DNA from: a virus | Taxonomy: Duplodnaviria > Caudoviricetes | Length of the DNA: 64,000 nt | IMG/VR virus record: IMGVR_UViG_3300030098_005649 | Strand: one strand, 5' to 3' | In this document: piece after piece, positions 1 to 64,000 of the stretch | Layout: every line of letters starts with the position of its first letter | Numbering within the stretch: position 1 is the first letter of the stretch | The notes under the pieces: generated by a model | What the model saw: only the letters and a program-made list of their open reading frames with translations | The model's database searches: none | Told to the model about the DNA's origin: nothing | Translations under genes and position numbers: made by a program

Positions 1-67
1 TAAGGATACCACAAAATCTACAACAGATATTGATAAAGTTTGATGATGTAAATCGAGGTTATTAGAT

Positions 68-3000
68 ATGATAAATCTAAAGAGTATTGATAAACGAGTA
101 CAAAATACTTTACTTGAAAAACAACGACAATTATCAGAACACAATCCAATTGGTGGTGGTAATATTTTTTCTCGTTCTGTTTGGTCAAGAGTATCTTGTT
201 TGTTCAATGGTAAGTTGGTTAGTTTTTTTAGTGATAAAGACCCAACTAATATAAATGATTCAAAGTCAGATACGGTGTATGCATTTTATCGTCCTGATAA
301 TTCAAATCAAATATATAAGAGAAAAGTACGAACACTAACTGATGCAGTAAGTGGTGAAACTACACCAAAGTATGAGGAGTCAAGTGCATATTATAGACCA
401 ATACCAGGTGTGACAGCAATTTCAACTCAGTATGAAGGTGGGTTGAAATCTTTTCGTAAAACAGATTTGAGTTTTATTGTTTGGACATATGATGATATAG
501 CTTTTATGCAAAATTCTTTTATGGCAATAGGAAATTATGTTCTATTAGAATATGGTTGGAATGGGGATATAAATGATACTGCAGGATTCTCTAAACCATT
601 TTTACTTGAAAAACTATTGGGAGAAAATCCATCAATAACAAGTCCACTTAATTTGTTCAACGATGTATTACAAAACTATGCTAGTTATGCACTTGAAATG
701 GAAGGGAATCAAGATGTAATTATGGGTAGAGTTAGTAATTTTGAATATACTACTCGAGCAGATGGTGGATTTGATTGTAGTGTTTCATTGACTTCTTCTG
801 GTGCACAATTATTGAAAACTGAATTACCAGATATAGAAACGATAGAGTTTGTTAGTGGTGAAAATAAAGATGCAAATAAATTTGATTTAGAAGCTGCAAA
901 ATCTGTTGTTACTAATGTAAAAACTTTGATGAACTCACTACCCGAACAATTTGACAAGTTTTATGTTGATGTTATTGCAAAATATTCAAACAAGAAGTTA
1001 TTAACAAATGCAGATGGAAGTCAAGGATTTCTTAGTCTTATAGGGGATTTGGTAAGTTTGAACATAGGAATGGATGATACTTCATTATCAACATTGATGA
1101 ATGACTTTACAGATAATATGTCGTGGCACACTTTATTTCACGATGAGAAATATACTAAAGACGGTGAAACAGAAGAAATAAAAAAGGTATGTGTACCACA
1201 AATATATGCACTACACCATACATATAATGTTAGACAGACAGGAAATAATTCTTACGGAGTTGGTTCTTTGAAATTATCAGAACAAGATGGTACAAGTGAT
1301 GGACTCGGTATGCACTATTATGTTACATTGGGGTGGTTTGAAGATAATGTCCTAAATGGTGCATTGGGTGCATTGAATAGTAAAGGAAATTCAATTTATA
1401 AATTTAGGTCTACTGAAAGGTTTAGTCCTGAGTTTATAAAAGAACTTGGACTAGCAGAAAATCCTGACGGATTATATCAAGATTATTTAAAAGTCACAAG
1501 TGGTAATCACAATATATCTGATGATTGGATGCCATCTGTTACGATATCAAATAATCCATTTCTAACCACAATGAGACCATTTGTTGGAAAGAATTTTACT
1601 TCTGATTCTTCAAAGTATTGTTTTATATTACCTGGTCAAAATTTTGTAAATAGTGGAGATATTAAGAGCGGAACTATGAGATATAATGGTACTGTAAGTC
1701 AAGTTAGAGCTATGGATGCACATTTGAAATATATAAATGAAGTTTTTCCATCATTTGCAGTTCAAACTGGATTAGAAAATAACACACCCACATATGATTA
1801 TTCACGAGGATATTATAGAAATATTTTAGTTCACATTGAATTGTTGAGAGATGCAGTTTCAAATTCTAAAACAGTTGAAGATGTGTATAAAAATATTTTT
1901 AAAAATTTGAATCACGACTATGGTGATTTTTGGGACTTGAGTGTTGTACAAGACCCAATTGAACAAGGTAAAATTACCGTTATGGATAGAAATGTAACAC
2001 ACTTGAAAATAAAACAAAGTCAAGATTCAGATACATATTATAGTGATTTATATTCCACTCCAAATAGATTATCGACAGATGATTCTCCAGAACCTGGTGA
2101 AGTTTATTTTTTCAACATATGGGAAGATAATAGTATAGTGAAAGATTATAAGGTTACTTCAAAGATTCCTGATGAGTTTAAAGTAGCTATGGCATATTCT
2201 GGTAGAGATCCAGACGCACATAATCTTGGTCAAGATAAATATTCTCTATTGGGTAGAATAATAAATCAACAAAGTCAAGATTATGTTGAAGAAAAGATTG
2301 GTGATATAAATAAAGAAGAGTTTGAAGGAATACTAACAGACTTGGAACAAGGTATGTATACATCAGAAGCTATAAATAAATTCAAATCAACTGGTAATAT
2401 TGGTATTTTAATTCCATCAGGTGAGAAAGAAATATTTTTGCCAGTATCATATAATCCAAATAGTAGTGAAAAAAATGGATTCAATGGTGGTAGAGGATTG
2501 ATGACAATAACAGAATTACTTGGTAAGAAAGCTCTAATAGATGGTTCTTCTACAACAGTAGTTCATAATGGTAAAAGAGGTCAGAGGAATGATGACTTTC
2601 AATCCTATATAGCTGCAGCTGCAATTTCACCAAAAATATTAGTGGATATAGCAATAGAAAAAATAAAAAAATACTATAAAGATAAATTTCAAGAAGTTGA
2701 TGATAAAGAGGATAAAGATGAACCTGTAGATGCTTCAAGACCAGTAATTGATATAGCTCTAATCAAAGATATTGGGAATCAAAATGGAGTATTGAAATTG
2801 AGTGATGATGACGATGCATTAGGTGAAGCACTAACAAGTGCTGGGTTTAGTGATACAGATATCCAAAGTTATACAGATAATACAGGTGATGAGGGAAGTA
2901 CTAATGAGATTCAAACTAAAATTTATAGTCATAATATTGGTGGGATGAATCCTATACTTAGAGGGTTATATAAAAGTTTATTGACTTCTACGAGTACGAG

Positions 3001-4069
3001 TAAGTTTCCTAACATACCCATAGAAGTAGAAATAACTATAGATGGGGTTTCAGGAATTGAACCAGGTGATTCTTTTCAAGTTGGTTATTTACAAGAAGAG
3101 TATCTAAAATATACTTTGTTTCAATCTATAGATGTTAGTCACGATGTAAGTAATACTGGTTGGTACACAACAATAAAAGGTATAATGAGAATCAATCGTC
3201 AAGCTATGGGATTATTCTTACCTGATACTGTAAAAGAAGTCAAACCACCCACTGCTTTTTCTGGAACAACAACTTCAACTCCATCGGAAACATATACGAT
3301 ACCAACAGGAATTCCACCAGTACCAAAGAGAAAGAAAACCAAAATTGGGGATGAACCTGAGATAAAACCACCTGCTCATTTACAAGAAATTGAAATAAAC
3401 ACAACTGCAATTGATGAAACTTCACAGGTCATCATACCTAAAAGAAGAAAAGAACCAGACTTTAAGTGGTTTGAAGATATTACTGGAGCAAAAGTATTAG
3501 AAGACCAAGAAGAAGATGATGACCAAATACCTCTTTTTGGTGGAGTTGGAAGTGGAGTTTATCCACTTGGTACTGTAAATGTATCTAATGGAATGAATTA
3601 TACATTGAAAAAGGATGGTAGTAAGATTCCACCACGAACACAACCAAAACTAAAAAAAATCATACCATTGAAAAATCAATTTTATAGTACTGGTACTCTT
3701 TCTGTTGATGCTGGAGATGAGTATACAAATAAAACTCCACCACCTGAAGCAATAGGAAACATTTTCTTGTTCGAGAAATTTCGTAGAGAATCAAATCCAT
3801 CAGGTCTTCAAAGTAGAGTATTTAGAATTCAAGATGAGTTGGCAAGTAACTATCCAAAGTATAAGAGTGAGTGGGTTGTTATGAAGAAAGTTCGTGGTAA
3901 AGTATTCCCATCAGGTTGGGGAGATTCAATCTCATCGGATATGTTGAGTTTGAACAAAATGTTTTATTTCAAGAACAGACAAGTTTTTCGTGATTATGCA
4001 AAACTACACGGATATAGATTGGAAGAAGGTTCTAAGATAAGTATGAATACAGAACAGGTGGTGAGATAA
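68..4069 (+). CDS. probable baseplate hub / tail-associated structural protein with long Pro/Thr-rich C-terminal extension
   Basis: 1333 aa ORF; N-terminal PGVTAISTQY...VLLEYGW and later VEITIDGVSGIEPGDSFQV...VSHDVS..GWYTTIKG resemble hub-type proteins of large myoviruses (pattern recognition only). Confidence 0.5.
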   Translation: MINLKSIDKRVQNTLLEKQRQLSEHNPIGGGNIFSRSVWSRVSCLFNGKLVSFFSDKDPTNINDSKSDTVYAFYRPDNSNQIYKRKVRTLTDAVSGETTPKYEESSAYYRPIPGVTAISTQYEGGLKSFRKTDLSFIVWTYDDIAFMQNSFMAIGNYVLLEYGWNGDINDTAGFSKPFLLEKLLGENPSITSPLNLFNDVLQNYASYALEMEGNQDVIMGRVSNFEYTTRADGGFDCSVSLTSSGAQLLKTELPDIETIEFVSGENKDANKFDLEAAKSVVTNVKTLMNSLPEQFDKFYVDVIAKYSNKKLLTNADGSQGFLSLIGDLVSLNIGMDDTSLSTLMNDFTDNMSWHTLFHDEKYTKDGETEEIKKVCVPQIYALHHTYNVRQTGNNSYGVGSLKLSEQDGTSDGLGMHYYVTLGWFEDNVLNGALGALNSKGNSIYKFRSTERFSPEFIKELGLAENPDGLYQDYLKVTSGNHNISDDWMPSVTISNNPFLTTMRPFVGKNFTSDSSKYCFILPGQNFVNSGDIKSGTMRYNGTVSQVRAMDAHLKYINEVFPSFAVQTGLENNTPTYDYSRGYYRNILVHIELLRDAVSNSKTVEDVYKNIFKNLNHDYGDFWDLSVVQDPIEQGKITVMDRNVTHLKIKQSQDSDTYYSDLYSTPNRLSTDDSPEPGEVYFFNIWEDNSIVKDYKVTSKIPDEFKVAMAYSGRDPDAHNLGQDKYSLLGRIINQQSQDYVEEKIGDINKEEFEGILTDLEQGMYTSEAINKFKSTGNIGILIPSGEKEIFLPVSYNPNSSEKNGFNGGRGLMTITELLGKKALIDGSSTTVVHNGKRGQRNDDFQSYIAAAAISPKILVDIAIEKIKKYYKDKFQEVDDKEDKDEPVDASRPVIDIALIKDIGNQNGVLKLSDDDDALGEALTSAGFSDTDIQSYTDNTGDEGSTNEIQTKIYSHNIGGMNPILRGLYKSLLTSTSTSKFPNIPIEVEITIDGVSGIEPGDSFQVGYLQEEYLKYTLFQSIDVSHDVSNTGWYTTIKGIMRINRQAMGLFLPDTVKEVKPPTAFSGTTTSTPSETYTIPTGIPPVPKRKKTKIGDEPEIKPPAHLQEIEINTTAIDETSQVIIPKRRKEPDFKWFEDITGAKVLEDQEEDDDQIPLFGGVGSGVYPLGTVNVSNGMNYTLKKDGSKIPPRTQPKLKKIIPLKNQFYSTGTLSVDAGDEYTNKTPPPEAIGNIFLFEKFRRESNPSGLQSRVFRIQDELASNYPKYKSEWVVMKKVRGKVFPSGWGDSISSDMLSLNKMFYFKNRQVFRDYAKLHGYRLEEGSKISMNTEQVVR

Positions 4070-4070
4070 G

Positions 4071-4841
4071 ATGATGTATGTTGATAAAAAAGAATTTGAA
4101 GATAAACCTATTGATAAAATAGTAGGTCAAACTATGCAAGTAATAACTGGAAGAATTACTAAGAAATATGAATTTAAATATTTGACTGGTCATTATGTTC
4201 CAGAAAATATTGGATATCACATCCATATAACAAAAACAAGAGCCACTATCTATATGACTAATCACCAACATAGTGAGGACTCTAAAATAATAGTACCACA
4301 AAAAGAATCGATTGTTGCAATTGAAAAATATATGAAGTTGAATCCACAAAAAGTAGATACCTATCCTATTACGAATGAGGCAAATCCAAATCAAAATGAT
4401 TATGATGCTGGTTTTATAAAGAGAAAATTTGCATATGAGGCGGGTAAGAGAAATCCAGATGTTTTTGAAATATCACCAACAGATGATTTCACTACTTCAA
4501 AATACACCACTTATGAATATGAACATATCATTTCATCTAACTATTTCGACACACCTCTTACCTTGTTTGAATCAGAAAATAAGGCACAAGAACTAAATGG
4601 TGATAGGATACGAGAGATAGTTGATAAAGTTCCTAAAATTAGAAATATAGCTAGTACAGGTCAATTTTGGAGAGAAGTTTCACCAATGGAAAAAACATTA
4701 GAAAAACTTTTTGGGGGTGGAATAAGTGGACATAAAATATCTCAACAAGGTGGACAAACACCATCAGCTGGTGGTTCAACTGGTGGTTCAACTGGAGGTG
4801 GTGGTTCTACAGGCGGTGGTTCTGGTGGTGGTGGATATTAA
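4071..4841 (+). CDS. hypothetical protein, possibly baseplate-associated, with Gly/Ser/Thr-rich C-terminal tail
   Basis: 256 aa ORF starting right after the hub gene; ends GGSTGGSTGGGGSTGGGSGGGGY. Confidence 0.45.
   Translation: MMYVDKKEFEDKPIDKIVGQTMQVITGRITKKYEFKYLTGHYVPENIGYHIHITKTRATIYMTNHQHSEDSKIIVPQKESIVAIEKYMKLNPQKVDTYPITNEANPNQNDYDAGFIKRKFAYEAGKRNPDVFEISPTDDFTTSKYTTYEYEHIISSNYFDTPLTLFESENKAQELNGDRIREIVDKVPKIRNIASTGQFWREVSPMEKTLEKLFGGGISGHKISQQGGQTPSAGGSTGGSTGGGGSTGGGSGGGGY
4770..4838 (+). repeat. coding tandem repeat (ggtggttcaact x2, then degenerate copies) encoding GGST units
   Basis: seen directly at 4770-4793 and downstream. Confidence 0.8.
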
Positions 4842-4866
4842 TTTATTGTTTGGTATTTTAGGATAA

Positions 4867-4878
4867 TATTTATAAATA
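4867..4878 (+). promoter_or_regulatory. TATTTATA/TATAAATA late-promoter-like motif upstream of thyX
   Basis: intergenic TATTTATAAATA; TATTTATA recurs intergenically at 36128, 59763 and 61587; TATAAATA is the T4 late promoter. Confidence 0.4.
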
Positions 4879-4893
4879 AATTAGGGTTATAAT

Positions 4894-5589
4894 ATGATAC
4901 AAAATGTTTTAGATAAAGGTTTCATTGAAGTTGTGGATTCTCTTGGAGATGACCTAACAGTAGTAAATTCTGCTCGTGTATCATTCGGTAAAAGAAAAAA
5001 GAAGTGGGATAAATCGGATGAAAGGTTGGTTAGGTTTTTAGCAAAATATAAACACTATTCACCATTCAGACATTTACAAGTTCAATTTCACATCAAGGCA
5101 CCAGAGTTCGTTATGAGACAATGGTATAAGCATGTTGTGGGTATTGAGACATCTTCGAGTAGTTCTACGAAAGACCACGCTTGGAATGAGATTAGTGGTC
5201 GTTATGTTCCTGTTGAGGACTTTTACACGCCAGAAGTGTTTAGACAACAATCAGAAGACAACAAACAGGCAACAGAAGGAGCAGTAAAAGACCAAGATTC
5301 TGCAAAACATCATTGGGAACAGGCGATGTTTCACGCTAAAGAACAATATCAGAAGTTGTTGGATATGGGTGTTGGTAAAGAACAAGCAAGAGCTATCCTA
5401 CCATTGAACCAATACACCGAAGTATATTGGACAGCATCATTTCAGGCAGTAATGAACTTTATAGAACTAAGAAATGAGAAAACCTCACAATGGGAAATTC
5501 AAGAATATGCAAAAGTTCTGTTGGAGTTAATGCACGATACATTTCCTAAAATAACAGAAATATGGTCGGAGGCACATAACTGGAAATAA
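4894..5589 (+). CDS. thyX: FAD-dependent thymidylate synthase
   Basis: NSARVSF, SPFRH, QWYKH, WNEISGRY, NFIELR motifs. Confidence 0.95.
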   Translation: MIQNVLDKGFIEVVDSLGDDLTVVNSARVSFGKRKKKWDKSDERLVRFLAKYKHYSPFRHLQVQFHIKAPEFVMRQWYKHVVGIETSSSSSTKDHAWNEISGRYVPVEDFYTPEVFRQQSEDNKQATEGAVKDQDSAKHHWEQAMFHAKEQYQKLLDMGVGKEQARAILPLNQYTEVYWTASFQAVMNFIELRNEKTSQWEIQEYAKVLLELMHDTFPKITEIWSEAHNWK

Positions 5590-5590
5590 T

Positions 5591-6151
5591 ATGTTGGATG
5601 TATTTGTATTTGAAGACTTTTATGAAAATCCTGATGAAGTACGAGATTATGCTCTAAATCAAACTTTTAATATTGAGGGTAATTATCCTGGTTGGAGAAC
5701 TAAACCAGCCGTACCCGAACAATCTGAAAAACTAAAAAATTTCATACAAGAAAAAATTATAGGAAAAGAAATAATACATTGGCCAGAAGAATACAATACT
5801 GCATATCAGTACACGGATAAGGATTGTGTTACTTGGGTTCATCACGATGCGACAGAGTGGGCAGGTGTTGTGTATCTAACTCCAAATGCACCTGTTGATT
5901 CAGGAACTTCAATTTACAGATTGAAGGAAACAGGTGTTTACCAATGGAATCCAGATGATGATTCTACGGACTATAACAATGGAGAAATTCCAAGAGACAT
6001 TACGAAATGGGAAGAAATTTTGAGTGTAGGAAACATTTATAATCGTTTGGTAATTTACAAAGGTACTTATTATCATAGAAGTAAAATTCCAGGTTTTGGT
6101 AATGGTAAAGAAGACGGAAGATTATTTCAAACATTTTTCTTTGATACATAA
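5591..6151 (+). CDS. DUF6445-like putative 2OG-Fe(II) oxygenase
   Basis: NYPGWRT, WVHHD, WAGVVYLTP, YNRLVIY, HRS, RLFQTFFF pattern typical of this marine-phage family. Confidence 0.65.
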   Translation: MLDVFVFEDFYENPDEVRDYALNQTFNIEGNYPGWRTKPAVPEQSEKLKNFIQEKIIGKEIIHWPEEYNTAYQYTDKDCVTWVHHDATEWAGVVYLTPNAPVDSGTSIYRLKETGVYQWNPDDDSTDYNNGEIPRDITKWEEILSVGNIYNRLVIYKGTYYHRSKIPGFGNGKEDGRLFQTFFFDT

Positions 6152-6154
6152 ATT

Positions 6155-6799
6155 ATGGATTATATTTTAACAGGTAAAATACCACAAGAGTGGTCACACG
6201 GAGCAAACATATCCGATAATTCTTGGTATTGTTGGAATGAATTATTTTCACCATCACAATGTGATGAGATAATAAGAATTGCAGAAGATGAGTTTCCTTT
6301 GATACGAGGAACTATTATGTCTGAAAATGAAGATTTAGGTAAACGAAGTGGATTCAATGCTCAAACAGATAAAGTGTTGCGTGACTCACAAGTTAGGTGG
6401 GTTCAACCTACAGATTCTACTACTTGGATTTATGAATGGATATGGAATTCAGTTGTTTCTACAAATCAAGGTAATTGGGATTTTGATATACGAGGGATGG
6501 GTGAGGCACTACAATATACTGTTTATGATAGTAATGTAGGAGATGCACATTATGGTTGGCACAGAGACATAGGTGGTAATCAAAATCATAGAAAAATAAG
6601 TTTGACTATTCAGTTATCAGATGATAGTGAATATGAAGGCGGACATTTTGAATTGGAAGATATTGGTAAATTTGAAACCTATCGAAATAAGGGAGATGCA
6701 ATAATGTTTCCCTCAATCTTTAGACATAAGATTCACCCAATAACATACGGAGTAAGAAAGTCATTAGTGGTTTGGATAACAGGCCCAAAAATAAAATAA
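6155..6799 (+). CDS. 2OG-Fe(II) oxygenase (prolyl 4-hydroxylase / PKHD type)
   Basis: YGWHRD (HxD), RKISLTIQLS, EYEGG, HKIHPITYGVRKSLVVW. Confidence 0.9.
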   Translation: MDYILTGKIPQEWSHGANISDNSWYCWNELFSPSQCDEIIRIAEDEFPLIRGTIMSENEDLGKRSGFNAQTDKVLRDSQVRWVQPTDSTTWIYEWIWNSVVSTNQGNWDFDIRGMGEALQYTVYDSNVGDAHYGWHRDIGGNQNHRKISLTIQLSDDSEYEGGHFELEDIGKFETYRNKGDAIMFPSIFRHKIHPITYGVRKSLVVWITGPKIK

Positions 6800-8071
6800 A
6801 TGGTTATAGAAAGTCAAGGACAACTTGACAAGGTTATTGAATTAGTAAAAACAAAAAACTTTTTCATACAAGTGTTATGTGACACTATAAAAAAACATCC
6901 AAGTGATGATAAAATTAGTGTCATTATGTTATACTTTGATGAATGGTATGTTGTACCATTTGACCATATAGATTGTATAAATCTGTCAGATGCACAACAA
7001 GAACAATTCCTTGTCGAATTAGTTTGTTCAAATACAAAAAAATATTGTGTAGATAAGAAGAGATTACTTCATTTGGTAAAGTGTGCAAATCTCATAGACC
7101 TAAAAATGTCACGATACCTTTCTGATAATGAAGTCTTGGATGATGAAGATTTTTATACTAATACACAACAAATATTTCACTATGAATGGCGTAATCTAAA
7201 AAAGATAAATAATTTATTACCGATAACTAAACTAATAGAATATACTACAAAGATTTATGATTCATACAAATCATATGATAATCATCAAGAATGTTCAGAT
7301 GTATATCATAATTTGATGTTAGAAAGTTATCAAACAATAGAGAGTAATGGAATACAAACTACAGATGGTATTGTATATTCAGAATATAATCCTTTCACAA
7401 GTACAGGTAGACCGAGTAATAGATTTGGTGGTATCAATTTTGCAGCTCTAAATAAAAAAGATGGTAGTAGAAAAAAGTTTATAAGTAGATTTGGACAAAA
7501 TGGTAAGTTAGTTGAAATGGATTATGATGCATATCACTTGAGGTTGATTGCAAAAATAATAGACTTCGACCTACCTAAAACTTCAGTACACGAATATATG
7601 ATGAAATTTTATGGTATAGATGATTATGAAGAAGCAAAAAGATTATCCTTTCAATACTTGTATGGTAACATTCCAGAGAACATTATTGATACCAATCCCT
7701 TTTTTAAATCCGTACAAGAGTATATAAATTCAAAATGGAGTGAGTATAAAGAACGACAATTTGTTTCTTCAGATATTTATAAACGAAGGCTTTTCGCCAA
7801 AAATCTACCAAATATGAACAAAAATAAATTGTTCAATTATTTGATACAATTGAGTGAAACAGAAAACAATCTACAAGTAATTCAAGAGTTGAATAAGTAT
7901 TTGGAAGACAAAGAATCCAAGTTGGTTTTATACTCATATGATTCTTTTCTAATAGATTTCAATATGAACGATGGTGTAGAGACTTTGAAAGATTGTAAAA
8001 GAATAGTTGATAGGGATGGTATTTTTCCTGTCACACTAAAGAGGGGTGATAATTATCACGATATGAAATGA
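6800..8071 (+). CDS. divergent, shortened family-A DNA polymerase-like protein
   Basis: TSTGRPS, motif A-like EMDYDAYHLRLIA, motif B-like AKRLSFQYLYG, motif C-like LYSYDSFLID. Confidence 0.75.
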   Translation: MVIESQGQLDKVIELVKTKNFFIQVLCDTIKKHPSDDKISVIMLYFDEWYVVPFDHIDCINLSDAQQEQFLVELVCSNTKKYCVDKKRLLHLVKCANLIDLKMSRYLSDNEVLDDEDFYTNTQQIFHYEWRNLKKINNLLPITKLIEYTTKIYDSYKSYDNHQECSDVYHNLMLESYQTIESNGIQTTDGIVYSEYNPFTSTGRPSNRFGGINFAALNKKDGSRKKFISRFGQNGKLVEMDYDAYHLRLIAKIIDFDLPKTSVHEYMMKFYGIDDYEEAKRLSFQYLYGNIPENIIDTNPFFKSVQEYINSKWSEYKERQFVSSDIYKRRLFAKNLPNMNKNKLFNYLIQLSETENNLQVIQELNKYLEDKESKLVLYSYDSFLIDFNMNDGVETLKDCKRIVDRDGIFPVTLKRGDNYHDMK

Positions 8072-8937
8072 TAAAACTAAAACAATTACTAAAAGAAACT
8101 TTCATAGGAGATAAATGGTATCCAGCACATACTCAAGAATCATTGAAATGGGTATTGAGTCAAGAAAATGTACCAATCTATCCAAAGACGATAGAGAAAC
8201 TAATTGGTCAAGTACCAGTTACAGCTTTTCATATGACAGGACCAGAATATATTCCTAAAGTAGCTGGTGTGGTTGGTAAGAAAAAATCTCTTTCTACATT
8301 TGACCAAGTTGCTGCAGACTCTCCATTGGCTAAAGGAAAGGGAATACAGACAGGTTCAGGTGGAATTGTATTTCAAGTAGAGGGATTTTTACTGGCAAGA
8401 GCACAATCTGATTTGGCAAGTGTTCCAGACAAAACAGGTCGTAGATGGTTGGAGTCTCGTAAAGTATTTGGAGATAGTGAGTTCGTAAGAAGAGCAGCTA
8501 AAAAGAATAAAAAATTATATACTCGTAGTGAATGGTATGATATGGAACAAGATATTCAAGATGAGATAAAAGATAAAAATCCAGATGCACGGTATATGGA
8601 AGTTGTAGAATTGGCTAAGGTGGAAATGAATAAAAAAGCAAACGAACTTATACGAAATTATATTGATTTTACAAATGACTTATTGATGAAAAATAAAAAG
8701 AAATTTGTAAAAAATCTTACGAGTGATGAGAGTAAAGTAAATTGGAATTGGAATGAAATCATACTACATAGTGCAAAAATAAAAAGTGCATTTGTAATGA
8801 AAAGACTTGAAAAAGATTATTACTTTAAGGAAAATAAAAAACAACTCGAAAAACTAACAAGAGATATAACATATGGAACACCTGGTCAATACAGAAAATG
8901 GTATACCGCAAGAAAAGGACAAATAAATGTCAATTAA
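8068..8937 (+). CDS. hypothetical protein, probably virion-internal; possible ADP-ribosyltransferase-like fold
   Basis: N-terminus MIKLKQLLKE; FHMT ... SLSTF ... GGIVFQV spacing loosely like an ART core. Confidence 0.35.
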   Translation: MIKLKQLLKETFIGDKWYPAHTQESLKWVLSQENVPIYPKTIEKLIGQVPVTAFHMTGPEYIPKVAGVVGKKKSLSTFDQVAADSPLAKGKGIQTGSGGIVFQVEGFLLARAQSDLASVPDKTGRRWLESRKVFGDSEFVRRAAKKNKKLYTRSEWYDMEQDIQDEIKDKNPDARYMEVVELAKVEMNKKANELIRNYIDFTNDLLMKNKKKFVKNLTSDESKVNWNWNEIILHSAKIKSAFVMKRLEKDYYFKENKKQLEKLTRDITYGTPGQYRKWYTARKGQINVN

Positions 8938-9550
8938 TATTTCATTATATGATTTGGTCAATATAGACGAACTCGTTTATACTAACGACATATCAGAGAA
9001 ACATCAAAAGAGAATTGATGAGGGAAAGGAATGGCTAAAAACTATCACTCTACCTTATAAAAATCCACCAAAAAATTCAAGTTATGTTACATTGAATGAA
9101 TTGGAATTTTTACGAGACTTGAGAACAGATGGTAGTGAACTAAAAGAATTTGATAATATCGAAGACAACTTTGGTGATTTATTGGAAGGTTTTGGATTTG
9201 ATAGAAATAAAGATTATATTGATGACTTGGTACATAAAAGTAGAGGTCCTATATATGTTCTAAAATATCATTATAATAGACCAAGACCATCTCAAGTTGC
9301 AGAAGTTAGAGGTATTGATATAAATCAATCTTCTGTGGATTCTGCAAAAACACCAAGTTATCCAAGTGGACATTCAACTCAGGCTTATTTATTGTCCATA
9401 AAATTAGCAACAAAATATCCGAGTATTGCTAGTGAATTATATGAGTTGGGAGAAAATATTTCATACTCAAGAGTCTTAGGTAAAGTTCATTATCCAAGTG
9501 ATTATCAGTATGGTAAAATTTTGGGTGACTCTTTAGCGAGGTCTTTATGA
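8927..9550 (+). CDS. PAP2-superfamily phosphatase (acid phosphatase / haloperoxidase type)
   Basis: KYHYNRPRP, PSYPSGHS, SRVLGKVHYPSD = the three PAP2 motifs. Confidence 0.88.
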   Translation: MSINISLYDLVNIDELVYTNDISEKHQKRIDEGKEWLKTITLPYKNPPKNSSYVTLNELEFLRDLRTDGSELKEFDNIEDNFGDLLEGFGFDRNKDYIDDLVHKSRGPIYVLKYHYNRPRPSQVAEVRGIDINQSSVDSAKTPSYPSGHSTQAYLLSIKLATKYPSIASELYELGENISYSRVLGKVHYPSDYQYGKILGDSLARSL

Positions 9551-10071
9551 TTAGTTTGTATTCACTTATAAATGAAGTGACTTTGAAGAAGTGGAATCAT
9601 TTTAGACCTTTGAGTTACGATGAGATTAGAGATGAGTATGATGAATTCAAAGAGAATGATAAAACAAAATTTGTAATGCCACGATTGGCAAAAGATTGGG
9701 ATGATTTCAATGATTCCGTAAAGGTTGCACAAGAGGAAATATTTAGTGTTGAGGAGTTGAAAGAATTGTATAATTCAGATGTTGGAGAGGTTCTAACCAT
9801 TATAAAAGATGGTGGATTATCTGCGGGATTAGATGAGACAAAAAGATTATCTAATCATTATGGTAAGGATTGGAAAAGAATTTACAAGGCATTCAAATCA
9901 ACACCACCAATGAAATTACCATTACCACTTGTAGTGAGAGATAAAAATAGTGATAATTATTTATTGGCTGGAAATACTCGATTGATGGTATCTGTGTCTT
10001 TAGGATATAATATGGGTATCAATGTCATACCTTACAAGTACGAATTTAAGAGTGAGGGATTTTACTTATGA
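9547..10071 (+). CDS. ParB/sulfiredoxin-like domain protein
   Basis: LPLPLVVRD...YLLAGNTRL resembles the ParB/Srx GxxRL motif; N-terminus MISLYSLINE. Confidence 0.5.
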   Translation: MISLYSLINEVTLKKWNHFRPLSYDEIRDEYDEFKENDKTKFVMPRLAKDWDDFNDSVKVAQEEIFSVEELKELYNSDVGEVLTIIKDGGLSAGLDETKRLSNHYGKDWKRIYKAFKSTPPMKLPLPLVVRDKNSDNYLLAGNTRLMVSVSLGYNMGINVIPYKYEFKSEGFYL

Positions 10072-12260
10072 AAAAATTAATGGAACATATAGATTCTCTA
10101 ATACTAAATTGGGGAGTAGAAGACGGAAAACTATCAAGTCTTGAAGAACTATATGGAGTTTTGATAGACAAGGGATGGGATCATCCATCTGCAACTGCTT
10201 ACTTGAACAATATACATAAAGTATTTTTGGGTGAGGCACCAGAGGATGATACAAAACCACTAACTGATAAAGATAAAGAATTATTAAAACAAAAAGGACT
10301 TGCTTATATCAGAGGAACTAAACCTGCAGAATATGGTAAGAAAAATAATAAAGGTGAAGGAGAAAAACCAGCAGTATTTGTAAATGTTGATGGTAAACTT
10401 CAGAAACCAGATGAGGCTGAAAAAGATACTGATTCAAAATCAAAAGATAAAGAAGAGGACGAGACACAGAAGGCAACTCCTGATGATTTTGATGTTGATA
10501 AACACCTTGACAATCCACCAGAAAAGAAGAAAAATATTTCAAAAGAGAATCAAAAGAAAGTAAACTTTTTGAAAAAGAAAGTTGATGAGGCTCGTGATTT
10601 ATTAGATAAAGACAAACAAGACTTGGTGGACGAATGTATGGATAGGATTGAAACACTATATGATGATGATGCAACTGAAGAAGAAAAGAAAGAAGCCGCA
10701 GAATGGTTGATGAAAAATGGTAGATTCTCTACTAATGCGATGCCAAAATCTGGTCAAAGAAAAGCCTATTTGAATGGAATCGGTGGAATGAGAAAAATAT
10801 TATCTTCATCAGGAACTGTTGCATCAGAAGACTTGGTACAACAGATGGAAAAGTATGTTGATTTAGGTGAACCTTTCAATCCAAGAGCTTTGAAAGATGG
10901 ATTTAGTGCAGCAGCTAAACCAGACTTGGGTGATGAAAATATAGCAAAACCAGAGGACGATGAGAGTGTAAAGGAATTTCACGAAAGACATCCTATAATG
11001 AAAAAAATAAGGTCAGGTTTACACGGATTATATGTTGTAAAAGACAAAGATGGAAAGGCTAAAATGCCAAGTAGTCAATACTCAAAAGATTATTTGGAAC
11101 AAAGTATAAATAATCCAGCACTACAAAATACAATTGACTTTGCAAAAGAACAGGCAGAGGCTGGTAATGTTGATGAGGGAGTTCCAAAGGCGTTAGAAGC
11201 ACATCAAAAGAGATTACAAAAAATCTTGGAAGAGGTTCCTGTACCAAGTGAAGAGGCAAGAAAAGCAATTGCTGATAGTTACAATCAATTGATGGTTGAT
11301 TTACATAAGGCAGATTCGGATATTGCTAATTCAATATTGAAACAGATTGCTGAAAATAATTTATATGAACAAGAATTGGCAAATGGTGAAGAAGTATACT
11401 TACCATCTGCTGGTAACTTTCCTGCTGGAGATAAAATAAAAGTAAATGGTGGTGAGGTAGTTGCATTGATAAGTTGTAAATGGGGTAAACAAGGTAGAAC
11501 ATATGGATGTCCTGCAAACTCAAAAACTATCTGTGAATTACATCAAGATAAATCAAAACAAAATAATCAAGGACAATATCTTGGAGAAGAAGGTCATACA
11601 TTATTGATAAATGATGATTTGATAAAGGGTGAGAATAAAAAAGAAACCAAAGAAAAAACCAAAAATTGGATAAAGAAGACACTCCAAGAAGTAGACTTAG
11701 GTGACACTTTTACTGAAGAAGAAATAGAAAAAATTGCAGAAATTACTGCAGACTATATGGAAGAGATTGAACGAATTCAAGAACTCACAAAAGACCTAAA
11801 ACCTGCAGAGGTAAAGTGGGAAACTTTTCAACGAGAGATGAAAAAGATTGATGATAAGTTTAGGAAACTTATGGGTGGTGTTATCACAAAGGAACATGCG
11901 GCTGCACTTATTGGTGAAAATAATGCTGGTAATCTAATCGAAAGAGGTGGTAAGGTAAAACCAGAAGCTCTATTATCTGCAATTGAAATTGCAAATAACA
12001 TTAGAACAAATGAAACACTCACCGAGTTAGAACACAACAAACAATTCTATGATGAAAATAACGAACCAAAATTCGTAACATCAAAAGGTACAAATGACCC
12101 AAATGATTACTCAATAACATTCAGAACTCGTAGAACCAAAGGTCGTTCAGGTGGTGGATGTCAGTTATCATTTACTGGAGATGGTAAACCTGCAGATGTA
12201 GAATTGAAAGATGGTGGTGAGGTTTTAGATTCCGAGACAGGTGAAATAAAGGAAGTCTAA
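10068..12260 (+). CDS. large acidic hypothetical protein, possible PD-(D/E)XK nuclease-like domain
   Basis: 730 aa; YLPSAGNFPAGDKI...LISCK spacing; charged linker at the N-terminus. Confidence 0.35.
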   Translation: MKKLMEHIDSLILNWGVEDGKLSSLEELYGVLIDKGWDHPSATAYLNNIHKVFLGEAPEDDTKPLTDKDKELLKQKGLAYIRGTKPAEYGKKNNKGEGEKPAVFVNVDGKLQKPDEAEKDTDSKSKDKEEDETQKATPDDFDVDKHLDNPPEKKKNISKENQKKVNFLKKKVDEARDLLDKDKQDLVDECMDRIETLYDDDATEEEKKEAAEWLMKNGRFSTNAMPKSGQRKAYLNGIGGMRKILSSSGTVASEDLVQQMEKYVDLGEPFNPRALKDGFSAAAKPDLGDENIAKPEDDESVKEFHERHPIMKKIRSGLHGLYVVKDKDGKAKMPSSQYSKDYLEQSINNPALQNTIDFAKEQAEAGNVDEGVPKALEAHQKRLQKILEEVPVPSEEARKAIADSYNQLMVDLHKADSDIANSILKQIAENNLYEQELANGEEVYLPSAGNFPAGDKIKVNGGEVVALISCKWGKQGRTYGCPANSKTICELHQDKSKQNNQGQYLGEEGHTLLINDDLIKGENKKETKEKTKNWIKKTLQEVDLGDTFTEEEIEKIAEITADYMEEIERIQELTKDLKPAEVKWETFQREMKKIDDKFRKLMGGVITKEHAAALIGENNAGNLIERGGKVKPEALLSAIEIANNIRTNETLTELEHNKQFYDENNEPKFVTSKGTNDPNDYSITFRTRRTKGRSGGGCQLSFTGDGKPADVELKDGGEVLDSETGEIKEV

Positions 12261-12655
12261 TGAAAACTCAACTACTATGTACTTTTGCTGCACCTGATCA
12301 GTTAGACCATATTCTGTTTCTAATTTCGGAATGTAGTGATGTTTTGTTTGGTAAAATATTTGTATTGGAAAATGTAAACAATCCAAATCAGTTGATGTGT
12401 ACATATAACATAGAACAAACTGGTGATTACATTACTGATATGAGAGATACTATTTCATTACATAGAAAGAAACAGACCAATACATTGTACACAATCAATG
12501 CGATAAATTGTATAATCAAAGAATTAAACAATGGGGTACTTGATAAAAGATATGTTATTCCTTGGGATAATTATCAAAATTCTTTATTGCTAAATAAGGG
12601 ACAAGACTCTTATCAAATCATAAAAACAAAAATACACACCGTACATAATTTATAA
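12260..12655 (+). CDS. conserved phage hypothetical protein
   Basis: 131 aa ORF coupled to the previous stop; MKTQLLCTF...LHRKKQTNTLYTINAIN. Confidence 0.6.
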   Translation: MKTQLLCTFAAPDQLDHILFLISECSDVLFGKIFVLENVNNPNQLMCTYNIEQTGDYITDMRDTISLHRKKQTNTLYTINAINCIIKELNNGVLDKRYVIPWDNYQNSLLLNKGQDSYQIIKTKIHTVHNL

Positions 12656-12823
12656 TCGTTTGAGATCTGACCGTCATATATATTAAGGATGGTCAAACAA
12701 AATAGGTTATACGAAAAGTTTTTTCGATTAATAATATTTTCCGTGATATATATTATTACAAATCAGGTTACTACTTGATTGGTAATTAACAATTAAACAA
12801 TAACACTAAATTAGGAGTAAATA
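12656..12823 (+). promoter_or_regulatory. structured leader of the SSB gene: three hairpins, then an A/U-rich unstructured stretch and the RBS
   Basis: stems 12668-75/12688-95, 12712-17/12721-26 and 12755-66/12775-86; AGGAG RBS before ATG 12824. Confidence 0.5.
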
Positions 12824-13570
12824 ATGGACATTGATGCAGTTAGAAAAAGATTGAATCAACTTCAAACAACAAACACTCGGACTTCCAACCTTTGGAAACC
12901 AAGTCCTGGTAAACAGGTTATCCGAGTAATTCCTTACAAACACAATAAAGACATTCCTTTTATAGAATTGTTCTTTCACTATGATTTAGGTGGAAAGACT
13001 TATCTTTCTCCTATCACTTATGGTCGTCCTGACCCGATTGAAGAGTTTGCAAGTAAACTAAAACAATCAGGTAGTCGTGATGATTTTCGTCTTGGTCGTA
13101 AGTTAGAAGCTAAGATGAGAACATTTGCACCAGTAATTGTTCGTGGTGAAGAGAATGAGGGTGTTCGCTTTTGGGGATTCGGTAAAACAGTATATCAAGA
13201 ATTACTTTCAGTAATTGCCGATCCTGATTATGGTGATATTACAGATCCAGTAAATGGTCGTGATATTTCTGTAGAGTTCCTAACGGCTGAGGAAACAGGT
13301 GCTAGTTATCCAAAAACTAACATCAGAGTCAAACCAAATCAGACCGCCATCACAGAAGATGCTCAAAAACTTGAGAGTCTTTTGGAGAATCAATCAGACT
13401 TACGAGAGATTTATACAGAACTTTCGTATGATGAATTGACAGATGTATTGAACCAATGGTTACAAGGTACTGAAGAAGAAGAAGCTGAAGAGAAGAAGTC
13501 TCCAGCTTTAGACACTGCAACTTCTAATGTAAATGTAGAAGATGCATTTGATGACCTTTTCAATAAGTAA
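12824..13570 (+). CDS. gp32-like single-stranded DNA-binding protein
   Basis: LWKPSPGKQVIRVIP, PVIVRGEENEGVRFWGFGKTVY, DITDPVNGRD, acidic C-terminal DAFDDLFNK. Confidence 0.8.
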   Translation: MDIDAVRKRLNQLQTTNTRTSNLWKPSPGKQVIRVIPYKHNKDIPFIELFFHYDLGGKTYLSPITYGRPDPIEEFASKLKQSGSRDDFRLGRKLEAKMRTFAPVIVRGEENEGVRFWGFGKTVYQELLSVIADPDYGDITDPVNGRDISVEFLTAEETGASYPKTNIRVKPNQTAITEDAQKLESLLENQSDLREIYTELSYDELTDVLNQWLQGTEEEEAEEKKSPALDTATSNVNVEDAFDDLFNK

Positions 13571-13582
13571 ATAACAATAATA

Positions 13583-13646
13583 TTTGGGTGGTATCCTACA
13601 GAACCAAGCGATGAGAGGGCTGTGTTTGTATGCCCAACCACCCAAA
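13583..13646 (+). other. 64-nt imperfect hairpin between the SSB and RecA genes (terminator, processing site or small RNA)
   Basis: perfect outer stem tttgggtggt (13583-92) / accacccaaa (13637-46); inner stem tacaga/tttgta. Confidence 0.6.
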
Positions 13647-13668
13647 GTTTTAACATTAGGAGTAATAT

Positions 13669-14766
13669 ATGCCTACAAAAGAAGATTTGGCTCAAGTTTT
13701 AGCTGAAAATCTAAACAAGAGTTTCAAAGATTACAAAGTTGCTTACTTTTTGGGAGAGGCTTCACAATCACCAACAGATGTAAAAGATTTCATTTCTACA
13801 GGTAGTAGTATGTTGGATTTGGCTATTTCAAATAGACAAAATGGTGGAATTGCAGTTGGTAGAATTACTGAAATCAACGGATTGGAATCAAGTGGTAAAT
13901 CATTACTTGGTGCTCATATATTATCCGAAACTCAGAAGAAAGGTGGAGTCGCAGTTTATATAGATACTGAGACTTCAGTTAGTCAGCAATTTCTTGGGGC
14001 TATAGGTGTTGATGTTTCAAAGATGTTGTATTTACATCTCGAAACTGTGGAAGACATCTTTCAGGCTATTGAAGAAATTGTAACTAAAGTTCGTGAGTCC
14101 GATAAGGATAGGTTGGTAACTATTCTTATTGATTCATTAGCTGCAGCTTCTACTAAGGTAGAGATGGATGCTGACTTTGATAAAGATGGTTGGGCAACTG
14201 CGAAGGCAATCATCATATCAAAGGCAATGAGAAAAATCACACAGATGATTGGTAGACAAAACATAGCCTTGGTATTTACAAACCAACTCAGACAGAAACT
14301 CGGAGTTATGTTTGGAGATCCTTGGACAACAAGTGGTGGGAAGGCCTTACCATTTCACGCATCAACTCGTATTCGACTAAAGAATATGGGACAAATCAAG
14401 GATAATAAGAAAAATATTCTTGGGATGAAGTGTAGGGCTCAAATAATCAAGAATAGACTTGGCCCACCATTACGACACGCAGACTATGATATGTATTTCG
14501 AGAGTGGAATTGACAATCTTGGTGGTTGGTTGACTGTGTTGAAAGACCACAAATTAGTAAAGTCCGCAGGTGCTTGGTATACATTAGTAGATGGAGAAGG
14601 TAAAGAACATAAATTTCAATCAAAAGATTGGGACGAACTTATGGAAGATGAAGAGTTGAAATCTTATGTCTATGACCTTATTTGTAATAAAGTAATATTA
14701 CAATATAAAACAGAAGATATGGGAATCGATGATATTGAATATACAGACGAGATAGTTGGGGACTAA
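13669..14766 (+). CDS. recA: RecA/UvsX-like recombinase
   Basis: GRITEINGLESSGKS (Walker A), ILIDSLAA, FTNQLRQKLGVMFGDPWTTSGGKALPFHASTR. Confidence 0.95.
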   Translation: MPTKEDLAQVLAENLNKSFKDYKVAYFLGEASQSPTDVKDFISTGSSMLDLAISNRQNGGIAVGRITEINGLESSGKSLLGAHILSETQKKGGVAVYIDTETSVSQQFLGAIGVDVSKMLYLHLETVEDIFQAIEEIVTKVRESDKDRLVTILIDSLAAASTKVEMDADFDKDGWATAKAIIISKAMRKITQMIGRQNIALVFTNQLRQKLGVMFGDPWTTSGGKALPFHASTRIRLKNMGQIKDNKKNILGMKCRAQIIKNRLGPPLRHADYDMYFESGIDNLGGWLTVLKDHKLVKSAGAWYTLVDGEGKEHKFQSKDWDELMEDEELKSYVYDLICNKVILQYKTEDMGIDDIEYTDEIVGD

Positions 14767-15803
14767 TGAAAAAAGAGTATCTATCTATCTTGGAAGAAAT
14801 CAAGAAGAATGGTGGAAAAGATAATCTTGGTGAATTGAACGATAAGGTTCTAATCATTGATGGGTTGAACACTTTTATAAGATGTTTTAGTGCGATACCA
14901 ACAACAAATGATGATGGAGAACACATCGGTGGTTTATCAGGATTTCTCAAATCAATAGGTTATGTCGTGAGTATGGTCAGACCCACACGAGCTATCGTGG
15001 TATTCGATGGTAAAGGTGGGTCTACCAGAAGAAGAAAACTCTATCCTGAATATAAACAAGGTAGGAAAATGTCAGAAAGACTAAATCGTGCCGATGGACT
15101 ATTCAATGAGAAGAATGATGAACGATTTTCTATGATGAAACAACTGAGAAGAGTTGTTGAGTATCTTGAGTATCTTCCTGTATTGACATATTCTGTTGAT
15201 GGAATTGAGGCTGATGATACCATTGGTTATCTAACTAAACAATGTCTCAAAGAATCTGAAGTCATTATAATGTCTACTGATAAAGACTTTCTTCAATTGG
15301 TTAGTGATAGGGTGAGTGTTTATTCACCAACAAAGAAAAAATTCTACAAACCACCACAAGTATTAGAAGAATATGGTGTTAGTTCAAAGAATCTTTTATA
15401 CTATAGAATTATAGAAGGAGATAAAAGTGACAACATAAAAGGTGTTCGTGGAATTGGTGGAAAGACAATACAGAAATGGGAAGTTTTATCAAAAGATAAA
15501 ATGATTTCAATGGATGAGTTGATTAGTTTAGATAAAAGACTTTCAGACTCTTCAAACACATTAGATATAAATTACAAATTGATGCAGTTACACGATGTAA
15601 ATATAAGTGGAACTACAAAAATAAACATATTGGATAGGTTAGATGAACCACCTACAGAACTGAAAAAGGTGAAGTTTCAGAAACTATTCTTAGAGGATAA
15701 ACTATATGGTGCAATTCCAAATATTGATAGTTGGTTGAATTCAACTTGGAGTATGATAAATCACATAGTAAAGAACACAAATGGGAAGAAAGAAAATTTA
15801 TAA
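14766..15803 (+). CDS. 5'-3' exonuclease / flap endonuclease (T4 RNase H-like)
   Basis: IIDGLN, VFDGKGG..RR...YKQGR, EADD, STDKDFLQL, GDKSDNIKGV.GIG. Confidence 0.92.
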   Translation: MKKEYLSILEEIKKNGGKDNLGELNDKVLIIDGLNTFIRCFSAIPTTNDDGEHIGGLSGFLKSIGYVVSMVRPTRAIVVFDGKGGSTRRRKLYPEYKQGRKMSERLNRADGLFNEKNDERFSMMKQLRRVVEYLEYLPVLTYSVDGIEADDTIGYLTKQCLKESEVIIMSTDKDFLQLVSDRVSVYSPTKKKFYKPPQVLEEYGVSSKNLLYYRIIEGDKSDNIKGVRGIGGKTIQKWEVLSKDKMISMDELISLDKRLSDSSNTLDINYKLMQLHDVNISGTTKINILDRLDEPPTELKKVKFQKLFLEDKLYGAIPNIDSWLNSTWSMINHIVKNTNGKKENL

Positions 15804-15960
15804 CACGGAAGAAGAAAAGCGACAGGCTCAAAGAAAATGGCAAGCCGAATACTATCTTCGTAATAAAGAATCGATTAAGAAGAAAGCTCGTGATAGATAT
15901 AGATTGAAGAAGTCAAAGGAAATCCGTGAAAGAAGAAACAAAGAATTATATGGAGAGTAA
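15781..15960 (+). CDS. small basic protein (59 aa), not in the supplied ORF track
   Basis: read manually: MGRKKIYNTEEEKRQAQRKWQAEYYLRNKESIKKKARDRYRLKKSKEIRERRNKELYGE; fills the gap before the helicase. Confidence 0.7.
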   Translation: MGRKKIYNTEEEKRQAQRKWQAEYYLRNKESIKKKARDRYRLKKSKEIRERRNKELYGE

Positions 15961-15963
15961 AAT

Positions 15964-17310
15964 ATGGCAGATAGTCTAAACGATTATGGACCAACTTTTC
16001 AAACTAAAATACTATCGTCATTATTGACAGACAAGGTATTTATATCTACTATTATCGACATCATAGAAGTAGATTATTTTCAATCAGATGCAAACAAATG
16101 GATTGTGAAAACAATCGAAAAATATTTTATGGAGTATAAGACTCCACCATCACTTGATGCACTCAAAGTAGAATTGAAGAAACTAAAGAATGATGTTCTT
16201 CAAGTTGCTGTAGTTGAGGCTTTGAAATCGGCTTGGACTCATAGAGAGTCTGATGATTTAGATTATGTAAAGGATGAAATATTAGATTTTTGTAAAAATC
16301 AAAAACTAAAAAAGGCAATATTAGAATCAGTTGATTTGTTAGAAAATAAAGATTATGATGGTATAAAAATGGTAGTAGATACGGCAATGAGAGCTGGAAC
16401 TACAAGAGATTTAGGACACGATTATATAAGTGGTTTTGAGGAAAGACTTGAAACATCGGCTAGAAAGACCACACCAACACCTTGGCCAGTAATAAATGAT
16501 ATAATGGATGGTGGATTAGGTGGTGGTGAACTTGGTGTTATGGTTGCACCAGCTGGTATTGGTAAGACTTGGTTTTTACAAACTGTTGGTGCGGATGCAA
16601 TAAAGAAAGGTATGAAAGTTGTACACTATACACTTGAGTTGAATCAGGCTTATGTTGGTTTGAGATACGATACTATTATTTCAGGTATCAATACTCAACA
16701 ATTGAAGTATTATAAGGAAGATGTACAATCAAAGTTATTTGACATACAAGGTAATCTGATGATAAAGTATTACCCTACAAGAACTGCATCGGTTCAGACA
16801 ATATCATCTCATCTAAAACAATTAGAGTTGATAGAGTTCAAACCAGATGTTATTGTTGTTGATTATGCAGATATACTGAAACCCATATCAAATTATAGAG
16901 AGAAAAGATTGAATTTGGGTGAGACTTATGAACATCTTAGAGGTATGGCTGGTGAGTTTGATGTTCCTGTATGGACTGCATCTCAGGCAAATCGTAGTTC
17001 TTTAGAGGAAGAGGTAATTGGTGCGGATAAAGTTAGTGAAGACTATAGTAAGGTAATGACTGCAGATTTTGTTATGTCGATTAGTAGAAAAGTAGAAGAT
17101 AAAGTTGCTAATCTTGCAAGAGTTCATATTATAAAAAATAGATTTGGTGTGGATGGTGTCACATACCCAACTGATATGAATACTGATATTGGTAAAATTA
17201 TGGTAAATGATAGTAATACCAAACAAGGTCAGATTGCGAGTGAAAAGATGAATAACTCAGAAGAATATTTGAGGAAAATGGCAAAAAATCGATTCGACAA
17301 TCTCAGTTGA
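15964..17310 (+). CDS. replicative DnaB/gp41-type helicase
   Basis: APAGIGKTW (Walker A), YTLEL, IVVDYADIL, WTASQANR, IIKNRFG. Confidence 0.95.
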   Translation: MADSLNDYGPTFQTKILSSLLTDKVFISTIIDIIEVDYFQSDANKWIVKTIEKYFMEYKTPPSLDALKVELKKLKNDVLQVAVVEALKSAWTHRESDDLDYVKDEILDFCKNQKLKKAILESVDLLENKDYDGIKMVVDTAMRAGTTRDLGHDYISGFEERLETSARKTTPTPWPVINDIMDGGLGGGELGVMVAPAGIGKTWFLQTVGADAIKKGMKVVHYTLELNQAYVGLRYDTIISGINTQQLKYYKEDVQSKLFDIQGNLMIKYYPTRTASVQTISSHLKQLELIEFKPDVIVVDYADILKPISNYREKRLNLGETYEHLRGMAGEFDVPVWTASQANRSSLEEEVIGADKVSEDYSKVMTADFVMSISRKVEDKVANLARVHIIKNRFGVDGVTYPTDMNTDIGKIMVNDSNTKQGQIASEKMNNSEEYLRKMAKNRFDNLS

Positions 17311-17360
17311 GTATAATTATAAATGTATGTTATGGACACGAAATATTGGGAGTTTTTTGA

Positions 17361-19370
17361 ATGAGTAAATTTCAGTTATCAGATAATTTTATAAATAAGT
17401 ACAAGAGGAAAAAAGCTCCTTTTGGTTTTAATGGATTAGGTGAGTTGGTTTATATGAGAACCTACTCAAGAATCAAGGACAATGGCAAAAACGAAAGATG
17501 GTGGGAAACAGTACAACGAGTTGTAGAGGGAACTTACAACATGCAAATGAATTGGATTGAATCACATCAATTAGGGTGGAATCCCTGGCAAGCACAGAGG
17601 TCAGCACAAGATATGTATGACCGTATTTTCAATATGAAGTTCTTACCGCCAGGTCGTGGTTTGTGGGCAATGGGAACACCAATCACAGAGGAAAAAGGAC
17701 TATATGCCGCCCTAAATAATTGTGCCTTTGTATCAACAAAAACAATAAAAGAAGACTATGCCAAACCTTTTTGTTTCCTTATGGATGCAAGTATGTTGGG
17801 TGTTGGTGTTGGGTTCGATACAAAAGGTGCTGGAGAGATAGTAGTCAAAGGTATAAACAAGGATAGAGATGTTCAGACATTTCAAATACCTGATACTCGT
17901 GAGGGTTGGGTTGAGTCACTAAAGTTACTATTAGAAAGTTACTTTCACGGACAGGCACCAATGGAGTTTGACTACTCAATAATAAGACCAGCTGGTGTAC
18001 CAATAAAAGGTTTTGGTGGAGTTAGTTCAGGACCAGAACCACTAAAAGAAGTACACGAAGATATAAGAAAAGTACTTGAAAAGAATAGTGGAGAACCAAT
18101 CTCAATCACTACAATTGTTGATATTATGAATCTTATCGGTAAATGTGTAGTGGCTGGTAATGTTAGAAGAACGGCTGAGATTGTATTTGGAGACCCACAT
18201 TCAGAAGAATATTTAGATTTGAAAAATTATAAAGTAAATCCACATAGAGAACAATATGGATGGACAAGTAATAACTCCATATTTGCAGAGTTGGGTATGG
18301 ATTATACAGAAGCTGCAAAAAGAATTGCAGACAATGGAGAACCAGGATTTGCTTGGTTAGAAAATATGAGACAATATTCTCGTATGAAAAATGGTGGAGA
18401 CAATAAAGACCATAGAGTAATGGGTGGTAATCCTTGTTTGGAACAATCATTAGAATCATACGAATTGTGTTGTTTGGTAGAAACATTTCCTGAAAATCAC
18501 GATGATTTTGAGGATTATGCGAGAACACTAAAATATGCATACTTGTATGCAAAAACAGTAACACTTGGTAGAACTCATTGGAGTGATACAAATCGAGTTA
18601 TGTTGAGAAATAGGAGAATCGGTTGTAGTGTAAGTGGTGTTGCTCAGTTTATAACAAATAGAGGTTTAGATGAACTGAAAGAATGGTTGAATGGTGGATT
18701 TGATGTTATCCAACAATGGGATAAACAATATTCAGATTGGATGGCAGTTCCACGATCTATCAAGACCACATCGGTCAAACCATCAGGAACAGTTTCATTA
18801 TTAGCAGGAGCGACTCCAGGATTACATTACCCTGAGAGTCGTTTTTACATTAGGAGAATAAGAGTTTCAAAACATTCGGAACTATTAGAACCTATGAAAA
18901 AAGCAGGTTACAAAGTAGAACCAGCATTTGGTTCAGAAGACACAACTATGGTTGTCGAAGTACCAGTAGATGTCGGTGAGGGGATTAGAACAGCGGCTGA
19001 ACTTTCGATTTGGGAACAATTCAGTTTAGCCGCTTTTCTTCAACGACATTGGGCAGACAACCAAGTAAGTTGTACGGTTACATTCAATCCAGAAACGGAG
19101 ACAGACCAAATTGCTCCGTGTTTGAATTATTATCAGTATCACCTAAAGGGTATTAGTTTATTACCAAGACACGATTATGGGGCTTATCCTCAAATGCCAT
19201 ATGAAGGTATTGATGAGAAAACCTATGAGAAAGAAGTAAAGAAATTAGGTAAACTATCCTTTGGTGTGATAAAGAATGAAGAGGCAGAAGTAGATAAATT
19301 TTGTAACAACGATAGTTGTGAAATCATTCCAACCACTGGTGATAATGATGACCAAGATTATGCAAATTAG
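17361..19370 (+). CDS. nrdJ: class II (adenosylcobalamin-dependent) ribonucleotide reductase, monomeric type
   Basis: PPGRGLW, ALNNCAF, GGNPCLEQSL, TSVKPSGTVS, C-terminal FCNNDSC cysteine pair. Confidence 0.95.
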   Translation: MSKFQLSDNFINKYKRKKAPFGFNGLGELVYMRTYSRIKDNGKNERWWETVQRVVEGTYNMQMNWIESHQLGWNPWQAQRSAQDMYDRIFNMKFLPPGRGLWAMGTPITEEKGLYAALNNCAFVSTKTIKEDYAKPFCFLMDASMLGVGVGFDTKGAGEIVVKGINKDRDVQTFQIPDTREGWVESLKLLLESYFHGQAPMEFDYSIIRPAGVPIKGFGGVSSGPEPLKEVHEDIRKVLEKNSGEPISITTIVDIMNLIGKCVVAGNVRRTAEIVFGDPHSEEYLDLKNYKVNPHREQYGWTSNNSIFAELGMDYTEAAKRIADNGEPGFAWLENMRQYSRMKNGGDNKDHRVMGGNPCLEQSLESYELCCLVETFPENHDDFEDYARTLKYAYLYAKTVTLGRTHWSDTNRVMLRNRRIGCSVSGVAQFITNRGLDELKEWLNGGFDVIQQWDKQYSDWMAVPRSIKTTSVKPSGTVSLLAGATPGLHYPESRFYIRRIRVSKHSELLEPMKKAGYKVEPAFGSEDTTMVVEVPVDVGEGIRTAAELSIWEQFSLAAFLQRHWADNQVSCTVTFNPETETDQIAPCLNYYQYHLKGISLLPRHDYGAYPQMPYEGIDEKTYEKEVKKLGKLSFGVIKNEEAEVDKFCNNDSCEIIPTTGDNDDQDYAN

Positions 19371-19386
19371 ACTTACAAAACAGCGG

Positions 19387-19420
19387 ACAGGCAGACGACA
19401 CACCTGTAAAAAAATGTGTC
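19387..19420 (+). promoter_or_regulatory. candidate H-type RNA pseudoknot in the TBDR leader
   Basis: S1 ACAGG(19387-91)/CCTGT(19403-07), S2 GACACA(19397-402)/TGTGTC(19415-20), A7 loop; RBS AGGAG at 19438-42. Confidence 0.6.
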
Positions 19421-19450
19421 AATTTCAAAACAACAATAGGAGTGATTACT

Positions 19451-22204
19451 ATGAACTATCGTAATCTAATCTCTATTCTTGCAATATCAGTAGGACTTGT
19501 TTATGGACAAGCCGTTACTGGTTTTGTTGGGGATGGAGAAAAACCACTTGTTGGAGCGAATGTAATCGTTGAGGGTACAGAACTCGGTGGAGTAACAGAC
19601 GAAAGTGGAAAATTCGTCATCGAAACTGGATCTGGTACTTTTGACATTACTGCTTCATACATCGGTTATGTTGCCAAAACTCAATCAGTTGAGATTGGTG
19701 ATATAGTTGGAAGTGTCAGTTTTGACTTAGAAACTGATGTGGTTGCTCTCACAGCACTTGAAGTTCTTGCTTCTCGTGCAGATGAGACTACACCTGTTGC
19801 TTATACTACGGTTAGTAAAGAAGAAATGGAAGTTCGTCTTGGTTCACAAGATATTCCAATGATTCTAAACACAACACCAAGTGTATATGCAACTCAACAA
19901 GGTGGAGGTGCGGGAGATGCCCGTATTAATGTTCGTGGATTCAACCAACGAAATGTCGCAGTAATGATAAACGGAGTTCCCCAAAACGATATGGAGAACG
20001 GATGGGTTTATTGGTCTAATTGGGATGGAGTAGGAGATGCTACTTCCTCAATTCAGATGCAACGAGGTCTATCAGCCGTGAATCTTGCTACACCATCAAT
20101 TGGTGGAACGATGAACATTATCACCGACCCAGCTGCTCACGAAAAAGGTGGGAAGTTCAAACAAGAAGTCGGTGAGGGTGGATTTCTAAAATCTACCTTG
20201 AATTATAACTCAGGTCTAATAAATGATAAGTTGGCAATTAGTGGTACAATTGTTCGTAAAACTGGTGACGGTTTGATTGACGGTACTTGGACAGATGCTT
20301 GGGCTTATTATTTAGGTACATCATATGCTGTATCAGATAAACAGAGATTCGAGTTATATGCAATCGGTGCTCCACAAAGACACGGACAGAACCTATACAA
20401 ACAGAACATAGCTACTTATTCTCAAGAGTTGGCTGGAAGTATCGATGGATACAATGATTCAGCTTATGTTGAGGGAGAGAAGTTTGAAACTGAAGCTGGT
20501 AGGTTCTTCAATCAGAATTGGGCACCTGTAGACCCATCATACAAAGGCCAACAATATTGGTATATGTATGGTGCGAGAACTACAGACAGGTACAATCCAA
20601 ATCTGTTGAATGAAAGAGAAAACTTCTTTCATAAACCACTTGTAAATCTAAACCATTTCTATGATATAAATGATGATATGAGATTATCTTCAGTATTATA
20701 TTGGAGTGGTGGTTCAGGTGGTGGTACTGGTACTTATGGAAGTGTCAGTAGAAAACCTGCAGTCGAAGGAGAACCTTGGTATGCAAGTTCACCTTGGATG
20801 TGGGATTGGAATGCTGAGATTGAACAGAACTCATCTAATGTAGATTCTGCTTGGTCTGATGTTGAAAATCGTTCAACAGGTATTCTTCGTAACTCAATCA
20901 ATCGTCAGAACACATATGGTTTGATTTCTAAATTGAACTATGATGTATCAGACGAACTTGAAGTTCAAGTTGGTATCGATTGGAGAACTGCTGGTATTGA
21001 ACACGCTCGTGAGGTTCGTGATTTATTAGGTGGAGACTACTATGTAAATTTCGCCGATGATAACGCACCTGATGGTAAAGTAGTTCGTTTAGGTGATATT
21101 ATCGCCTATCACAACGAAACAACTGTAAATTGGTTTGGTGCTTTCTTACAAGGTAGTTATACTGGTGAGAAACTAAACCTTTATGGTATGGGTGGTGTAT
21201 CCACTATTGGATATACTTACGAAGACCATTTTGCTCTAAATGTAGATGAAGATGGAAACAAAATTGATAATTTTGTTGAAGCTCCATCTATCACAACCTT
21301 TCAAGTAAAGGGTGGTGCTAGATATAATCTTGACGACAGATTATCAGCATTTGCTAATTTAGGGTATGTTCAAAAACCACCAATCTTAGATAATGTGATT
21401 GACTATGATGGAAATGTATCTACAAATCCAGATAATGAGAAATTCATATCTAATGAAATCGGTGGAGAATACAGAAGTGATAAAGTTGCTATCAAGGGTA
21501 GTTATTATAACACTCAATGGAAAGATAGAAACCTTACAAAATCTGTAACAACAGGACAAGGTGATTCAGGTGACACAGACATCATTTATCTAACTGGTGT
21601 AGACCAAAGTCATAGTGGTTTCGAGATAGAGTCTAAAGTTGCTCTACACGAAATGGTAGACTTAGATGTCGCTGTTAGTATCGGAGATTGGTACTTTGAC
21701 GGAGATGCTAAAGGTGACTATACTTCAATGGAATACAATGAAAATAATGAGATTATCGGACAAACATCTACTGAGTATGAATATGCTCTCGCTAATCTAA
21801 AAGTTGGTGATATGCCACAAACATCTTATGTTGGTGGACTTACAGTAAAACCAATTAAAGGTTTGAGTGTACAAGGTCTTTATAGATGGTACGACAATCA
21901 CTATGCTGATTGGAGTCCTGATTCTCGTGAGGTTGAAGGTGATGCAGATAGAGAACAAGTATGGAAAACTCCATCTTATGGTAAGTTAGACTTACATCTA
22001 TCTTATAAATTACCTGAAATTGCAGGTCTTGATATGACTATTCACGGTCATTTATTCAATGCACTTGATGAGGTATTTATTCAAGATGCAGTAGACAATA
22101 GTAAATACAATGGGTATGGTGATAAACTTCACTTAGCTCATAATGCCGAAGTATTTCTTGGAACACCAAGAAGTTTCAACTTAGGACTATCTGTCAATTT
22201 CTAA
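19451..22204 (+). CDS. full-length TonB-dependent outer-membrane receptor with signal peptide and carboxypeptidase-regulatory-like N-domain
   Basis: start moved to ATG 19451 (RBS spacing); signal peptide MNYRNLISILAISVGLVYG; plug motif RINVRGFNQRNVAVMINGVPQNDMENGWVYWSNW; C-terminal LGLSVNF beta signal. Confidence 0.92.
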   Translation: MNYRNLISILAISVGLVYGQAVTGFVGDGEKPLVGANVIVEGTELGGVTDESGKFVIETGSGTFDITASYIGYVAKTQSVEIGDIVGSVSFDLETDVVALTALEVLASRADETTPVAYTTVSKEEMEVRLGSQDIPMILNTTPSVYATQQGGGAGDARINVRGFNQRNVAVMINGVPQNDMENGWVYWSNWDGVGDATSSIQMQRGLSAVNLATPSIGGTMNIITDPAAHEKGGKFKQEVGEGGFLKSTLNYNSGLINDKLAISGTIVRKTGDGLIDGTWTDAWAYYLGTSYAVSDKQRFELYAIGAPQRHGQNLYKQNIATYSQELAGSIDGYNDSAYVEGEKFETEAGRFFNQNWAPVDPSYKGQQYWYMYGARTTDRYNPNLLNERENFFHKPLVNLNHFYDINDDMRLSSVLYWSGGSGGGTGTYGSVSRKPAVEGEPWYASSPWMWDWNAEIEQNSSNVDSAWSDVENRSTGILRNSINRQNTYGLISKLNYDVSDELEVQVGIDWRTAGIEHAREVRDLLGGDYYVNFADDNAPDGKVVRLGDIIAYHNETTVNWFGAFLQGSYTGEKLNLYGMGGVSTIGYTYEDHFALNVDEDGNKIDNFVEAPSITTFQVKGGARYNLDDRLSAFANLGYVQKPPILDNVIDYDGNVSTNPDNEKFISNEIGGEYRSDKVAIKGSYYNTQWKDRNLTKSVTTGQGDSGDTDIIYLTGVDQSHSGFEIESKVALHEMVDLDVAVSIGDWYFDGDAKGDYTSMEYNENNEIIGQTSTEYEYALANLKVGDMPQTSYVGGLTVKPIKGLSVQGLYRWYDNHYADWSPDSREVEGDADREQVWKTPSYGKLDLHLSYKLPEIAGLDMTIHGHLFNALDEVFIQDAVDNSKYNGYGDKLHLAHNAEVFLGTPRSFNLGLSVNF

Positions 22205-22211
22205 AGTAATA

Positions 22212-22238
22212 AATTGGGGGGAATTTTTCCCCCCAATT
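22212..22238 (+). terminator. intrinsic terminator-like hairpin after the TBDR
   Basis: perfect 12-bp stem aattggggggaa/ttccccccaatt with 3-nt loop. Confidence 0.8.
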
Positions 22239-22256
22239 ATTGTAAAGGTACAAACA

Positions 22257-22757
22257 TTGAAAAAGTTATTATTTTTGTTATTATTATTTTGTTGTGATGA
22301 TAGAGTAGAAGACCCGACTAAATCTAATATTATCGTGACGATGTTACGAGTAGATAGAATTGAAATACTTGATTGGTTATGGATAACACCTGCTCCAATT
22401 TGGGGTCACTTAGAATCAGAAGATAGTATACCTCTTGAAAGAATGGTTGTACATTGGTGGAGTAATCTGTATTGGGACGAGGATGATTCAAGTGGTCATT
22501 ATAGATTACTACCCAACAGAAGAAACAAAGCAATATGGTATGATAACTTTGGAAACAGAGATACTATGGATGTAGATGTAGACACACTAAGATGGACTAC
22601 AGACAGATACTCTGAAGTAGATAGTTTAGGATATTTTTTTAATACACTAAGACCTACAAGAGTAATGCAAAATAAGGGTAGTGGTAGTTGGATGAAATTG
22701 TATTGGAGTATTGAAAATACACTAATAGATTCACAAGAAATATTTCTAATGGATTGA
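22257..22757 (+). CDS. putative lipoprotein / exported protein (paralog of 58029-58634)
   Basis: TTG start; MKKLLFLLLLFCC signal-like N-terminus; WWSNLYW...FNTLRP..M shared with the paralog. Confidence 0.55.
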   Translation: MKKLLFLLLLFCCDDRVEDPTKSNIIVTMLRVDRIEILDWLWITPAPIWGHLESEDSIPLERMVVHWWSNLYWDEDDSSGHYRLLPNRRNKAIWYDNFGNRDTMDVDVDTLRWTTDRYSEVDSLGYFFNTLRPTRVMQNKGSGSWMKLYWSIENTLIDSQEIFLMD

Positions 22758-22778
22758 AAAAAAAATAAAAAAAGTTGT

Positions 22779-22816
22779 AAAAAGTGCTTGTATTTGTCAT
22801 TTTTTCTTTGTAACTT
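22779..22816 (+). promoter_or_regulatory. sigma70-type early promoter
   Basis: aaaaagtgc-TTGTAT-17 nt-TAACTT; same family as the promoters at 23422, 30573, 57848, 63367, 63618 and 63989. Confidence 0.6.
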
Positions 22817-22842
22817 ATGGTATGATAAATAAGGAAAAAACA

Positions 22843-23199
22843 ATGAATACAAGAAAACATCTAAAAGAAGGTACTTACACTTATTGGGTAAATAAAAGAA
22901 GTGGTACTATCCAGCATGTGGGAGTTGAATACAATAAGTATTTCAAGAACTTCAAATTGACTATGAGTACTGTAAATTTACCATACGAAAGAATGTATTT
23001 CACAAAAGGTAGTGATATGAATGGTGTGGATAGATTCTTGAAAAACTATGAGTTTATTTGTGAGAATCCAGACAATGATTTTTTTGTAAATGTCTTGGCT
23101 AACAAGAAACTAAAGAGTGAGTTTACTTGGGGTAGAAAAACCAATGGTAGACTTGGTATCACTAAAGATGAATATTTTTCAAAACTAAACATAAAATAA
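22843..23199 (+). CDS. hypothetical protein (early gene)
   Basis: start moved to ATG 22843 behind the AAGGA RBS. Confidence 0.6.
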   Translation: MNTRKHLKEGTYTYWVNKRSGTIQHVGVEYNKYFKNFKLTMSTVNLPYERMYFTKGSDMNGVDRFLKNYEFICENPDNDFFVNVLANKKLKSEFTWGRKTNGRLGITKDEYFSKLNIK

Positions 23200-23211
23200 A
23201 AGGAGTCTATT

Positions 23212-23331
23212 ATGTATAGAAGTGAATGTTGTGGTGGAATGGTCTATGATGACTATGACATCTGTTCAGATTGTTACGAACACTGCGAAGTGTGGTTTGA
23301 TGGTGATGAAGAAGACGAAGACGAATCGTAA
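23212..23331 (+). CDS. 39-aa Cys-rich zinc-finger microprotein, not in the ORF track
   Basis: AGGAG RBS; MYRSECCGGMVYDDYDICSDCYEHCEVWFDGDEEDEDES. Confidence 0.7.
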   Translation: MYRSECCGGMVYDDYDICSDCYEHCEVWFDGDEEDEDES

Positions 23332-23425
23332 ATGTAAACAATGTAAAACAGAGTTAGATGGGATAATGATTTTTTATCCTGAACTCTGTTTATTTTGTGT
23401 TATAAAAAAAGAAAATAATGCTTGA
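23306..23425 (+). CDS. small CxxC...CxxC protein
   Basis: MKKTKTNRKCKQCKTELDGIMIFYPELCLFCVIKKENNA; 3' part of track ORF 23222-23425. Confidence 0.45.
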   Translation: MKKTKTNRKCKQCKTELDGIMIFYPELCLFCVIKKENNA

Positions 23426-23451
23426 CACATATAGTAAAAGTTGTGTATATT
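23422..23451 (+). promoter_or_regulatory. sigma70-type promoter of the nuclease/methyltransferase pair
   Basis: TTGACA-18 nt-TATATT. Confidence 0.75.
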
Positions 23452-23483
23452 ATACTATGAATAATAAAGGAAAAACAAACAAA

Positions 23484-24080
23484 ATGAAGACAACAACTAA
23501 CAATCTAATAAACAATTTTTCTTATGAAGACTTGGCTCACGCTTTATATCTAAAAGGTGAGAGGGATGGTGTTCATAAAATTACAGACAAAACTCAATGG
23601 AGAGAGTTTGTTATCGCTGACAAATTAGGTCATAAGGCTTTTGATAAGATTTCTGCTGGTAAAGGTAGTGATAAATATGGTGCAGATGCTTATGAGGCTA
23701 ATGGACAAACTGCAGAATATAAGAGTAAGTCTATCAATGACAAAGAGGTTCGTAACCTTACTCGTCAAGTTAGAAACCATAATACAGGTTTGAGATTTTC
23801 AGCACTCAAAGTTCCTGGTGTTTACAATGGGGCATATACACAAGATGCAATTGATGCTTATTCTAAACATAATCACTATTTTGGTGTGTTTTGGAAAGAG
23901 AGATGTGTTTTGATTATCAAACCAACTACTGATTATGTTATCAGTACACTTACTGAAAACAACAACAATCGTAAAGATGGGGCGACAACAAACCTAAATA
24001 GTGTTGTTGTGAACTTAGACGATGTTTCTAATTATGAAATTGCTTACAAAGACAATGATTGGTTCGAGGAGAATGAATGA
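23484..24080 (+). CDS. putative type II restriction endonuclease (PD-(D/E)XK fold)
   Basis: WREFVIA...GADAY...AEYKS catalytic spacing; overlaps a downstream DNA MTase. Confidence 0.6.
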   Translation: MKTTTNNLINNFSYEDLAHALYLKGERDGVHKITDKTQWREFVIADKLGHKAFDKISAGKGSDKYGADAYEANGQTAEYKSKSINDKEVRNLTRQVRNHNTGLRFSALKVPGVYNGAYTQDAIDAYSKHNHYFGVFWKERCVLIIKPTTDYVISTLTENNNNRKDGATTNLNSVVVNLDDVSNYEIAYKDNDWFEENE

Positions 24081-24841
24081 AAAGTTATGCTATAGTAAAT
24101 GAGGATTGTTTAGACTTACTAAGAGGTCTTGATGATAATTCTGTTGATTTGGTTCTAACAGACCCACCATACTATATTGGATATGATGGTGGTAAGGGTT
24201 GGGACTCGGCTTGGGACACAGAACAAGATTATTTAGATTGGTGTAAGTTATGGACAGCGGAATGTGTTAGGGTATTGAAACCAAATAGATGTATGTATGT
24301 TTGGGGTACTACCAAAACAGATACATTCTTGAGATATAAATTAGATGTTCTCAACTCTTTTGATGATATTTATTATCAGAGTTGGATAATATGGTCGTAT
24401 GATTGGGGTGGTAGAACAAAGAAAAACTTTGCCAGAAAACACGAGGATTTATTGATGTATTCTAAAGGTAAAGAATTTATGTTCAACAAAGATGATGTTA
24501 GAATACCATATATTTTGAAAAAGAGTGTTAGAAAAGGTAAAGAACTAAATCCACTTGGTAAAATACCAACGGATGTTTGGCCAAAGAATAATCATACCAC
24601 ATCAAAAGAATATGCTGGATGGCATCCAACTCAGAAACCACTTGAGTTATTAGAAAGAATTATCAAGGCTCACACAAATAAAGGTGATGTTGTTTTGGAT
24701 TGTTTTAGTGGTAGTGGTAGTACTGCAATTGCATCCATAAATACCAACAGAGAATTTATTGGTTGTGAGTTAGATGAGGAATATTTTACAAAATCAATGG
24801 AAAGAATAAACGAACTAACAGGTGTAAATAGGTTTATATAA
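24077..24841 (+). CDS. beta-class N6-adenine/N4-cytosine DNA methyltransferase
   Basis: LTDPPY (motif IV) before HPTQKP...VLDCFSGSGST (motif I). Confidence 0.93.
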   Translation: MKSYAIVNEDCLDLLRGLDDNSVDLVLTDPPYYIGYDGGKGWDSAWDTEQDYLDWCKLWTAECVRVLKPNRCMYVWGTTKTDTFLRYKLDVLNSFDDIYYQSWIIWSYDWGGRTKKNFARKHEDLLMYSKGKEFMFNKDDVRIPYILKKSVRKGKELNPLGKIPTDVWPKNNHTTSKEYAGWHPTQKPLELLERIIKAHTNKGDVVLDCFSGSGSTAIASINTNREFIGCELDEEYFTKSMERINELTGVNRFI

Positions 24842-27364
24842 ATGTATCAGGCAATTCATTACGACCATTTCAAAAAGAAAATACATCTTTGGGATGATAA
24901 GGCTGGTTACCAAGTCATACCATTCAAAAAATATGCGTATACTAAATCACCTGGTGGTCAATATGTTTCACTATATGGTGATAGACTAAAGAAGATACAC
25001 GATTGGGATCCTAAAGAAAAAGGTCTGTTTGAGTCTGATGTACAACCCGTAGTTAGATTTTTAGTAGACCAATATACAGATAGTGATGAAGTATCTGATG
25101 GTCACAGAGTAATGATTATGGATATCGAGTGTGAAATCGTAGATGGATTTCCTGATGTTCAGAATCCAAAAGAACAGATAACTTCTATTGCGATTTATGA
25201 TTCTATTACCGACCACTATACTGCTTTTGTACTCGATCCTGAAAATAAATTTGAACTACCATCTGATGATGTAGGTAACAGAGTAAAAGAAGAAGATGGA
25301 CAAACGATTGAAACATTCAAAACAGAGTTTCAATTATTGACAAGATTTTACCTAAAATATATGGAAATCCAACCAACAATAATTACTGGCTGGAATATAG
25401 AGTTTTTCGATATTCCTTTTCTCTATAATCGGTCAGTTCAAGTGGTTGGTGCTGATGTGGCCAATTTACTATCACCAATTAGAGAAGTAAATTGGTCTAC
25501 ATTCAGAGAAAGATATACAATTGCAGGTGTGAACATTTTAGACTATCTCGCACTCTACAAGAACTTTAGATTTACGATGCAATCAAGTTACAGATTAGAC
25601 CATATTGGTGAGGTTGAGGTTGGTACGAATAAAATAGAATATGATGGTACATTGAACGATTTATATGAAAATGACTTAGAGAAATTTGTAGAATATAACA
25701 TACACGATGTTAGGATTGTGAAGAAACTCGATGATAAATTAGATTTTATTGATATTGCTCGTGGTGTGGCTCATCTTGGGCATGTACCTTATGAAGATGT
25801 ATTTATGAGTTCACGATATCTTGAGGGTGCGATTTTAGTCTATCTGAAAAAGGTTGGAATGGTTGCACCAGATAAACCACCAAGACCAAAACAATTGAGT
25901 GGTGATAAGTTCGCAGGTGCTTATGTACAAGAACCACAATCTGGTAAACATAGTTGGGTATATGATTTGGATATTACGAGTATGTATCCGAGTGTAATTC
26001 GTTCATTGAATATTTCACCTGAAACTAAACTTGGTAAGGTTATTGGTTGGGATCCTGAAGAGTATTTACAAAAAGATTTGAAAAAGACTTATACTATTGA
26101 GATGAAAGGTAAGGAACAAGGTAAAGTAACTAATGACCAACTCGAACAATACTTCAATGATAATCAAGTCAGTATATCTTCTTGTGGAGTATTGTATAGA
26201 ACTGATAAGAAAGGTTTGATTCCATCACTATTGACTAAGTGGTTCAATGAAAGGGTAGAGTTCAGAAAGTTGGCTAAGAAGTTTGCTGAAGAGGGTAACG
26301 ATGAACAACATCAGTATTTTGATAGAAGACAATACCTACAGAAGATTATTCTAAACTCATTATATGGTGTATTGGGTTTACCTGTATTTAGATTCTATGA
26401 CTTAGATAATGCAGAATCAACAACATTGACAGGTCAATCACTAATCAAATTCACTAAGAAAATGGGTAACTACTTTTACAACAGAGAGTTGGGTGATGAC
26501 AAAGACTATTGTATTTACATTGATACTGATTCAGTATTTTATTCTGCAGTTCCATTGGTAGAGAAGAGATTTCCGAATGAAAAATTATCTGATGTGATGA
26601 TGTCAAAAAAGATTCTTGATATTGCATCAGAGGTACAAACATTCTTGAACAATTCATATAATTATTTTGCCAAAAGATTCAATCGTATAGATGAACACCA
26701 TTACGAGATAAAACAAGAGGTTATTGCAAAGAGTGGATTATTCATTACCAAGAAAAGATATGGTATGAAAATTATCAATGATGCTGGAGTAAAGGTAAAC
26801 AAAGTGCATGTCAAGGGTTTGGATACCGTTAGAAGTTCGTTTGCAATAGCGATGAAAGAATTACTATCGAGTGTGTTGGAAGATATCTTGGCGGATGTAC
26901 CAAAAGAAAAGATAGATGAGAGAATTGTAAACTTTAGAAATTCAATGGAGTTGATGGACTTTGATAGAATCTCATCACCAGTTGGGGTAAAGAATATATC
27001 AAAATACATATCACCATCTGATGGTATGTTTACTGATTTCAAAAAAGGTGCACCAGTGCATGTCAAGGCTGCTATAAATCACAATGACTTACTGAAGTAT
27101 TACAAACAAGATAAGAAATATGAATTCATCAAGAATGGTAGTAAGATAAAGTGGGTGTATCTAAAAGAAAATAATTTAGGTATGGATGTGTTGGCCTACA
27201 AAGGTTATGAGGATCCACCTGAGATAATCAAATTCATAAAAGAGAATATACACCATAAGAAAATCTACGACCAGGCGTTATATAAAAAGATTATGATGTT
27301 TTATCAGGCTATGAATTGGGATGAACCAACACTAAAAAAAGATACCATTGAAAGATTTTTTTGA
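24842..27364 (+). CDS. family-B DNA polymerase with 3'-5' exonuclease domain (gp43-like)
   Basis: DIECE, GWNIEFFDIP, YNIHDV, DLDITSMYPS, KIILNSLYG, YIDTDS, KKRYG. Confidence 0.97.
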   Translation: MYQAIHYDHFKKKIHLWDDKAGYQVIPFKKYAYTKSPGGQYVSLYGDRLKKIHDWDPKEKGLFESDVQPVVRFLVDQYTDSDEVSDGHRVMIMDIECEIVDGFPDVQNPKEQITSIAIYDSITDHYTAFVLDPENKFELPSDDVGNRVKEEDGQTIETFKTEFQLLTRFYLKYMEIQPTIITGWNIEFFDIPFLYNRSVQVVGADVANLLSPIREVNWSTFRERYTIAGVNILDYLALYKNFRFTMQSSYRLDHIGEVEVGTNKIEYDGTLNDLYENDLEKFVEYNIHDVRIVKKLDDKLDFIDIARGVAHLGHVPYEDVFMSSRYLEGAILVYLKKVGMVAPDKPPRPKQLSGDKFAGAYVQEPQSGKHSWVYDLDITSMYPSVIRSLNISPETKLGKVIGWDPEEYLQKDLKKTYTIEMKGKEQGKVTNDQLEQYFNDNQVSISSCGVLYRTDKKGLIPSLLTKWFNERVEFRKLAKKFAEEGNDEQHQYFDRRQYLQKIILNSLYGVLGLPVFRFYDLDNAESTTLTGQSLIKFTKKMGNYFYNRELGDDKDYCIYIDTDSVFYSAVPLVEKRFPNEKLSDVMMSKKILDIASEVQTFLNNSYNYFAKRFNRIDEHHYEIKQEVIAKSGLFITKKRYGMKIINDAGVKVNKVHVKGLDTVRSSFAIAMKELLSSVLEDILADVPKEKIDERIVNFRNSMELMDFDRISSPVGVKNISKYISPSDGMFTDFKKGAPVHVKAAINHNDLLKYYKQDKKYEFIKNGSKIKWVYLKENNLGMDVLAYKGYEDPPEIIKFIKENIHHKKIYDQALYKKIMMFYQAMNWDEPTLKKDTIERFF

Positions 27365-27427
27365 TTGTTTGAGAATAATAAACAATATATATAAATATAC
27401 TAAAACTATAATAGGAGAAAAACGGTT

Positions 27428-28153
27428 ATGAATAAAGATGTATTGACTCGTTTCATTTCAAAATACCATTTGAGTGGTAACATAAATACTGCCATTTGGA
27501 GAAACAACGATAGTACTCTATCAACACGATTCATTTCAGGTGATAAATCATTACTTGGAAATGTTAGTTTGGATGAGTTTGATGTTGAAGATTTTGAAAT
27601 GGGAGTATATAATACAAACCAATTATCATCATTGCTTGGTGTAGTTGGTAATGATATCAATCTTGATATACTAAGGTCAGAAGATAAATGTATTTCACTA
27701 AAAGTGAAAGATGATACTTCTTCTGTAAACTATATGTTATCTGATTTGTCAGTAATAAACAGACCACCAGACTTGAAGAATGTTCCTGATTTTACATTGA
27801 CACTTGACATTGATTCTAATTTTATCAATAAATTTATCAATGGTAAATCTGCATTACCAGATACAGAAACATTCACTATATTGACAGATGAAAGTGATAG
27901 TGGTGCAAAAGTTGTTATTGGTTGGAGTGAAATAAACTCTAATAGAGTTGAACTACCAGTAAATGTAACTGAGTTTGACAAGTTAGACAATATCTCATTC
28001 AATGCAAATCTATTCAAAGATGTATTGGTTGCAAACAAAGAGTGTGGTAATGCAAGATTGAGAGTTTCAAAAGATGGACTTGCACATATCAAATTCCAAG
28101 TTGATAAGTATGTTTCTGAGTATTTTCTTGTTGCATCCGCAAATAAGAGATAA
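27428..28153 (+). CDS. sliding clamp (gp45-like)
   Basis: 241 aa, two-domain beta-rich pattern; lies between the polymerase and the clamp loader. Confidence 0.75.
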   Translation: MNKDVLTRFISKYHLSGNINTAIWRNNDSTLSTRFISGDKSLLGNVSLDEFDVEDFEMGVYNTNQLSSLLGVVGNDINLDILRSEDKCISLKVKDDTSSVNYMLSDLSVINRPPDLKNVPDFTLTLDIDSNFINKFINGKSALPDTETFTILTDESDSGAKVVIGWSEINSNRVELPVNVTEFDKLDNISFNANLFKDVLVANKECGNARLRVSKDGLAHIKFQVDKYVSEYFLVASANKR

Positions 28154-29380
28154 ATGTATCTAAAATACTTTGACAAATTTTACGACCAAGATGGATACTT
28201 AGACATACCCGAAGAAGAGTGGACTTACATAAAAGAAACCTTTGAGAAGGATGATGTAAAAGAAAGTCTTGCCAAAGTTGCAATGACTTATCCGATACCT
28301 TATGCGGAAATATCTGAAGAGGTGTGTCTAAAAGACTATAAAAAGTTGAAAGGTATTTGGTGGAATGATTTGATTATAGAAGACGAGTGGTTTGCCAGAA
28401 GTGAAGATGGATATAGATGGGGAATTGATTATAAAGGTAAACAGATTTATTTCAAACGATATAATGTTGGTAATAAATCATCAAACTACTTTCAACAGAA
28501 AAATAGATGGTCTGTAGATGGTTCAGTATCACCTGGACCACAACGGACTTGGGAAACTGAAAAGTTTATGACGAGTCTAATGGGTGCGGCATACTCTTTG
28601 AAGTTACCTAAGATTGATAAAAAACATCTAAGGTTGATGATAGGACTCAGAAAATACATTTGTAGTCAATTCAAACCATCGGTCGCAAAGGCAATATATG
28701 ATTACTTTGAGGCTGATAGTATTTTAGATTTTTCTGCAGGTTGGGGTGATAGATTGGCTGGATTTTATGCCTCTAATTCAAGTAGGTATTATGGTATAGA
28801 CCCAAGAAAAGAAAATCATCCAATCTACAGAGAACAGGCTGAGTTTTATGAAAAACATAGAAGTACTTTTTTAGAACCAACTAAGGAAGTAGATTTCTTT
28901 GAATCACCTGCAGAAGATTTTGATTACTCTCAGATAAAACCTGTTGATTTGGTATTTACATCACCACCTTATTTCAATGTGGAACGATATAGTTACGATG
29001 ACACTCAAAGTTGGATAAGATACAAGGATATAAATTCTTGGAATGAATCATTCTTACATAGGGCACTCGAAAAGATGTGGACTCGTATAAGTAGTGGTGG
29101 ACATTTGTTGGTAAATATTTCTGATGTCTATTCTAATTCAAAATGGAGTACTGATAGAGGTTGGGATAAAATATGTGACCCAATGAATGATTTCATAAAT
29201 AATGAATTAGAGGGTTCAGAATATCAAGGTTGTATTGGAATGGAAATGGCAAAACGACCTAATAGTGGTGGTGCAGGAACTGCAAAATCAGAAGAGTATA
29301 GTGAAGAATCACTAAAACTTGCGGAAGAGACAAAGAACAAAACATTTTGTGAACCTATTTGGGTATGGAAAAAATTATAG
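28154..29380 (+). CDS. DNA methyltransferase, SPPY type (amino-MTase, probably m4C)
   Basis: SQFKPSVAK, LDFSAGWGDRLAG (motif I), FTSPPYFNVERY (motif IV). Confidence 0.85.
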   Translation: MYLKYFDKFYDQDGYLDIPEEEWTYIKETFEKDDVKESLAKVAMTYPIPYAEISEEVCLKDYKKLKGIWWNDLIIEDEWFARSEDGYRWGIDYKGKQIYFKRYNVGNKSSNYFQQKNRWSVDGSVSPGPQRTWETEKFMTSLMGAAYSLKLPKIDKKHLRLMIGLRKYICSQFKPSVAKAIYDYFEADSILDFSAGWGDRLAGFYASNSSRYYGIDPRKENHPIYREQAEFYEKHRSTFLEPTKEVDFFESPAEDFDYSQIKPVDLVFTSPPYFNVERYSYDDTQSWIRYKDINSWNESFLHRALEKMWTRISSGGHLLVNISDVYSNSKWSTDRGWDKICDPMNDFINNELEGSEYQGCIGMEMAKRPNSGGAGTAKSEEYSEESLKLAEETKNKTFCEPIWVWKKL

Positions 29381-30576
29381 ACTATTTTACTAAGTTTTAC
29401 GATATGAAACCGTATCTTTTCATAGATGAAAAGGAATGGAAATACATTATGGAGACTTATGAAAAAGATGAAGTAGTTGATGAATTGGCTAAATGTTTAC
29501 ATACATATCCGTGTCCAATACCACAAATTACTGAAGAAGAATCTTTGAGAAGTTTGAAAAGACTCAAGGGTGTGAAATGGCCAGATATATTGATGGAAGA
29601 TTTTTGGTTTCCAAGAAATGAACAAAAATCAAAATACATATTATCACCAAAATATTTCAAAAGAGATAATAAAGGTAATAATGCATCAAATCCATTTCAC
29701 ATAGAGACAAGATGGAAAGTTGATTGGACGAGAACACCAAGTGGATGGAAAACTTGGCAAACAATTGATGGGATAAAAACAATTGTTAGGGCATTTTGGA
29801 GTCTTGAAAAGGTATTGACCAAAGTAGATTTACAAAGTATTAGGATGGCCACCACATTACGAAAGTATGTGGCATCACAATTCAAACCAAGTATAGCGAA
29901 AGGATTTTATGACTACTTTAGAAGTGGTAATGTACTCGACTTTAGTGCTGGTTGGGGTGATAGGTTGGCTGGGTTTTATTGTGGAGAGACAACAAAATCA
30001 TATGTTGGGATTGACCCAAACACCCTCAATCATCCAAATTATCAAAGACAAGTTGAGTTCTATAAAGAAAACCAAACATTTTTTGAAGAACCAAAAGAGG
30101 TAGAGTTTATTTGTGAACCAGCGGAAGATGTGGATTATTCAAAATATGAAAATTATTTCGATACAATATTTACATCACCACCTTATTTCAATGTTGAGAA
30201 ATATTCCGATGAAGATACTCAAAGTTACATCAGATATAAAGACATTGATAGTTGGAATAAGAACTTCTTACATAAGACAATAGAAAAGATAATTCCAACA
30301 TTGAAAAAGGATGGGATACTGGCAATAAATATTGCAGATGTTTATGATGCAAAAAACAAAACATATTTTGACATCTGTAATCCAATGAATGATTTTATAA
30401 AATCACAAGGGTTGGAATACTATGGTTGTATAGGAATGGAGATGACTAAGAGATTCAATAGTGGTGGTGCTGGTAATGCAAAAAGTGAATACTTTAGTGA
30501 GGATTTGAAAGATAAAACAAAGGAAACCGAAAATATAGCATTCGGAGAACCAATATGGATATGGAAAAAAGCTTGA
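29359..30576 (+). CDS. DNA methyltransferase, SPPY type; tandem paralog of 28154-29380
   Basis: SQFKPSIAK, LDFSAGWGDRLAG, FTSPPYFNVEKY, shared NSGGAG.AKSE and EPIW.WKK. Confidence 0.85.
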   Translation: MGMEKIIDYFTKFYDMKPYLFIDEKEWKYIMETYEKDEVVDELAKCLHTYPCPIPQITEEESLRSLKRLKGVKWPDILMEDFWFPRNEQKSKYILSPKYFKRDNKGNNASNPFHIETRWKVDWTRTPSGWKTWQTIDGIKTIVRAFWSLEKVLTKVDLQSIRMATTLRKYVASQFKPSIAKGFYDYFRSGNVLDFSAGWGDRLAGFYCGETTKSYVGIDPNTLNHPNYQRQVEFYKENQTFFEEPKEVEFICEPAEDVDYSKYENYFDTIFTSPPYFNVEKYSDEDTQSYIRYKDIDSWNKNFLHKTIEKIIPTLKKDGILAINIADVYDAKNKTYFDICNPMNDFIKSQGLEYYGCIGMEMTKRFNSGGAGNAKSEYFSEDLKDKTKETENIAFGEPIWIWKKA

Positions 30577-30601
30577 CTTGTATTGCTTTTATTCGTATAT
30601 T
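30573..30601 (+). promoter_or_regulatory. sigma70-type promoter
   Basis: TTGACT-17 nt-TATATT; the -35 box overlaps the upstream TGA stop. Confidence 0.75.
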
Positions 30602-30626
30602 CATATATGATAAATTAGGAAAATAA

Positions 30627-31544
30627 ATGGAAAATGATACTCTTTTGTGGGTTGAGAAATATCGACCACAAACACTCGATACATATGTTGGTAACGAACA
30701 CCTTGTAAAGAAGGTTGGTTCATATATCAAAAATGATGACATACCACACCTTTTACTATATGGGAAGGCTGGTACAGGTAAGACTACTCTTGCAAAACTA
30801 ATCGTCAATCAGATTGATTGTGATTATTTATACATCAATGCATCCGATGAGAATAATGTTGATACTGTTAGGACAAAGATAAAGACATTTGCCTCAAGTA
30901 TTGGATTCAAGAAATGGAAAGTGGTTATATTAGACGAGTGTGATTACATAACACCAAATGCTCAGGCTGCTCTTCGTAATCTTATGGAAGTATTTTCTTC
31001 ACATTGTAGATTTATATTGACTTGTAATTATTTAGAGAGAATGTTACAACCTATCGTAAGTCGTTGTCAGACTTATAATATATCACCACCATCTAAAAAA
31101 GAAGTTGCTCTTCACTTGAATACCATTTTGAAACAAGAGGATGTCGATTTTGAAATAAAAGATATGGGTGACATAGTAAATGCAAACTATCCTGATATTC
31201 GTAGAATTATAAATACAATACAAAGACAAGTGGTGGATGGTAAACTCGTATTAGTATCTGAAGAATATAATGATAATTATAAAGTAAAGATTTTGGAATC
31301 ATTGAAAAATGACAATCCAAAAGATTGTTTCAATAACATACGAAAGATTCTTGCAAACTCAAAGATAAACGACTTTGTGGATTTGTTTAGATACTTATAT
31401 GACACGATAGATGATTTTGCAAAGGGTTCTGAAGCCGAGGTTATACTAACAATCGCCGAGTATGAGTTTCGTGATTCACAAGTTCCAGATAAAGAGATAA
31501 ATTGTATGGCGATGCTAACCAAGATTATAGGATATGTAAAATGA
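30627..31544 (+). CDS. clamp loader AAA+ subunit (gp44/RFC-like)
   Basis: WVEKYRPQTL, GKAGTGKTT, INASDEN, ILDECD, AQAALRN, FILTCNY, SRCQ. Confidence 0.95.
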   Translation: MENDTLLWVEKYRPQTLDTYVGNEHLVKKVGSYIKNDDIPHLLLYGKAGTGKTTLAKLIVNQIDCDYLYINASDENNVDTVRTKIKTFASSIGFKKWKVVILDECDYITPNAQAALRNLMEVFSSHCRFILTCNYLERMLQPIVSRCQTYNISPPSKKEVALHLNTILKQEDVDFEIKDMGDIVNANYPDIRRIINTIQRQVVDGKLVLVSEEYNDNYKVKILESLKNDNPKDCFNNIRKILANSKINDFVDLFRYLYDTIDDFAKGSEAEVILTIAEYEFRDSQVPDKEINCMAMLTKIIGYVK

Positions 31545-31783
31545 CAATGAGACCGATGAAACCAATGCCAGGACAACAACAACAAGTACAAGTTGATTTG
31601 AGTAAGGCTGAAAGTATCTCGTGTGAGAAATGTGGTAATTATAATTTTATTCAGACATACTTTCTGAAGAAATTATCACCACTTGTATCACCAACAGGAG
31701 AAGAAGCCATAGTACCAATCAATGTATTTTCTTGTGGTAATTGTGGTGAAGTACCAAAAGGATTCATTCCAAAAGATGAGTAA
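31541..31783 (+). CDS. small zinc-ribbon protein
   Basis: CEKC...CGNC; start moved to ATG 31541. Confidence 0.65.
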   Translation: MTMRPMKPMPGQQQQVQVDLSKAESISCEKCGNYNFIQTYFLKKLSPLVSPTGEEAIVPINVFSCGNCGEVPKGFIPKDE

Positions 31784-32330
31784 TTACGAACAAAATTTAG
31801 TAAAATTATTTGGTAATGATTATGTGGATAATCTTGTTCCATCTGAAGAAGAGTTGGAACAAAAGTATAGTATTGAGGATACCAAACAAAAAGGTAAATC
31901 TTTATTTGACCACATAACTGCAATTTGTACACAACCAAACAACTATTTTGAAAATCTAACAGAGGTTGATAAAAAGTCGTGGTCAAATTATATGGTACAT
32001 CGATTCCTTTCAATGAAAATGGAATGGGTGGACTTTGTAAATGATGTTCAGAAGTATTGGACATTAGAACCTAAAGATGTTTATAAGTTGTATACAAGTA
32101 TATTACCAAGAAAAAAACAATGGTTGAAATATATCAAGGGAGAAAAAGATATGAGACCCAACGAGGTATTAGAGATAATATCAAAACACTTCAAACTATC
32201 ATACAGAGAGTCTGTGCAGTATTATGACTACTACATCTCTTCTGAACAAGGTAAGACCGAACTCGGTGGTATCTTGAGAAAGTATGGAGTAAAAGAAGAT
32301 GTAATTCGTAGGAAATACGGACTTACATAA
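31776..32330 (+). CDS. probable clamp loader small subunit (gp62-like)
   Basis: WSNYMVHRFLS...KKQWLKYIK pattern; position after gp44; start moved to ATG 31776. Confidence 0.55.
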   Translation: MSNYEQNLVKLFGNDYVDNLVPSEEELEQKYSIEDTKQKGKSLFDHITAICTQPNNYFENLTEVDKKSWSNYMVHRFLSMKMEWVDFVNDVQKYWTLEPKDVYKLYTSILPRKKQWLKYIKGEKDMRPNEVLEIISKHFKLSYRESVQYYDYYISSEQGKTELGGILRKYGVKEDVIRRKYGLT

Positions 32331-32386
32331 TGTATAATCGGTTTAATAACCCAAACTTAAATCCAGTTACAATAGAGGGATACAAA

Positions 32387-32959
32387 ATGGCGAAAGGTAA
32401 ATTGACAGAACTTACTAATTATGAGAAAGCATTGTATGAACACGAATGGGGATTAGATACCAAAGAAAAAATAATTTGGTTGAATCAAGAATTCGAGTTA
32501 TCGACAATTTATGATATCGGAGCAAAATTACACACGATACAGAGGGTAAATCCTACTGATGACCCAATAACTTTACATATCACATCTTATGGTGGTGATT
32601 TGTATTCGGCACTTGGGTTGATAGACACTATACAATCATTTCCTGTGAAAGTAAATACACACGCAGTTGGTGCATGTATGAGTGCAGGAAGTTTGATTCT
32701 AATAAGTGGTACAGGTGAAAGAACTATGACTAAAAATACGACAATTATGGTACACGAGGGTTCTTCTTTTGAACACGGAAAAACAAGTGATGTGTTGAGT
32801 TCATCAAAACATCTTGAAAATCTTAGGAAGAAAATGATAGAGATGTTTATTCAACACACCAACAAACCAAAGGCATTTTGGAATAGAATTATGACAAAAG
32901 ACACATACATTGATTCCAAACAGGCTATAGAATACGGAATAGTAGATAGTATAAAATGA
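32387..32959 (+). CDS. clpP: ClpP-like serine protease subunit
   Basis: ITSYGGDL, GACMSAG (Ser), IMVHE (His), DTYIDSKQAIEYGIVD; start moved to ATG 32387 behind GAGGGA. Confidence 0.85.
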   Translation: MAKGKLTELTNYEKALYEHEWGLDTKEKIIWLNQEFELSTIYDIGAKLHTIQRVNPTDDPITLHITSYGGDLYSALGLIDTIQSFPVKVNTHAVGACMSAGSLILISGTGERTMTKNTTIMVHEGSSFEHGKTSDVLSSSKHLENLRKKMIEMFIQHTNKPKAFWNRIMTKDTYIDSKQAIEYGIVDSIK

Positions 32960-34035
32960 CAAGTGTAGATTACCAAGTCCTAAGTAAGTTCGTTGATATC
33001 GATGAACGAGATTTGGAGTTTCACAAGATAACAAATGCAATAAAAGAACACGATATCGAACACGGTATCGAAGTTATATTTGATTATTATCGGAGACACG
33101 GATTTCCACATTATAAAATTCGTGAAGAAGAGAAACACGACCACATAAGAAAACTACAAAAGTTCGATGTGGATACTATTTTTATTGATAATCAAATCAT
33201 ACAGACAATGCATTGTTTGAGATTGGCTTGGACATACTTCCCACATTTTTGGGAAATAAGATGTGGGAGTGCCAAACAATCACCAATGGAAATATTCAAT
33301 GATGACGAGAAGTTCAAAAAGACTATTCGTAAATGTTGGAATTGGAGTGCAAAACATTACAAAGGTGAGGAGAATCATCCAAACAATAAGTTTACAGAGA
33401 ACAGACTTAGACAATCACTAAAAATTTATACAGGAACTCAATCAGTTAGTAACTTTAGACCAACTGCTGCAAAACTTATATATGAGAAGTTTGGTGGTGA
33501 AGTAGTTTGGGATATGAGTTGTGGTTGGGGTGGTAGATTATTAGGATTCTTATCTGCATCAAATACCAAACATTACATTGGTACTGAACCATCTACGAGA
33601 ACTTTTGATGGTCTGTTGAAGATGAAAAAAGATTTTTCGTATTTTGGGAAAAAAGTTGATATTTATAAACAAGGAAGTGAGGAATTCAAACCAGAAAAAA
33701 AATCACTCGATTTATGTTTCACTTCCCCACCTTATTTCGATACTGAAAAATATAGCTTGGAAAAGTCACAAAGTTTTATTAAATTCCCTACAGAGAATGA
33801 ATGGGTAAATGGTTTTTTGAGAAAGACTATTCAAAATTGTTATGATGGACTAAAAAAAGATAAATATATGTTGATAAATATTGCAAATACTCCTAAGTAT
33901 GATTTTATAGAAAAGGAGACTATTGGTATATCAAAAGAACTTGGTTTTACACAAGAAGACACATTACAATTGACATTATCAAGTGTAATGGGTGCGGGTT
34001 ATAAATATGAACCCATATTTGTTTTTAAAAAATGA
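32956..34035 (+). CDS. third SPPY-type DNA methyltransferase
   Basis: SNFRPTAAK, WDMSCGWGGRLLG, FTSPPYFDTEKY, EPIFVFKK. Confidence 0.85.
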   Translation: MTSVDYQVLSKFVDIDERDLEFHKITNAIKEHDIEHGIEVIFDYYRRHGFPHYKIREEEKHDHIRKLQKFDVDTIFIDNQIIQTMHCLRLAWTYFPHFWEIRCGSAKQSPMEIFNDDEKFKKTIRKCWNWSAKHYKGEENHPNNKFTENRLRQSLKIYTGTQSVSNFRPTAAKLIYEKFGGEVVWDMSCGWGGRLLGFLSASNTKHYIGTEPSTRTFDGLLKMKKDFSYFGKKVDIYKQGSEEFKPEKKSLDLCFTSPPYFDTEKYSLEKSQSFIKFPTENEWVNGFLRKTIQNCYDGLKKDKYMLINIANTPKYDFIEKETIGISKELGFTQEDTLQLTLSSVMGAGYKYEPIFVFKK

Positions 34036-34052
34036 TAAATGAGAGGTTATAA

Positions 34053-34430
34053 ATGATAAAAGAAAGAACAGAAACATCTGTTGTATCAACTGATGAAGTT
34101 GTAGAACTGATGGAAAAAGAGTGGCCAGTAATGACTGCTGAGTTCAAAAAGTTACAAAGAGAACAATATGAATTGTTCTTACACAAACAACACGATTATG
34201 GTCCTGGTAATATTTCAGTTGGAACAGCATTGAAAACACCAGAAGAGGTGAAACTATCACTTACAGGTTTGTGGTTTCGTATGAATGATAAGTTACAGAG
34301 AGTAAAGACTTTATTGATGAACAATAGAGAATCTGCTGTAAAAGATGAACCATTAGAAGATGCATATTTGGATGTATCTAATTATGGGATAATGGCGACA
34401 ATTGTAGGTCGTGGTAAGTGGGGTAAGTAA
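34053..34430 (+). CDS. DUF1599 / nucleotide-modification-associated (MazG-like fold) protein
   Basis: KQHDYG.GNI, RMNDKLQR, EPLEDAYLDVSNYGIM. Confidence 0.75.
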   Translation: MIKERTETSVVSTDEVVELMEKEWPVMTAEFKKLQREQYELFLHKQHDYGPGNISVGTALKTPEEVKLSLTGLWFRMNDKLQRVKTLLMNNRESAVKDEPLEDAYLDVSNYGIMATIVGRGKWGK

Positions 34431-35300
34431 TTGTCGGTAAATAGAGTAAGTCACTCACAATATTCTGTATGGAGTAATTGTCCTTATCAATGGAAACTAA
34501 AGTACATTGATAAGTTAGCTCCATTTTCAGATTCCATACACACTATGTTTGGTACGAGTGTACACGAGGTATTACAAACTTATCTTGATGTAATGTATAA
34601 AAAGTCAATCAAAGAGGCAGACCAACTACCACTTGATAAAATGTTACTTCATAGAATGAAAACCAACTATGAGAACATTATGAAAAACAATGGTGGAGAA
34701 GAATTTTGTACTGAAAATGATATGAAAGAATTCTTTAGTCACGGAGTATTGATATTTGATTTCTTCAAAAAGAAAAGAGCTAATTATTTCTCAAAGAAAT
34801 ATTGGGAGTTGGTTGGAGTAGAAATTCCACTACAGAAGAAATTGAGACCAAATATGAACTTTGTTGGGTTCATAGATTTAGTTATGAAAGATACACGAAA
34901 TGGTAGATTCAAAGTTATTGATATAAAGACATCCACTAAAGGGTGGAATAAATATGTCAAACAAGACAAGATAAAATCAGACCAAATTTTGTTGTATAAA
35001 AAGTTTTTATCTGAGACTTGGAAGATACCAATTGATAGGATTGATGTAGAGTTTCTTATATTGAAACGAATGTTATATGAAAATGTGGACTTTCCACAAA
35101 AAAGAGTACAACTTCACCATCCAGCAAATGGAACTCCAAGTATGAATCAGACTTGGAAAAGATTTGAATCTTTTATGGATGATTGTTATGACGAGAATGG
35201 AGATAGAATATTAGACAAAGAGTATACAAAAACAAATACTCAGAAGTCTTGTAAGTGGTGTGAGTTCAAAGATAAACCAGAAATATGTGATAGGGGATAA
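34431..35300 (+). CDS. PD-(D/E)XK exonuclease (RecB/Cas4-like, with Cys motifs)
   Basis: SHSQY..W..CPYQW, GFIDLV...IDIKTS, CKWCEF; TTG start. Confidence 0.85.
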   Translation: MSVNRVSHSQYSVWSNCPYQWKLKYIDKLAPFSDSIHTMFGTSVHEVLQTYLDVMYKKSIKEADQLPLDKMLLHRMKTNYENIMKNNGGEEFCTENDMKEFFSHGVLIFDFFKKKRANYFSKKYWELVGVEIPLQKKLRPNMNFVGFIDLVMKDTRNGRFKVIDIKTSTKGWNKYVKQDKIKSDQILLYKKFLSETWKIPIDRIDVEFLILKRMLYENVDFPQKRVQLHHPANGTPSMNQTWKRFESFMDDCYDENGDRILDKEYTKTNTQKSCKWCEFKDKPEICDRG

Positions 35301-35302
35301 GG

Positions 35303-35719
35303 ATGCAAGATACCTTTGGCAAACAAGTAAATTATAGTATCAGAATATCAACAAAAGGTTGGTTAGGTAATGGAGTATATGAAGACTTTATACTCGATTT
35401 CTTGGACGAGGCTTGGGGTAGTTCTGCAAGATTCAAATGTTATTTTTTACTTCACGATTCAAAAGACCTAAGTGGGTTACAGAAATTTATGAAGACTTGT
35501 GAAGGAAAATTACATTGGAAAACAATCATAGAATCAGAACCAAAGGAGAGAGTTTGGTTCGATATAGGTGAAGTAGATACAAAACTAAATAGATTTTGGT
35601 ATCAGGCAGATAATCCAGATGGTATAGTTTTAGGTGTTTCCCAATTTATAAAGGCTGCAGAGTTTTGTTCACAACCAAAACACCAACAGAAACCAAAACA
35701 GAAGAGAACCGATGGATGA
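35303..35719 (+). CDS. hypothetical protein
   Basis: 138 aa ORF in operon spacing. Confidence 0.55.
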   Translation: MQDTFGKQVNYSIRISTKGWLGNGVYEDFILDFLDEAWGSSARFKCYFLLHDSKDLSGLQKFMKTCEGKLHWKTIIESEPKERVWFDIGEVDTKLNRFWYQADNPDGIVLGVSQFIKAAEFCSQPKHQQKPKQKRTDG

Positions 35720-36122
35720 TATGAGAGTAGCAATTGTTGGGAGTAGAGAGTATGTTGATAAGAGAAAAGTACGAGACTTTATTTTCAAATGTAAAGAACA
35801 ATTTGGTACAGACTTAGAAATAGTAAGTGGTGGTCAAAAACAAGGTGCAGATGGTTACGCAAAAAAATTCTCATTAGAAATGGATGTAAAATATTCAGAA
35901 TTTCCACCACAACATTACCCATACAACCAACATTGTATACGACCAAACTATGAGTATGGTAAGGATTATAGAGTTTATCATTATCATAAAAGAAATAAAC
36001 AGATTGCAGAATACTCTGATGTAGTTGTTGCATTTATACCAGTAGATAAAAGGTCAAAAGGTACAGAAAGTTGTTTATTGGAGGCTAAAAAATTGAAAAA
36101 AAATATAACCATTATACAATAA
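35712..36122 (+). CDS. SLOG-superfamily (YspA/DUF2493-like) protein
   Basis: VAIVGSR, IVSGG..QGAD, RN..IAEYSD.VVAF...SKGT. Confidence 0.8.
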   Translation: MDDMRVAIVGSREYVDKRKVRDFIFKCKEQFGTDLEIVSGGQKQGADGYAKKFSLEMDVKYSEFPPQHYPYNQHCIRPNYEYGKDYRVYHYHKRNKQIAEYSDVVVAFIPVDKRSKGTESCLLEAKKLKKNITIIQ

Positions 36123-36161
36123 TGATATATTTATATATAAGTATTTATGAGGGAAAACTAA

Positions 36162-36356
36162 ATGGATAAGTTCAAATTGACTTCGGTAAAGGTGTTGAAA
36201 GATTCATATATAAGATTTAGAAGTATATGTCTCGATGATGATTTTACCTTACAAAAATTAGTAAACAGAGCTATAGACAAATATAATCAAGATGAAAATT
36301 TTCGAGATGAGATTCGAGACTATACTCAACTACATATTAGTAGTTCAAAATTATAG
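36162..36356 (+). CDS. small putative ribbon-helix-helix DNA-binding protein
   Basis: KLTSVKV strand followed by two short helices (TLQKLVNRAIDKY); preceded by TATTTATA at 36128. Confidence 0.5.
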   Translation: MDKFKLTSVKVLKDSYIRFRSICLDDDFTLQKLVNRAIDKYNQDENFRDEIRDYTQLHISSSKL

Positions 36357-36374
36357 AAATAGGATAGGTTATAA

Positions 36375-36626
36375 ATGATAAATTTAAGAGACGACTTAAT
36401 AAGAGCAAGTGAGTCACATTTTTTAGCACACATTGAGAAACATAGAGTCAATGTGGAGAATCTATTAAATAATGCAGTAGGAGTTAGTGAACATTCAGAC
36501 TTGATGGATACGATAGAAAAAGAGCTGGCAATTATTGCTGAGTATGATGATAAACTTGAAACTTTAAAAAAATATTTTCCGACAGAATATAATGGAAAAG
36601 ATACGAAGGAACTTCTAAATGGCTAA
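36375..36626 (+). CDS. small helical hypothetical protein
   Basis: 83 aa ORF overlapping the next gene; unusual content of 4 TTAA sites. Confidence 0.65.
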   Translation: MINLRDDLIRASESHFLAHIEKHRVNVENLLNNAVGVSEHSDLMDTIEKELAIIAEYDDKLETLKKYFPTEYNGKDTKELLNG

Positions 36627-38028
36627 GAAAAAAATATTATTATTATCAGACGACTTGAGAATGGCTTCTGGTGTTGGTACGATGTCAAAAGAATTTGTTA
36701 TGGGAACTGCTCATCATTTTGATTGGTATCAGATTGGTGGTGCTATCAAACATCCTGAAGAGGGTAAGATATTTGATATATCTGATGATGTGAACAAGGA
36801 ACGAGGTATCAAAGATGCAAATGTAAAGGTTCAACCAATTAGTGGTTATGGTAATCCTAATTTACTGAGAGGAATTTTGTCAGTAGAAAAACCAGATGCT
36901 ATAATGATTTATACAGACCCAAGATTTTGGGTTTGGTTGTTTGAAATGGAACACGAAGTACGACAAGAGATTCCTATCTTCTATTATAATATTTGGGATG
37001 ACTTACCTTATCCGAGATGGAATGAAAACTATTATGAGTCTTGTGATTTGATTATGAATATTTCAAGACAGACTGTGAACATAGTCAATCAAGTTTGTCA
37101 AAGAACACCGAGAACTGAGAAGGATTCTACATACATACCACACGGAATAAACGAAGAACTTTTCAGACCATTATCTGATGAAGATACCAAAAGTAAAAAG
37201 TATACTGAATTTGTATCCAAGATAAACTCAAGGGGTAAAAAAGATTTTATCATTCTTTACAACAATAGAAACATCAGAAGAAAATTACCTGGTGATACTA
37301 TATTGGCTTATAAACATTTCTGTGACCAATTACCAAAAGAAGAGGCTAAGAAATGTTTGTTGATTATGCACACCAATCCTGTAGACAATAATGGAACAGA
37401 TTTACCAGCAGTTGTGGATGAATTGTGTCCAGACTACGATGTATTCTTCTCGCATGTCAAACTATCTACTGAGGAATTGAATTATTTATATGGAGTTTCG
37501 GATGTTACAATCAATATGGCATCAAATGAAGGATTTGGACTTGCTACTGCAGAATCCCTAATGAGTGGAACACCAATTATTGTAAATGTTACAGGTGGAT
37601 TACAAGACCAATGTGGATTTACAAAACAAGTTATAAATAATGATGGTAGTGGATATACAAATGAATTACTTACCGTTGATGATTATACTAAAGAATGGGG
37701 TTCTAACCACGATGGTAAATATCAAGAGTGTGGAGAGTGGGCATTTCCAATATTTCCAGCCTGTCGTTCACTTCAAGGTTCACCACCAACTCCGTACATT
37801 TTTGATGACAGATGTAGATTTGAAGATGCAGGAGATAAGTTGAAAGAGGTTTATGATTTACCTAAAGAAGAAAGAGTTCGTAGAGGATTATTGGGTAGGG
37901 AGTTTGTTTTGAGAGAGGACATTGGTATGTCTTCAAAACATATGAATGAAAGGTTCATAAAAGATATGGATTGGGCTTTCGAGAACTTCAAACCAAGAAA
38001 ACAATTTGAATTATCAGAGGTTATATAG
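36619..38028 (+). CDS. GT-B (GT4-like) glycosyltransferase
   Basis: LLSDD..M.SGV, NRNIRRK, EGFGLATAESLMSGTPII. Confidence 0.9.
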   Translation: MAKKKILLLSDDLRMASGVGTMSKEFVMGTAHHFDWYQIGGAIKHPEEGKIFDISDDVNKERGIKDANVKVQPISGYGNPNLLRGILSVEKPDAIMIYTDPRFWVWLFEMEHEVRQEIPIFYYNIWDDLPYPRWNENYYESCDLIMNISRQTVNIVNQVCQRTPRTEKDSTYIPHGINEELFRPLSDEDTKSKKYTEFVSKINSRGKKDFIILYNNRNIRRKLPGDTILAYKHFCDQLPKEEAKKCLLIMHTNPVDNNGTDLPAVVDELCPDYDVFFSHVKLSTEELNYLYGVSDVTINMASNEGFGLATAESLMSGTPIIVNVTGGLQDQCGFTKQVINNDGSGYTNELLTVDDYTKEWGSNHDGKYQECGEWAFPIFPACRSLQGSPPTPYIFDDRCRFEDAGDKLKEVYDLPKEERVRRGLLGREFVLREDIGMSSKHMNERFIKDMDWAFENFKPRKQFELSEVI

Positions 38029-39318
38029 ATGAAACCATTAGTATTAGTTACCGCACCAGTTGGGACTCGTAGTGGATATGGGTCAAGGTCAAGAGATATA
38101 GTTAGGGCTCTTGTAAAATTAGATAAGTATGATGTGAAAGTATTCAATGTACCTTGGGGTAATACACCACAAAATGCTTTGATGATTGACCATCCAAAAG
38201 ATAAACCAATCATTGATAATTTATTAGTCAATCCTAACTTAGATAGACAACCCGATATACATATTCACATCGTTGTACCAAATGAATTTCAACCTTATGG
38301 TAAGTTCAACATTGGAATAACTGCTGGATTAGAGGCCACACTCATACCAAAAGAGTGGATTGAGGGATGTAATAGAATGGATTTGGTTTTAGCAAGTTCT
38401 AATTTTTCTAAAGAAGTATTGTTGAAAACTGTATATGAAGAGAAAAATCAACAAGGTCAAGTAGTAAATACATTACAAGTAAACTCACCAGTAGAGGTTT
38501 TATTTGAAGGTGTGGATACTGAGGTTTACAATACAACAAATGAATTTGACCCAATCGTAGTTGATGAGTTAGGTAAGATAAAAACTGATTTCAATTATTT
38601 ATTTGTTGGTCATTGGTTACAAGGTGGATTTGGTAATGATAGAAAAGATGTGGGTAGAATGATACATACATTCTTACAGACATTCAAGAGTCAAGAAGAC
38701 CAACCAGGATTGATATTGAAAACAAGTGGTGCTGGATACTCTATTATTGATAAAGATGTTATAACAAAAAGAATCAAAGAGATACAGGCAAAGTTCAAAG
38801 GTGAATCATTACCACCAATATATTTTCTACACGGAGATTTGACCGATGAACAAATGAACCAATTATACAATCATCCAAAAGTAAGTGCACATATTTCATT
38901 TACTCACGGAGAGGGATTTGGTAGACCATTATTAGAGGCGACAATGAGTGGTAAACCAGTAATTGCATCTGCTGCAACAGGACATATAGATTTTCTAAAA
39001 CCTGAATATTCTATGTTGGTGAATGGTAATTACATACCTGTACATAAAGATTCATTTCCAAAAAATATCTATGTTGAGGGACAACATTGGTTTGATGTAA
39101 ATTTACAAGAGGCATCTAATTCTATGAAGTTCGTGAAGTCTCGATACAAGAAATTTACAGAACTTGCATCACAACAAAAGATAATAAATGAAGTAGAGTT
39201 TTCATTTGATAAGATGGTGGAACTATTAGGTACATACATTGATAAGGTGCCAACTGCAGTAGAAATGAAACTACCAAAGTTAGGTAAGTTACCAAAACTA
39301 AATAAAGTTGGGAGTTAG
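38029..39318 (+). CDS. GT-B (GT4-like) glycosyltransferase
   Basis: APV.TRSGYG, FVGHWLQG...DRKD, HGEGFGRPLLEA.MSGKPVIA. Confidence 0.9.
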   Translation: MKPLVLVTAPVGTRSGYGSRSRDIVRALVKLDKYDVKVFNVPWGNTPQNALMIDHPKDKPIIDNLLVNPNLDRQPDIHIHIVVPNEFQPYGKFNIGITAGLEATLIPKEWIEGCNRMDLVLASSNFSKEVLLKTVYEEKNQQGQVVNTLQVNSPVEVLFEGVDTEVYNTTNEFDPIVVDELGKIKTDFNYLFVGHWLQGGFGNDRKDVGRMIHTFLQTFKSQEDQPGLILKTSGAGYSIIDKDVITKRIKEIQAKFKGESLPPIYFLHGDLTDEQMNQLYNHPKVSAHISFTHGEGFGRPLLEATMSGKPVIASAATGHIDFLKPEYSMLVNGNYIPVHKDSFPKNIYVEGQHWFDVNLQEASNSMKFVKSRYKKFTELASQQKIINEVEFSFDKMVELLGTYIDKVPTAVEMKLPKLGKLPKLNKVGS

Positions 39319-39320
39319 TA

Positions 39321-39821
39321 ATGGCAGAAAGAAAAGTTAGTTGTCCTTGTTGTGCAAATTATGGTATAAATCAAAAAGAAAAATGTTTCGAGGAGACATT
39401 AGAAGATAGTGGGTTTAGGTCATACTTATGTTTTCATTGTGGATACACAAGTAATTCAGAATATTATGATGGTTCTGAAAAAAGAGATAAGATGTTAGAG
39501 ACAACTGCACTCATAGTAAAACAAATAGAAGTGTGGGATAATGATAGACAATTATATTGGTATCCATCTGTTTTGAATATGGGTATGTTGGGAATGATTT
39601 ATCCTGAAGGTACACAAGACGAGTGGGTTTGGAGATTTGCAAAAGTAATAGAGATACCAGAAAATGAACAACATATGTATTTAGACGAAAAAGGTGAACC
39701 ACATAAACACAGACTCGATGTTGAGGGTGCAACAACTTATGGTAAGTTTGATTTTTTCACGGCCTGTAAAGATATGGGAATCATTACAGACCAAAAACTT
39801 GAGGTGATGAATGGCTCGTAA
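39321..39821 (+). CDS. zinc-binding hypothetical protein
   Basis: CPCC ... CFHCG. Confidence 0.55.
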   Translation: MAERKVSCPCCANYGINQKEKCFEETLEDSGFRSYLCFHCGYTSNSEYYDGSEKRDKMLETTALIVKQIEVWDNDRQLYWYPSVLNMGMLGMIYPEGTQDEWVWRFAKVIEIPENEQHMYLDEKGEPHKHRLDVEGATTYGKFDFFTACKDMGIITDQKLEVMNGS

Positions 39822-40308
39822 ACCTTATACTTGGTCAAAAGTCAAGAACGGAGATATAATTTCATTTCATTATGAGACAAAAAGAGGTCCTGATAAAGGT
39901 CGTAAATTATTACGAACCATATTGGTGATAAATAAATTGTTTCGTAAGAATAAAATTGGTGGTGATGTTAGTCGATTATTGAGTGGAATATTATTGAAAA
40001 AATCTGCAAGTGCAGTCGCCAGACCAGAATTGGTCAAAACAATTATTGACTCTTTTGGTGAGATAAAACTAAGGGAGGCAATTTCTGGTACAAGAGTTAT
40101 TTTGAGTGTAAGTCCAGACTTCAATGCAGACACTCCACAAAGAGTAAGAGATATTCTACAACAACTATCGAGAAAGATGGGTAGAGTTGGTGGTACACCA
40201 TACAGAACATTCGATTATGATGAATGTTTGACATCGGCTGTACACTTAGAACCAATACAAATGCCATTGAAAGTGGTTGAAGGACTAAAAGACCAAATAG
40301 AAAAATGA
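39811..40308 (+). CDS. hypothetical protein
   Basis: 165 aa basic ORF coupled on both sides. Confidence 0.55.
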   Translation: MARKPYTWSKVKNGDIISFHYETKRGPDKGRKLLRTILVINKLFRKNKIGGDVSRLLSGILLKKSASAVARPELVKTIIDSFGEIKLREAISGTRVILSVSPDFNADTPQRVRDILQQLSRKMGRVGGTPYRTFDYDECLTSAVHLEPIQMPLKVVEGLKDQIEK

Positions 40309-40958
40309 AAATAAGTTATGGAATTACAGTTCACAATGAATCAGAGGAACTGAATAAGTTATTAGAAATATTAGTACACAAAACACAAGCCGAAGATGAG
40401 ATAGTAATTGTACAAGATGGTGATGATAAAAAAGTAGAAGAAGTTATATCATCGTGGATGAGTCAATACTTAGATGCCAAAGGTATCTATTGGTGGACAA
40501 GAAAACTTGATGGTAACTTTGCAGACCAAAAGAATTATGTAATTGAACAATCATCAGGTGATTATATTTTTCACATCGATGCTGATGAATATCCACACGA
40601 AACTCTGATTGAACAATTACCAGAAATATTAACAATCAATGATGTTGATTTGGTTTGGATACCACGAGTAAATACTATTGATGGAATGACAGAACAAGAT
40701 GTTATGAAATGGGGCTGGAGAGTTTCGGAACAAGGATGGGTAAATTATCCTGATTATCAGAGTAGGGTTTTTCGTAGGGATGAAAACATAAGATGGACTC
40801 GTCCACTACACGAACATATTGTTGGTTGTAAAACATACTCCCACTTACCACCACACGAGGAGTTGAGTTTGTACCACCCAAAAACTATTGAGAAACAAAC
40901 TCAACAAAATGTGTTTTACAACCAAAATTTTAGTCAAGAATTGAATAGAAGAGGATAA
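40305..40958 (+). CDS. GT2-family glycosyltransferase
   Basis: ISYGITVHNE, FADQKN, HIDADE (DxD), PRVN, YPDYQSR. Confidence 0.9.
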   Translation: MKISYGITVHNESEELNKLLEILVHKTQAEDEIVIVQDGDDKKVEEVISSWMSQYLDAKGIYWWTRKLDGNFADQKNYVIEQSSGDYIFHIDADEYPHETLIEQLPEILTINDVDLVWIPRVNTIDGMTEQDVMKWGWRVSEQGWVNYPDYQSRVFRRDENIRWTRPLHEHIVGCKTYSHLPPHEELSLYHPKTIEKQTQQNVFYNQNFSQELNRRG

Positions 40959-40959
40959 G

Positions 40960-42183
40960 ATGAAAACAAAATTTTTAGATTTAGGTAAACAACCAATTGC
41001 AAATGATTTCATACCAGGTGAAGAATATGAAAGTGAAAGATATTCATTTGATTTGGGAGTCGTGTATGATGATGAAACTCATTTGGTTTCGTTGAGTGAG
41101 TTTGTCCCACCAGAAAAAATGTTCAATGAAAATTATGTGTATCATTCATCATATTCTCAGACTATGAGAGACCATTTCAAAAACCTAGCGGATACTTGTA
41201 GTGAGAGATTCAATCCACTTACTGTTTTGGAGATTGGTAGTAATGATGGTGTGTTTCTAAATCATTGGGGTAACGATTATACTATTGGAGTTGAACCTTG
41301 TAGTAATTTTGCTGAGATTACAGAAGAATTAGGATACAAAACATATCCTAAGTTTTGGAACACAGAATTATCAAACGAAATAAAAGAAAGTTTTGAGAAT
41401 GGTTTCGACCTAATTTCTGCATCAAATTGTATTTGTCACATCCAAGATTTAGATGATTGTTTTACTGCAGTACATAATTTATTATCCGATAGAGGAGTAT
41501 TCGTATTTGAAGACCCATCACTAATTGAAACAATGAAGAGAAACTCATACGACCAATTCTATGATGAACACGCTCATATATTTTCAGTTACTGCATTAGA
41601 AAAACTATTGGAAAGAAATGGTTTATTTTTATTTGATGTAGAACCTTTGAGTGTTCACGGTGGTTCTAATAGAATATTTGCCAGTAAAACAGAAACAGAA
41701 AAAACTGATAGAATGAAAGAGATTCTGAAAGATGAATCAGACTATGGTTTGGATAAACTTTCTACATATGAAGAGTTTGCAAAAAGGGTTGAGAAGTCAA
41801 AAGAAGATTTATTCAACATACTAAAACAATTCAATGAAAGAGGTTACAAAGTAATTTCATATGGTGCGACATCTAAGTCTACTACGGTTTTCAACTATTG
41901 TGGGATTGATGATTATCTAATACAATACATTACTGATACCACAGAAGATAAACAAGGTAAGTATTCACCTGGTGTAAAGTTACCCGTTGTCTCACCCGAA
42001 GAGGGATTTGATGACGAGGTTGATGTTGCATTTCTTGGGGCTTGGAATTTTGAAAAAGAGATACGAGAAAAAGAATCAGATTATGAAAAGAGTGGTGGAC
42101 TATGGATAACGCATGTACCAGAAGTTAGAGTACTTGGTCACAAAGACTTTGTACACGAACCTTGGGTAGAATTAGATGAGTAA
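40960..42183 (+). CDS. NDP-hexose C-methyltransferase (SAM-dependent)
   Basis: LDLGKQPIAN, LEIGSNDG, YDQFYDEHAH, VHGGS, GATSK, AWNF. Confidence 0.88.
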   Translation: MKTKFLDLGKQPIANDFIPGEEYESERYSFDLGVVYDDETHLVSLSEFVPPEKMFNENYVYHSSYSQTMRDHFKNLADTCSERFNPLTVLEIGSNDGVFLNHWGNDYTIGVEPCSNFAEITEELGYKTYPKFWNTELSNEIKESFENGFDLISASNCICHIQDLDDCFTAVHNLLSDRGVFVFEDPSLIETMKRNSYDQFYDEHAHIFSVTALEKLLERNGLFLFDVEPLSVHGGSNRIFASKTETEKTDRMKEILKDESDYGLDKLSTYEEFAKRVEKSKEDLFNILKQFNERGYKVISYGATSKSTTVFNYCGIDDYLIQYITDTTEDKQGKYSPGVKLPVVSPEEGFDDEVDVAFLGAWNFEKEIREKESDYEKSGGLWITHVPEVRVLGHKDFVHEPWVELDE

Positions 42184-42598
42184 ATTTGAAGAGATAAAAT
42201 TAGGATTCAATGAGGATGATAGAGCACAACGAGTGTTCTTACCATATGATGACTTAGATGGTCAGATAAATATATCCTATGTAAACTCTACAAGTCATAT
42301 TGTTGCTTGGCATAAACACGAGGTACAATATGATTATTGGTTTTGTGTAAAGGGTTCATTCAAAGTTGGTTTGTGTAAATCAGGACCTAATGAGACAAAT
42401 GGACAAGTAGAGTGGCAGTATCTATCGGATAAAAATATTAGAAGTATAAAGATACCACCTGGTGTATGGCACGGATATAAGGCATTAGAACCAAACTCTA
42501 TTATGATGTATTACTTGACACAAAAATATGAATTGGGTGATGAACAGAAATGTAAACCAGGTCAATTTGGTGAGGATTGGGGGACAGAGAATAAATGA
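42176..42598 (+). CDS. RmlC-like NDP-sugar 3,5-epimerase (cupin)
   Basis: VAWHKH...DYW..VKG, IPPGVWHGY. Confidence 0.75.
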   Translation: MSKFEEIKLGFNEDDRAQRVFLPYDDLDGQINISYVNSTSHIVAWHKHEVQYDYWFCVKGSFKVGLCKSGPNETNGQVEWQYLSDKNIRSIKIPPGVWHGYKALEPNSIMMYYLTQKYELGDEQKCKPGQFGEDWGTENK

Positions 42599-43071
42599 GT
42601 TTTAGACATAGAAGTACAAGTAATAGAAAAAGATTTTCCGACACGAGAGTATCTGATGCCATACTATTTGAAATAAAGATGATTGAAGAGTCAGATGGAA
42701 TATTAGTACCAATAGAATCTAATAGTGACATACCATTTGATATAAAGAGATTATTTTATGTTACTAAAGTACCTGCAGGAGAAGTTAGAGGTGAACACTC
42801 ACATTTTATAACCGAACAAGTATTGACTGTTCCGAATGGTTCTTTATCAGTTCTACTTGATGATGGGTTTGAGAAAAAAAATTTTTTGCTTGACTCTCCC
42901 AATAAAGCTTTGTATATTCCGTATGGTATATGGGACTCGGCAGTATATGAAAGTGAAGATACTATTTTGTTGGCAATGTCAAACATAGAATATAGAAGAG
43001 AAGATTACATCGTAGATTATTATGAATTCAAACGACTAAAGGGAGTACAAGATGAGACCATTAGGAACTGA
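42595..43071 (+). CDS. FdtA/QdtA-like sugar 3,4-ketoisomerase
   Basis: IPFDIKRLFY, RGEHSH, ALYIP..IW, DYIVDY.EF. Confidence 0.88.
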   Translation: MSFRHRSTSNRKRFSDTRVSDAILFEIKMIEESDGILVPIESNSDIPFDIKRLFYVTKVPAGEVRGEHSHFITEQVLTVPNGSLSVLLDDGFEKKNFLLDSPNKALYIPYGIWDSAVYESEDTILLAMSNIEYRREDYIVDYYEFKRLKGVQDETIRN

Positions 43072-43714
43072 TTATCTACAATATGATAGTGAGATTTATC
43101 CATTCAGAACAATAATCGAAGATTATATTGGGGAAGAATTAGAAAGAATACATTATAAAAGACATTATGAATTATTGAATCAACTGAAAACTGAACAGAG
43201 AACTATCTTTCACAAAAGAGTTTATCGTGAAGTTACTGGTGATGATAGATTGAATTTTCTTGAGTTGTATAAAAGTTTTTTGAAAGATTACATACAGCCA
43301 CAATGGGGAGATACTCAGTTATGTTATCAGACTATTCCAACATTTAGATTTCAATTTCCTGGTAACATCGGTGTATCAAAATTTCATAGAGATAGTTCAT
43401 ACAACCACTCACCCAATGAAAAAAACTACTTCCTACCATTGATGGATACTAAAGAGACTACTTCAATTTGGGTAGAATCAAATGTAGACAAAGGAGATTA
43501 TGCACCAATGATTTGTAAATATGGTGAGGTAATACAATGGGATGGTTCTACTTTGACTCACGGAAATAAACTAAACACTACAGATACTACAAGAGTTAGT
43601 TTTGATTTCAGAATTATTAGTTTTGATGATTGGGAAAGTTATAAGTGGAAAGAAAGTACGATAACTGCAGTAAAAAATCTAAGTGTTCTTGGAGACTATT
43701 GGAGTAAATTATGA
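43052..43714 (+). CDS. StrG-like putative Fe(II)/2OG dioxygenase
   Basis: YQ..PTFR, FHRDSSYNH, THGNKLN.T..TRVSFDFR. Confidence 0.65.
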   Translation: MRPLGTDYLQYDSEIYPFRTIIEDYIGEELERIHYKRHYELLNQLKTEQRTIFHKRVYREVTGDDRLNFLELYKSFLKDYIQPQWGDTQLCYQTIPTFRFQFPGNIGVSKFHRDSSYNHSPNEKNYFLPLMDTKETTSIWVESNVDKGDYAPMICKYGEVIQWDGSTLTHGNKLNTTDTTRVSFDFRIISFDDWESYKWKESTITAVKNLSVLGDYWSKL

Positions 43715-44634
43715 GAAAAAATATACTTGTTACAGGTGGACTTGGACATATTGGTTCACAAATTATAAGAAAACTTGACCACGATATAACCGTAGTTGAT
43801 AACCTTTTGACTCAAAGGTATTGTTCTTTATTCGAGTTGGATAAGAAAATAAATTTTGTAGAGTCTGATTTTTCTGAATTAGATTCTTCCTTTCTAAGTA
43901 CATTTGACGAGATATTACACTTTGGTGCAATAACAGATGCAGCTGGTAGTTTTGATAACAAAGAAGAGTTGGAAAAACATAATGTGGTATCTACTAAAAA
44001 ACTAATAAATAAATTCGTAGATTCTACTTGTAAGAGATTTATATTTCCCTCATCTACAAGTGTTTATGGTGTCGCAGCTAGTGTAGTGGATGAAGATAAT
44101 GATGAGTATGTAAATCCACAATCACCATATGCAGAATCAAAAGTAGAGATTGAAAACTATCTAAAGTTGAAAATAGACCCAACAACACATAACTATATTA
44201 TTCCAAGATTTGGAACTATCTATGGATTTTCGATTGGTATGAGATTCCATACTGCAATAAATAAATTCATTTGGCAATCAAAAATGAAAGAACCATTGAC
44301 GATATGGAAAGAAAATTACAAACAATACAGACCTTATTTGGAATTATCAGATTGTGTTCGTAGTGTTCAACACTTATTAGAAATTCCTTATATGGATGCA
44401 AAAAATAATACGATTTACAATATTTTGACTAATAATTATACATTAGAAGAAGTTATTGAAAACTTAGAAAAAGTTTTTGGTAAACAAGAACTCAATTTTG
44501 TTGAGACTCCGTTATTGAATCAATTTAGTTATAAAGTGAATGACTCAAAAATTAGAAGAACAGGATTTGTACCAAGTGGTGACTTACAATTATCGTTGGT
44601 TAGTACATCAGTTGCAATGGATGGTATAAGATGA
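43711..44634 (+). CDS. NAD-dependent epimerase/dehydratase (extended SDR)
   Basis: TGGLGHIG, PSSTSVYG, YAESK. Confidence 0.9.
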   Translation: MRKNILVTGGLGHIGSQIIRKLDHDITVVDNLLTQRYCSLFELDKKINFVESDFSELDSSFLSTFDEILHFGAITDAAGSFDNKEELEKHNVVSTKKLINKFVDSTCKRFIFPSSTSVYGVAASVVDEDNDEYVNPQSPYAESKVEIENYLKLKIDPTTHNYIIPRFGTIYGFSIGMRFHTAINKFIWQSKMKEPLTIWKENYKQYRPYLELSDCVRSVQHLLEIPYMDAKNNTIYNILTNNYTLEEVIENLEKVFGKQELNFVETPLLNQFSYKVNDSKIRRTGFVPSGDLQLSLVSTSVAMDGIR

Positions 44635-45545
44635 AAAAAGTATTAGTAACAGGTGGAGTTGGATTTGTTGGTACAAATCTGATAGAAGAATTACTAAAAC
44701 AAGGTTATAAAGTTTCATCAGTAGATAATTACGATACAGGAAAAAAAGAAAGAGAACTTGAGGGATGTAAATATCATAATATAGATATTTCAAAACCAAG
44801 TTGGTGGAGTTTATCAGATAGTTGTTGGTGTGATTTTTGGTGTGATTGTGAGGTAGAACAACCTGATATTATTTTTCATTTAGCTGCAAGAGCTAGAATA
44901 CAACCATCTTTTGAAGACCCACAATCTACTTTTCGTAGTAATGTTTTAGGTACACAAAATGTATTAGAGTATGCGAGACTACGAAATATACCTGTAATAT
45001 ATGCGGCATCATCCTCATCACACGGAGATGTACACGCAAATCCATATACATTTACAAAATGGCAAGGTGAAGAATTGATAAGACTTTATAATAAAGTATT
45101 CAATGTACCAACCGTTATCACAAGATTTTATAATGTGTATGGTGAGAGACAAAATACAGAGGGTGCTTATTGTAATGTATTGGGTATATTTGAAAGACAA
45201 TATGGTGAAGGTAGACCACTAACAATAACTGGTGATGGGGAACAGAGAAGAGACTTTACTTATGTAAAAGATATTGTTGATGGGTTGATTAGGTGTAGTT
45301 ATATTCTTGAAAGTAATAGAAGTCACAAAATTAGTGGTGAAGAAATAGAATTAGGTAATGGTAAAAATTATTCAATCAATGAATTGGCTGATTCGTTTGG
45401 TGAGAACTATCCTACAAAATACTTAGATGAAAGACCTGGTGAAGTTAGGGAGAGTCTAAATACAGATACAAAGGCACAAGACATTTTGGGTTGGAATCCA
45501 AGTGGAGATATTTTAGATTACATAAAAAATAAACTCGTAAGATGA
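44631..45545 (+). CDS. NAD-dependent epimerase/dehydratase (extended SDR)
   Basis: TGGVGFVG, AASSS, YTFTK, RFYNVYG, GDGEQRRDFTYV. Confidence 0.92.
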   Translation: MKKVLVTGGVGFVGTNLIEELLKQGYKVSSVDNYDTGKKERELEGCKYHNIDISKPSWWSLSDSCWCDFWCDCEVEQPDIIFHLAARARIQPSFEDPQSTFRSNVLGTQNVLEYARLRNIPVIYAASSSSHGDVHANPYTFTKWQGEELIRLYNKVFNVPTVITRFYNVYGERQNTEGAYCNVLGIFERQYGEGRPLTITGDGEQRRDFTYVKDIVDGLIRCSYILESNRSHKISGEEIELGNGKNYSINELADSFGENYPTKYLDERPGEVRESLNTDTKAQDILGWNPSGDILDYIKNKLVR

Positions 45546-45940
45546 AAATCAGAGACATAGTAAGACCATTATTACAAGAGATTTATCAACCTGATGGTTG
45601 GAAGATGTTGGTTTGTTGTATAATGTTAAATCTAACAAACAGAAAACAAGTGGATAGGGTAAGACATAAATTATTCAAAAAGTATCCAACTGCTAAGGAT
45701 TTATCGGTAGCTGATTATGAAGAACTATCTGAATTACTCACACCATTGGGGATGCAGTTCAAGAGAGCTGCAACACTAATGAAATTTAGTAAAGAATATA
45801 ATGATGGATTTACAGATCCCATAGAATTATATGGTATCGGTAAATATGCTAAAGACTCTTGGGAGATATTCCAAAATAATAATATGAATGTAAAACCAAA
45901 GGATAAAGTTTTACAAGAATATCTAAGAGTAGAGGGGTAA
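45542..45940 (+). CDS. MBD4-like HhH DNA glycosylase (G:T/G:U mismatch type)
   Basis: WKMLVCCIMLN.T, LG....RA..L..FS, LYGIGKYAKDS (HhH plus catalytic Asp). Confidence 0.8.
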   Translation: MKIRDIVRPLLQEIYQPDGWKMLVCCIMLNLTNRKQVDRVRHKLFKKYPTAKDLSVADYEELSELLTPLGMQFKRAATLMKFSKEYNDGFTDPIELYGIGKYAKDSWEIFQNNNMNVKPKDKVLQEYLRVEG

Positions 45941-46669
45941 ATGAAAATAATAGTTACAGGTGGTAAGGGTAAATTTGCATCTTTACTAAAAGAAAAAGGT
46001 AGTGAGTTAGGTCACGAAATACTTTGTCCAACTAAAGAAGAAATGGATATAAGAAAACTTTGGGGACACGGTGGTGTTTATGATTATTTGTGGAGTCAAA
46101 CAGATACAGACATAGTAATACACGCTGGGGCACTAACAAGACCAATGGTTGTACATCAAGAAAGACCACACGATAGTATAGAGACAAATATAATTGGTAG
46201 TAGTAATGTGGTTCTTGGTTGTATGAAATTTGATATGAAAGTAATTTATGTATCTACTGATTATGTTTATGAGGGTAAAGATGGAAACTATACGGAAGAC
46301 TCACCAGTAAAACCATTCAACAATTATGGTTGGTCAAAACTTGGTGGTGAAACACCTTGTATGATTTATGATAATTCACTAATACTAAGAATTTGTATGA
46401 ATAACAAACCATTTCCACATCCAAAAGCATTAGATGATATGTATAAGAGTTTGATTTGGGATGATGAGGCTGCTGACATTACATTGAAATTGTTAGATGA
46501 AAAAGGCATCATAAATGTAGGTGGTGAATCAAGGTCGGTGTATGACTTTGTATCTAAAACACATAAAGAAGACATTGGAAGAATATCACTATCAGATGTA
46601 AGTAATGTAAAGATGGGTACAAACACAACAATGGATTGTAGTAAACTTGAAAGGATATTGAATGATTAA
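45941..46669 (+). CDS. RmlD-like NDP-4-keto-sugar reductase
   Basis: TGGKG, YVSTDYVY, P.NNYGWSK. Confidence 0.8.
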   Translation: MKIIVTGGKGKFASLLKEKGSELGHEILCPTKEEMDIRKLWGHGGVYDYLWSQTDTDIVIHAGALTRPMVVHQERPHDSIETNIIGSSNVVLGCMKFDMKVIYVSTDYVYEGKDGNYTEDSPVKPFNNYGWSKLGGETPCMIYDNSLILRICMNNKPFPHPKALDDMYKSLIWDDEAADITLKLLDEKGIINVGGESRSVYDFVSKTHKEDIGRISLSDVSNVKMGTNTTMDCSKLERILND

Positions 46670-47627
46670 TTTATTTGAATTCAATAATTACAAAATAGAC
46701 ACTAAGAAATTAGACCATTTATTACACGGTTCTGCAGTTAGAAAACTTGAAGAACAGATTTGTGAATATGTTGGTGCAAAATATTGTGCATCATTCTGTA
46801 GTGCATCATTTATAATAGAACTTATGTTTAGTCGTCCTGAGTTTATCAATAATGAGACAAGTCTTGATATTCCAAGTATGATTCCACCTGTCGTTCCGAA
46901 TGCACTACATCATGCAGGTATGGAAATATACTTGAATGATGATGTTGATTGGGTTGGACATTCTTATGTGTTGTGGGAAGAGTTTGGTGGTGAGAGAAAG
47001 ATAATAGATTCTGCACAACAAATTGATAGGAATCAATTTTCTGATAATTGTAATGATGATGACTATATGATATTTTCATTGTATCCAACAAAACCATTAT
47101 CATCATTGGATGGTGGATTAGTTGTATCAAATAATAAAGAGGGTATTGAATTACTAAGTAGTCTTGGATTCTATGGTATGAAACGAGAGATAGATTCTTG
47201 GTCAAGAGAACCAATTAGGTATGGACACAAAACATATTTACCAACAATACAGGCAGAGTTGGCATTAGAAAACCTAAAATTTTTAGATGAGAGACACGAA
47301 AAGATTGACTACATAAGAAATTATTATAACAAGAATCTTGGGTTGAAAAATACAAGTAGACATCTTTATAGAATACGAGTTGATAATAATCAAGATGCAA
47401 TGAAATGGTTCAAGGAACAAGGTATAATTACAGGTGTACATTATAAACCAATTCATCAAATAGAATTATATAATCACTATGAATGGGATTGGCATCTTAG
47501 ATACCACAACATACCGAGAGTAAATAATCACGGAGAGACCACATTATCAATTCCATTTCACCATAAATTACAAGACAATGATATAGAATACATAGTCGAA
47601 AAGGTACAGGAGTATAAGAATGCTTGA
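46662..47627 (+). CDS. DegT/DnrJ/EryC1-type sugar aminotransferase
   Basis: IIDSAQ, FSLYPTKPL..LDGG (PLP lysine present), GVHY.PIH. Confidence 0.8.
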   Translation: MINLFEFNNYKIDTKKLDHLLHGSAVRKLEEQICEYVGAKYCASFCSASFIIELMFSRPEFINNETSLDIPSMIPPVVPNALHHAGMEIYLNDDVDWVGHSYVLWEEFGGERKIIDSAQQIDRNQFSDNCNDDDYMIFSLYPTKPLSSLDGGLVVSNNKEGIELLSSLGFYGMKREIDSWSREPIRYGHKTYLPTIQAELALENLKFLDERHEKIDYIRNYYNKNLGLKNTSRHLYRIRVDNNQDAMKWFKEQGIITGVHYKPIHQIELYNHYEWDWHLRYHNIPRVNNHGETTLSIPFHHKLQDNDIEYIVEKVQEYKNA

Positions 47628-48759
47628 AGAAATAAAAAGTTTATTCAAGGATGGTGACTATAAAGGTAAGGTGGAGTTTTTAGTATTAGGACCTTGGTGT
47701 GGTGAGTTTAGTTATGAAACTAATTGGTGGATTCCTGAGTGTAGATTACAAGTAGATAAATATTCAAGTGACGATGATATGAAGATGGTAGTTGTGGTGG
47801 TAGGTGAGTTGGGTAGTCAGCCATTGTATAGAGATTTTTGTGACTACTACATTCCAATACCACATAATTTTGGTGACGAACACGGTAAAGAGATTAAAAT
47901 TCCTGAGATGAGAGACACTTGGGCTAGAAGAAGTGATAATAAAAATGTTATGATGGCAGAAATACCTAAACCAATACAAGATTTTTATAATCATATTTGT
48001 AATAAGTGTGGAGAGTATGGAGAGGTTTACAAATATAGTCCGAGTGAGTACATAAAAGATAAAAGATATATGGAAAGACCTGCAGGTATTATTGAATATT
48101 ATACACCACCACTAAAAGAGTTGAACTTAGTAAAAGATATAATTCAAAATCATATACATAAAAACGAAAGAAAACCCTTGATATCAATATTTGCAAAACA
48201 AAGATATCGACAAGGTAAATTAGACTTTGAGAGTTGGAGTCCAAAACTTTGGGAAGAGTTTATGATAAGACTTGATGAGTTTGGTGTAAGTATTCTAAAT
48301 TTTGTAATAGAAGGTTCTGCAGGATTCTTAGAACTTGATGAAGAAGTGGTAAAAAAATATCCACATATAAATCAAATGGTTGTAAAAAACGATGTTCCAG
48401 CACCAATGGTAGATTGTATGTCCGAAAAAACAATTTTAGGATATCAAATGGCGGTTCTTGAACTAACAGATATGTCAATTTGGGGTTCAACTGGTGCTTG
48501 TACTCTAAATTATTTTATGAAGTATAGAAAACCTATGTTTGTTCAACACAATAAAAACGATGTTTGGAGACAACAATTCGAGTGGATGAGAGATATAACA
48601 CAAGACTTACATCAGATACATTTTTTTGATAAGTATAAAAGAAATGAGATGGAAAATATTCCTGTAGATGAAATGATAGATGAATTTAGAGAATGGCTCA
48701 AGTCTGATTTCAAGTATGTTTCCAATGAAGAATTTATAAAGAAAGTAGAAAAAGAATGA
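47620..48759 (+). CDS. hypothetical protein, possibly GT-B-like
   Basis: GPWCGEFSYE..WW; located within the glycan cluster. Confidence 0.35.
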   Translation: MLEEIKSLFKDGDYKGKVEFLVLGPWCGEFSYETNWWIPECRLQVDKYSSDDDMKMVVVVVGELGSQPLYRDFCDYYIPIPHNFGDEHGKEIKIPEMRDTWARRSDNKNVMMAEIPKPIQDFYNHICNKCGEYGEVYKYSPSEYIKDKRYMERPAGIIEYYTPPLKELNLVKDIIQNHIHKNERKPLISIFAKQRYRQGKLDFESWSPKLWEEFMIRLDEFGVSILNFVIEGSAGFLELDEEVVKKYPHINQMVVKNDVPAPMVDCMSEKTILGYQMAVLELTDMSIWGSTGACTLNYFMKYRKPMFVQHNKNDVWRQQFEWMRDITQDLHQIHFFDKYKRNEMENIPVDEMIDEFREWLKSDFKYVSNEEFIKKVEKE

Positions 48760-48971
48760 GGGATTTACAATCATCACTAAAATCAAAAGGTGAGTATGTA
48801 ACACAGATAATTCACTTTGTTGGCGGAGTGAAAAGAACATTTGAGGGTGTATCGACATCCAAAATAAAACAAGGTCAAATGACTAAATTAGAACTAAAGG
48901 ATGGTAGGATAGTAATGATAAATGATACAAATGTATTATGTGTAGAAGTATTTTCAGAGGATATGGAATGA
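48756..48971 (+). CDS. small hypothetical protein
   Basis: 71 aa ORF coupled on both sides. Confidence 0.6.
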   Translation: MRDLQSSLKSKGEYVTQIIHFVGGVKRTFEGVSTSKIKQGQMTKLELKDGRIVMINDTNVLCVEVFSEDME

Positions 48972-50266
48972 GTGTAGTAGACAAAATAAAGAATCTCATT
49001 GACGAGATTGAATCAGATAAGAGTGTATTGAGGTACTCGTACAATACCTCAGATATAGTTCCTGGTAAGACTCCAATATACTATTCAGGTCCTTATTGGG
49101 ATTCTGATGAGTTGAAGGCTGGTGTTGTTTCATTTTTGACTGGTAAGTGGTTGAGTTCAGGTGAAAATGTATATAAATTTGAAAAGAAATTCTCAAAAAG
49201 ATTCAAGTGTGGAAACTCAGTTATGGTCAATAGTGGTAGTTCTGCAAATCTTGTTATGATTGCAGGAATAAAGAAACATTTGAAATGGAATGATGGTGAT
49301 GAGATAATTGTATCACCAGTTGGATTTCCAACTACCATTGCACCTATTGTTCAGAATAATATGACACCAATATTTGTGGACATCGAATTCGACACATTGA
49401 ACTTTGATGTAAAACTAATAGAGAAAAAGATAACAAGTAAAACACGAGGTATATTTTTATCACCAGTATTAGGTAATCCTTGTAATATGGATTTCTTGGA
49501 TTACTTATGTAAGAAATATAACTTGGAATTAATTTTAGATGGGTGTGATTCACTTGGTACATTATGGAATGGTAAATATCTAACAGAAATGGCAAAAGTA
49601 TCTTCTTGTTCTTTTTATCCAGCACATCACATTACTTGTGGTGAGGGTGGTATGATTTCATCAACAGATGAGGATTTGATTTCTATGGTGAGAAGTTTTT
49701 CTTGGTGGGGAAGAGATTGTTATTGTGTCGGTAGTGCTAATTTACTTGCTTGTGGAACTTGTGGTAATAGATTTGATAAATGGTTAGAACCAATGTATGA
49801 TGGTATAGTAGACCACAAATATATTTTTACCAATATGGGATACAATCTAAAACCATTAGACTTACAAGGTGCACTTGGACTCGAACAATTGAAGAAGTTT
49901 GATTTCATTGAAGAGAAAAGAAGAGAGTCAAGAGAAAGAGTTTCTAAAATATTTGAAGATAATCTTGATATAAAAGTACCAATTCAGTTAGACCAAGCCG
50001 ATACTTCGTGGTTTGGTACACCAATAATTTGTAAGGACAAGGAACAAAAAGATAAGATTGTTAGTCACCTTGAAGAAAATAAAATACAGACTCGTAACTA
50101 TTTTGCGGGTAATATTTTGATACATTCTGGTTACTCACATTTGGATGATTACAAATTATATCCAAATTCAAATGAAGTCTTGGATAGAATATTTTTTGTA
50201 GGGGCTGCACCACATTACAACGATGATGTGTTTCAGTACATAGAGGATGTAGTGAGAAAAATATGA
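48968..50266 (+). CDS. rfbH: RfbH/DdhC-type NDP-4-keto-6-deoxyhexose 3-dehydrase
   Basis: NSGSSANL, GFPTT, GNP, CDSLG, SFYPAHHITCGEGG (His in place of the PLP Lys), GRDCYC...CGTC, GYNLKPLDLQG; start moved to 48968. Confidence 0.9.
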   Translation: MSVVDKIKNLIDEIESDKSVLRYSYNTSDIVPGKTPIYYSGPYWDSDELKAGVVSFLTGKWLSSGENVYKFEKKFSKRFKCGNSVMVNSGSSANLVMIAGIKKHLKWNDGDEIIVSPVGFPTTIAPIVQNNMTPIFVDIEFDTLNFDVKLIEKKITSKTRGIFLSPVLGNPCNMDFLDYLCKKYNLELILDGCDSLGTLWNGKYLTEMAKVSSCSFYPAHHITCGEGGMISSTDEDLISMVRSFSWWGRDCYCVGSANLLACGTCGNRFDKWLEPMYDGIVDHKYIFTNMGYNLKPLDLQGALGLEQLKKFDFIEEKRRESRERVSKIFEDNLDIKVPIQLDQADTSWFGTPIICKDKEQKDKIVSHLEENKIQTRNYFAGNILIHSGYSHLDDYKLYPNSNEVLDRIFFVGAAPHYNDDVFQYIEDVVRKI

Positions 50267-51111
50267 GTCAGTTAGGAGATAGGAAAGTATCAATTGTTAT
50301 TTCACTTTTCTTGAAAACAAGAGCAGTTGTAGGTGGTTCACGAGACAATCCAAATAATAATACTAAATTATTTGATATGTGTCAAAATGTTATGAAGTAT
50401 GCCAATTCGATATCAAATAAAAACATACAAGTGTTCTTGGGAGTAAACTATACAGAGGATTCTGATAAGAAATGTTTAGATTATTTGGAAAAAGAATCTG
50501 ATAGAAATCAATTTATCACCTTTGTACGAAGAAATAATAATTTAGGTGGTTGGTCGTATGGATTGTTTGATTATGTATTTAGACAAGAAAGAGATAATGG
50601 ATATGATTATTTTATATTCTACGAAGATGACCAGGTTTCAAAGTATGGGTGGGATGAAAATGTAATATCAAATTCGATTATGACAATGGAAAAGAATAAT
50701 GAAATAGGATTTTTTGCATCAATTGGAGTGAATAAAAGAGACCCATTCAAAAGAATAGGTACTTGTTCTGCACATAATGGTACAGGAATGTCTTCAACTA
50801 AAATCTTGGGTGAGGTTTGTGATAAGTGGGGACAATTGAATTGGTCAAAAGTTGAGGGTGGATTTATTCACAATGGGTATGGTGATAAAATTCAAGTAAC
50901 AGGATTGACCAGACCACAAATGGTAGAAAGAGCCCTTGAGTTTTTACCACAATATACTGAGGATGTAACTTCATCATACAATAGAAAAGTTCAAGCCGCA
51001 TTTAGTGAGGTGGATTTTACTGATAGTATTTGTAAGTTGGGTTATGGAATCTATGAAGAAAAAGGTGGACCAGGTGGTAAGGGAGTTTTACATTGGAGGA
51101 CAGCAAAATGA
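50263..51111 (+). CDS. hypothetical protein, GT-A-like
   Basis: RNNNLGGWSYG...YFIFYEDD. Confidence 0.45.
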   Translation: MSQLGDRKVSIVISLFLKTRAVVGGSRDNPNNNTKLFDMCQNVMKYANSISNKNIQVFLGVNYTEDSDKKCLDYLEKESDRNQFITFVRRNNNLGGWSYGLFDYVFRQERDNGYDYFIFYEDDQVSKYGWDENVISNSIMTMEKNNEIGFFASIGVNKRDPFKRIGTCSAHNGTGMSSTKILGEVCDKWGQLNWSKVEGGFIHNGYGDKIQVTGLTRPQMVERALEFLPQYTEDVTSSYNRKVQAAFSEVDFTDSICKLGYGIYEEKGGPGGKGVLHWRTAK

Positions 51112-51848
51112 AAAAAACTATAGTAGTTGGAACAGGAAGATGTGGTACACGAGGGTTTGCAAAAGCCTTTGGTGGAGTTCACGAGTATAAAACATTCGAG
51201 AGATTTCATCCATTATATGTTAGGATGAACACTGCAGTTCGTAATCCATTTCCAAGATTTGAAGACAGACTTTATAGTTCAAAGTTGATGTATCACGACT
51301 TAGAACAATTACATCCACATAAAGAATCATTTATGAATGTAGATAATTCTATGACTTGGTTGGTAGATGGAATCTATAAATTCTTTGAGGGTGATGTGAA
51401 GTTTATTTTATTAGTAAGAGATGGTAGAGATTTTGTTACATCAGCCGTAAATAGAGGATGGGCAGAGAGAGTGGAGTTAGACCATTATCCATTAGAGGGT
51501 GATTTGGTTAGAGACAGATGGGACAATATGTCTTTGATTGGAAAGGCATCTTGGATGTGGAATGAAAGAAATAGAAGGGCACTAAATTATTTGGCAGAGA
51601 TACCAGAAGATAGTTGGAAAGTACACAGAATCGAGGATTCAACAGAAGAGAGTTTGAAAGAGTTATCAGTATGGTGTGAACAACCATTAGTTGATTCCAA
51701 TCAGATTTTGAAAGGTAATGAGAATACAAACATTGGAAGTGGAAGGTATAATAAGAAAATAGAAAACCACCAAAGATGGAATGAAAAAGAAAAATTAGAC
51801 TTTTGGGAATACTCTCAAGAGTTACAGGAGTATTTTGGATATGAGTAA
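51108..51848 (+). CDS. sulfotransferase
   Basis: VVGTGRCGT (5'-PSB loop), LVRDGRDFVTS (3'-PB motif); start moved to 51108. Confidence 0.75.
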   Translation: MKKTIVVGTGRCGTRGFAKAFGGVHEYKTFERFHPLYVRMNTAVRNPFPRFEDRLYSSKLMYHDLEQLHPHKESFMNVDNSMTWLVDGIYKFFEGDVKFILLVRDGRDFVTSAVNRGWAERVELDHYPLEGDLVRDRWDNMSLIGKASWMWNERNRRALNYLAEIPEDSWKVHRIEDSTEESLKELSVWCEQPLVDSNQILKGNENTNIGSGRYNKKIENHQRWNEKEKLDFWEYSQELQEYFGYE

Positions 51849-52590
51849 AGTATTATTTGTAATACCCACAACTGCAAGAAGATTGAAGTTGTTATCTAAT
51901 GTAGTACAAGAGGTATTGGATAAAAATAAAAACCACGAGTGTGAATTTATTGTGGTAAAAAATGGTAATTTTCCTGAAGATGTATATGATGAGTTTGAAT
52001 TACAACCAGAAGTAATCAAAGAAAGGTCAGAACCTGCAGCAAATATTGCAGTGGCAATAAACAAAGGACTTTCATATCAAAGAGATGACCACGATTGGGT
52101 AGTTATACTTGAGGACGATTTTTTAATACATAAGGAGAATTGGATTGATACTTATATAAAAGTTATGGAGTCAAAAGATAAATGTGGTTGTATTGGTTCA
52201 CGAGTTCACGGAAAACAAAGTAAAATGAGAGTACCAAGTTTACAATTTGAGTCACCTCAATCGTTTGAAGTTTTTTGGACAGATGGGGTAAACTTTCTAA
52301 GGCCAGAAATTACTTGGGACCATAAATTAGATGAACAATTTTGGGGAAACTCAGAAGTACCAGATTATTGTGTAACACTTATAGACCACGGTTGGGAAAA
52401 TTGGTATGTTTATGTTGAACACACTCACGACACAATATCAGAAGAAAAGAAATATGAATATTCAGAAACACATATCAATCAGTTTGCAAACAGAGGTAAG
52501 TTGTGGACTAAATGGTGTGAGACAGATAATGATAAAATTTTTACTTATGTGATGATGGATTTAGTAGAGGACAGACAATATGCAGAATAA
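51841..52590 (+). CDS. GT2-like glycosyltransferase
   Basis: FVIPT, NIAVAINKG, ILEDD. Confidence 0.7.
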   Translation: MSKVLFVIPTTARRLKLLSNVVQEVLDKNKNHECEFIVVKNGNFPEDVYDEFELQPEVIKERSEPAANIAVAINKGLSYQRDDHDWVVILEDDFLIHKENWIDTYIKVMESKDKCGCIGSRVHGKQSKMRVPSLQFESPQSFEVFWTDGVNFLRPEITWDHKLDEQFWGNSEVPDYCVTLIDHGWENWYVYVEHTHDTISEEKKYEYSETHINQFANRGKLWTKWCETDNDKIFTYVMMDLVEDRQYAE

Positions 52591-53425
52591 AAATCTTGTA
52601 TGGTTGAATGGTATAGTACCAACAGACCCTATGATTAGAAGAAAATACGGGTTTGATAACATAGATTGGATTGAGTTATCAAAGTATTATTGGAGTAAGT
52701 ATTGTGAGATACACGATGGTATAGATTTATATCATTATGAAAAAGTTGGTCCACCATATACGAATACAAATAAACATAGAGTACCTTGGACACGATGGTT
52801 TGACCAAATAAAATTTCTTGAAAGACCAGAGAACTCTCATTACGAAAAAGTGTACTCAGTTGATGCAAGTACATTGATAAATTTGAAAGAATGTCCTAAT
52901 ATATTTACACGAACCGAAAGAGAACCCGACAATGACTTTTGGGGTACTCGTGACTTTGCAAATCTTGGGTGGACATATGATGGTATTGTTGGTTATGAAG
53001 ACATATGTAATTACAATAATATAAAATATGACCACACGAGATACTTTGCTGCTGGGCATGTCTTGTATGATGTGAAGAAAATGTTACCTATGTTGAAAAA
53101 ATTAGAGAAGTTTTACAACGATAATATGGAAGTAATACTTGAGAAACAAAATCACTCTGTTAGAAAAGGTACAGACCAAGTAGTATTCAATTGGTTAGTT
53201 CAATCAGAGGGAATCAAATATGACTTATCTTTATTGGATGTTAGGTATCAGGCAACACATTTCAAACGATATGAATGGGATAAGGCAGCAGATGGATACT
53301 TGAGACAAAATTATATATTATCTATTTCAGGTATGTCAAAGAAAGACGAAAGAGGTATTTTGATGAAAGAGTTACACGAGTTACTACTAAATCTTTATCC
53401 AGACTATATAGGAGCTGTAAAATGA
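52580..53425 (+). CDS. GT-A (GT8-like) glycosyltransferase
   Basis: VYSVDAST, YFAAG, TDQVVFN; resembles the next gene. Confidence 0.65.
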   Translation: MQNKNLVWLNGIVPTDPMIRRKYGFDNIDWIELSKYYWSKYCEIHDGIDLYHYEKVGPPYTNTNKHRVPWTRWFDQIKFLERPENSHYEKVYSVDASTLINLKECPNIFTRTEREPDNDFWGTRDFANLGWTYDGIVGYEDICNYNNIKYDHTRYFAAGHVLYDVKKMLPMLKKLEKFYNDNMEVILEKQNHSVRKGTDQVVFNWLVQSEGIKYDLSLLDVRYQATHFKRYEWDKAADGYLRQNYILSISGMSKKDERGILMKELHELLLNLYPDYIGAVK

Positions 53426-54153
53426 ATGTAGTTTTTATGATTGATATACAAAATGACGATAGGTCAAAAAACACACCTTACAAATTGAGTCAAGAAGTGT
53501 GGAAGGCTTGGATAGAAGATAAACCTGATACAGAATTATTTGTATTGAATGAACCACTATTTGATGACCCAAACATAAGACCTAATTTTTACAAAATGTA
53601 TTTTCCTCAGTTGATGGAGGCTACAGGACAAGAATGGGACAAATGTTTGTATGTAGATTCAGATACAATTCCCTCACCAGACTTACCAAATATATTTGAT
53701 GTGGTTGGTGATAAATTTGGTGTGGTTAGAAACTTTGGTTCGTGTGAATGGGTAGTGAGGTCAATATTGAATTGGAGAAACAATTTATTTCCTGAAGAAC
53801 CAATACTAAATTACTCAAGGTATTTCAATTCTGGTATGATGGTATTTTCAAAACACCATACTGAATTTTTTGAAAAGGCACAAGAATGTTTTACAGAAAA
53901 CTTTGCAAAAATTATGGGGTTGGTAAGACTTGGGTGTGGTATAGACCAAACTATGTTGAACTTTTTGACAAGAAAACATAATGTAGATATGATGTGGTTA
54001 CCATATGAATATAATATGCAAGACCTAATAAGATTTGAAGTACCAGAAGATTGGCCAGGATACATATGGCATTTCAATGCCATACCCAATGACCCACAAA
54101 AACATCATACTAATATATTGATGCAAACAAAGGCAAATTACTTATGGAGATAA
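53422..54153 (+). CDS. GT8-like glycosyltransferase
   Basis: LYVDSDTI, YFNSGMMV, DQTMLN, WHFN. Confidence 0.85.
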   Translation: MNVVFMIDIQNDDRSKNTPYKLSQEVWKAWIEDKPDTELFVLNEPLFDDPNIRPNFYKMYFPQLMEATGQEWDKCLYVDSDTIPSPDLPNIFDVVGDKFGVVRNFGSCEWVVRSILNWRNNLFPEEPILNYSRYFNSGMMVFSKHHTEFFEKAQECFTENFAKIMGLVRLGCGIDQTMLNFLTRKHNVDMMWLPYEYNMQDLIRFEVPEDWPGYIWHFNAIPNDPQKHHTNILMQTKANYLWR

Positions 54154-55148
54154 AATATAGATACATTGTAGGTTGTCACATAATGTTTTATGAAATTGAT
54201 ATGATAACCGAGTATATAGATTCTCTTGTACAATGGGACTATATAACTAATAAAGAAAATATAACTATAGATTTATTTTATAATATGAGTCAGTATTTTG
54301 AAAAGATGGATACTGATAAAGTAAAGAAACACGAATTTTTAATTAGGTTCAAACGACAAGTTGCGAGACTTGAATCATTAGGATTTCTTGTTGAGTATGA
54401 GGTTTATGATGATGATGAAACACCATACACAATGTCAGACTATCGTAGAGACCTAAATTATAAATCTGTAAACTCACTCAAATATGATTATACGATATGG
54501 GGTGAAAGTGATTGTTTACTACCAAAAGAAATGTTACCAACACTTGACCACATAATGGATAACTCACCAGTACCAAGATACATTGTGACATTTGCCATAA
54601 GAAAGATGTGGGATGATAGTTGGAGAGTATTAGAACATCCAAAGTTTACTGATAGTCCATTTTATGAAATGGCTGACCCAAAAGCACTTACAGAAGATTC
54701 GTCAATCAGAAATACTATGAGTCTCGAAAGAATGAATGAGATAAATTCAGAGACAGATGGTGATTTATCAGTATACGATTTGAATTTTCCAAAGTTTGAT
54801 GGTAGTGGATTGGTAATGACCAATCAATTATTGATGACAGGTTGTAATATACCAAAGTCTGTTTTTATGAATGGTGATGATACTGCATTCTTGGAGAGTG
54901 TGAGATTACATATGGGTAATCAGTATAAACAATATGTTGTGAAGAATATTCTAAAGGTTCATAATAGAAATCATCCAAACAAACGATTTTATGTAAAGGG
55001 TGAGGACGATACCAAACAATCACATTTCAAAAGACAAACAAATTGGTATAAAGAATTCAATGTGTTATCAAAGGGTAATTTGAATAATTTATATCACAAT
55101 CAAAAGAGGTTTCTAACATATGAAGACTTTAGAAAAACCAAAACATAA
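54144..55148 (+). CDS. GT-A-like glycosyltransferase
   Basis: GCHIMFYE, WGESDCL, KFDGSGL, GDDTAF. Confidence 0.55.
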   Translation: MEIKYRYIVGCHIMFYEIDMITEYIDSLVQWDYITNKENITIDLFYNMSQYFEKMDTDKVKKHEFLIRFKRQVARLESLGFLVEYEVYDDDETPYTMSDYRRDLNYKSVNSLKYDYTIWGESDCLLPKEMLPTLDHIMDNSPVPRYIVTFAIRKMWDDSWRVLEHPKFTDSPFYEMADPKALTEDSSIRNTMSLERMNEINSETDGDLSVYDLNFPKFDGSGLVMTNQLLMTGCNIPKSVFMNGDDTAFLESVRLHMGNQYKQYVVKNILKVHNRNHPNKRFYVKGEDDTKQSHFKRQTNWYKEFNVLSKGNLNNLYHNQKRFLTYEDFRKTKT

Positions 55149-56112
55149 AGTAGCATTTTTTAGTGAGATGGGATTCACGAGTAAAGTCACTCGTGAACAC
55201 GCTAATATGAGAACAGAATTTGCATGGTTTTGTGCACTTGATGCCGACCATTATCCATTATCAGAAGATGTTGGAGAGGGTTGGAATAAAGATGGTATGG
55301 GTGAATATGATTTTGGAATAGTAATCATACCAAAGAATTACATACCATTCAAAATGGATAACATAAAAAGGATGTGTAAAAAAGTTGGATTTATGCAAGA
55401 AGGTCCAAGTTGGTATTTTCAAGACCTACCATTTGCAGAACAAATTCATATGGTAAATAATATGACTTCTGCAGATTTTATATTTGCACATAATGATAGA
55501 GATGCAAAATACTATGAAGGTCTTTTAGGTAAACCAACTTTCATAAACCCAACACTTATGATAACAGATTTGTTAGATGACTTGCCACATAAAGATAAAG
55601 ACGATAAAGTATTGGTAGGTGGTAATTTTGTCAGATGGTATGGTGGTTGGAATTCTTTTATAGTTGCAAGAGATTTAGGAGTACCAATTTGGTTACCAAG
55701 TATGGGTAAGATGAACGAACAAGAAAAATATTTTGAAGAGGTCAATCATTTACCTTATATGGATTGGTTTGGTTGGATGAAATCAATACGAGACTTCAAG
55801 TACGCAGTTCATTTGAATCCAAATACAATCGGTGGTACATTTTATTTGAATTGTGCGTATTGGGGAATACCTTGTGTTGGAAATAAACATACCAATACAC
55901 AATGGAAATGTTTTCCAGAAACATCAGTAGAACCAGATGACTTATTAGGAGCAAAAAAACTTGTAAAGAAGTTACGAGACAATAAACACTTCTATAATTC
56001 TGTATCAAAACAGGCAAAATATAATTTTAATAAACATTTTGGGGAAGAAGTATATATTTATATAATGAATAGGAGATTCGATGAAATCAATAAGTTACAT
56101 ACTACCAAGTAG
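55120..56112 (+). CDS. GT-B-like glycosyltransferase
   Basis: GTFYLNCAYWGIPCVG resembles a GT-B C-terminal motif; cluster context. Confidence 0.55.
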   Translation: MKTLEKPKHKVAFFSEMGFTSKVTREHANMRTEFAWFCALDADHYPLSEDVGEGWNKDGMGEYDFGIVIIPKNYIPFKMDNIKRMCKKVGFMQEGPSWYFQDLPFAEQIHMVNNMTSADFIFAHNDRDAKYYEGLLGKPTFINPTLMITDLLDDLPHKDKDDKVLVGGNFVRWYGGWNSFIVARDLGVPIWLPSMGKMNEQEKYFEEVNHLPYMDWFGWMKSIRDFKYAVHLNPNTIGGTFYLNCAYWGIPCVGNKHTNTQWKCFPETSVEPDDLLGAKKLVKKLRDNKHFYNSVSKQAKYNFNKHFGEEVYIYIMNRRFDEINKLHTTK

Positions 56113-57328
56113 AAATAATCTAAAATATCTAAAACAGGCATACGAAAGTATACGAAAGAACTCTTCACTACCATATGAAATTTGTATCGCGAGTGATGCA
56201 AGTACGGATGGTACGGTTGAATGGGTTCAAAGTATAATGAAAGAAGATGAGAATGTAAAACTTCATATCAATGAAGGTCCTGAGAGACTTGGACATACTA
56301 TATTATACGATACACTAATAAATGAATATGCAACAAATGATATTGTTATGATATTTCACGCGGATATGTATCTAACACCCAATTCAGATAAAGAAATTGA
56401 TAGACTATTAGAAAAGGGAAAAGTAGTATCATTCACAAGAATAGAACCACCACTACATCCTGATGGGCCAGAGAAAATATTATTAGACTTTGGTATAGAA
56501 CCAGAAGAGTTCAAAGAAGAGGAATTATTAAAAACGGTGGAAGATTTACAGACAGGAAGGGATGGAATCAAGTATGGCCCTCTCTTATTGAATCACGATA
56601 GAACCAATGGTATATTCGCACCTTGGGCTATATATAAAGAGGACTTTCAATCTATCGGTGGACACGACCCACTCTACGCTCCTCAATCAAAAGAAGACTC
56701 TGATATATTCAATCGTTTCAAACTAAATGGTTACGAGTTTATACAAACTTGGAAAGGATTTGTATATCATATGACTTGTAGAGGTTCACGATTCAAAGAT
56801 GGGGCCATACGAAATCCTAGCGGACAAGTTTTTATGAGAAATAGAGAATCGGATGAGTGGTTGAAACAGAATGAAAGAAGTACAAGAAATTTTGTTCGTA
56901 AATGGGGACACTTAGTAAAACACGATGAAAAATTACATCCTATCATTCCACCAAAATATAATGTTGGTTTTGTGGTAGAGAATTGTAACTATGAATTTCT
57001 AAGAGAATTAGAGCCGTGGTGTGATAACATATATGGTGATTGGGTTGGACATAAAGGTATTTATGTAAACAAATACATTGAGGATGAACAACCAAATACT
57101 CAGTTTGATTTGAGTAAAAGAATTAGAACACAACATACTAATCCAACAAATAACATCGTGATTAGATTCGATTGTAGTAAAGTTACACAACAGAGTTTCG
57201 ATATAATTGTAAATTTATCAGAGATACTACAAGAAAGTGCAGAGTTAGGTACTATGGAATTAGACATATTCAACTTTGAAATAAAGTCTTTGAAGACATA
57301 TGAAAAGGATTTGATTGTATGTCAATAA
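56081..57328 (+). CDS. GT2-family glycosyltransferase with C-terminal extension
   Basis: ILPSRNNL, DASTDGT, FHADMY, APW..YK..F..IGGHD, EDSD. Confidence 0.88.
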   Translation: MKSISYILPSRNNLKYLKQAYESIRKNSSLPYEICIASDASTDGTVEWVQSIMKEDENVKLHINEGPERLGHTILYDTLINEYATNDIVMIFHADMYLTPNSDKEIDRLLEKGKVVSFTRIEPPLHPDGPEKILLDFGIEPEEFKEEELLKTVEDLQTGRDGIKYGPLLLNHDRTNGIFAPWAIYKEDFQSIGGHDPLYAPQSKEDSDIFNRFKLNGYEFIQTWKGFVYHMTCRGSRFKDGAIRNPSGQVFMRNRESDEWLKQNERSTRNFVRKWGHLVKHDEKLHPIIPPKYNVGFVVENCNYEFLRELEPWCDNIYGDWVGHKGIYVNKYIEDEQPNTQFDLSKRIRTQHTNPTNNIVIRFDCSKVTQQSFDIIVNLSEILQESAELGTMELDIFNFEIKSLKTYEKDLIVCQ

Positions 57329-57612
57329 GAAAATCTTATTACAAAGATTATCTATCACTACATAAAAATAGAAAGAATCGTAGACTACATTTTATAGGTC
57401 AATGGGTCACACTATTTGTTGTTAGTTATATGTTTTATAGTGGATTTTATTGGTTACTACCAATCATACCATTTATAATCTATCCATTTGCTTGGACAGG
57501 ACATTATTTGTATGAGAAGAACGAACCAGCAGCCTTTCATAATCCAATAAAGGCTAAAATATCAGATTGGATTATGTTTTGGGATATACTAAAGGGTAAG
57601 ATAAAGATATGA
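57319..57612 (+). CDS. DUF962/Mpo1-like membrane protein
   Basis: LH.N..NRRLHFIG, YPFAWTGH..YEKNEPAAF..P. Confidence 0.85.
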   Translation: MSIRKSYYKDYLSLHKNRKNRRLHFIGQWVTLFVVSYMFYSGFYWLLPIIPFIIYPFAWTGHYLYEKNEPAAFHNPIKAKISDWIMFWDILKGKIKI

Positions 57613-57851
57613 CATACTTTTTGATGCACAAATTTGAGTCAAAAGAAAATCTGATGTATAGTAGTAACATATTAGGAGAAGAGAGTTTGGGTACTTTTTA
57701 TCCTGAACAAGGATGGGTGGCACTACATAATATGATGAATAACCACGCAGAAATGTTGGAGAACTACATTATACTTGATGAAAAGGGTAAGAAATATACT
57801 ATGACAGAGTTTCTTGATGTTGTAGAAAAATTAAAAATAAAAAGGGCTTGA
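57609..57851 (+). CDS. hypothetical protein
   Basis: 80 aa coupled ORF. Confidence 0.55.
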   Translation: MTYFLMHKFESKENLMYSSNILGEESLGTFYPEQGWVALHNMMNNHAEMLENYIILDEKGKKYTMTEFLDVVEKLKIKRA

Positions 57852-57876
57852 CTTTATATAATATTATTCGTAACTT
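57848..57876 (+). promoter_or_regulatory. sigma70-type promoter
   Basis: TTGACT-17 nt-TAACTT; the -35 box overlaps the upstream TGA stop. Confidence 0.7.
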
Positions 57877-57889
57877 ATAGGAGTAAAAA

Positions 57890-58075
57890 ATGAGTAATAA
57901 TGATGGTTTTATGAATTACGAAGAACTCGCAGAACGACTTGAAGAAGAGAGTTTCAGTATAAAAACCAACACAAAAAAACATCCAAAGAAAAAGAAAAAG
58001 TCTTGGGTAAAAAGTAAAGGAACGAAAAATGAGAAACCTCAGTATAATAAAAAAGGTAATCGTAAACGGATTTAG
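57890..58075 (+). CDS. small protein with Lys-rich C-terminus
   Basis: AGGAG RBS; 61 aa. Confidence 0.55.
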   Translation: MSNNDGFMNYEELAERLEEESFSIKTNTKKHPKKKKKSWVKSKGTKNEKPQYNKKGNRKRI

Positions 58076-58634
58076 TTTATCACTACTACTTCTGATTGGA
58101 TGTGAATTAGATCCTGTCGGTGGTTATTATGTTTGGGATGAGGACTGCCAATGTGAAGTCCATATATCAGAGTACGAAAAAAACTCTGATTTTGAAGTTG
58201 AACTATTTATTGATGGTAGAGCACCTATTGATGATAATGGGTATTACCATTTGACATTGAGTCGTACAAACTGGCAAACTCTACATAGAATGGAAATGAC
58301 ATTGTTATATGATGGAGAACCCGCTCAATATAAAAATTTAGCCTTTCGTTCCAATTTATTTTGGGAGTTAGGTGACACACTTGGATATATACATACAATA
58401 GGATTGACAGATGATATGGTATATGTTTCTGTTGATACAAGTTATATTATATTACCAGGTGATAATGTTGTACCTACATCAAATCAAAAATCTATAACAG
58501 ATGATGAGGGAGTGACAAGTAATATGTTGGCACCTGTACAAAGTATGGTTGGTGACACTATGAATGTTAGTGTTTATTATAGAGATGGTAAAGGTGAGGT
58601 ACAAAGAAAAGAAATCAATTATGTTTTAGAATAG
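58029..58634 (+). CDS. putative lipoprotein (paralog of 22257-22757)
   Basis: lipobox LLIG-C; FRSNLFW...SNMLAPVQSM. Confidence 0.7.
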   Translation: MRNLSIIKKVIVNGFSLSLLLLIGCELDPVGGYYVWDEDCQCEVHISEYEKNSDFEVELFIDGRAPIDDNGYYHLTLSRTNWQTLHRMEMTLLYDGEPAQYKNLAFRSNLFWELGDTLGYIHTIGLTDDMVYVSVDTSYIILPGDNVVPTSNQKSITDDEGVTSNMLAPVQSMVGDTMNVSVYYRDGKGEVQRKEINYVLE

Positions 58635-58644
58635 GAGTCTAATA

Positions 58645-58908
58645 ATGAAGTTTCTACTTGTAGACAAGTATGATAATATAGTGACATCAGTAAATCTTGC
58701 GAGTAATGTTGGAATAAATGGAGCGAAAACTTATTTCAAAGGTGTAAAACTAATGCCTAAAGATGAAGATTTTGATAAGTTATGGCGAGTTATGACAGAA
58801 GAACAATATGATACGAACTTCAAAAGTAATTTACAAAACAGGCAAAATAAACAATACGAATGGTGGAAAGATGAACCAAAAGGTCCCGATGATGGGATAG
58901 ATTATTAG
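58645..58908 (+). CDS. hypothetical protein
   Basis: AGGAG RBS; 87 aa. Confidence 0.6.
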   Translation: MKFLLVDKYDNIVTSVNLASNVGINGAKTYFKGVKLMPKDEDFDKLWRVMTEEQYDTNFKSNLQNRQNKQYEWWKDEPKGPDDGIDY

Positions 58909-58917
58909 GGTAAAATT

Positions 58918-59247
58918 ATGGCAAATAAAAAGAGTAAGTTGGATACATCAAAGGTCTTGAAAAAAGTTTTAGAGGCACCTGAGGATATCGGACAAGACTA
59001 TTTAGATAAAGAAGAACTAAAAGAACTACTCGATACTATACCAGAACTCGCAGAAGAGTTGAATGATTTGGTGGATGAGATGAGTAGTCTCGGTAAAGAA
59101 ATTGTAGAAGATTTTGGTATCGATGAAGATAATGATAACTCTGATGTAATAGTACAAGTACATCAAGATTCACCTATATTGGAAGAAGATGGGAAAGAAG
59201 ATAAACATATCAAGTCTGGGAACTCCGAAGAATCCGTTCAGAAGTAA
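58918..59247 (+). CDS. acidic hypothetical protein
   Basis: 109 aa ORF. Confidence 0.5.
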   Translation: MANKKSKLDTSKVLKKVLEAPEDIGQDYLDKEELKELLDTIPELAEELNDLVDEMSSLGKEIVEDFGIDEDNDNSDVIVQVHQDSPILEEDGKEDKHIKSGNSEESVQK

Positions 59248-59758
59248 ACCAATACCAAAAGGTAGGATAGAATGGGCAATAGAGAATTCTGTGTCGATGA
59301 AATCTGCTGCTCGATTGTTGGGTGTAAATTATAATACATTCAAAAAGTATGCCAAATTATATGATGTGTTCAATCCAAAACCAGATAGAAGTGGAATACC
59401 CTCGACAGGAAATAGTGGATGGAATGCTGGTGGGGCTAAATTAGAAGATTTATTGGGTGGTAAACATCCAAATTATCCACATTGGAAACTACAAGAAAGA
59501 CTTATCAAAGAGGGATATATAAAACAAGAGTGCAGTAATTGTGGGTATGATGAGGTAAGACCACAAGACTATCAAGGGCCATATTTATTGAATTTTCTTG
59601 ATGGTGATGGAAAGAATCATAAGTTAGAGAACCTATCACTATTATGTTATAATTGTTTCTTTCTAATGAAACCTGCAGGTAAGGTATTATCCACACCAAA
59701 AAATATTGTCCACTTACGAAATAAATTGATGAAGGCTTTTGACGAAGATTCTAATTAG
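59189..59758 (+). CDS. HTH plus HNH-like zinc-binding protein (catalytic His residues replaced)
   Basis: SMKSAARLLGVNYNTFKKYA (HTH); CSNC...LNFLDG..N..LENL.LLCYNC. Confidence 0.65.
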   Translation: MGKKINISSLGTPKNPFRSKPIPKGRIEWAIENSVSMKSAARLLGVNYNTFKKYAKLYDVFNPKPDRSGIPSTGNSGWNAGGAKLEDLLGGKHPNYPHWKLQERLIKEGYIKQECSNCGYDEVRPQDYQGPYLLNFLDGDGKNHKLENLSLLCYNCFFLMKPAGKVLSTPKNIVHLRNKLMKAFDEDSN

Positions 59759-59802
59759 GTTATATTTATATAAGAATACAACAACTTATTTAGGAGAAAA
59801 TA

Positions 59803-60090
59803 ATGTCCACACCAACAAATACAGGCGGAATCGTAGGAAGAGGTAGAAGAACTTTTGGAGACCCAGCAGGTGAATTCAATCAAACCGTAACAGTAGAAGG
59901 AAACTATGAGGCCACAGGTTCTAACGACTTAGGTTGGAGTGCATTGGTGGTCAAGACTGCAGGTAATGCAGTATTACATACACATAATGGTAGTATCGCA
60001 GCTTCAGACCTATCTGCTGGAGTTATCTATCCAATAGGAATAAAAAGAGTTGCAACAACCAATGGTAAGATTATATTACTGAAAAAGTAG
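59803..60090 (+). CDS. probable late/structural small protein
   Basis: preceded by TATTTATA (59763) and an AGGAG RBS; beta-rich 95 aa. Confidence 0.5.
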   Translation: MSTPTNTGGIVGRGRRTFGDPAGEFNQTVTVEGNYEATGSNDLGWSALVVKTAGNAVLHTHNGSIAASDLSAGVIYPIGIKRVATTNGKIILLKK

Positions 60091-60100
60091 GTGAACTAAA

Positions 60101-61042
60101 ATGGTAAAACTAAAAAATTTAATCAACGAAGAAGAAACATTCAAACTCAAGAAAAAAGACGGTGGGAATATTGTTGTATTCAAGAATAAAGACAATTATG
60201 AAAAGGCCCTAAAGTCTGGTGAGTATATAGACCCAATAAACAAAGGTGATGATTCACTTGGTGGTAAAGATGATGAGAAAGGTTCTACTGCAACAGCTTC
60301 AGACTTCGACATTGATAAAAGATTAGGAAAAGATAAAGAGGATTCGGATGATAGTGATCCTTCATATGGTAAATGGGATGATATGGAAGACAGAATGTTT
60401 TCTCCAGATGATTTTGATACTTGGTTGGAAGATAGTGATATAAAATTGAGTAAAGACGATGACCAAAAAATTATGGACTTGATGTCTAATTGGTATGACT
60501 TGGATGGTGACTTACAACAAGCAGAAATGGAATTTGAAATGGGTGATGACGAAGATGGAGATGCAGAATATCAAATGGATATGATAAAGGATGAGTTAGA
60601 TATTACCAAGGCAGATATTAGAAGAATAATGATGAAGTATAAGGACGATGCAGAAAAAGAGAAGGACTCAGATGATGGTATGTCTATGAGTTCAGAAGAA
60701 GGTATCAAGAATGACTTAGACCAACTCAGAGATAAAATCAAGGTACGAGGAGATAAACAAATTCGTAATGGTGAGGTCTTTAGACAACTGGCACAAGATG
60801 TTGAGGACGAATATGGAGAAGAGGCTGGTATAAAGAGTGTTGAGGATTTACGATATATATCTTACGATATAGCCAGTCAAGGTATAGAAAACACGGAAGA
60901 GATGTTGAAAAAAGTACTTGATAATTTGGAATTAGAGTTACAAAGATATAATTCTGATATATTCCAATCGGTACCAGGTCGTGACCCAAAAGAAAGTTAT
61001 CGGACAATAAAAGAACAATTCAATCGAATAAAGAGGAAATAA
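60101..61042 (+). CDS. acidic probable internal head protein
   Basis: N-terminus MVKLKNLINEE; very Asp/Glu-rich; shares a DFDxDKxL motif with 10068-12260. Confidence 0.45.
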   Translation: MVKLKNLINEEETFKLKKKDGGNIVVFKNKDNYEKALKSGEYIDPINKGDDSLGGKDDEKGSTATASDFDIDKRLGKDKEDSDDSDPSYGKWDDMEDRMFSPDDFDTWLEDSDIKLSKDDDQKIMDLMSNWYDLDGDLQQAEMEFEMGDDEDGDAEYQMDMIKDELDITKADIRRIMMKYKDDAEKEKDSDDGMSMSSEEGIKNDLDQLRDKIKVRGDKQIRNGEVFRQLAQDVEDEYGEEAGIKSVEDLRYISYDIASQGIENTEEMLKKVLDNLELELQRYNSDIFQSVPGRDPKESYRTIKEQFNRIKRK

Positions 61043-61043
61043 A

Positions 61044-61274
61044 ATGGCACTAATAGATTCAATCAAAGGAAGAGAAGTACCTAAACCCAATAAAGGACCA
61101 CAAGGTAATATTCCACTAAATTCACCAAATGGTGCAGGAATCAACCAAGTTCCACTTTCATCAAGAATCATAGGTGGGGCAAAAGATGTCGTTCCAATGG
61201 GTAGTCCAATAGGAAGACATAAAGAATCTCCTGTTTCTATTGTAAAGAAATCACCATTGGCAGGAGTGAAATAA
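61044..61274 (+). CDS. Pro/Gly-rich small hypothetical protein
   Basis: 76 aa coupled ORF. Confidence 0.55.
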   Translation: MALIDSIKGREVPKPNKGPQGNIPLNSPNGAGINQVPLSSRIIGGAKDVVPMGSPIGRHKESPVSIVKKSPLAGVK

Positions 61275-61275
61275 A

Positions 61276-61557
61276 ATGAATCAAGCTGATAGAAAAGAGT
61301 TTGACCTTATTCACGAAAAGATAGACACCATAAAAAAGAGTATAGATGATATGAAACACGATATGTCTATGGCTCACGGAAAGACAGACGCAGGTCTATC
61401 ATTCCTAAAAGAAAACCTATTCAATCCACACGAAGGATTATGGGCAGAAACCAAACAGAATACCCAATTCAGACAGAACTCTCAGAAATGGAGAGGAGTT
61501 ATAGGAGTTGGTTTCGTAGGTCTTGTAATAGACAAAGTTTGGAAGTTATTTCAGTAG
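61276..61557 (+). CDS. coiled-coil protein with C-terminal hydrophobic helix (holin/XhlA-like)
   Basis: heptad-like N-terminal half; WRGVIGVGFVGLVIDKVWKLF. Confidence 0.45.
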   Translation: MNQADRKEFDLIHEKIDTIKKSIDDMKHDMSMAHGKTDAGLSFLKENLFNPHEGLWAETKQNTQFRQNSQKWRGVIGVGFVGLVIDKVWKLFQ

Positions 61558-61603
61558 AAAAAATCTATTCTACAATCACAACAACATATTTATAATCGAA
61601 GAT

Positions 61604-61672
61604 TAAATACGCCTATCGAGGTGGTTATCGGAACGAGTAAATACGCCTATCACCACATCTCACGATAGGACG
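61604..61672 (+). repeat. 14-bp direct repeat TAAATACGCCTATC x2 with a downstream complement (CGATAGG)
   Basis: copies at 61604-17 and 61638-51; GATAGG at 61664-69. Confidence 0.85.
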
Positions 61673-61710
61673 AAATCAAAGATTTCTCCAAAAGACGAAA
61701 GGAGTTCCAT

Positions 61711-62394
61711 ATGGATTCAAATGATAATAGGAATTGGGCGGGTGGTCGATTCCGTGATAACAATGATAAGTTTGACCCGAATAAATTTTATATGATGAGA
61801 GGACACACCTTGAGAACCGTGTTGAATTGCATCGAGGAGTTGAAGCGTGGAGTAGATAGAAAGGTTACGGGTAAGGATGATGGCAAGGATGATGTGATAA
61901 ATCGTGATAGAAGTAGGTGGACGGAAAAGGATTATGAGAGTGTGAATTATTTCTTCAATGCCTTGATAGTCGAGATAATAGACTTGATGGAAAACCCAAT
62001 CAACTCCTATAGTGAGGATGAATTGCGTTGGATATATTCAAGGAAAAGAAGGGCTCAAAATCTATTCAAGGATGAAATGGATGATGCATTGAATAAGAAG
62101 AAATCCTTAGATGATATACGAGAGAAAATCCTCGGAATATCACCAAAGGAGGGCAATCAAATACTATCGGACTTCGAGAAACTTCAAGAGTGGTTGAATC
62201 AATTGGGACGAGAAATCATCCAAGACAATAAGGCCAAGGAAGAGGCTCGTAAGAATAAAAACAATTCAAAAAATAAAAATACCAAGAAAGAAAAACTCAA
62301 ACCCAAACCCATCGAGGAAGATGAGTTTATTGACTTTTTATTGGATATGGGTGTGGTGCCGAGTCGTGATGAGGGCGGTACGGATGATGAATAG
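61711..62394 (+). CDS. hypothetical protein
   Basis: AAAGGAG RBS; 227 aa helical and charged. Confidence 0.65.
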   Translation: MDSNDNRNWAGGRFRDNNDKFDPNKFYMMRGHTLRTVLNCIEELKRGVDRKVTGKDDGKDDVINRDRSRWTEKDYESVNYFFNALIVEIIDLMENPINSYSEDELRWIYSRKRRAQNLFKDEMDDALNKKKSLDDIREKILGISPKEGNQILSDFEKLQEWLNQLGREIIQDNKAKEEARKNKNNSKNKNTKKEKLKPKPIEEDEFIDFLLDMGVVPSRDEGGTDDE

Positions 62395-62914
62395 ATTGAG
62401 GAATATTTCTATCGGTATATTTATTGTATATGAACGAGTGGGAAGCCTTGTTTATAATTTTTTGTGTCGTGGTCGTGATAAAGTGTTTTCACTATATACG
62501 AACACACAAGTAACGACAAGTCCAAAGAATAAACGATTTAGGCCACACGATATTGAGGATTCAATAATGGATGATGAGGAATTGAATGAGATACCTGCCA
62601 GTTCCTTTCATCACCAAGTCACAACATATGAGGAAGATTTTATGGAAGAAAATTACCAAGAGGAGATTGTGTATAATAAGGACTACAATCAGGTGATGAT
62701 AAAGAGTTATGGGAATAAGATTTATATCATATGTAAGGAATCAAAGGAACAACAAGTTATAGAGCGTATGAGTACTCCTACTTGTATATTATCAGAGTAT
62801 AAGGAATGGAGTTCTGAGAGAGGAATGGAAAAGCGTAGTCTATTGGTTTTTCAGGTAATGGATGAGATAGATGAGATGGAAGGGAATACGGAACTATGGG
62901 ACTTGAAGAACTAA
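62384..62914 (+). CDS. acidic hypothetical protein
   Basis: start moved to ATG 62384/62387, overlapping the upstream stop. Confidence 0.55.
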   Translation: MMNRLRNISIGIFIVYERVGSLVYNFLCRGRDKVFSLYTNTQVTTSPKNKRFRPHDIEDSIMDDEELNEIPASSFHHQVTTYEEDFMEENYQEEIVYNKDYNQVMIKSYGNKIYIICKESKEQQVIERMSTPTCILSEYKEWSSERGMEKRSLLVFQVMDEIDEMEGNTELWDLKN

Positions 62915-63183
62915 ACTACTTGATAAACTCTGATACTGAGAATACAAGTAAGTTATCAAAGAAAATAAAAGAGATAAAAAAGATTATACAAAGACCTGAA
63001 ATGGTGTATGGACACGGACTCGTCCCGCGAAAAGAGTATGATAAACTTGACCAAAAGGTCAAGGATTTACAACAAGAATTACTAAAAATAAAAGACCATT
63101 TGAACCTATTATCCAATACAGATAGGTTGAATCTTCGTTCCAATGGTCGAGAGAATAAACACGATAACGATAACACACCTTAG
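62896..63183 (+). CDS. small coiled-coil hypothetical protein
   Basis: 95 aa coupled ORF. Confidence 0.55.
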   Translation: MGLEELNYLINSDTENTSKLSKKIKEIKKIIQRPEMVYGHGLVPRKEYDKLDQKVKDLQQELLKIKDHLNLLSNTDRLNLRSNGRENKHDNDNTP

Positions 63184-63273
63184 TTTATATTACACATAAT
63201 AACCCATTTTTACCCACTTTATATACTTTACCCCAAGATTCACACTCATATCTTGGGTGTCACATTATCAAAT

Positions 63274-63302
63274 ATAATACATCCATCTCGCCCGAATGTC
63301 AA
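63274..63302 (-). promoter_or_regulatory. leftward sigma70-type promoter
   Basis: minus strand GC-TTGACA-17 nt-TATTAT. Confidence 0.6.
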
Positions 63303-63366
63303 GCATTTTCTGAGAACTTTTTCACACTTTTTTAAGTAATAAAGTAAAAAAAAATGAAAAAAACGC

Positions 63367-63396
63367 TTGACATATATGGTGTTTTATTCGTATATT
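63367..63396 (+). promoter_or_regulatory. sigma70-type early promoter
   Basis: TTGACA-18 nt-TATATT. Confidence 0.75.
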
Positions 63397-63419
63397 ATAC
63401 TATAACAAAAGGAGATATA

Positions 63420-63599
63420 ATGAACAACTTAGACAATCAAACCACAAGACCCAAGACAGGCGTGATAAGACAGATGAAGGTTATCAAGGGTAACCAACTC
63501 ATATCTTATCTTATGTATCAGTTCGACTACACTCGTAAACAGGCTGAGTTTATGGAATCAAGGATGCCTGGTGGGTTTGAAGTACAGGTTATCTATTAA
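63420..63599 (+). CDS. small early hypothetical protein
   Basis: start moved to ATG 63420 behind AAGGAG. Confidence 0.6.
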   Translation: MNNLDNQTTRPKTGVIRQMKVIKGNQLISYLMYQFDYTRKQAEFMESRMPGGFEVQVIY

Positions 63600-63608
63600 T
63601 TTTTTTAC

Positions 63609-63647
63609 AAAAAGTGCTTGACTTATATACTATATTATGTGTATATT
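63609..63647 (+). promoter_or_regulatory. sigma70-type early promoter
   Basis: aaaaagtgc-TTGACT-18 nt-TATATT. Confidence 0.75.
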
Positions 63648-63673
63648 AGGGTATGATAAACAAGGAATATAAT

Positions 63674-63979
63674 ATGAATTTAGTTACCGAAGATAAAGTA
63701 GTCCTCAAGAGTGTGGGCTGTGTATTCGATAGAAAACAAGGTATTACCTATCCTATAATGACGGATGACACGATTGATTGGGATGGTGGTGTTGATGTGA
63801 TGGTCACGGATTGTGAGTGGTTTAGAGCCCTTTCTCCGAAAGATTTCACCATAGTAGAAAAGTATTTTACTGACGAGGAATTAGATATACGGGCTATGAT
63901 GGATAACAATTACTTGGAAACCTATTGTGAGGAGAATCCTGACTTCGTAGATGGGTTTGATAATTGGGATACTTTCTAA
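63674..63979 (+). CDS. small acidic early hypothetical protein
   Basis: start moved to ATG 63674 behind AAGGA. Confidence 0.6.
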   Translation: MNLVTEDKVVLKSVGCVFDRKQGITYPIMTDDTIDWDGGVDVMVTDCEWFRALSPKDFTIVEKYFTDEELDIRAMMDNNYLETYCEENPDFVDGFDNWDTF

Positions 63980-64000
63980 AAAAAGTGCTTGACTTTATCA
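63980..64000 (+). promoter_or_regulatory. start of another early promoter (cut off by the window end)
   Basis: aaaaagtgc-TTGACT at 63989. Confidence 0.6.

What the first reader, a model, noticed from the sequence alone, without database searches (positions are those of the whole stretch)
1..64000. Conditional purge of restriction sites: CTAG, CATG and GATC survive almost only in one flanking context, pointing to blanket short-motif methylation as a shield
Seen (by-eye scan): all 11 CTAG found (681, 1451, 4651, 9429, 13302, 16460, 21318, 41185, 44893, 47924, 56817) are GCTAG or CTAGC. All 12 CATG (5131, 11895, 17540, 22915, 25781, 26807, 27059, 32673, 37453, 42112, 46911, 53057) are GCATG or CATGC. 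Of 16 GATC, 13 are GGATC/GATCC (exceptions 12296, 12664, 18754). The purge shows in codon choice: His-Asp/Glu/Gly is written CAC-G.. and Asp-Gln is written GAC-CAA despite the AT-rich background. AGCT, TGCA and GGCC, which contain GC internally, are freely used; GCGC and CCGG were not found. Established: methylation on one strand usually blocks type II endonucleases, and dinucleotide-specific cytosine MTases exist (chlorovirus M.CviPI, GC; M.CviPII, CCD). Inference: the phage methylates the C of GC(W/H) and the first C of CC(H) (or a GGATC-type motif), so host CTAG-, CATG- and GATC-cutting sites are tolerated only where phage methylation overlaps them, and all other copies were selected away. 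That would be a combined genome-sculpting plus promiscuous-MTase anti-restriction system readable from sequence alone.
Basis: partly seen in the sequence, partly recalled or inferred. Interest (0 to 1): 0.92.

Follow-up and report, generated by a model that had tools for sequence, protein, structure and literature searches.

The report
Flank-conditional purge of restriction sites
An uncultured marine jumbo phage has lost almost every copy of seven 4-base restriction-type palindromes, keeping CTAG, CATG and GATC only where a G sits directly 5' of the site; the rule is real and actively selected, but relatives with no DNA methyltransferase gene follow it too, so its cause is still open.

Summary
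Observation confirmed and strengthened. In the window all 12 CTAG and all 13 CATG are GCTAG/CTAGC or GCATG/CATGC, as are 13 of 16 GATC. A codon-preserving shuffle expects 106, 102 and 108 unflanked copies; 0, 0 and 3 are seen. A 98.9%-identical strain adds 48 kb outside the window, and the rule holds there: 5/5, 11/11, 4/5.

The strongest new evidence is His-Val. It must contain either ACGT (absent) or CATG. All 13 His-Val are CAT-GTN preceded by a rare G-ending codon, and the dipeptide is 3-4-fold depleted. So the G flank is positively selected.

The same sparing runs through the whole phage clade, including records of 69-165 kb with no detectable DNA methyltransferase and no SPPY homologue. 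The SPPY proteins fold closest to tRNA amino-methyltransferases. GCCGG is not spared, AGCT is not freely used, and AGC/GCT is itself avoided.

Best reading (about 0.4): host 4-bp restriction needs two cuttable half-sites, and a 5' G disables one through a "not-G" outer-base requirement of the nucleases. Main rival (about 0.3): an unidentified modification at GpC/GpG steps. Probable host phylum: Marinimicrobia (SAR406).

Other first-stage notes of this scan recorded the TTAA/ACGT/GATC/CATG avoidance on this same genome, but not the flank rule.

The parts
1..64000 (.). Window-wide purge of ACGT, CCGG, GCGC, CATG, GATC, TTAA and CTAG. It is conditional for CTAG, CATG and GATC: only copies with a 5' G or a 3' C survive.
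   Evidence: CTAG sites: 681, 1451, 4651, 9429, 13302, 16460, 21318, 41185, 44078, 44893, 47924, 56817. CATG sites: 5131, 11895, 17540, 22915, 25781, 26807, 27059, 32673, 37453, 42112, 46911, 53057, 55223. GATC sites: 2207, 10179, 12296, 12664, 13220, 13244, 14317, 18754, 19629, 25007, 25235, 26051, 27212, 45815, 58110, 60356.
5128..5136 (+). Forced His-Val site: AAG CAT GTT
   Evidence: CAC-GTN would create the banned ACGT, so CAT-GTN is kept and the preceding codon ends in G.
22912..22920 (+). Forced His-Val site: CAG CAT GTG
25778..25786 (+). Forced His-Val site: GGG CAT GTA (in polB)
   Evidence: GGG is 7% of Gly codons.
26804..26812 (+). Forced His-Val site: GTG CAT GTC (in polB)
27056..27064 (+). 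Forced His-Val site: GTG CAT GTC (in polB)
37450..37458 (+). Forced His-Val site: TCG CAT GTC
   Evidence: TCG is 5% of Ser codons.
42109..42117 (+). Forced His-Val site: ACG CAT GTA
   Evidence: ACG is 6% of Thr codons.
53054..53062 (+). Forced His-Val site: GGG CAT GTC
12296..12299. GATC exception: TGATCA
12664..12667 (.). GATC exception: AGATCT, intergenic
18754..18757 (.). GATC exception: CGATCT
28154..29380 (+). SPPY_A, a class I SAM-dependent amino-methyltransferase-like protein. It carries motif I (DFSAGWGDR) and motif IV (FTSPPYF). Substrate unproven.
29359..30576 (+). SPPY_B, tandem paralogue of SPPY_A (51% identity)
32956..34035 (+). SPPY_C, distant paralogue (33-36% identity over the core)
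24077..24841 (+). DPPY beta-class DNA amino-methyltransferase (RsrI/MboIIA/CcrM-like)
23418..24080 (+). PvuII-fold restriction-endonuclease-like protein. Its stop overlaps the start of the DPPY methyltransferase gene.
   Evidence: Invariant D90, E100, K102.
19442..22204 (+). SusC-type TonB-dependent receptor gene. Used here as a host marker.
   Evidence: The nearest cellular homologues are Marinimicrobia.

Best explanation
The window belongs to an uncultured marine T4-like jumbo phage whose probable hosts are Marinimicrobia (SAR406). Long-term selection by host type II restriction has removed 4-bp palindromes through synonymous change, and even through amino-acid change.

For CTAG, CATG and GATC a copy is harmful only if both half-sites are cuttable. 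A G directly 5' of the site, on either strand, disables that half-site, so at most a repairable nick results and such copies are near neutral.

I commit to the disabling being a property of the restricting nucleases. They would read six base pairs with a 'not-G' outer position (H-CTAG-D, H-CATG-D, H-GATC-D type). This property would vary from host to host.

Shown: the purge, the flank rule, its positive selection, its clade-wide spread, and its independence from phage methyltransferase genes. Inferred: that nucleases are the agent, and that the outer-base discrimination is theirs.
For: The purge and the flank rule exceed Markov and codon-preserving nulls. They are replicated on 48 kb outside the window.

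All 13 His-Val are CAT-GTN preceded by G-ending, mostly rare codons. The product of the codon usages is about 1e-8 for the 8 in the window. His-Val occurs 8 times vs 26 expected, and 5 vs 20 in the outside stretch.

All five CTAG/CATG/GATC sites that differ between two 98.9%-identical strains are flanked ones.

The sparing is present without any detectable DNA methyltransferase in G002-G005 and in all sublineages.

Sparing behaves per palindrome and per lineage, as different host enzymes would:
- GATC is purged unconditionally in G003 and G004.
- CCGG is purged unconditionally in this phage but spared in G002, G004 and G005.
- ACGT in G002 follows a different flank rule, with only AACGTW kept.

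The host phylum is rich in restriction-modification-type methyltransferases: PF01555 in 60 of 81 genomes and PF00145 in 17 of 81. From my own knowledge, type IIP enzymes with degenerate outer bases exist, for example RGATCY, RCATGY and VCTCGAGB.
Against: The same 'G protects' rule holds for four or five different palindromes (CTAG, CATG, CCGG, GATC, partly GCGC). That asks several nucleases to share one outer-base exclusion, whereas a single modification at GpC/GpG steps would explain it at once.

I know of no characterised enzyme with H...D outer specificity on these cores.

The hosts and their enzymes are unknown. Host assignment rests on one auxiliary gene.
Confidence: 0.4

Rival explanations
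1. An unidentified base modification at 5'-GC-3' steps, with a second and variable one at 5'-GG-3'/5'-CC-3' steps, overlaps one half-site and blocks cleavage there. The enzyme could be phage- or host-encoded.
For: One cause would explain G-sparing of CTAG, CATG and CCGG in every clade member where they are purged. Sparing is limited to C- or G-starting palindromes: G-flanked TTAA and ACGT are not spared and are even more depleted. Phages of other hosts purge unconditionally (Mel-JY01 CTAG and GATC 0; cyanophage-like CATG, CCGG and GCGC 0), so the effect is not universal to such nucleases. GpC is an anomalous dinucleotide in this lineage.
Against: G001-G005 show no C5, N4/N6, D12, TGT/DpdA, QueC, thymidylate-synthase-like or TET/JBP gene, apart from this phage's own SPPY and DPPY genes. 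GCGC, which has internal GpC, is 0 vs 10 expected in G003. GCCGG is 0 vs about 9 in this phage. G-flanked CTTAAG is still purged, O/E 0.12. C5-methyltransferases are sporadic in the host phylum, 17 of 81 genomes. No gene family tracks GATC sparing.
Confidence: 0.3
2. The phage's own SPPY methyltransferases methylate C in GC(W/H) and the first C of CC(H), or GGATC. This shields the overlapping CTAG, CATG and GATC.
For: The phage lineage carries four SPPY paralogues, three in the window and one in G001, plus a DPPY enzyme. The TSPPY motif is typical of N4-cytosine enzymes (own knowledge). A GCW specificity would fit spared GCTAG and GCATG together with unspared GCCGG and GCGC.
Against: The flank rule occurs equally in relatives that lack these genes. 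Relatives that carry SPPY_A/C orthologues do not show stronger sparing. The structural neighbours are tRNA m2G/m6A enzymes, not DNA methyltransferases. Pfam scores are at the threshold: 24.8, 29.5 and 27.3 against a cut-off of 26.7. AGCT, which contains GCT, is depleted.
Confidence: 0.1
3. Self-avoidance. The purged words are targets of nucleases encoded by the phage itself, used to degrade host DNA, and its genome has shed their sites.
For: A PvuII-fold endonuclease gene sits in the window next to a methyltransferase gene.
Against: Only one such nuclease is found for seven purged words. It is absent from G002-G005, which also purge. It comes with its own methyltransferase, so no purge would be needed.
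Confidence: 0.04
4. There is no DNA-level selection. The flank pattern is a by-product of codon usage, dipeptide content or host-wide mutation bias.
For: Most survivors fall in a few codon pairs: GCT-AGN, CAT-GTN, GAT-CCN.
Against: Shuffles that preserve codons and proteins expect 100 or more unflanked copies of each word. Rare NNG codons are recruited specifically before CAT-GTN. Candidate host genomes show no such purge.
Confidence: 0.01

Closest known systems
Restriction-site (short palindrome) avoidance in phage genomes (own knowledge; surveyed for example in PMC4176335)
   Same: Strong depletion of 4-bp palindromes, achieved mainly by synonymous codon choice. It varies between related phages.
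   Different: Here the avoidance depends on one flanking base and reaches the protein level (His-Val depletion). Rare codons are recruited to create the tolerated context. I found no description of a flank-conditional purge.
Blocking of restriction by overlapping methylation, such as Dam/Dcm overlap effects, and the chlorovirus dinucleotide methyltransferases M.CviPI (GC) and M.CviPII (CCD) (own knowledge)
   Same: A mark laid on a short motif protects only those restriction sites that the motif overlaps. That gives exactly this kind of flank rule.
   Different: No C5-methyltransferase gene was found in the records of this phage lineage or its relatives. Relatives with no methyltransferase keep the rule. 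GC-containing GCGC and AGCT are not protected.
Type IIP endonucleases with degenerate outer bases: BstYI RGATCY, NspI RCATGY, Cfr10I RCCGGY, PspXI VCTCGAGB (own knowledge)
   Same: A 4-bp core is read together with a partly specified outer pair. Both half-sites are needed for a double-strand cut.
   Different: The required pattern here would be 'not G ... not C' (H...D). I know of no example of this for these cores.
R.PvuII with a beta-class methyltransferase partner
   Same: ORF 23418-24080 has the PvuII fold with a conserved D...ExK. It overlaps a beta-class methyltransferase gene.
   Different: The partner is a DPPY adenine-type enzyme, not an SPPF N4-cytosine one. The specificity is unknown. 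The pair is phage-borne.

Membership tests
Restriction-site avoidance driven by type II restriction | Short palindromes are depleted well beyond composition, Markov and codon-aware nulls | tested here: met
   The seven most depleted tetramers are all palindromes.
Restriction-site avoidance driven by type II restriction | Depletion is achieved through synonymous codon and codon-pair choice | tested here: met
   His+G is CAC in 89 of 99 cases. Asp+C is GAC in 94 of 107.
Restriction-site avoidance driven by type II restriction | Cognate restriction enzymes are present in the host | not testable with these tools
   The host is uncultured. Only methyltransferase family counts in the phylum are available.
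Blanket dinucleotide methylation shield (M.CviPI/M.CviPII-like) | A C5-cytosine methyltransferase gene is present in the genome | tested here: not met
   No PF00145 hit in G001-G005.
Blanket dinucleotide methylation shield (M.CviPI/M.CviPII-like) | The flank rule co-occurs with the candidate methyltransferase across relatives | tested here: not met
Blanket dinucleotide methylation shield (M.CviPI/M.CviPII-like) | Palindromes with internal GC escape depletion | tested here: inconclusive
   TGCA and GGCC are free. AGCT is 56 vs 128 expected. GCGC is 0 in the window and 0 vs 10 in G003.
Blanket dinucleotide methylation shield (M.CviPI/M.CviPII-like) | A modified base is present at GC/CC in virion DNA | not testable with these tools
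   The public runs that hold the phage are kept as contigs only.
N6/N4 DNA amino-methyltransferases (the SPPY proteins) | SAM-binding motif I and catalytic (S/D/N)PPY motif IV | tested here: met
   Invariant D192, S194, G196, W197, G198 and F268-T-S-P-P-Y-F274.
N6/N4 DNA amino-methyltransferases (the SPPY proteins) | Score above the Pfam gathering cut-off over the whole domain | tested here: inconclusive
   24.8, 29.5 and 27.3 bits against a cut-off of 26.7. Only the motif IV region aligns.
N6/N4 DNA amino-methyltransferases (the SPPY proteins) | The closest solved structures are DNA methyltransferases | tested here: not met
   The top matches are TrmN, Trm11 and Trm14 with Z 14-16. No DNA methyltransferase is in the top 50.
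PvuII-like restriction endonuclease (ORF 23418-24080) | PvuII fold with a PD-(D/E)XK catalytic triad | tested here: met
   Foldseek against 1ni0/1pvu: E about 1e-4, probability 1.0, TM 0.65. Invariant D90, E100, K102.
PvuII-like restriction endonuclease (ORF 23418-24080) | Sequence-specific cleavage blocked by the neighbouring methyltransferase | not testable with these tools
   Needs biochemistry.

The most novel reading that the evidence does not exclude
A whole clade of abundant marine jumbo phages, or their SAR406 hosts, carries an undescribed DNA modification. It would be made by no recognisable methyltransferase, deazaguanine or hydroxymethyl-pyrimidine enzyme, and it would mark GpC and GpG steps. 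The phage genomes would have been sculpted around it: every unshielded restriction site removed, and rare codons recruited to place the shield where a site cannot be avoided.
Probability: 0.25. Interest if true: 0.88.

Novelty: new variant of a known kind. Interest (0 to 1): 0.72.

Why it matters
Restriction-site avoidance is usually scored as presence or absence of a word. Here one flanking base separates lethal copies from neutral ones, cleanly enough to read from sequence alone: 0 of about 300 expected unflanked copies against 38 flanked survivors in 64 kb.

It also shows defence pressure reshaping protein sequence (His-Val loss) and codon choice (rare NNG codons).

Whichever cause is right, the pattern is a direct handle on something unknown in an uncultivated and globally abundant system. 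That unknown is either new nuclease specificities in SAR406 or a new context-specific DNA modification.

The rule could be used as a computational probe across viromes. The phage is present in marine metagenomes of at least six studies, so virion DNA for a methylome is obtainable.

Tried and rejected
- **Coding or codon-usage artefact.** Rejected by codon-preserving shuffles and the His-Val test.
- **Host-wide mutation bias.** 162 kb of one Marinimicrobia genome and 450 kb pooled from 77 others show no purge and no clear flank effect.
- **General property of 4-bp restriction.** The nearest cultured relative, Mel-JY01, and cyanophage-like contigs purge CTAG, GATC, CATG, CCGG and GCGC unconditionally.
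- **Longer protective motif.** Positions -5 to -2 and +2 to +5 show no preference. TGCA or AGCT overlap cannot explain the rule, because the -2 base is free.
- **Double-flanked sites as a special class.** Not significantly different from single-flanked sites.
- **Deazaguanine modification.** No TGT/DpdA and no QueC.
- **hmC, hmU or base J routes.** No thymidylate-synthase-like gene and no TET/JBP.
- **A gene family tracking GATC sparing.** None is present only in the window phage, G002 and G005.
- **Core unknown proteins of the clade.** No PHROG or Pfam lead.
- **A universal C5-methyltransferase in the host phylum.** Found in only 17 of 81 genomes.
- **Direct modification evidence from reads.** The runs that hold the phage are kept as contigs.
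- **Generalising G-sparing to 6-bp palindromes.** Only a weak effect at CTTAAG, and none for G-starting words.
- **Correlation of GpC depletion with SPPY genes.** Weak and confounded by phylogeny: mean rho(GC) 0.71 vs 0.84.

Full report
**What the window is.** The window has 33% G+C, strong G>C skew, and almost every gene on the + strand. It encodes:
- T4-type replication proteins: gp32-like, UvsX/RecA, a 5'-3' exonuclease, a DnaB-type helicase, family B polymerase, clamp and clamp loader.
- A class II ribonucleotide reductase.
- A SusC-type TonB-dependent receptor.
- A long block of glycosyltransferase and sugar-nucleotide genes.

No cultured phage is close. The best polymerase match is Microcystis phage Mel-JY01 at 45%. 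Hundreds of marine metagenomic contigs encode polymerases 53-66% identical. The phage itself is held by runs of six studies.

The receptor's nearest cellular homologues, at 55-66% identity, come almost only from Marinimicrobia (SAR406) genomes. I take that phylum as the probable host. This is an inference from one auxiliary gene.

**The observation.** Exact counting gives 12 CTAG, 13 CATG and 16 GATC. ACGT, CCGG and GCGC are absent, and TTAA occurs 52 times. One CTAG (44078) and one CATG (55223) were missed, and both obey the rule.

The seven most depleted of all 256 tetramers are palindromes. Every CTAG and CATG, and 13 of 16 GATC, has a G directly 5' or a C directly 3'. Against local context frequencies this gives p=1.6e-10, 6e-10 and 3e-5.

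I shuffled synonymous codons within each gene 300 times, which keeps proteins and codon usage:

| Word | Flanked, seen / expected | Unflanked, seen / expected |
|---|---|---|
| CTAG | 12 / 34 | 0 / 106 |
| CATG | 13 / 30 | 0 / 102 |
| GATC | 13 / 64 | 3 / 108 |

TTAA behaves the other way: G/C-flanked copies are the more depleted (7 of 128 against 45 of 307). One claim fails. AGCT is not freely used, at 56 seen against 128 expected.

**Independent replication.** An IMG/VR record, G001, is 98.9% identical to window 2976-64000 and continues 48.4 kb beyond the window's end. In that unseen stretch CTAG is flanked in 5 of 5 cases, CATG in 11 of 11 and GATC in 4 of 5. ACGT and CCGG are again 0.

Over the shared 61 kb the two strains differ at 628 positions. 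The five CTAG, CATG or GATC sites present in only one strain are all flanked ones. So turnover happens only within the tolerated class.

**Evidence that the flank is selected.** His-Val is a forced conflict. CAC-GTN makes ACGT and CAT-GTN makes CATG. All eight His-Val in the window are CAT-GTN. All eight are preceded by a codon ending in G: AAG, CAG, GGG, GTG, GTG, TCG, ACG, GGG. From the window's own codon usage the joint chance is about 1e-8.

The unseen 48 kb adds five more, preceded by CCG, CTG, AAG, CCG and TCG. His-Val itself occurs 8 times against 26 expected, and 5 against 20 in the outside stretch. The phage therefore avoids the dipeptide. Where it cannot, it pays for a rare codon to place a G in front of CATG.

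Asp-Pro shows the graded version:
- GAT-CCN, which gives GATCC, is used 11 times against 28 for GAC-CCN.
- GAT-CAN is used 2 times of 54.
- GAT-CTN is used 0 times of 13.

**The clade.** I fetched four relatives in full as held: G002 (165 kb, estimated 79% complete), G003 (69 kb), G004 (96 kb) and G005 (94 kb). All show the same sparing.

| Record | Word | Unflanked (seen/expected or O/E) | Flanked (O/E) |
|---|---|---|---|
| G003 | CTAG | 0 / 132 | 1.75; all 57 CTAG flanked |
| G002 | CTAG | 0.19 | 1.11 |
| G002 | GATC | 0.05 | 0.50 |

- G004 and G005 spare GCTAG, GCATG and GCCGG.
- GATC is purged without sparing in G003 (1 copy in 69 kb) and in G004.
- In this phage CCGG is purged without sparing: 0 against about 9 flanked copies expected in 112 kb.

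Grouping the 22-kb loci by sublineage shows sparing everywhere in the clade and none in more distant phages. Controls purge unconditionally. Mel-JY01 has no CTAG and no GATC in 50 kb. Cyanophage-like contigs have no CATG, CCGG or GCGC. Other flank rules exist too. In G002, ACGT survives only as AACGTW, and TGATC is purged whatever the other flank is.

The window has a DPPY beta-class methyltransferase and three SPPY paralogues. G001 holds a fourth. Several results go against these genes as the cause:
- G002-G005 have no homologue of any of them. A profile built from 14 family members, including all four paralogues, finds nothing at E<10, and there is no credible [DNS]PP[YFW] protein.
- G002-G005 have no PF01555, PF00145 or PF02086 hit.
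- Relatives that do carry SPPY_A or SPPY_C orthologues show no stronger sparing.
- A model of SPPY_A (pLDDT 81) finds TrmN, Trm11 and Trm14 as best solved neighbours (Z 14-16), with no DNA methyltransferase in the top 50.
- Its Pfam scores sit at the cut-off, and only motif IV aligns.

The family is very common in marine metagenomes, with 3037 homologues, all unnamed. So these proteins are amino-methyltransferases of unproven substrate, and the flank rule does not depend on them.

**Other modification routes.** No TGT/DpdA or QueC was found, which argues against deazaguanine. No thymidylate-synthase-like hydroxymethylase or TET/JBP was found in G001-G005. No gene family is confined to the three genomes that spare GGATC. 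Clade-core proteins of unknown function gave no lead.

In 81 genomes of the host phylum, C5-methyltransferases are sporadic (17 genomes). N6/N4 enzymes are common and often multiple (60 genomes). That fits a restriction-rich host population and does not point to a universal orphan enzyme. Candidate host DNA shows no comparable purge.

**An added anomaly.** GpC is suppressed in this lineage, with rho 0.50 against 0.84 on average in relatives.
- NGC/(NGC+NGT) is 0.01-0.025, against 0.2 for other NNC/(NNC+NNT) pairs.
- G|C across codon junctions has O/E 0.22.

The effect is strongest for AG|C (0.02-0.10) and xG|CT. A|GCN is halved. Ala GCT falls to 33%, against 56-66% in relatives. So the trinucleotide AGC/GCT is avoided in all frames on both strands. 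This makes the recruitment of G before CATG more striking. It also argues against GpC being a cost-free shield. Its cause is unknown.

**Mechanism.** Both live explanations share one logic. A double-strand cut needs two competent half-sites, and a 5' G spoils one.

I favour, at about 0.4, outer-base discrimination by the host nucleases. My reasons are that sparing needs no phage gene, that it is switched on or off per palindrome and per lineage, and that other flank rules coexist.

The main rival, at about 0.3, is an unidentified modification at GpC/GpG steps. It explains with one cause why G protects four or five different C- or G-starting words but not A- or T-starting ones. It lacks a gene, however, and is contradicted by unspared GCGC and GCCGG.

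**Limits.**
- The relatives are incomplete.
- Host assignment is indirect.
- No methylome could be read.
- Markov expectations differ from codon-aware ones for some words. CATG and TTAA baselines are about 0.45 and 0.68 of the first-order Markov value.

Noticed in passing
window 1-64000: AGC/GCT trinucleotide (GpC) avoidance specific to this lineage. rho(GC) is 0.50. The AGC codon occurs 4 times among 1318 Ser. NGC/(NGC+NGT) is 0.01-0.025. The AG|C junction has O/E 0.02-0.10. Ala GCT is 33% against 56-66% in relatives. Cause unknown.
   Followed up: partly
window 23418-24841: A PvuII-fold endonuclease gene (invariant D90, E100, K102) overlaps a DPPY beta-class methyltransferase gene just upstream of polB. 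This is a phage-borne restriction-modification-like pair. It is absent from G002-G005, but homologues lie on metagenomic contigs of 170-177 kb.
   Followed up: partly
window 19442-22204: A SusC-type TonB-dependent receptor is 80-90% identical across the clade, more conserved than polB at 62-63%. Its nearest cellular homologues are Marinimicrobia (SAR406), which suggests the host phylum.
   Followed up: partly
window 1-64000 and L081-L083 (G001 1-48440): The His-Val dipeptide is depleted 3-4-fold (8 vs 26 expected; 5 vs 20). In the window, Val after His-CAT uses the rare codon GTC in 4 of 8 cases.
   Followed up: yes
window 1-64000: TTCGAA is absent: 0 of 107 TCGA sites, with about 14 expected. 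TTAA survivors favour A/T flanks. GTTAA/TTAAC is 7 seen vs 128 expected.
   Followed up: no
G002 (L087-L095): ACGT survives only as AACGTW. CACGT, GACGT and TACGTA are purged. TGATC is purged whatever the other flank is. So other flank-conditional purges exist in the clade.
   Followed up: partly
clade pool (window, G001-G005, 20 loci): Six-base palindromes purged beyond their 4-bp cores (O/E): CTTAAG 0.04, GACGTC 0, GGTACC 0.06, GTCGAC 0.08, CGTACG 0.06, CCCGGG 0, TGCGCA 0.11, GAATTC 0.26. CAGCTG is enriched at 2.1.
   Followed up: no
L081:2045-3571 (-): A fourth SPPY-family paralogue (509-aa open frame) lies in the same phage lineage outside the window.
   Followed up: partly
window 34053-36122: A clade-conserved block follows the replication genes: DUF1599 ('nucleotide modification associated domain 1'), a PD-(D/E)XK nuclease, and a YspA/cpYpsA-type SLOG protein. 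Two GT4 glycosyltransferase genes lie downstream.
   Followed up: no
window 28154-29380: The SPPY_A family has more than 3000 homologues in marine metagenomes (about 70% identity for the nearest). None carries an informative name (at most 'hypothetical protein').
   Followed up: no

What the first reader, a model, noticed from the sequence alone, without database searches (positions are those of the whole stretch)
17361..22204. Phage carries an intact TonB-dependent receptor directly downstream of its B12-dependent ribonucleotide reductase
Seen: a ~917-aa TBDR with signal peptide, plug, barrel and terminal Phe, undisrupted, with a strong RBS and its own terminator, 80 bp after nrdJ. It largely follows the same site-avoidance rules as core genes, which suggests long residence in the phage rather than host contamination. 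Established: NrdJ needs adenosylcobalamin, and cobalamin and other scarce cofactors cross outer membranes through TBDRs. Inference: either a nutrient-import module for nucleotide synthesis, or an outer-membrane remodelling or superinfection-exclusion function. The substrate cannot be read from the sequence, and I cannot assign it as BtuB.
Basis: partly seen in the sequence, partly recalled or inferred. Interest (0 to 1): 0.75.

Follow-up and report, generated by a model that had tools for sequence, protein, structure and literature searches.

The report
Phage-borne outer-membrane nutrient importer gene
A widespread group of marine T4-like phages, probably infecting SAR406 (Marinimicrobia) bacteria, carries an intact copy of one of the host's own outer-membrane nutrient importers behind a small conserved RNA knot; it has been kept working for a very long time, but it is not the host's vitamin B12 importer.

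Summary
A class II ribonucleotide-triphosphate reductase gene (RTPR, 17361-19370) is followed after 80 nt by an intact 917-aa TonB-dependent transporter gene (TBDR, 19451-22204) with its own terminator. Both lie between the phage helicase and DNA polymerase genes.

- **Not a chimera.** 331 viral contigs encode a relative. One 130-kb contig also carries a T4-type major capsid gene.
- **Origin.** The viral TBDRs form one clade nested inside Marinimicrobia orthologues (52-66% identity).
- **Long residence.** dN/dS is 0.13, the plug and TonB box are nearly invariant, and the gene shares the phage's extreme avoidance of palindromic tetranucleotides.
- **B12 link not supported.** Three Marinimicrobia genomes hold a cobalamin riboswitch. 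In two it precedes an unrelated BtuB-like receptor, while the orthologue of the phage gene has none.
- **Linkage not universal.** Close relatives lack the TBDR (one through a visible deletion) or carry glutamine synthetase in its place. More distant phages hold it away from RTPR.
- **Leader RNA.** A 34-nt H-type pseudoknot supported by covariation always travels with the TBDR.

Best reading: a host-derived uptake gene of unknown substrate. Phage TBDRs are already reported in megaphages, and this scan found the same family earlier on other DNA.

The parts
17361..19370 (+). Monomeric class II (adenosylcobalamin-dependent) ribonucleoside-triphosphate reductase, RTPR, 669 aa
   Evidence: NCBIfam TIGR02505 scores 373 bits against a cut-off of 340. 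Pfam finds RNR_Alpha, RNR-II_ins_dom and Ribonuc_red_lgC. It is 76-93% identical across related viral contigs.
19371..19450 (+). 80-nt RTPR-TBDR spacer, the TBDR leader. No + strand terminator lies between the two genes, so co-transcription is likely (inferred).
   Evidence: The spacer is 75-140 nt in most relatives.
19387..19420 (+). H-type pseudoknot in the leader. Stem 1 pairs 19387-19391 with 19403-19407. Stem 2 pairs 19397-19402 with 19415-19420. The last loop is A-rich, and conserved GCGG lies just 5' (19383-19386).
   Evidence: Alignment A1 holds 56 distinct leaders. 98.4% of cells are paired, 5 of 11 pairs show compensatory changes, and 0 of 500 shuffles reach this. No Rfam match up to E = 10. 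The motif occurs once in the window. It is absent upstream of host orthologues. All 81 further viral stretches with the motif and with room downstream have the TBDR downstream.
19438..19442 (+). Shine-Dalgarno AGGAG, 8 nt before the ATG
   Evidence: GGAG is conserved at this position in the relatives' leaders.
19451..22204 (+). TonB-dependent outer-membrane transporter, 917 aa: signal peptide (aa 1-20), CarboxypepD_reg-like N-terminal extension (aa 21-95), candidate TonB box ALEVLASRA (aa 102-110), plug (about aa 116-260), 22-strand barrel (about aa 261-917), terminal Phe
   Evidence: Pfam; model m9ccec59007c9; Foldseek. Conservation, TonB box and C-terminus. dN/dS 0.127. The in-frame GTG at 19442 is not the start, because homologues begin at the ATG.
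22212..22238 (+). Intrinsic-terminator-like hairpin closing the TBDR unit
   Evidence: 12-pair stem with a G6/C6 core. The same hairpin survives next to the 33-nt TBDR remnant in the deletion variant L191.
22257..24841 (+). Variable insertion island between the TBDR terminator and polB. It includes a lipoprotein-like 166-aa ORF (22257-22757) and a DNA methyltransferase-like ORF (24077-24841). It is not part of the conserved unit.
   Evidence: In about half of the relatives polB starts 103-152 nt after the TBDR. Others hold unrelated inserts.

Best explanation
This is a host-derived auxiliary gene. An ancestor of this T4-like phage lineage captured one specific TonB-dependent transporter gene from a Marinimicrobia (SAR406) host and has kept it working.

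Inferred mechanism: the gene is transcribed with the replication and nucleotide-metabolism genes, probably on the RTPR message. It is translated from its own leader, whose conserved pseudoknot most likely sets translation or mRNA stability. The protein would then be exported by the host Sec system, inserted by the host BAM complex and energised by host TonB-ExbBD through a TonB box identical to the host's. It would add to or replace the host orthologue and sustain uptake of that orthologue's substrate during a long infection of a slow-growing, nutrient-limited cell.

The substrate is unknown. It is very probably not cobalamin. The position next to RTPR reflects insertion into a plastic slot between RTPR and polB, not a dedicated B12 module.

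Shown: origin, intactness, long purifying selection, conserved functional motifs, the leader structure, and the non-identity with the host's riboswitch-controlled receptor. Inferred: expression timing, membrane insertion, transport activity and benefit to the phage.
For: Single capture from the host: all viral TBDRs form one clade (support 100, stem length 0.30) nested inside Marinimicrobia orthologues. The best cellular matches are Marinimicrobia at 52-66% identity.

Function retained:
- Median dN/dS is 0.127 over 2982 pairs, with dS up to about 0.8 and more.
- The plug is nearly invariant in phage and host. Only 2 fixed host-to-virus differences occur at conserved sites.
- The TonB box motif is at least 90% invariant in both groups, and the C-terminal Phe is kept.
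- Relative to the host, extracellular loops are the most constrained region (entropy ratio 0.46). The fast-changing parts are the signal peptide and the periplasmic N-terminal extension.

Long residence: 331 viral contigs carry the gene, and its restriction-site avoidance is phage-like.

Dedicated cis element: the pseudoknot has covariation and always travels with the TBDR.

Accessory status: natural variants have the gene deleted or replaced by glutamine synthetase in the same slot.

Phage identity: UvsX, DnaB and polB; PhoH and CobS/CobT-like genes; a T4 Gp23 capsid gene on a TBDR-bearing 130-kb contig.

Precedent: TBDR genes are reported in the marine megaphage Mar_Mega_1 (PMC9723777), and a transcribed one in a Lak phage (bioRxiv 10.64898/2026.10.24.761521).
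Against: - No expression, localisation or transport data exist.
- Neither the phage nor the host context names a substrate. The host orthologue stands alone, convergent with a dnaG-cvpA-yqeY group.
- Outer-membrane proteins are stable, so the need for a replacement copy is not obvious.
- Some close relatives do without the gene.
- The N-terminal extension differs at about 48% of residues between phages whose polymerases are over 90% identical. This could mean that part of the host function is relaxed.
- The host assignment rests on the phylogeny of the captured gene itself.
Confidence: 0.6

Rival explanations
1. Outer-membrane remodelling or superinfection exclusion. The phage copy changes the receptor landscape of the infected cell so that competing phages, or the phage's own progeny, adsorb less. 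It could do this by displacing the host orthologue that serves as a phage receptor, or by working with other phage envelope proteins.
For: - TBDRs are classic phage receptors (established knowledge: FhuA for T1/T5/phi80, BtuB for BF23).
- A 2026 preprint proposes this role for phage-encoded beta-barrel proteins (10.64898/2026.10.24.761521).
- Between phages with nearly identical backbones the TBDR is the most diverged of the six genes compared (0.79-0.92 against 0.90-0.99).
- Related contigs encode a small signal-peptide protein made of a TonB C-terminal domain. Periplasmic TonB C-domains are known to inhibit TonB-dependent uptake in E. coli (my own knowledge).
- A lipoprotein-like ORF follows the TBDR in some relatives.
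Against: - The extra divergence sits in the signal peptide and the periplasmic N-terminal extension, not in the surface loops. The loops are the most constrained region relative to the host.
- The phage copy keeps nearly every host-conserved residue, including the TonB box and plug. A mere blocker or decoy would not need these.
- Making more of a receptor would tend to trap progeny.
- The lipoprotein-like ORF is present in only a minority of relatives.
Confidence: 0.2
2. Cobalamin (or corrinoid) importer that feeds the adjacent B12-dependent RTPR: the first reader's nutrient-module idea in its specific form.
For: - The gene lies immediately after RTPR in 59 of 67 RTPR-selected relatives, with no terminator between.
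- Pairwise divergence of TBDR tracks RTPR better than it tracks polB (Spearman 0.64 against 0.44).
- The related record G001 also encodes CobS/CobT-like proteins.
- The fold matches BtuB as well as it matches any other TBDT.
Against: - No cobalamin riboswitch is found in the window or upstream of 7 host orthologues.
- In two host genomes the only detected cobalamin riboswitch precedes a different 687-aa receptor. The one compared is related to solved Bacteroides BtuB (8p98, 8p97, 8bmx) and unrelated in sequence to the phage protein.
- The phage protein is 917 aa with an N-terminal extension, unlike BtuB.
- The slot after RTPR holds glutamine synthetase or nothing in close relatives.
- Leader plus TBDR occurs without RTPR on five other viral contigs.
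Confidence: 0.06
3. Assembly chimera, host contamination or a decaying passenger gene with no function in the phage.
For: GC content of the RTPR-TBDR stretch is slightly higher (0.38) than in the rest of the window (about 0.33). One cellular-looking contig (L083) falls at the base of the viral clade.
Against: - The same junctions recur in well over 100 independent contigs from many samples.
- The reading frames are intact, with dN/dS 0.13.
- Site avoidance in the gene is phage-like.
- A capsid gene lies on the same contig in a relative.
Confidence: 0.02

Closest known systems
TonB-dependent receptor genes of megaphages: the SusC-like gene of marine Mar_Mega_1 (PMC9723777; BFVD entry A0A8D9FQQ5) and the 22-strand TBDR of Lak phages (bioRxiv 10.64898/2026.10.24.761521)
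   Same: A complete plug-plus-barrel TonB-dependent transporter encoded by a lytic-type tailed phage of an FCB-group host and read as an auxiliary or envelope gene. A0A8D9FQQ5 is the only TBDT-fold hit among catalogued viral structures.
   Different: - Only 12% identical to the Mar_Mega_1 protein in the structural alignment, and 23-28% over the plug region to megaphage records. These are independent captures.
- The carrier here is a T4-like phage of roughly 180 kb (my estimate from CheckV completeness), not a phage of over 500 kb.
- The donor is Marinimicrobia.
- The gene is fixed at one genomic slot across hundreds of contigs and has its own conserved pseudoknot leader.
The Marinimicrobia (SAR406) chromosomal orthologue, e.g. 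L085:7998-10748 in MAG UBA2986
   Same: 66% identity over the full length, with the same domain order, TonB box, nearly identical plug and terminal Phe.
   Different: The host gene has no pseudoknot leader, is not next to RTPR, has ordinary restriction-site content and has more variable surface loops. Its substrate is unknown.
BtuB, the cobalamin TonB-dependent transporter (E. coli 1NQE/2GSK; Bacteroides 8P98)
   Same: The general 22-strand barrel and plug fold (Foldseek E about 3e-30, TM-score on the target 0.81). The neighbouring enzyme uses cobalamin.
   Different: 13-14% identity, no better than to siderophore, PQQ or copper transporters. About 300 residues longer, with an N-terminal extension. 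No riboswitch. The host has a separate riboswitch-controlled BtuB-like gene.
Classical phage auxiliary metabolic genes kept under purifying selection (cyanophage psbA; PhoH, CobS and Hsp20 of marine T4-like phages)
   Same: A host-derived gene placed among phage genes, retained across a lineage and presumed to sustain a host function during infection. PhoH, CobS/CobT-like and Hsp20 genes occur in these same phages.
   Different: The product must cross the inner membrane and be assembled in the outer membrane, which is slow and depends on several host machines. No phage TBDR has been tested in experiment, as far as the held literature shows.
T4 gene 32 mRNA pseudoknot operator (my own knowledge, not tested here)
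   Same: A compact H-type pseudoknot tens of nt upstream of the ribosome-binding site in the leader of a T4-like phage gene, followed by A/U-rich unstructured RNA.
   Different: No sequence relation was tested. It controls a different gene. No binding protein is known here. The motif occurs once in the window.

Membership tests
TonB-dependent transporter (TBDT) | N-terminal signal peptide for Sec export | tested here: met
   A hydrophobic N-terminus of about 20 aa ends in ..VYGQ/FAQ. It is alignable with the host signal peptides. This was read from the sequence; no predictor was run.
TonB-dependent transporter (TBDT) | Plug domain (PF07715) | tested here: met
   Pfam Plug, E 7e-14, aa 115-223 of the 920-aa GTG-start translation (about 112-220 from the ATG). 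Nearly invariant in phage and host.
TonB-dependent transporter (TBDT) | 22-strand beta-barrel enclosing the plug | tested here: met
   Model pLDDT 88.3. Foldseek E 1e-37 to 1e-29 to PqqU, Fiu, YncD, FhuA, FecA and BtuB. The Pfam barrel model itself was not hit at E<0.01.
TonB-dependent transporter (TBDT) | TonB box N-terminal to the plug | tested here: inconclusive
   The motif ALEVLASRA (aa 102-110) is at least 90% invariant in phage and host and lies in the disordered linker before the plug. Its binding to TonB was not shown.
TonB-dependent transporter (TBDT) | C-terminal aromatic residue for BAM recognition | tested here: met
   Terminal Phe in 78 of 79 viral and 59 of 60 host sequences. 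The one viral exception is a contig-end truncation.
BtuB / cobalamin transporter | Cobalamin riboswitch control | tested here: not met
   No Rfam hit in the window or in 7 host orthologue loci.
BtuB / cobalamin transporter | Orthology to the host's riboswitch-controlled receptor, or sequence similarity to solved BtuB | tested here: not met
   The host riboswitch precedes a different 687-aa receptor in two genomes. BLASTP of that receptor against the phage TBDR gives E 0.06. That receptor, not the phage one, matches 8p98 BtuB. The PDB sequence search with the phage TBDR gave no BtuB.
SusC/RagA-type transporter | SusC signature (TIGR04056) and an adjacent SusD-like lipoprotein | tested here: not met
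   NCBIfam gave no SusC/RagA model. In about half of the relatives polB follows directly. Host orthologues have no SusD-like neighbour. Only the N-terminal CarboxypepD_reg extension is shared.
Class II ribonucleoside-triphosphate reductase (RTPR) | Match to the equivalog model above its curated cut-off | tested here: met
   TIGR02505 scores 373.3 bits against a cut-off of 340.05.
T4-like (Straboviridae-type) phage | T4-type replication and recombination genes and the Gp23 major capsid protein | tested here: met
   UvsX, a DnaB/gp41-like helicase and polB phrog_262 in the window. Gp23 (PF07068, E 6e-76) on the related TBDR-bearing contig G007. The capsid gene was not found on the four other fragments or on G001, which are 41-66% complete.
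H-type RNA pseudoknot | Two interleaved helices supported by compensatory changes | tested here: met
   5 of 11 pairs show changes on both sides, 98.4% of cells are paired, and slid controls reach 17-57%.

The most novel reading that the evidence does not exclude
The leader pseudoknot is a new small sensor or operator: a ligand-binding riboswitch, or the target of a phage RNA-binding protein. It would gate TBDR translation. Together with the secreted TonB C-domain mini-protein encoded by these phages, it would form a phage-run system that takes over TonB-dependent traffic at the SAR406 outer membrane, favouring the phage's own importer while shutting down host receptors or entry of competing phages.
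Probability: 0.12. Interest if true: 0.8.

Novelty: new variant of a known kind. Interest (0 to 1): 0.55.

Why it matters
SAR406 (Marinimicrobia) is abundant in the dark ocean and has no cultured phage, to my knowledge. A captured host gene that nests inside the Marinimicrobia orthologues gives a testable host link for a widespread T4-like phage group, seen in hundreds of IMG/VR contigs.

It also shows that outer-membrane importers, so far noted in megaphages, are kept under strong purifying selection in ordinary-sized marine myoviruses. Infected cells may therefore change what they take up from sea water.

The natural variants (TBDR, glutamine synthetase, or an empty slot at the same position) offer a ready comparison for which nutrient regime favours which cargo. 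The covariation-supported pseudoknot has no Rfam match and is a candidate new regulatory RNA.

Showing that the tempting B12 story fails is useful in itself.

Tried and rejected
- **Near-identical phage search.** Megablast of 18 kb against INPHARED phages gave no match.
- **Own assembly.** The window's own assembly is not held. The near-identical record G001 was used instead.
- **Cassette exchange.** I first thought the RTPR-TBDR pair was a mobile cassette swapped among phages, because it is far more conserved than polB and dnaB. I rejected this. No pair combines TBDR identity above 0.93 with polB below 0.7, and the pattern fits slow-evolving cores plus a fast N-terminal extension.
- **Host neighbourhood.** It gave no substrate clue. 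Names in the protein collection were generic.
- **Structural genes on G001.** Gp23 and Terminase_6N searches of G001 were empty; it is only 59% complete.
- **ExbB.** Not found on five phage contigs.
- **Pseudoknot checks.** A single-strand MFE fold cannot show the pseudoknot and is unremarkable (z 0.18). A permissive Rfam search of the leader found nothing.
- **Promoter motif.** CTTGAC-N10-TTTTATTCGTA lies upstream of polB in TBDR-less relatives. In this window it occurs only near 63.4 kb, so it says nothing about TBDR timing.
- **Complex prediction.** The TBDR (aa 95-917) with the phage TonB C-domain protein gave no verdict (score 0.00; controls not run). This counts neither for nor against binding.
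- **Literature.** Searches for a SAR406 phage with a TBDR found nothing specific.
- Several minus-strand references were trimmed at the wrong end by one codon (for example). This drops the first Met and does not affect the domain hits.
Full report
**What is there.**
The window is phage DNA. All long ORFs lie on the + strand and GC content is about 0.33. Around the finding lie UvsX (13669-14766), an exonuclease (14766-15803), a DnaB-like helicase (15964-17310) and a T4-type family B DNA polymerase (24842-27364).

Between the helicase and the polymerase sit the two genes of the finding. The ORF at 17361-19370 is a monomeric class II ribonucleoside-triphosphate reductase (TIGR02505, 373 bits against a cut-off of 340). 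An 80-nt spacer follows, with AGGAG eight nt before the ATG at 19451. A 917-aa protein then runs to 22204 and ends in Phe, followed by a strong hairpin terminator at 22212-22238.

Pfam sees a CarboxypepD_reg-like N-terminal domain and a Plug domain. An AlphaFold model built on 87 sequences is confident (pLDDT 88.3, pTM 0.81). It matches solved 22-strand TonB-dependent transporters such as PqqU, Fiu, YncD, FhuA, FecA, OprC and BtuB at E 1e-37 to 1e-29, but at only 12-14% identity and with no preference that would name a substrate.

**It belongs to the phage.**
A scan of IMG/VR found 331 viral contigs that encode a relative; the best 80 are 74-99% identical. In every one whose DNA reaches upstream of the TBDR, RTPR lies immediately upstream, with the helicase before it and polB after it.

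A near-identical 109-kb viral record, G001, covers the window at 98.9% identity. It also encodes PhoH and CobS/CobT-like proteins. A 130-kb TBDR-bearing contig carries a T4-type Gp23 major capsid gene (E 6e-76). CheckV estimates of 59% and 71% completeness for these two records imply genomes of roughly 180 kb.

The window avoids six palindromic tetranucleotides almost completely: ACGT 0 of 69 expected, CCGG 0 of 16, CATG 12 of 188, GATC 14 of 220, CTAG 11 of 108 and TTAA 49 of 373. The TBDR gene obeys the same rule, while the host orthologues carry most of these sites at ordinary density. Chimerism and recent contamination are excluded.

**Where it came from.**
In one genome per species of GTDB, the best cellular matches are all Marinimicrobia (Neomarinimicrobiota, SAR406; some titled Fidelibacterota or 'uncultured bacterium') at 52-66% identity over the full length. 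The top 'Flavobacteriales' hit, L082, is a mis-binned phage contig holding RTPR, TBDR and polB.

In a tree of 157 sequences the viral proteins form one clade (support 100, stem 0.30) nested inside the Marinimicrobia orthologues. One short cellular-looking contig, L083, sits unresolved at the base of that clade. It has no leader and lies next to a sugar aminotransferase. The simplest reading is a single old capture from a Marinimicrobia host. This also gives the best available host assignment.

**It has been kept working.**
- Across 2982 phage-phage comparisons the median dN/dS is 0.127.
- The plug is almost invariant in phage and host alike. Only two positions conserved in hosts are fixed to another residue in phages.
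- The probable TonB box (ALEVLASRA, aa 102-110) is at least 90% invariant in both groups, and the terminal Phe is kept.

The TBDR (median pairwise identity 0.80) and RTPR (0.855) look far more conserved than polB (0.56) or the helicase (0.58). I first took this for cassette exchange. However, between phages with nearly identical backbones the TBDR is the most diverged gene (0.79-0.92), and no pair combines a near-identical TBDR with a distant backbone.

Mapping the differences onto the model explains the pattern. In such close pairs the signal peptide and the periplasmic N-terminal extension differ at about 48-50% of residues. The plug differs at 8%, the barrel strands at 14% and the extracellular loops at 16%. 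Relative to the host, the loops are the most constrained part (entropy ratio 0.46). That is what a conserved ligand-binding importer would show. A surface protein in an arms race would show the opposite.

**The B12 idea.**
Rfam finds no cobalamin riboswitch in the window or in seven host loci that hold the orthologue. Three of five Marinimicrobia genomes searched contain exactly one cobalamin riboswitch each. In two of them it directly precedes a different 687-aa receptor, and in the third a DUF5074 protein.

- The 687-aa receptor compared has Bacteroides BtuB entries as its closest solved relatives (8p98, 8p97, 8bmx).
- It has no significant similarity to the phage protein (E 0.06).
- In the same genome the true orthologue is 66% identical to the phage protein.

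The phage therefore copied a receptor that is not the host's B12 receptor. The host orthologue stands alone, often convergent with a dnaG-cvpA-yqeY group, with no transport partner nearby. Its substrate cannot be read.

**Is the RTPR link fixed?**
No.
- Among 67 contigs chosen by RTPR similarity (86-100%) with room downstream, 59 have the TBDR and 8 do not.
- In L191 the RTPR 3' end is joined at a 6-nt microhomology (CCAAGA) to the last 33 nt of the TBDR plus its terminator. This is a clean deletion and shows that the gene was ancestral there.
- In L180 and L242 polB follows RTPR directly. In L219, L222 and L223 a glutamine synthetase gene fills the slot, and the short flanks of L218 and L196 show the start of the same gene.
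- Downstream of the TBDR, polB starts 103-152 nt later in about half of the relatives. The rest carry unrelated inserts, as does this window at 22257-24841.
- Five more distant viral contigs (TBDR 63-75% identical) hold leader plus TBDR with no RTPR on the contig. In the three examined, Hsp20 and an unknown gene lie upstream instead.

The RTPR-polB interval is a plastic cargo slot. Adjacency to RTPR is history, not evidence of a joint function.

**The leader.**
The spacer contains a 34-nt H-type pseudoknot at 19387-19420. Stem 1 is ACAGG/CCTGT and stem 2 is GACACA/TGTGTC, with an A-rich last loop and a conserved GCGG just upstream. In 56 distinct leaders 98.4% of pair cells are paired, 5 of 11 pairs show compensatory changes, no shuffle reaches this, and slid registers collapse.

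The motif is absent upstream of host orthologues, has no Rfam match and occurs once in the window. Each of 81 further viral stretches with the motif and with room downstream has the TBDR downstream.

The conserved unit is therefore leader plus TBDR plus terminator. The pseudoknot ends 17 nt before the Shine-Dalgarno sequence, so it does not hide it. Possible roles are a protein operator of the T4 gene 32 kind, a stability element or a small riboswitch. None was tested.

**A second TonB-related gene.**
About 1.7 kb beyond the right end of the window, G001 encodes a 112-aa protein with a signal-peptide-like N-terminus and a TonB C-terminal domain (Pfam 31.8 bits against a cut-off of 24.6). Homologues are present on 6 of 10 related contigs examined. 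These include the TBDR-deletion phage and one contig where the TBDR is not next to RTPR.

Host TonB proteins are open frames of about 205-227 aa and 28-38% identical over the C-domain, so the phage form lacks the long linker. No ExbB was found. Whether this mini-protein helps or blocks TonB-dependent transport is open.

**Prior knowledge.**
- TBDR genes have been reported in the marine megaphage Mar_Mega_1 and related records (PMC9723777).
- A transcribed TBDR gene has been reported in a Lak phage, with receptor interference proposed as a possible role (bioRxiv 10.64898/2026.10.24.761521).
- The only TBDT-fold entry in BFVD is the Mar_Mega_1 protein.
- A study of RTPR-carrying virioplankton does not mention TonB.
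- I found no paper on this lineage, its SAR406 link or its leader.
- This scan had already noted the same family on another genome (e1-4702854) and the pseudoknot in this window (e1-5342265). My independent tests agree with both.

**Verdict.**
The most likely function is a host-derived TonB-dependent importer of unknown, non-B12 substrate, kept as accessory cargo with its own RNA leader (confidence 0.6). Envelope remodelling or exclusion is the main rival (0.2).

Noticed in passing
window 1-64000 (counts exclude 17361-22204): Near-total avoidance of six palindromic tetranucleotides: ACGT 0/69 expected, CCGG 0/16, CATG 12/188, GATC 14/220, CTAG 11/108, TTAA 49/373. GGTACC is also avoided (1/10). 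This suggests pressure from many host restriction systems. Host genes do not show it.
   Followed up: partly
L247:6435-6770:- (G001; about 1.7-2.0 kb beyond the window's right end): A 112-aa protein with a signal-peptide-like N-terminus and a TonB C-terminal domain but no long linker. Homologues occur on 6 of 10 related phage contigs, including a TBDR-deleted one. Host TonB open frames are about 205-227 aa.
   Followed up: partly
L219:8028-9041 (also L222, L223; the start of the gene in L218 and L196): In close relatives a glutamine synthetase-like gene of about 337 aa occupies the slot after RTPR where this phage has the TBDR. I identified it by reading the translation; no family search was run.
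   Followed up: partly
L191:4380-4480: A natural deletion variant. The RTPR 3' end is fused at a CCAAGA microhomology to the last 33 nt of the TBDR, and the terminator is retained.
   Followed up: yes
window 22257-22757: A 166-aa ORF with a TTG start and a lipoprotein-like N-terminus (MKKLLFLLLLFCCDD..) directly after the TBDR terminator. A related lipoprotein-like ORF is present in 7 of the 77 relatives listed. No PHROG hit.
   Followed up: partly
window 24077-24841, 28154-30576, 32956-34035: Several DNA-methyltransferase-like genes: a DPPY-motif ORF next to polB, and three ORFs matching phrog_12517, of which the one at 29359-30576 also matches methyltransferase PHROGs phrog_498 and phrog_67. 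Together with the site avoidance this points to heavy anti-restriction investment.
   Followed up: no
window 36619-50266: Two glycosyltransferase-like genes (36619-38028, 38029-39318) and an aminotransferase-like gene (48938-50266) lie within a long run of ORFs without PHROG matches. This may be a sugar-modification cluster.
   Followed up: no
window 63366-63392 and 63617-63643; L180, L191, L242 upstream of polB: A conserved promoter-like motif, CTTGAC-N10-TTTTATTCGTA. It precedes polB in TBDR-less relatives and occurs twice near the window's right end.
   Followed up: partly
L165:5946-8009:- and L166:2954-6312:- (Marinimicrobia genomes G002, G003): The host's probable B12 uptake locus: a cobalamin riboswitch, then a 687-aa BtuB-like receptor, then (in G003) a DUF5074 protein with a T9SS sorting tail.
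   Followed up: partly
L082 (NZWA01000089.1, 'Flavobacteriales bacterium NAT55') and L083 (JAFMFP010000048.1): L082 is a phage contig (RTPR, TBDR, polB) binned into a Flavobacteriales MAG. L083 is a 4.3-kb contig of a Marinimicrobia MAG. Its TBDR falls at the base of the viral clade, but it has no leader and lies next to a sugar aminotransferase. It may be the nearest cellular lineage or a phage fragment.
   Followed up: partly
L245:13617-14369:-, L246:6987-8228:-, L246:9040-11199:- (G001): PhoH, CobS-like (AAA ATPase) and CobT-like genes, as in marine T4-like cyanophages and pelagimyophages.
   Followed up: no

What the first reader, a model, noticed from the sequence alone, without database searches (positions are those of the whole stretch)
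19387..19420. Compact H-type pseudoknot in the TBDR leader: candidate new riboswitch or translational operator
Seen: ACAGG-cagac-GACACA-CCTGT-AAAAAAA-TGTGTC gives two perfectly complementary, interleaved stems (5 and 6 bp), zero-length L2, a 5-nt L1 and an A7 L3, as a GC-rich island in an AT-rich spacer 17 nt upstream of the RBS. Established: this topology with an A-rich L3 is that of preQ1-I and NAD+-II riboswitches and of the phage gene-32 pseudoknot, and transporter genes are typical riboswitch targets. The sequence does not match the consensus I recall for those classes, so a novel ligand-sensing or protein-binding element is an inference.
Basis: partly seen in the sequence, partly recalled or inferred. 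Interest (0 to 1): 0.72.

Follow-up and report, generated by a model that had tools for sequence, protein, structure and literature searches.

The report
Conserved pseudoknot leader of phage receptor gene
A 34-base RNA pseudoknot in front of a phage-borne outer-membrane receptor gene is real: more than 160 related ocean phage contigs keep it, with paired bases changing together. It matches no catalogued RNA family, and what it binds or does is untested.

Summary
The motif is at window 19387-19420 exactly as described. In this one sequence it is not significant: interleaved 5+6 bp stems occur 9 times in the window against 7.8 expected. Comparison with related phages makes it real. Every homologous phage TonB-dependent receptor (TBDR) leader I could read carries it, about 150 distinct leaders. 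Six of its 11 base pairs show compensatory changes. A 2x2 pattern test on stem 1 pair 3 found at least 117 A-U leaders, 47 U-A leaders and no mismatched leader. G-U pairs place the structure on the sense RNA.

The pseudoknot stays with the TBDR gene when the upstream ribonucleotide reductase gene is replaced. There is one copy per phage genome. It was not found in 156 SAR406 (Marinimicrobia) genomes searched, whose TBDR homologues have other leaders. No Rfam 15 family matches, even at E up to 10.

It never includes the ribosome-binding site. That site lies 11-27 nt downstream, across an A-rich, G-poor spacer, and no terminator or alternative helix is conserved. This argues against a classical riboswitch layout and resembles the T4 gene 32 operator (pseudoknot plus unstructured tract).

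My best guess, still unproven, is a stand-alone triplex-type pseudoknot recognised by a trans-acting factor. A stabiliser role and a new riboswitch remain open. This scan had already noted this leader on other DNA (e1-4702854).

The parts
19387..19391 (+). Stem 1, 5' strand (ACAGG)
   Evidence: It pairs with 19403-19407. Family-wide, pairs 1-3 show compensatory changes (A-U to G-C or C-G; C-G to U-A; A-U to U-A) and pairs 4-5 (G-C, G-C) are invariant.
19392..19396 (+). Loop 1 (CAGAC), family consensus CAGNN
   Evidence: The first two bases (CA) are invariant, the third is G in at least 90% of sequences, and the last two vary freely.
19397..19402 (+). Stem 2, 5' strand (GACACA), directly abutting stem 1's 3' strand (L2 = 0)
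   Evidence: It pairs with 19415-19420. Pairs 1, 2 and 4 covary (G-C/A-U; A-U/G-C/G-U; A-U/G-C). Pairs 3, 5 and 6 are invariant.
19403..19407 (+). Stem 1, 3' strand (CCTGT)
19408..19414 (+). Loop 3 (A7), family consensus NNAAAAA
   Evidence: The last five A are invariant or nearly so, the first two positions vary, and rare variants are 4 to 9 nt long.
19415..19420 (+). Stem 2, 3' strand (TGTGTC)
   Evidence: The AUG formed with the last A of loop 3 has no fixed reading frame and no conserved uORF.
19421..19437 (+). Unstructured A-rich, G-poor spacer between the pseudoknot and the SD
   Evidence: Across 125 distinct leaders the spacer is A 54%, U 24%, C 17% and G 4%, and its length to the SD is 11-27 nt. 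No conserved pairing was found. UUAA(A/C) words are enriched.
19438..19442 (+). Shine-Dalgarno AGGAG of the TBDR gene
   Evidence: conserved in almost all leaders and never part of the pseudoknot.
19451..22204 (+). TonB-dependent receptor gene (917 aa), the gene the pseudoknot travels with
   Evidence: Pfam CarbopepD_reg_2, Plug and CarboxypepD_reg. Phage homologues are 75-99% identical. Marinimicrobia homologues are 52-66% identical.
17361..19370 (+). Upstream gene: B12-dependent ribonucleoside-triphosphate reductase (RTPR). It is the usual neighbour but not an obligatory one.
   Evidence: TIGR02505, 373 bits. In L097, L135 and L156 another gene lies upstream while the pseudoknot and TBDR are kept.
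19383..19386 (+). GCGG just 5' of stem 1: common but not universal, so not part of the core
   Evidence: other lineages have CCCGA, CAAAA, TTCTTA, TTTCCC and others in its place.

Best explanation
Shown: window 19387-19420 encodes, on the sense strand of the TBDR mRNA leader, a self-contained classical H-type pseudoknot. It has a 4-5 bp stem 1, a CAGNN loop 1, a 6 bp stem 2, no loop 2 and an NNAAAAA loop 3. Selection maintains it in a family of marine T4-like phages, and it is linked to the TBDR gene.

Inferred from the conservation pattern: the invariant positions are the two or three base pairs on each side of the helical junction, the first bases of loop 1 and the last five A of loop 3. These are the positions that form major-groove and minor-groove triples in known compact pseudoknots. 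The fold is therefore probably a stable, constitutively formed triplex-type knot rather than a marginal, ligand-dependent one.

Inferred mechanism, and my best guess: the knot is the structured 5' module of a two-part translational operator, followed by an unstructured A-rich tract that runs into the SD and AUG. A trans-acting factor recognises the knot and then occludes or exposes the ribosome-binding region, as gp32 does on the T4 gene 32 leader. The factor is most plausibly a phage protein, and the phage single-strand-binding protein is one candidate. This would tie synthesis of the outer-membrane importer to the state of the infection.

The confidence given applies to this mechanism. That the pseudoknot is a real, selected RNA structure I hold at above 0.95.
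For: Structure:
- 97.7-98.4% of cells are paired, and 6 of 11 pairs show compensatory changes. 0 of 500 shuffles reach the observed share of paired cells, number of doubly changed cells or covariation score, and slid controls pair in only 17-62% of cells.
- A 2x2 exact-pattern test on stem 1 pair 3 in IMG/VR found at least 117 A..U leaders, 47 U..A leaders and no leader with either mismatch.
- On a tree of 138 distinct TBDR 5' coding segments, the pair states change at least 4 to 19 times.
- G-U pairs occur only as read on the + strand.

Linkage to the TBDR gene:
- All 76 homologous loci with upstream sequence carry the knot.
- It is kept when the upstream gene is not the RNR (L097, L135, L156).
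- In the lineage that deleted the TBDR, only a stub remains and stem 2 has a mismatch.

Stand-alone domain:
- The SD lies 11-27 nt and the AUG 19-39 nt downstream. The spacer has 4% G, and no other conserved helix exists.
- Each hairpin alone is about -4.5 kcal/mol, whereas the 11-bp quasi-continuous helix is -18.3 kcal/mol.

Operator analogy:
- The T4 gene 32 operator is a roughly 28-nt 5' pseudoknot followed by an unstructured tract of more than 40 nt with UUAAA/UAAA repeats and the RBS. There the knot is the nucleation site (PMC535899).
- UUAA(A/C) words are enriched in the spacers here, in 36 of 105 against 15 expected.
- The phage has its own gp32 gene 6 kb upstream, and its leader also ends in a long A/U-rich tract.

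Phage-specific:
- There is one copy per genome, and it was not found in 156 Marinimicrobia genomes.
Against: No binding partner has been identified or tested, so the operator model rests on analogy of layout. The spacer (median 28 nt to the AUG) is shorter than the T4 tract of more than 40 nt. The gene 32 leaders of this phage family carry a different 5' structure, a GGUUAC hairpin rather than this knot, so a shared gp32 site is not evident. A/U-rich, G-poor leaders may simply be the norm in this AT-rich phage. Conservation concentrated at the helical junction is equally what a small-molecule pocket would show. Tree-based event counts may be inflated by recombination and by the quick tree method.
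Confidence: 0.4

Rival explanations
1. Constitutive protective or insulating element. The knot sits near the 5' end of a TBDR transcript or processed RNA. It blocks 5'-end-dependent decay or RNase E scanning into the AU-rich spacer, and it insulates the ribosome-binding region from the upstream cistron. No ligand or protein is involved.
For: The fold is predicted to be stable on its own. Its position relative to the SD is variable, as expected for a barrier. A host-derived TTCACATAC(C) box lies 1-23 nt upstream in 84 of 153 distinct leaders and also occurs in host TBDR leaders, so the mRNA 5' end could lie just before the knot. Metatranscriptome contigs from three studies cover the knot and the TBDR 5' part. 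This shows that the RNA containing the knot exists, though contigs cannot show 5' ends.
Against: A simple barrier should tolerate any stable hairpin. Yet 18 of 34 positions and the exact H-type topology are held fixed, while the flanks and spacer are scrambled and the protein diverges to about 50-60% identity. The host genes manage without it.
Confidence: 0.28
2. A new riboswitch class. The knot is a 34-nt aptamer whose junction binds a small molecule, such as a nucleotide-related or cofactor-related metabolite relevant to the neighbouring B12-dependent RNR or to the receptor's cargo. Ligand binding would change translation or stability of the TBDR mRNA.
For: Size, H-type topology, the A-rich loop 3 and conservation focused on the helical junction resemble preQ1-I, SAM-II/V and guanidine-III aptamers (established knowledge). 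Transporter genes are typical riboswitch targets. No known family matches, so it would be a new class. Covariation is strong.
Against: There is no expression platform. The SD and AUG are not part of the knot or complementary to it, the distance to them varies by 20 nt, and no terminator or competing helix is conserved. The distribution is a single gene context in one phage lineage, and the element was not found in 156 host-phylum genomes or upstream of host orthologues. Both stems are perfect and mutually reinforcing, which suggests folding without a ligand.
Confidence: 0.2
3. A DNA-level or opposite-strand feature: a minus-strand intrinsic terminator (the hairpin ACAGG...CCTGT followed by CCGCTGTTTT) or a protein-binding palindrome.
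For: The simple scan lists a terminator-like site on the minus strand at 19407-19387.
Against: All neighbouring genes are on the + strand. The T-run is not conserved in other loci. Stem 2, which is not part of that hairpin, covaries most strongly. G-U pairs would be C-A mismatches on the minus strand.
Confidence: 0.02

Closest known systems
Translational operator of T4/RB69 gene 32 (5' H-type pseudoknot plus unstructured UUAAA/UAAA tract plus RBS; PMC535899, PMC3014915)
   Same: Both occur in T4-like phages. Both have a compact H-type pseudoknot at the 5' edge of a leader, followed by an unstructured A/U-rich tract that runs into the SD and AUG. In both, the knot does not contain the SD. UUAA(A/C) words are enriched in the tract here.
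   Different: This knot lies before a receptor gene, not gene 32. The phage's own gene 32 (window 12824-13570) has a different leader structure. The tract is shorter, with a median of 28 nt against more than 40 nt. There is no sequence similarity, and no evidence that gp32 or any other protein binds.
preQ1-I riboswitch (Rfam RF00522) and other compact pseudoknot aptamers (SAM-II, SAM-V, guanidine-III, NAD+-II)
   Same: All are about 34 nt with an H-type topology, a 5 bp stem 1, an A-rich loop 3 lying along stem 1, and conservation centred on the helical junction.
   Different: No model matches, even at E up to 10. L2 is 0 and stem 2 is a full 6 bp. The SD is not in stem 2, no expression platform exists, and the element is confined to one phage lineage.
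Luteovirid -1 frameshifting pseudoknots such as BWYV (recalled from memory, not tested)
   Same: Both have a 5 bp stem 1 ending in G-C pairs, a loop 1 that starts with CA, and a 7-nt A-rich loop 3. Such knots are triplex-stabilised, which fits the conservation pattern seen here.
   Different: This knot lies in an untranslated intergenic leader 5-39 nt after a stop codon. No slippery site sits at a fixed distance, so it cannot be a frameshift signal.

Membership tests
preQ1-I riboswitch (RF00522) | Match to the family covariance model, including the conserved loop nucleotides such as the ligand-pairing C in L2 | tested here: not met
   No hit at the gathering score over the whole window or at E up to 10 on 19340-19480. 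L2 has zero length, so there is no L2 cytidine.
preQ1-I and other pseudoknot riboswitches (SAM-II, SAM-V, guanidine-III, NAD+-II) | An expression platform: the SD or a terminator is sequestered by, or competes with, the pseudoknot | tested here: not met
   The SD starts 11-27 nt after the knot, and no conserved helix involves the SD or AUG.
Any riboswitch | Specific binding of a small-molecule ligand | not testable with these tools
   This needs in-line probing, ITC or a structure.
T4-type gene 32 translational operator | Located in the leader of gene 32 (the ssDNA-binding protein gene) | tested here: not met
   Gene 32 is at window 12824-13570 (PF08804). The knot precedes the TBDR gene at 19451.
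T4-type gene 32 translational operator | A 5' H-type pseudoknot followed by an unstructured A/U-rich tract containing the RBS | tested here: met
   The reference architecture is from PMC535899.
T4-type gene 32 translational operator | Bound and repressed by gp32 | not testable with these tools
   This needs footprinting, toeprinting or in vitro translation with the phage protein.
Classical H-type RNA pseudoknot (structural class) | Two interleaved helices, each supported by covariation | tested here: met
   Stem 1 has 3 of 5 pairs and stem 2 has 3 of 6 pairs with compensatory changes.
-1 programmed frameshift stimulator | A slippery heptamer within an ORF, 5-9 nt upstream of the knot | tested here: not met
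   The knot lies 5-39 nt after the stop codon of the upstream ORF, in untranslated sequence. The upstream sequence is not conserved.

The most novel reading that the evidence does not exclude
The knot is the aptamer of a new riboswitch class that arose in phages. It would be a 34-nt triplex pseudoknot that senses a metabolite and gates a host-derived outer-membrane importer during infection, working without a classical SD-sequestering platform.
Probability: 0.2. Interest if true: 0.85.

Novelty: new variant of a known kind. Interest (0 to 1): 0.62.

Why it matters
Phage-borne metabolic genes are usually discussed as if they were simply expressed. Here a gene taken from SAR406 bacteria was fitted by the phage with a compact RNA structure of its own, which the host genes lack, and that structure has been held nearly fixed across a very abundant group of ocean phages. 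This points to dedicated post-transcriptional control of a nutrient importer during infection.

The element is only 34 nt long and has very clean covariation. That makes it an unusually tractable target for structure determination, ligand or protein fishing, and reporter assays. If it binds a metabolite it is a new riboswitch class. If it binds a phage protein it extends gene-32-type operator control to an auxiliary metabolic gene.

Tried and rejected
- Rfam 15 found nothing at gathering thresholds over the whole window. In E-value mode on the locus it gave only chance hits, SNORD83 at E 2.7 and rli36 at E 9.
- blastn of the RNR-TBDR region against the phage GenBank collection found no match.
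- The 17-base pattern scan of bacterial and archaeal genomes was too loose. About 118 of 120 hits were chance, including a Pseudomonas intergenic block and a coding motif. The two true hits were phage contigs binned into MAGs.
- Covariance model R1 found no second copy in the window or in the nearest phage record (pattern search). In 156 Marinimicrobia genomes the best hit was 24 bits and lay in coding sequence.
- No Rfam family lies upstream of 19 host TBDR loci; only tRNAs were found.
- An upstream ORF starting at the AUG inside the knot was rejected: the frame is not fixed and the length varies.
- A conserved alternative or nested structure reaching the SD or AUG was sought and none found.
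- A shared knot in the phage gene 32 leaders was sought. Those leaders have a different GGUUAC hairpin.
- Metatranscriptome contigs cover the knot and the TBDR 5' part. None of the four runs covers the RNR 3' part (18894-19316). Because these are contigs, this cannot show a transcript start.
- The promoter scan gave one weak sigma-70-like site at 19318-19346, no better than shuffles.
- A paper cataloguing more than 10,000 viral structured RNAs (PMC10690425) does not mention TonB or RNR contexts in its text, and its supplements are not held. An unnamed entry there cannot be excluded.
- PHROGs and NCBIfam scans of the small ORFs downstream of the TBDR gave nothing informative.

Full report
**1. 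What is there**

- ACAGG (19387-19391)
- CAGAC (19392-19396)
- GACACA (19397-19402)
- CCTGT (19403-19407)
- AAAAAAA (19408-19414)
- TGTGTC (19415-19420)

These form two perfect interleaved stems with no L2. The SD AGGAG is at 19438-19442, 17 nt downstream, and the ATG is at 19451.

The upstream ORF (17361-19370) is a B12-dependent ribonucleoside-triphosphate reductase (TIGR02505, 373 bits). The downstream ORF (19451-22204) is a 917-aa TonB-dependent receptor with CarbopepD_reg_2 and Plug domains. Around them lie phage replication genes: a gp32 homologue, a 5'-3' exonuclease, a DnaB-like helicase, an N6/N4 methylase and PolB.

**2. Is the single-sequence observation more than chance? No.**

I scanned for perfect 5 bp + 6 bp interleaved stems with L1 of 1-7, L2 of 0-1 and L3 of 3-9 nt. 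The scan finds 9 in the window on both strands. The mean over 200 simulated sequences of the same dinucleotide make-up is 7.8. The nested minimum-free-energy fold is no better than shuffles (z = 0.13).

**3. Comparison shows the element is real**

Distribution:
- tblastn-confirmed homologues of the TBDR in IMG/VR gave 80 loci at 75-99% identity.
- All 76 loci that extend upstream carry the motif once, in the same place.
- Exact DNA-pattern scans added more.
- In total there are about 150 distinct leaders.

Covariation:
- On 91 distinct sequences, 97.9% of cells pair, 5 of 11 pairs have compensatory changes in 53 cells, and 0 of 500 shuffles reach the observed values for paired cells, doubly changed cells or covariation score. 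Slid controls pair in 18-62% of cells.
- On a diversity-picked set of 44 sequences that includes a second subfamily, 6 of 11 pairs covary, 3 in each stem.

The cleanest test uses stem 1 pair 3. I asked IMG/VR for all four combinations of the two bases:

| Combination | Hits | True TBDR leaders |
|---|---|---|
| U..A | 57 | 47 |
| U..U | 3 | 0 |
| A..A | 6 | 0 |

All hits for the two mismatched combinations are unrelated sequences.

Independence and strand:
- On a quick tree of 138 distinct TBDR 5' coding segments, with the leader excluded, the pair states need at least 7, 4, 9, 19 and 15 changes for the five clearly covarying pairs. The signal is therefore not one inherited event, though recombination may inflate these counts.
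- G-U pairs (GGCACA/UGUGUC and others) occur as read on the + strand. On the other strand they would be C-A mismatches. The structure is therefore in the sense RNA.

**4. Anatomy of the family**

The consensus is 5'-(A)CAGG-CAGNN-GRCRCA-CCUG(U)-NNAAAAA-UGYGYC-3', with an ACUGG/CCAGU version of stem 1 in one subfamily. Eighteen positions are invariant in 91 sequences.

The invariant positions are the base pairs next to the helical junction (A-U, G-C and G-C of stem 1; A-U, C-G and C-G of stem 2), the first bases of loop 1 (CA, usually G next) and the five A that end loop 3. The variable positions are the distal pairs of both stems, the end of loop 1 and the start of loop 3.

In solved compact pseudoknots, loop 1 lies in the deep groove of stem 2 and the A-rich loop 3 lies in the shallow groove of stem 1, and both form triples near the junction (established knowledge). 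I therefore infer that this is a triplex-reinforced knot.

Each hairpin alone is only -4.4 and -4.7 kcal/mol. The quasi-continuous 11-bp helix is -18.3 kcal/mol. The knot should therefore beat any nested fold. This is a rough inference, because ViennaRNA cannot score pseudoknots.

**5. Which gene does it belong to?**

It belongs to the TBDR gene.
- In L097, L135 and L156 the upstream gene is not the RNR; Hsp20 and unknown ORFs lie there instead. The knot, spacer, SD and TBDR are all kept.
- In one lineage (L165, L176, L188) the TBDR gene is deleted. Only the first codons remain behind the leader, and there stem 2 has an A-A mismatch.
- The gap from the upstream stop codon to the knot varies from 5 to 39 nt. 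This excludes frameshifting, readthrough or a fixed coupling geometry.

**6. Where else is it?**

I found it nowhere else.
- There is one copy in the window (R1 scores 64 bits here; the next best hit is 12 bits).
- There is one copy in the nearest phage record.
- The TBDR has homologues at 52-66% identity in many Marinimicrobia (SAR406) genomes, so the gene came from the host phylum. The host leaders lack the knot.
- R1 found nothing convincing in 156 genomes of that phylum. The best hit, 24 bits, lies in coding sequence.
- No Rfam family sits upstream of the host genes.
- Some host leaders share a TTCACATACC box, which also lies 1-23 nt upstream of the knot in 84 of 153 phage leaders. The phage apparently kept part of the host leader and inserted the knot.

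**7. Known families**

Rfam 15 gives nothing at gathering thresholds. On the 141-nt locus at E up to 10 it gives only two chance hits. The element is therefore not preQ1-I, -II or -III, SAM-II or -V, guanidine-III, NAD+-II, fluoride or any catalogued motif.

Rfam has no model of the T4 gene 32 knot, as PMC10690425 notes. That paper's catalogue of more than 10,000 viral candidate RNAs may contain this one unnamed. Its text does not mention the context, and its supplements are not held.

An earlier report of this scan on another genome (e1-4702854) already noted that these phage TBDRs have 'their own conserved RNA pseudoknot leader'. My results agree with it and were obtained independently.

**8. 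How it probably works**

Facts:
- The SD is never inside or complementary to the knot. It starts 11-27 nt downstream, and the AUG lies 19-39 nt downstream (median 28).
- The spacer is A 54%, U 24%, C 17% and G 4%.
- RNAalifold on 44 diverse leaders running into the coding region finds no conserved helix other than stem 2.
- The AUG formed inside the knot has no fixed frame and no conserved uORF.

This is not the layout of known pseudoknot riboswitches, which hide the SD in stem 2 or compete with a terminator. It is the layout of the T4/RB69 gene 32 operator. That operator has a 5' pseudoknot as nucleation site, followed by an unstructured tract with UUAAA/UAAA words that carries the RBS and is coated cooperatively (PMC535899). 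UUAA(A/C) words are enriched in the spacers here, in 36 of 105 distinct spacers against 15 expected.

I therefore rank the explanations as follows:
- A factor-recognised operator: about 0.4.
- A constitutive stabiliser or insulator: about 0.3. This is disfavoured because any hairpin would serve that purpose, yet the exact knot is frozen.
- A new riboswitch: about 0.2. Conservation at the junction fits this, but the missing platform and the narrow, phage-only distribution do not.

The gene 32 leaders of this phage family carry a different 5' hairpin. A common gp32 site is therefore not evident, and the identity of the factor is open.

**9. Expression**

Marine metatranscriptome contigs from three studies cover the knot and the 5' part of the TBDR gene, including contigs of relatives that match only the knot. 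RNA containing the knot therefore exists in the sea. Contigs cannot show transcript ends, so I draw no conclusion about a promoter.

**10. Verdict**

This is a new, compact RNA family with very strong covariation, of a known structural kind. Its mechanism is unresolved and directly testable.

Noticed in passing
window 19371-19379 (degenerate); clear in L003, L084, L115, L117, L164 and others; host loci L323/L324: A TTCACATAC(C) box lies 1-23 nt upstream of the knot in 84 of 153 distinct phage leaders. It also occurs in some Marinimicrobia TBDR leaders. In L102/L185 it is inverted, and in L117/L164 it forms a TGTGn-N6-TCACA dyad reminiscent of CRP/FNR sites. It may be a host-derived promoter-proximal or regulator site.
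   Followed up: partly
L165 5119-5260 (also L176, L188): One phage lineage has lost the TBDR gene. The leader and a short 5' stub (MKNRNLISLAVFV...) remain between the RNR and an unknown 483-aa ORF, and the knot has an A-A mismatch in stem 2.
   Followed up: partly
window 12700-12826 and L481-L560 (about 110 nt before the gene 32 start): Gene 32 leaders of this phage family share three features: a promoter-like TTGTATTT-N13-GATA(T/C)(A/T)TATTA, a hairpin built around GGTTAC...GTAAC, and an A/U-rich G-poor tract of about 35 nt before the SD. This looks like a gene-32-type autoregulatory leader of a different shape from T4's.
   Followed up: partly
host loci L338, L345, L350, L355, L361, L362, L386, L397; and L342-L344, L349, L352, L365, L375, L379, L391, L394 (about 100 nt before the TBDR start): Marinimicrobia TBDR homologues have their own conserved leader blocks (GTGTGATGTCTGTCACAGTCATT in one group, AAACCCTCGGAAT in another). 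These match no Rfam family and may be host regulatory elements.
   Followed up: no
L264 (PBHZ01000014.1), L321 (NZWA01000089.1): Phage contigs carrying the RNR-knot-TBDR module are deposited inside MAGs labelled Methanobacteriota archaeon and Flavobacteriales bacterium. This is probably a binning error.
   Followed up: no
spacers of L005, L015, L043, L066 and others, just after the knot: Some leaders carry short perfect palindromes in the spacer (TTCATTAATGAA, TTCGTTAACGAA, TTCATATGAA). They are absent from the window and from most loci.
   Followed up: no
L200-L319, many Pseudomonas genomes: The loose pattern scan hit, by chance, a highly conserved Pseudomonas intergenic block (CGGACTTGCAGCCAAGGCATGGCGGGCACCTTTGAAAAAATG... 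followed by a GC-rich hairpin and GCGCAAGTTTACGC).
   Followed up: no
window 22257-24080: Four small ORFs between the TBDR and the methylase (166, 125, 67 and 220 aa) have no Pfam or NCBIfam match. One hits only a PHROG of unknown function.
   Followed up: partly
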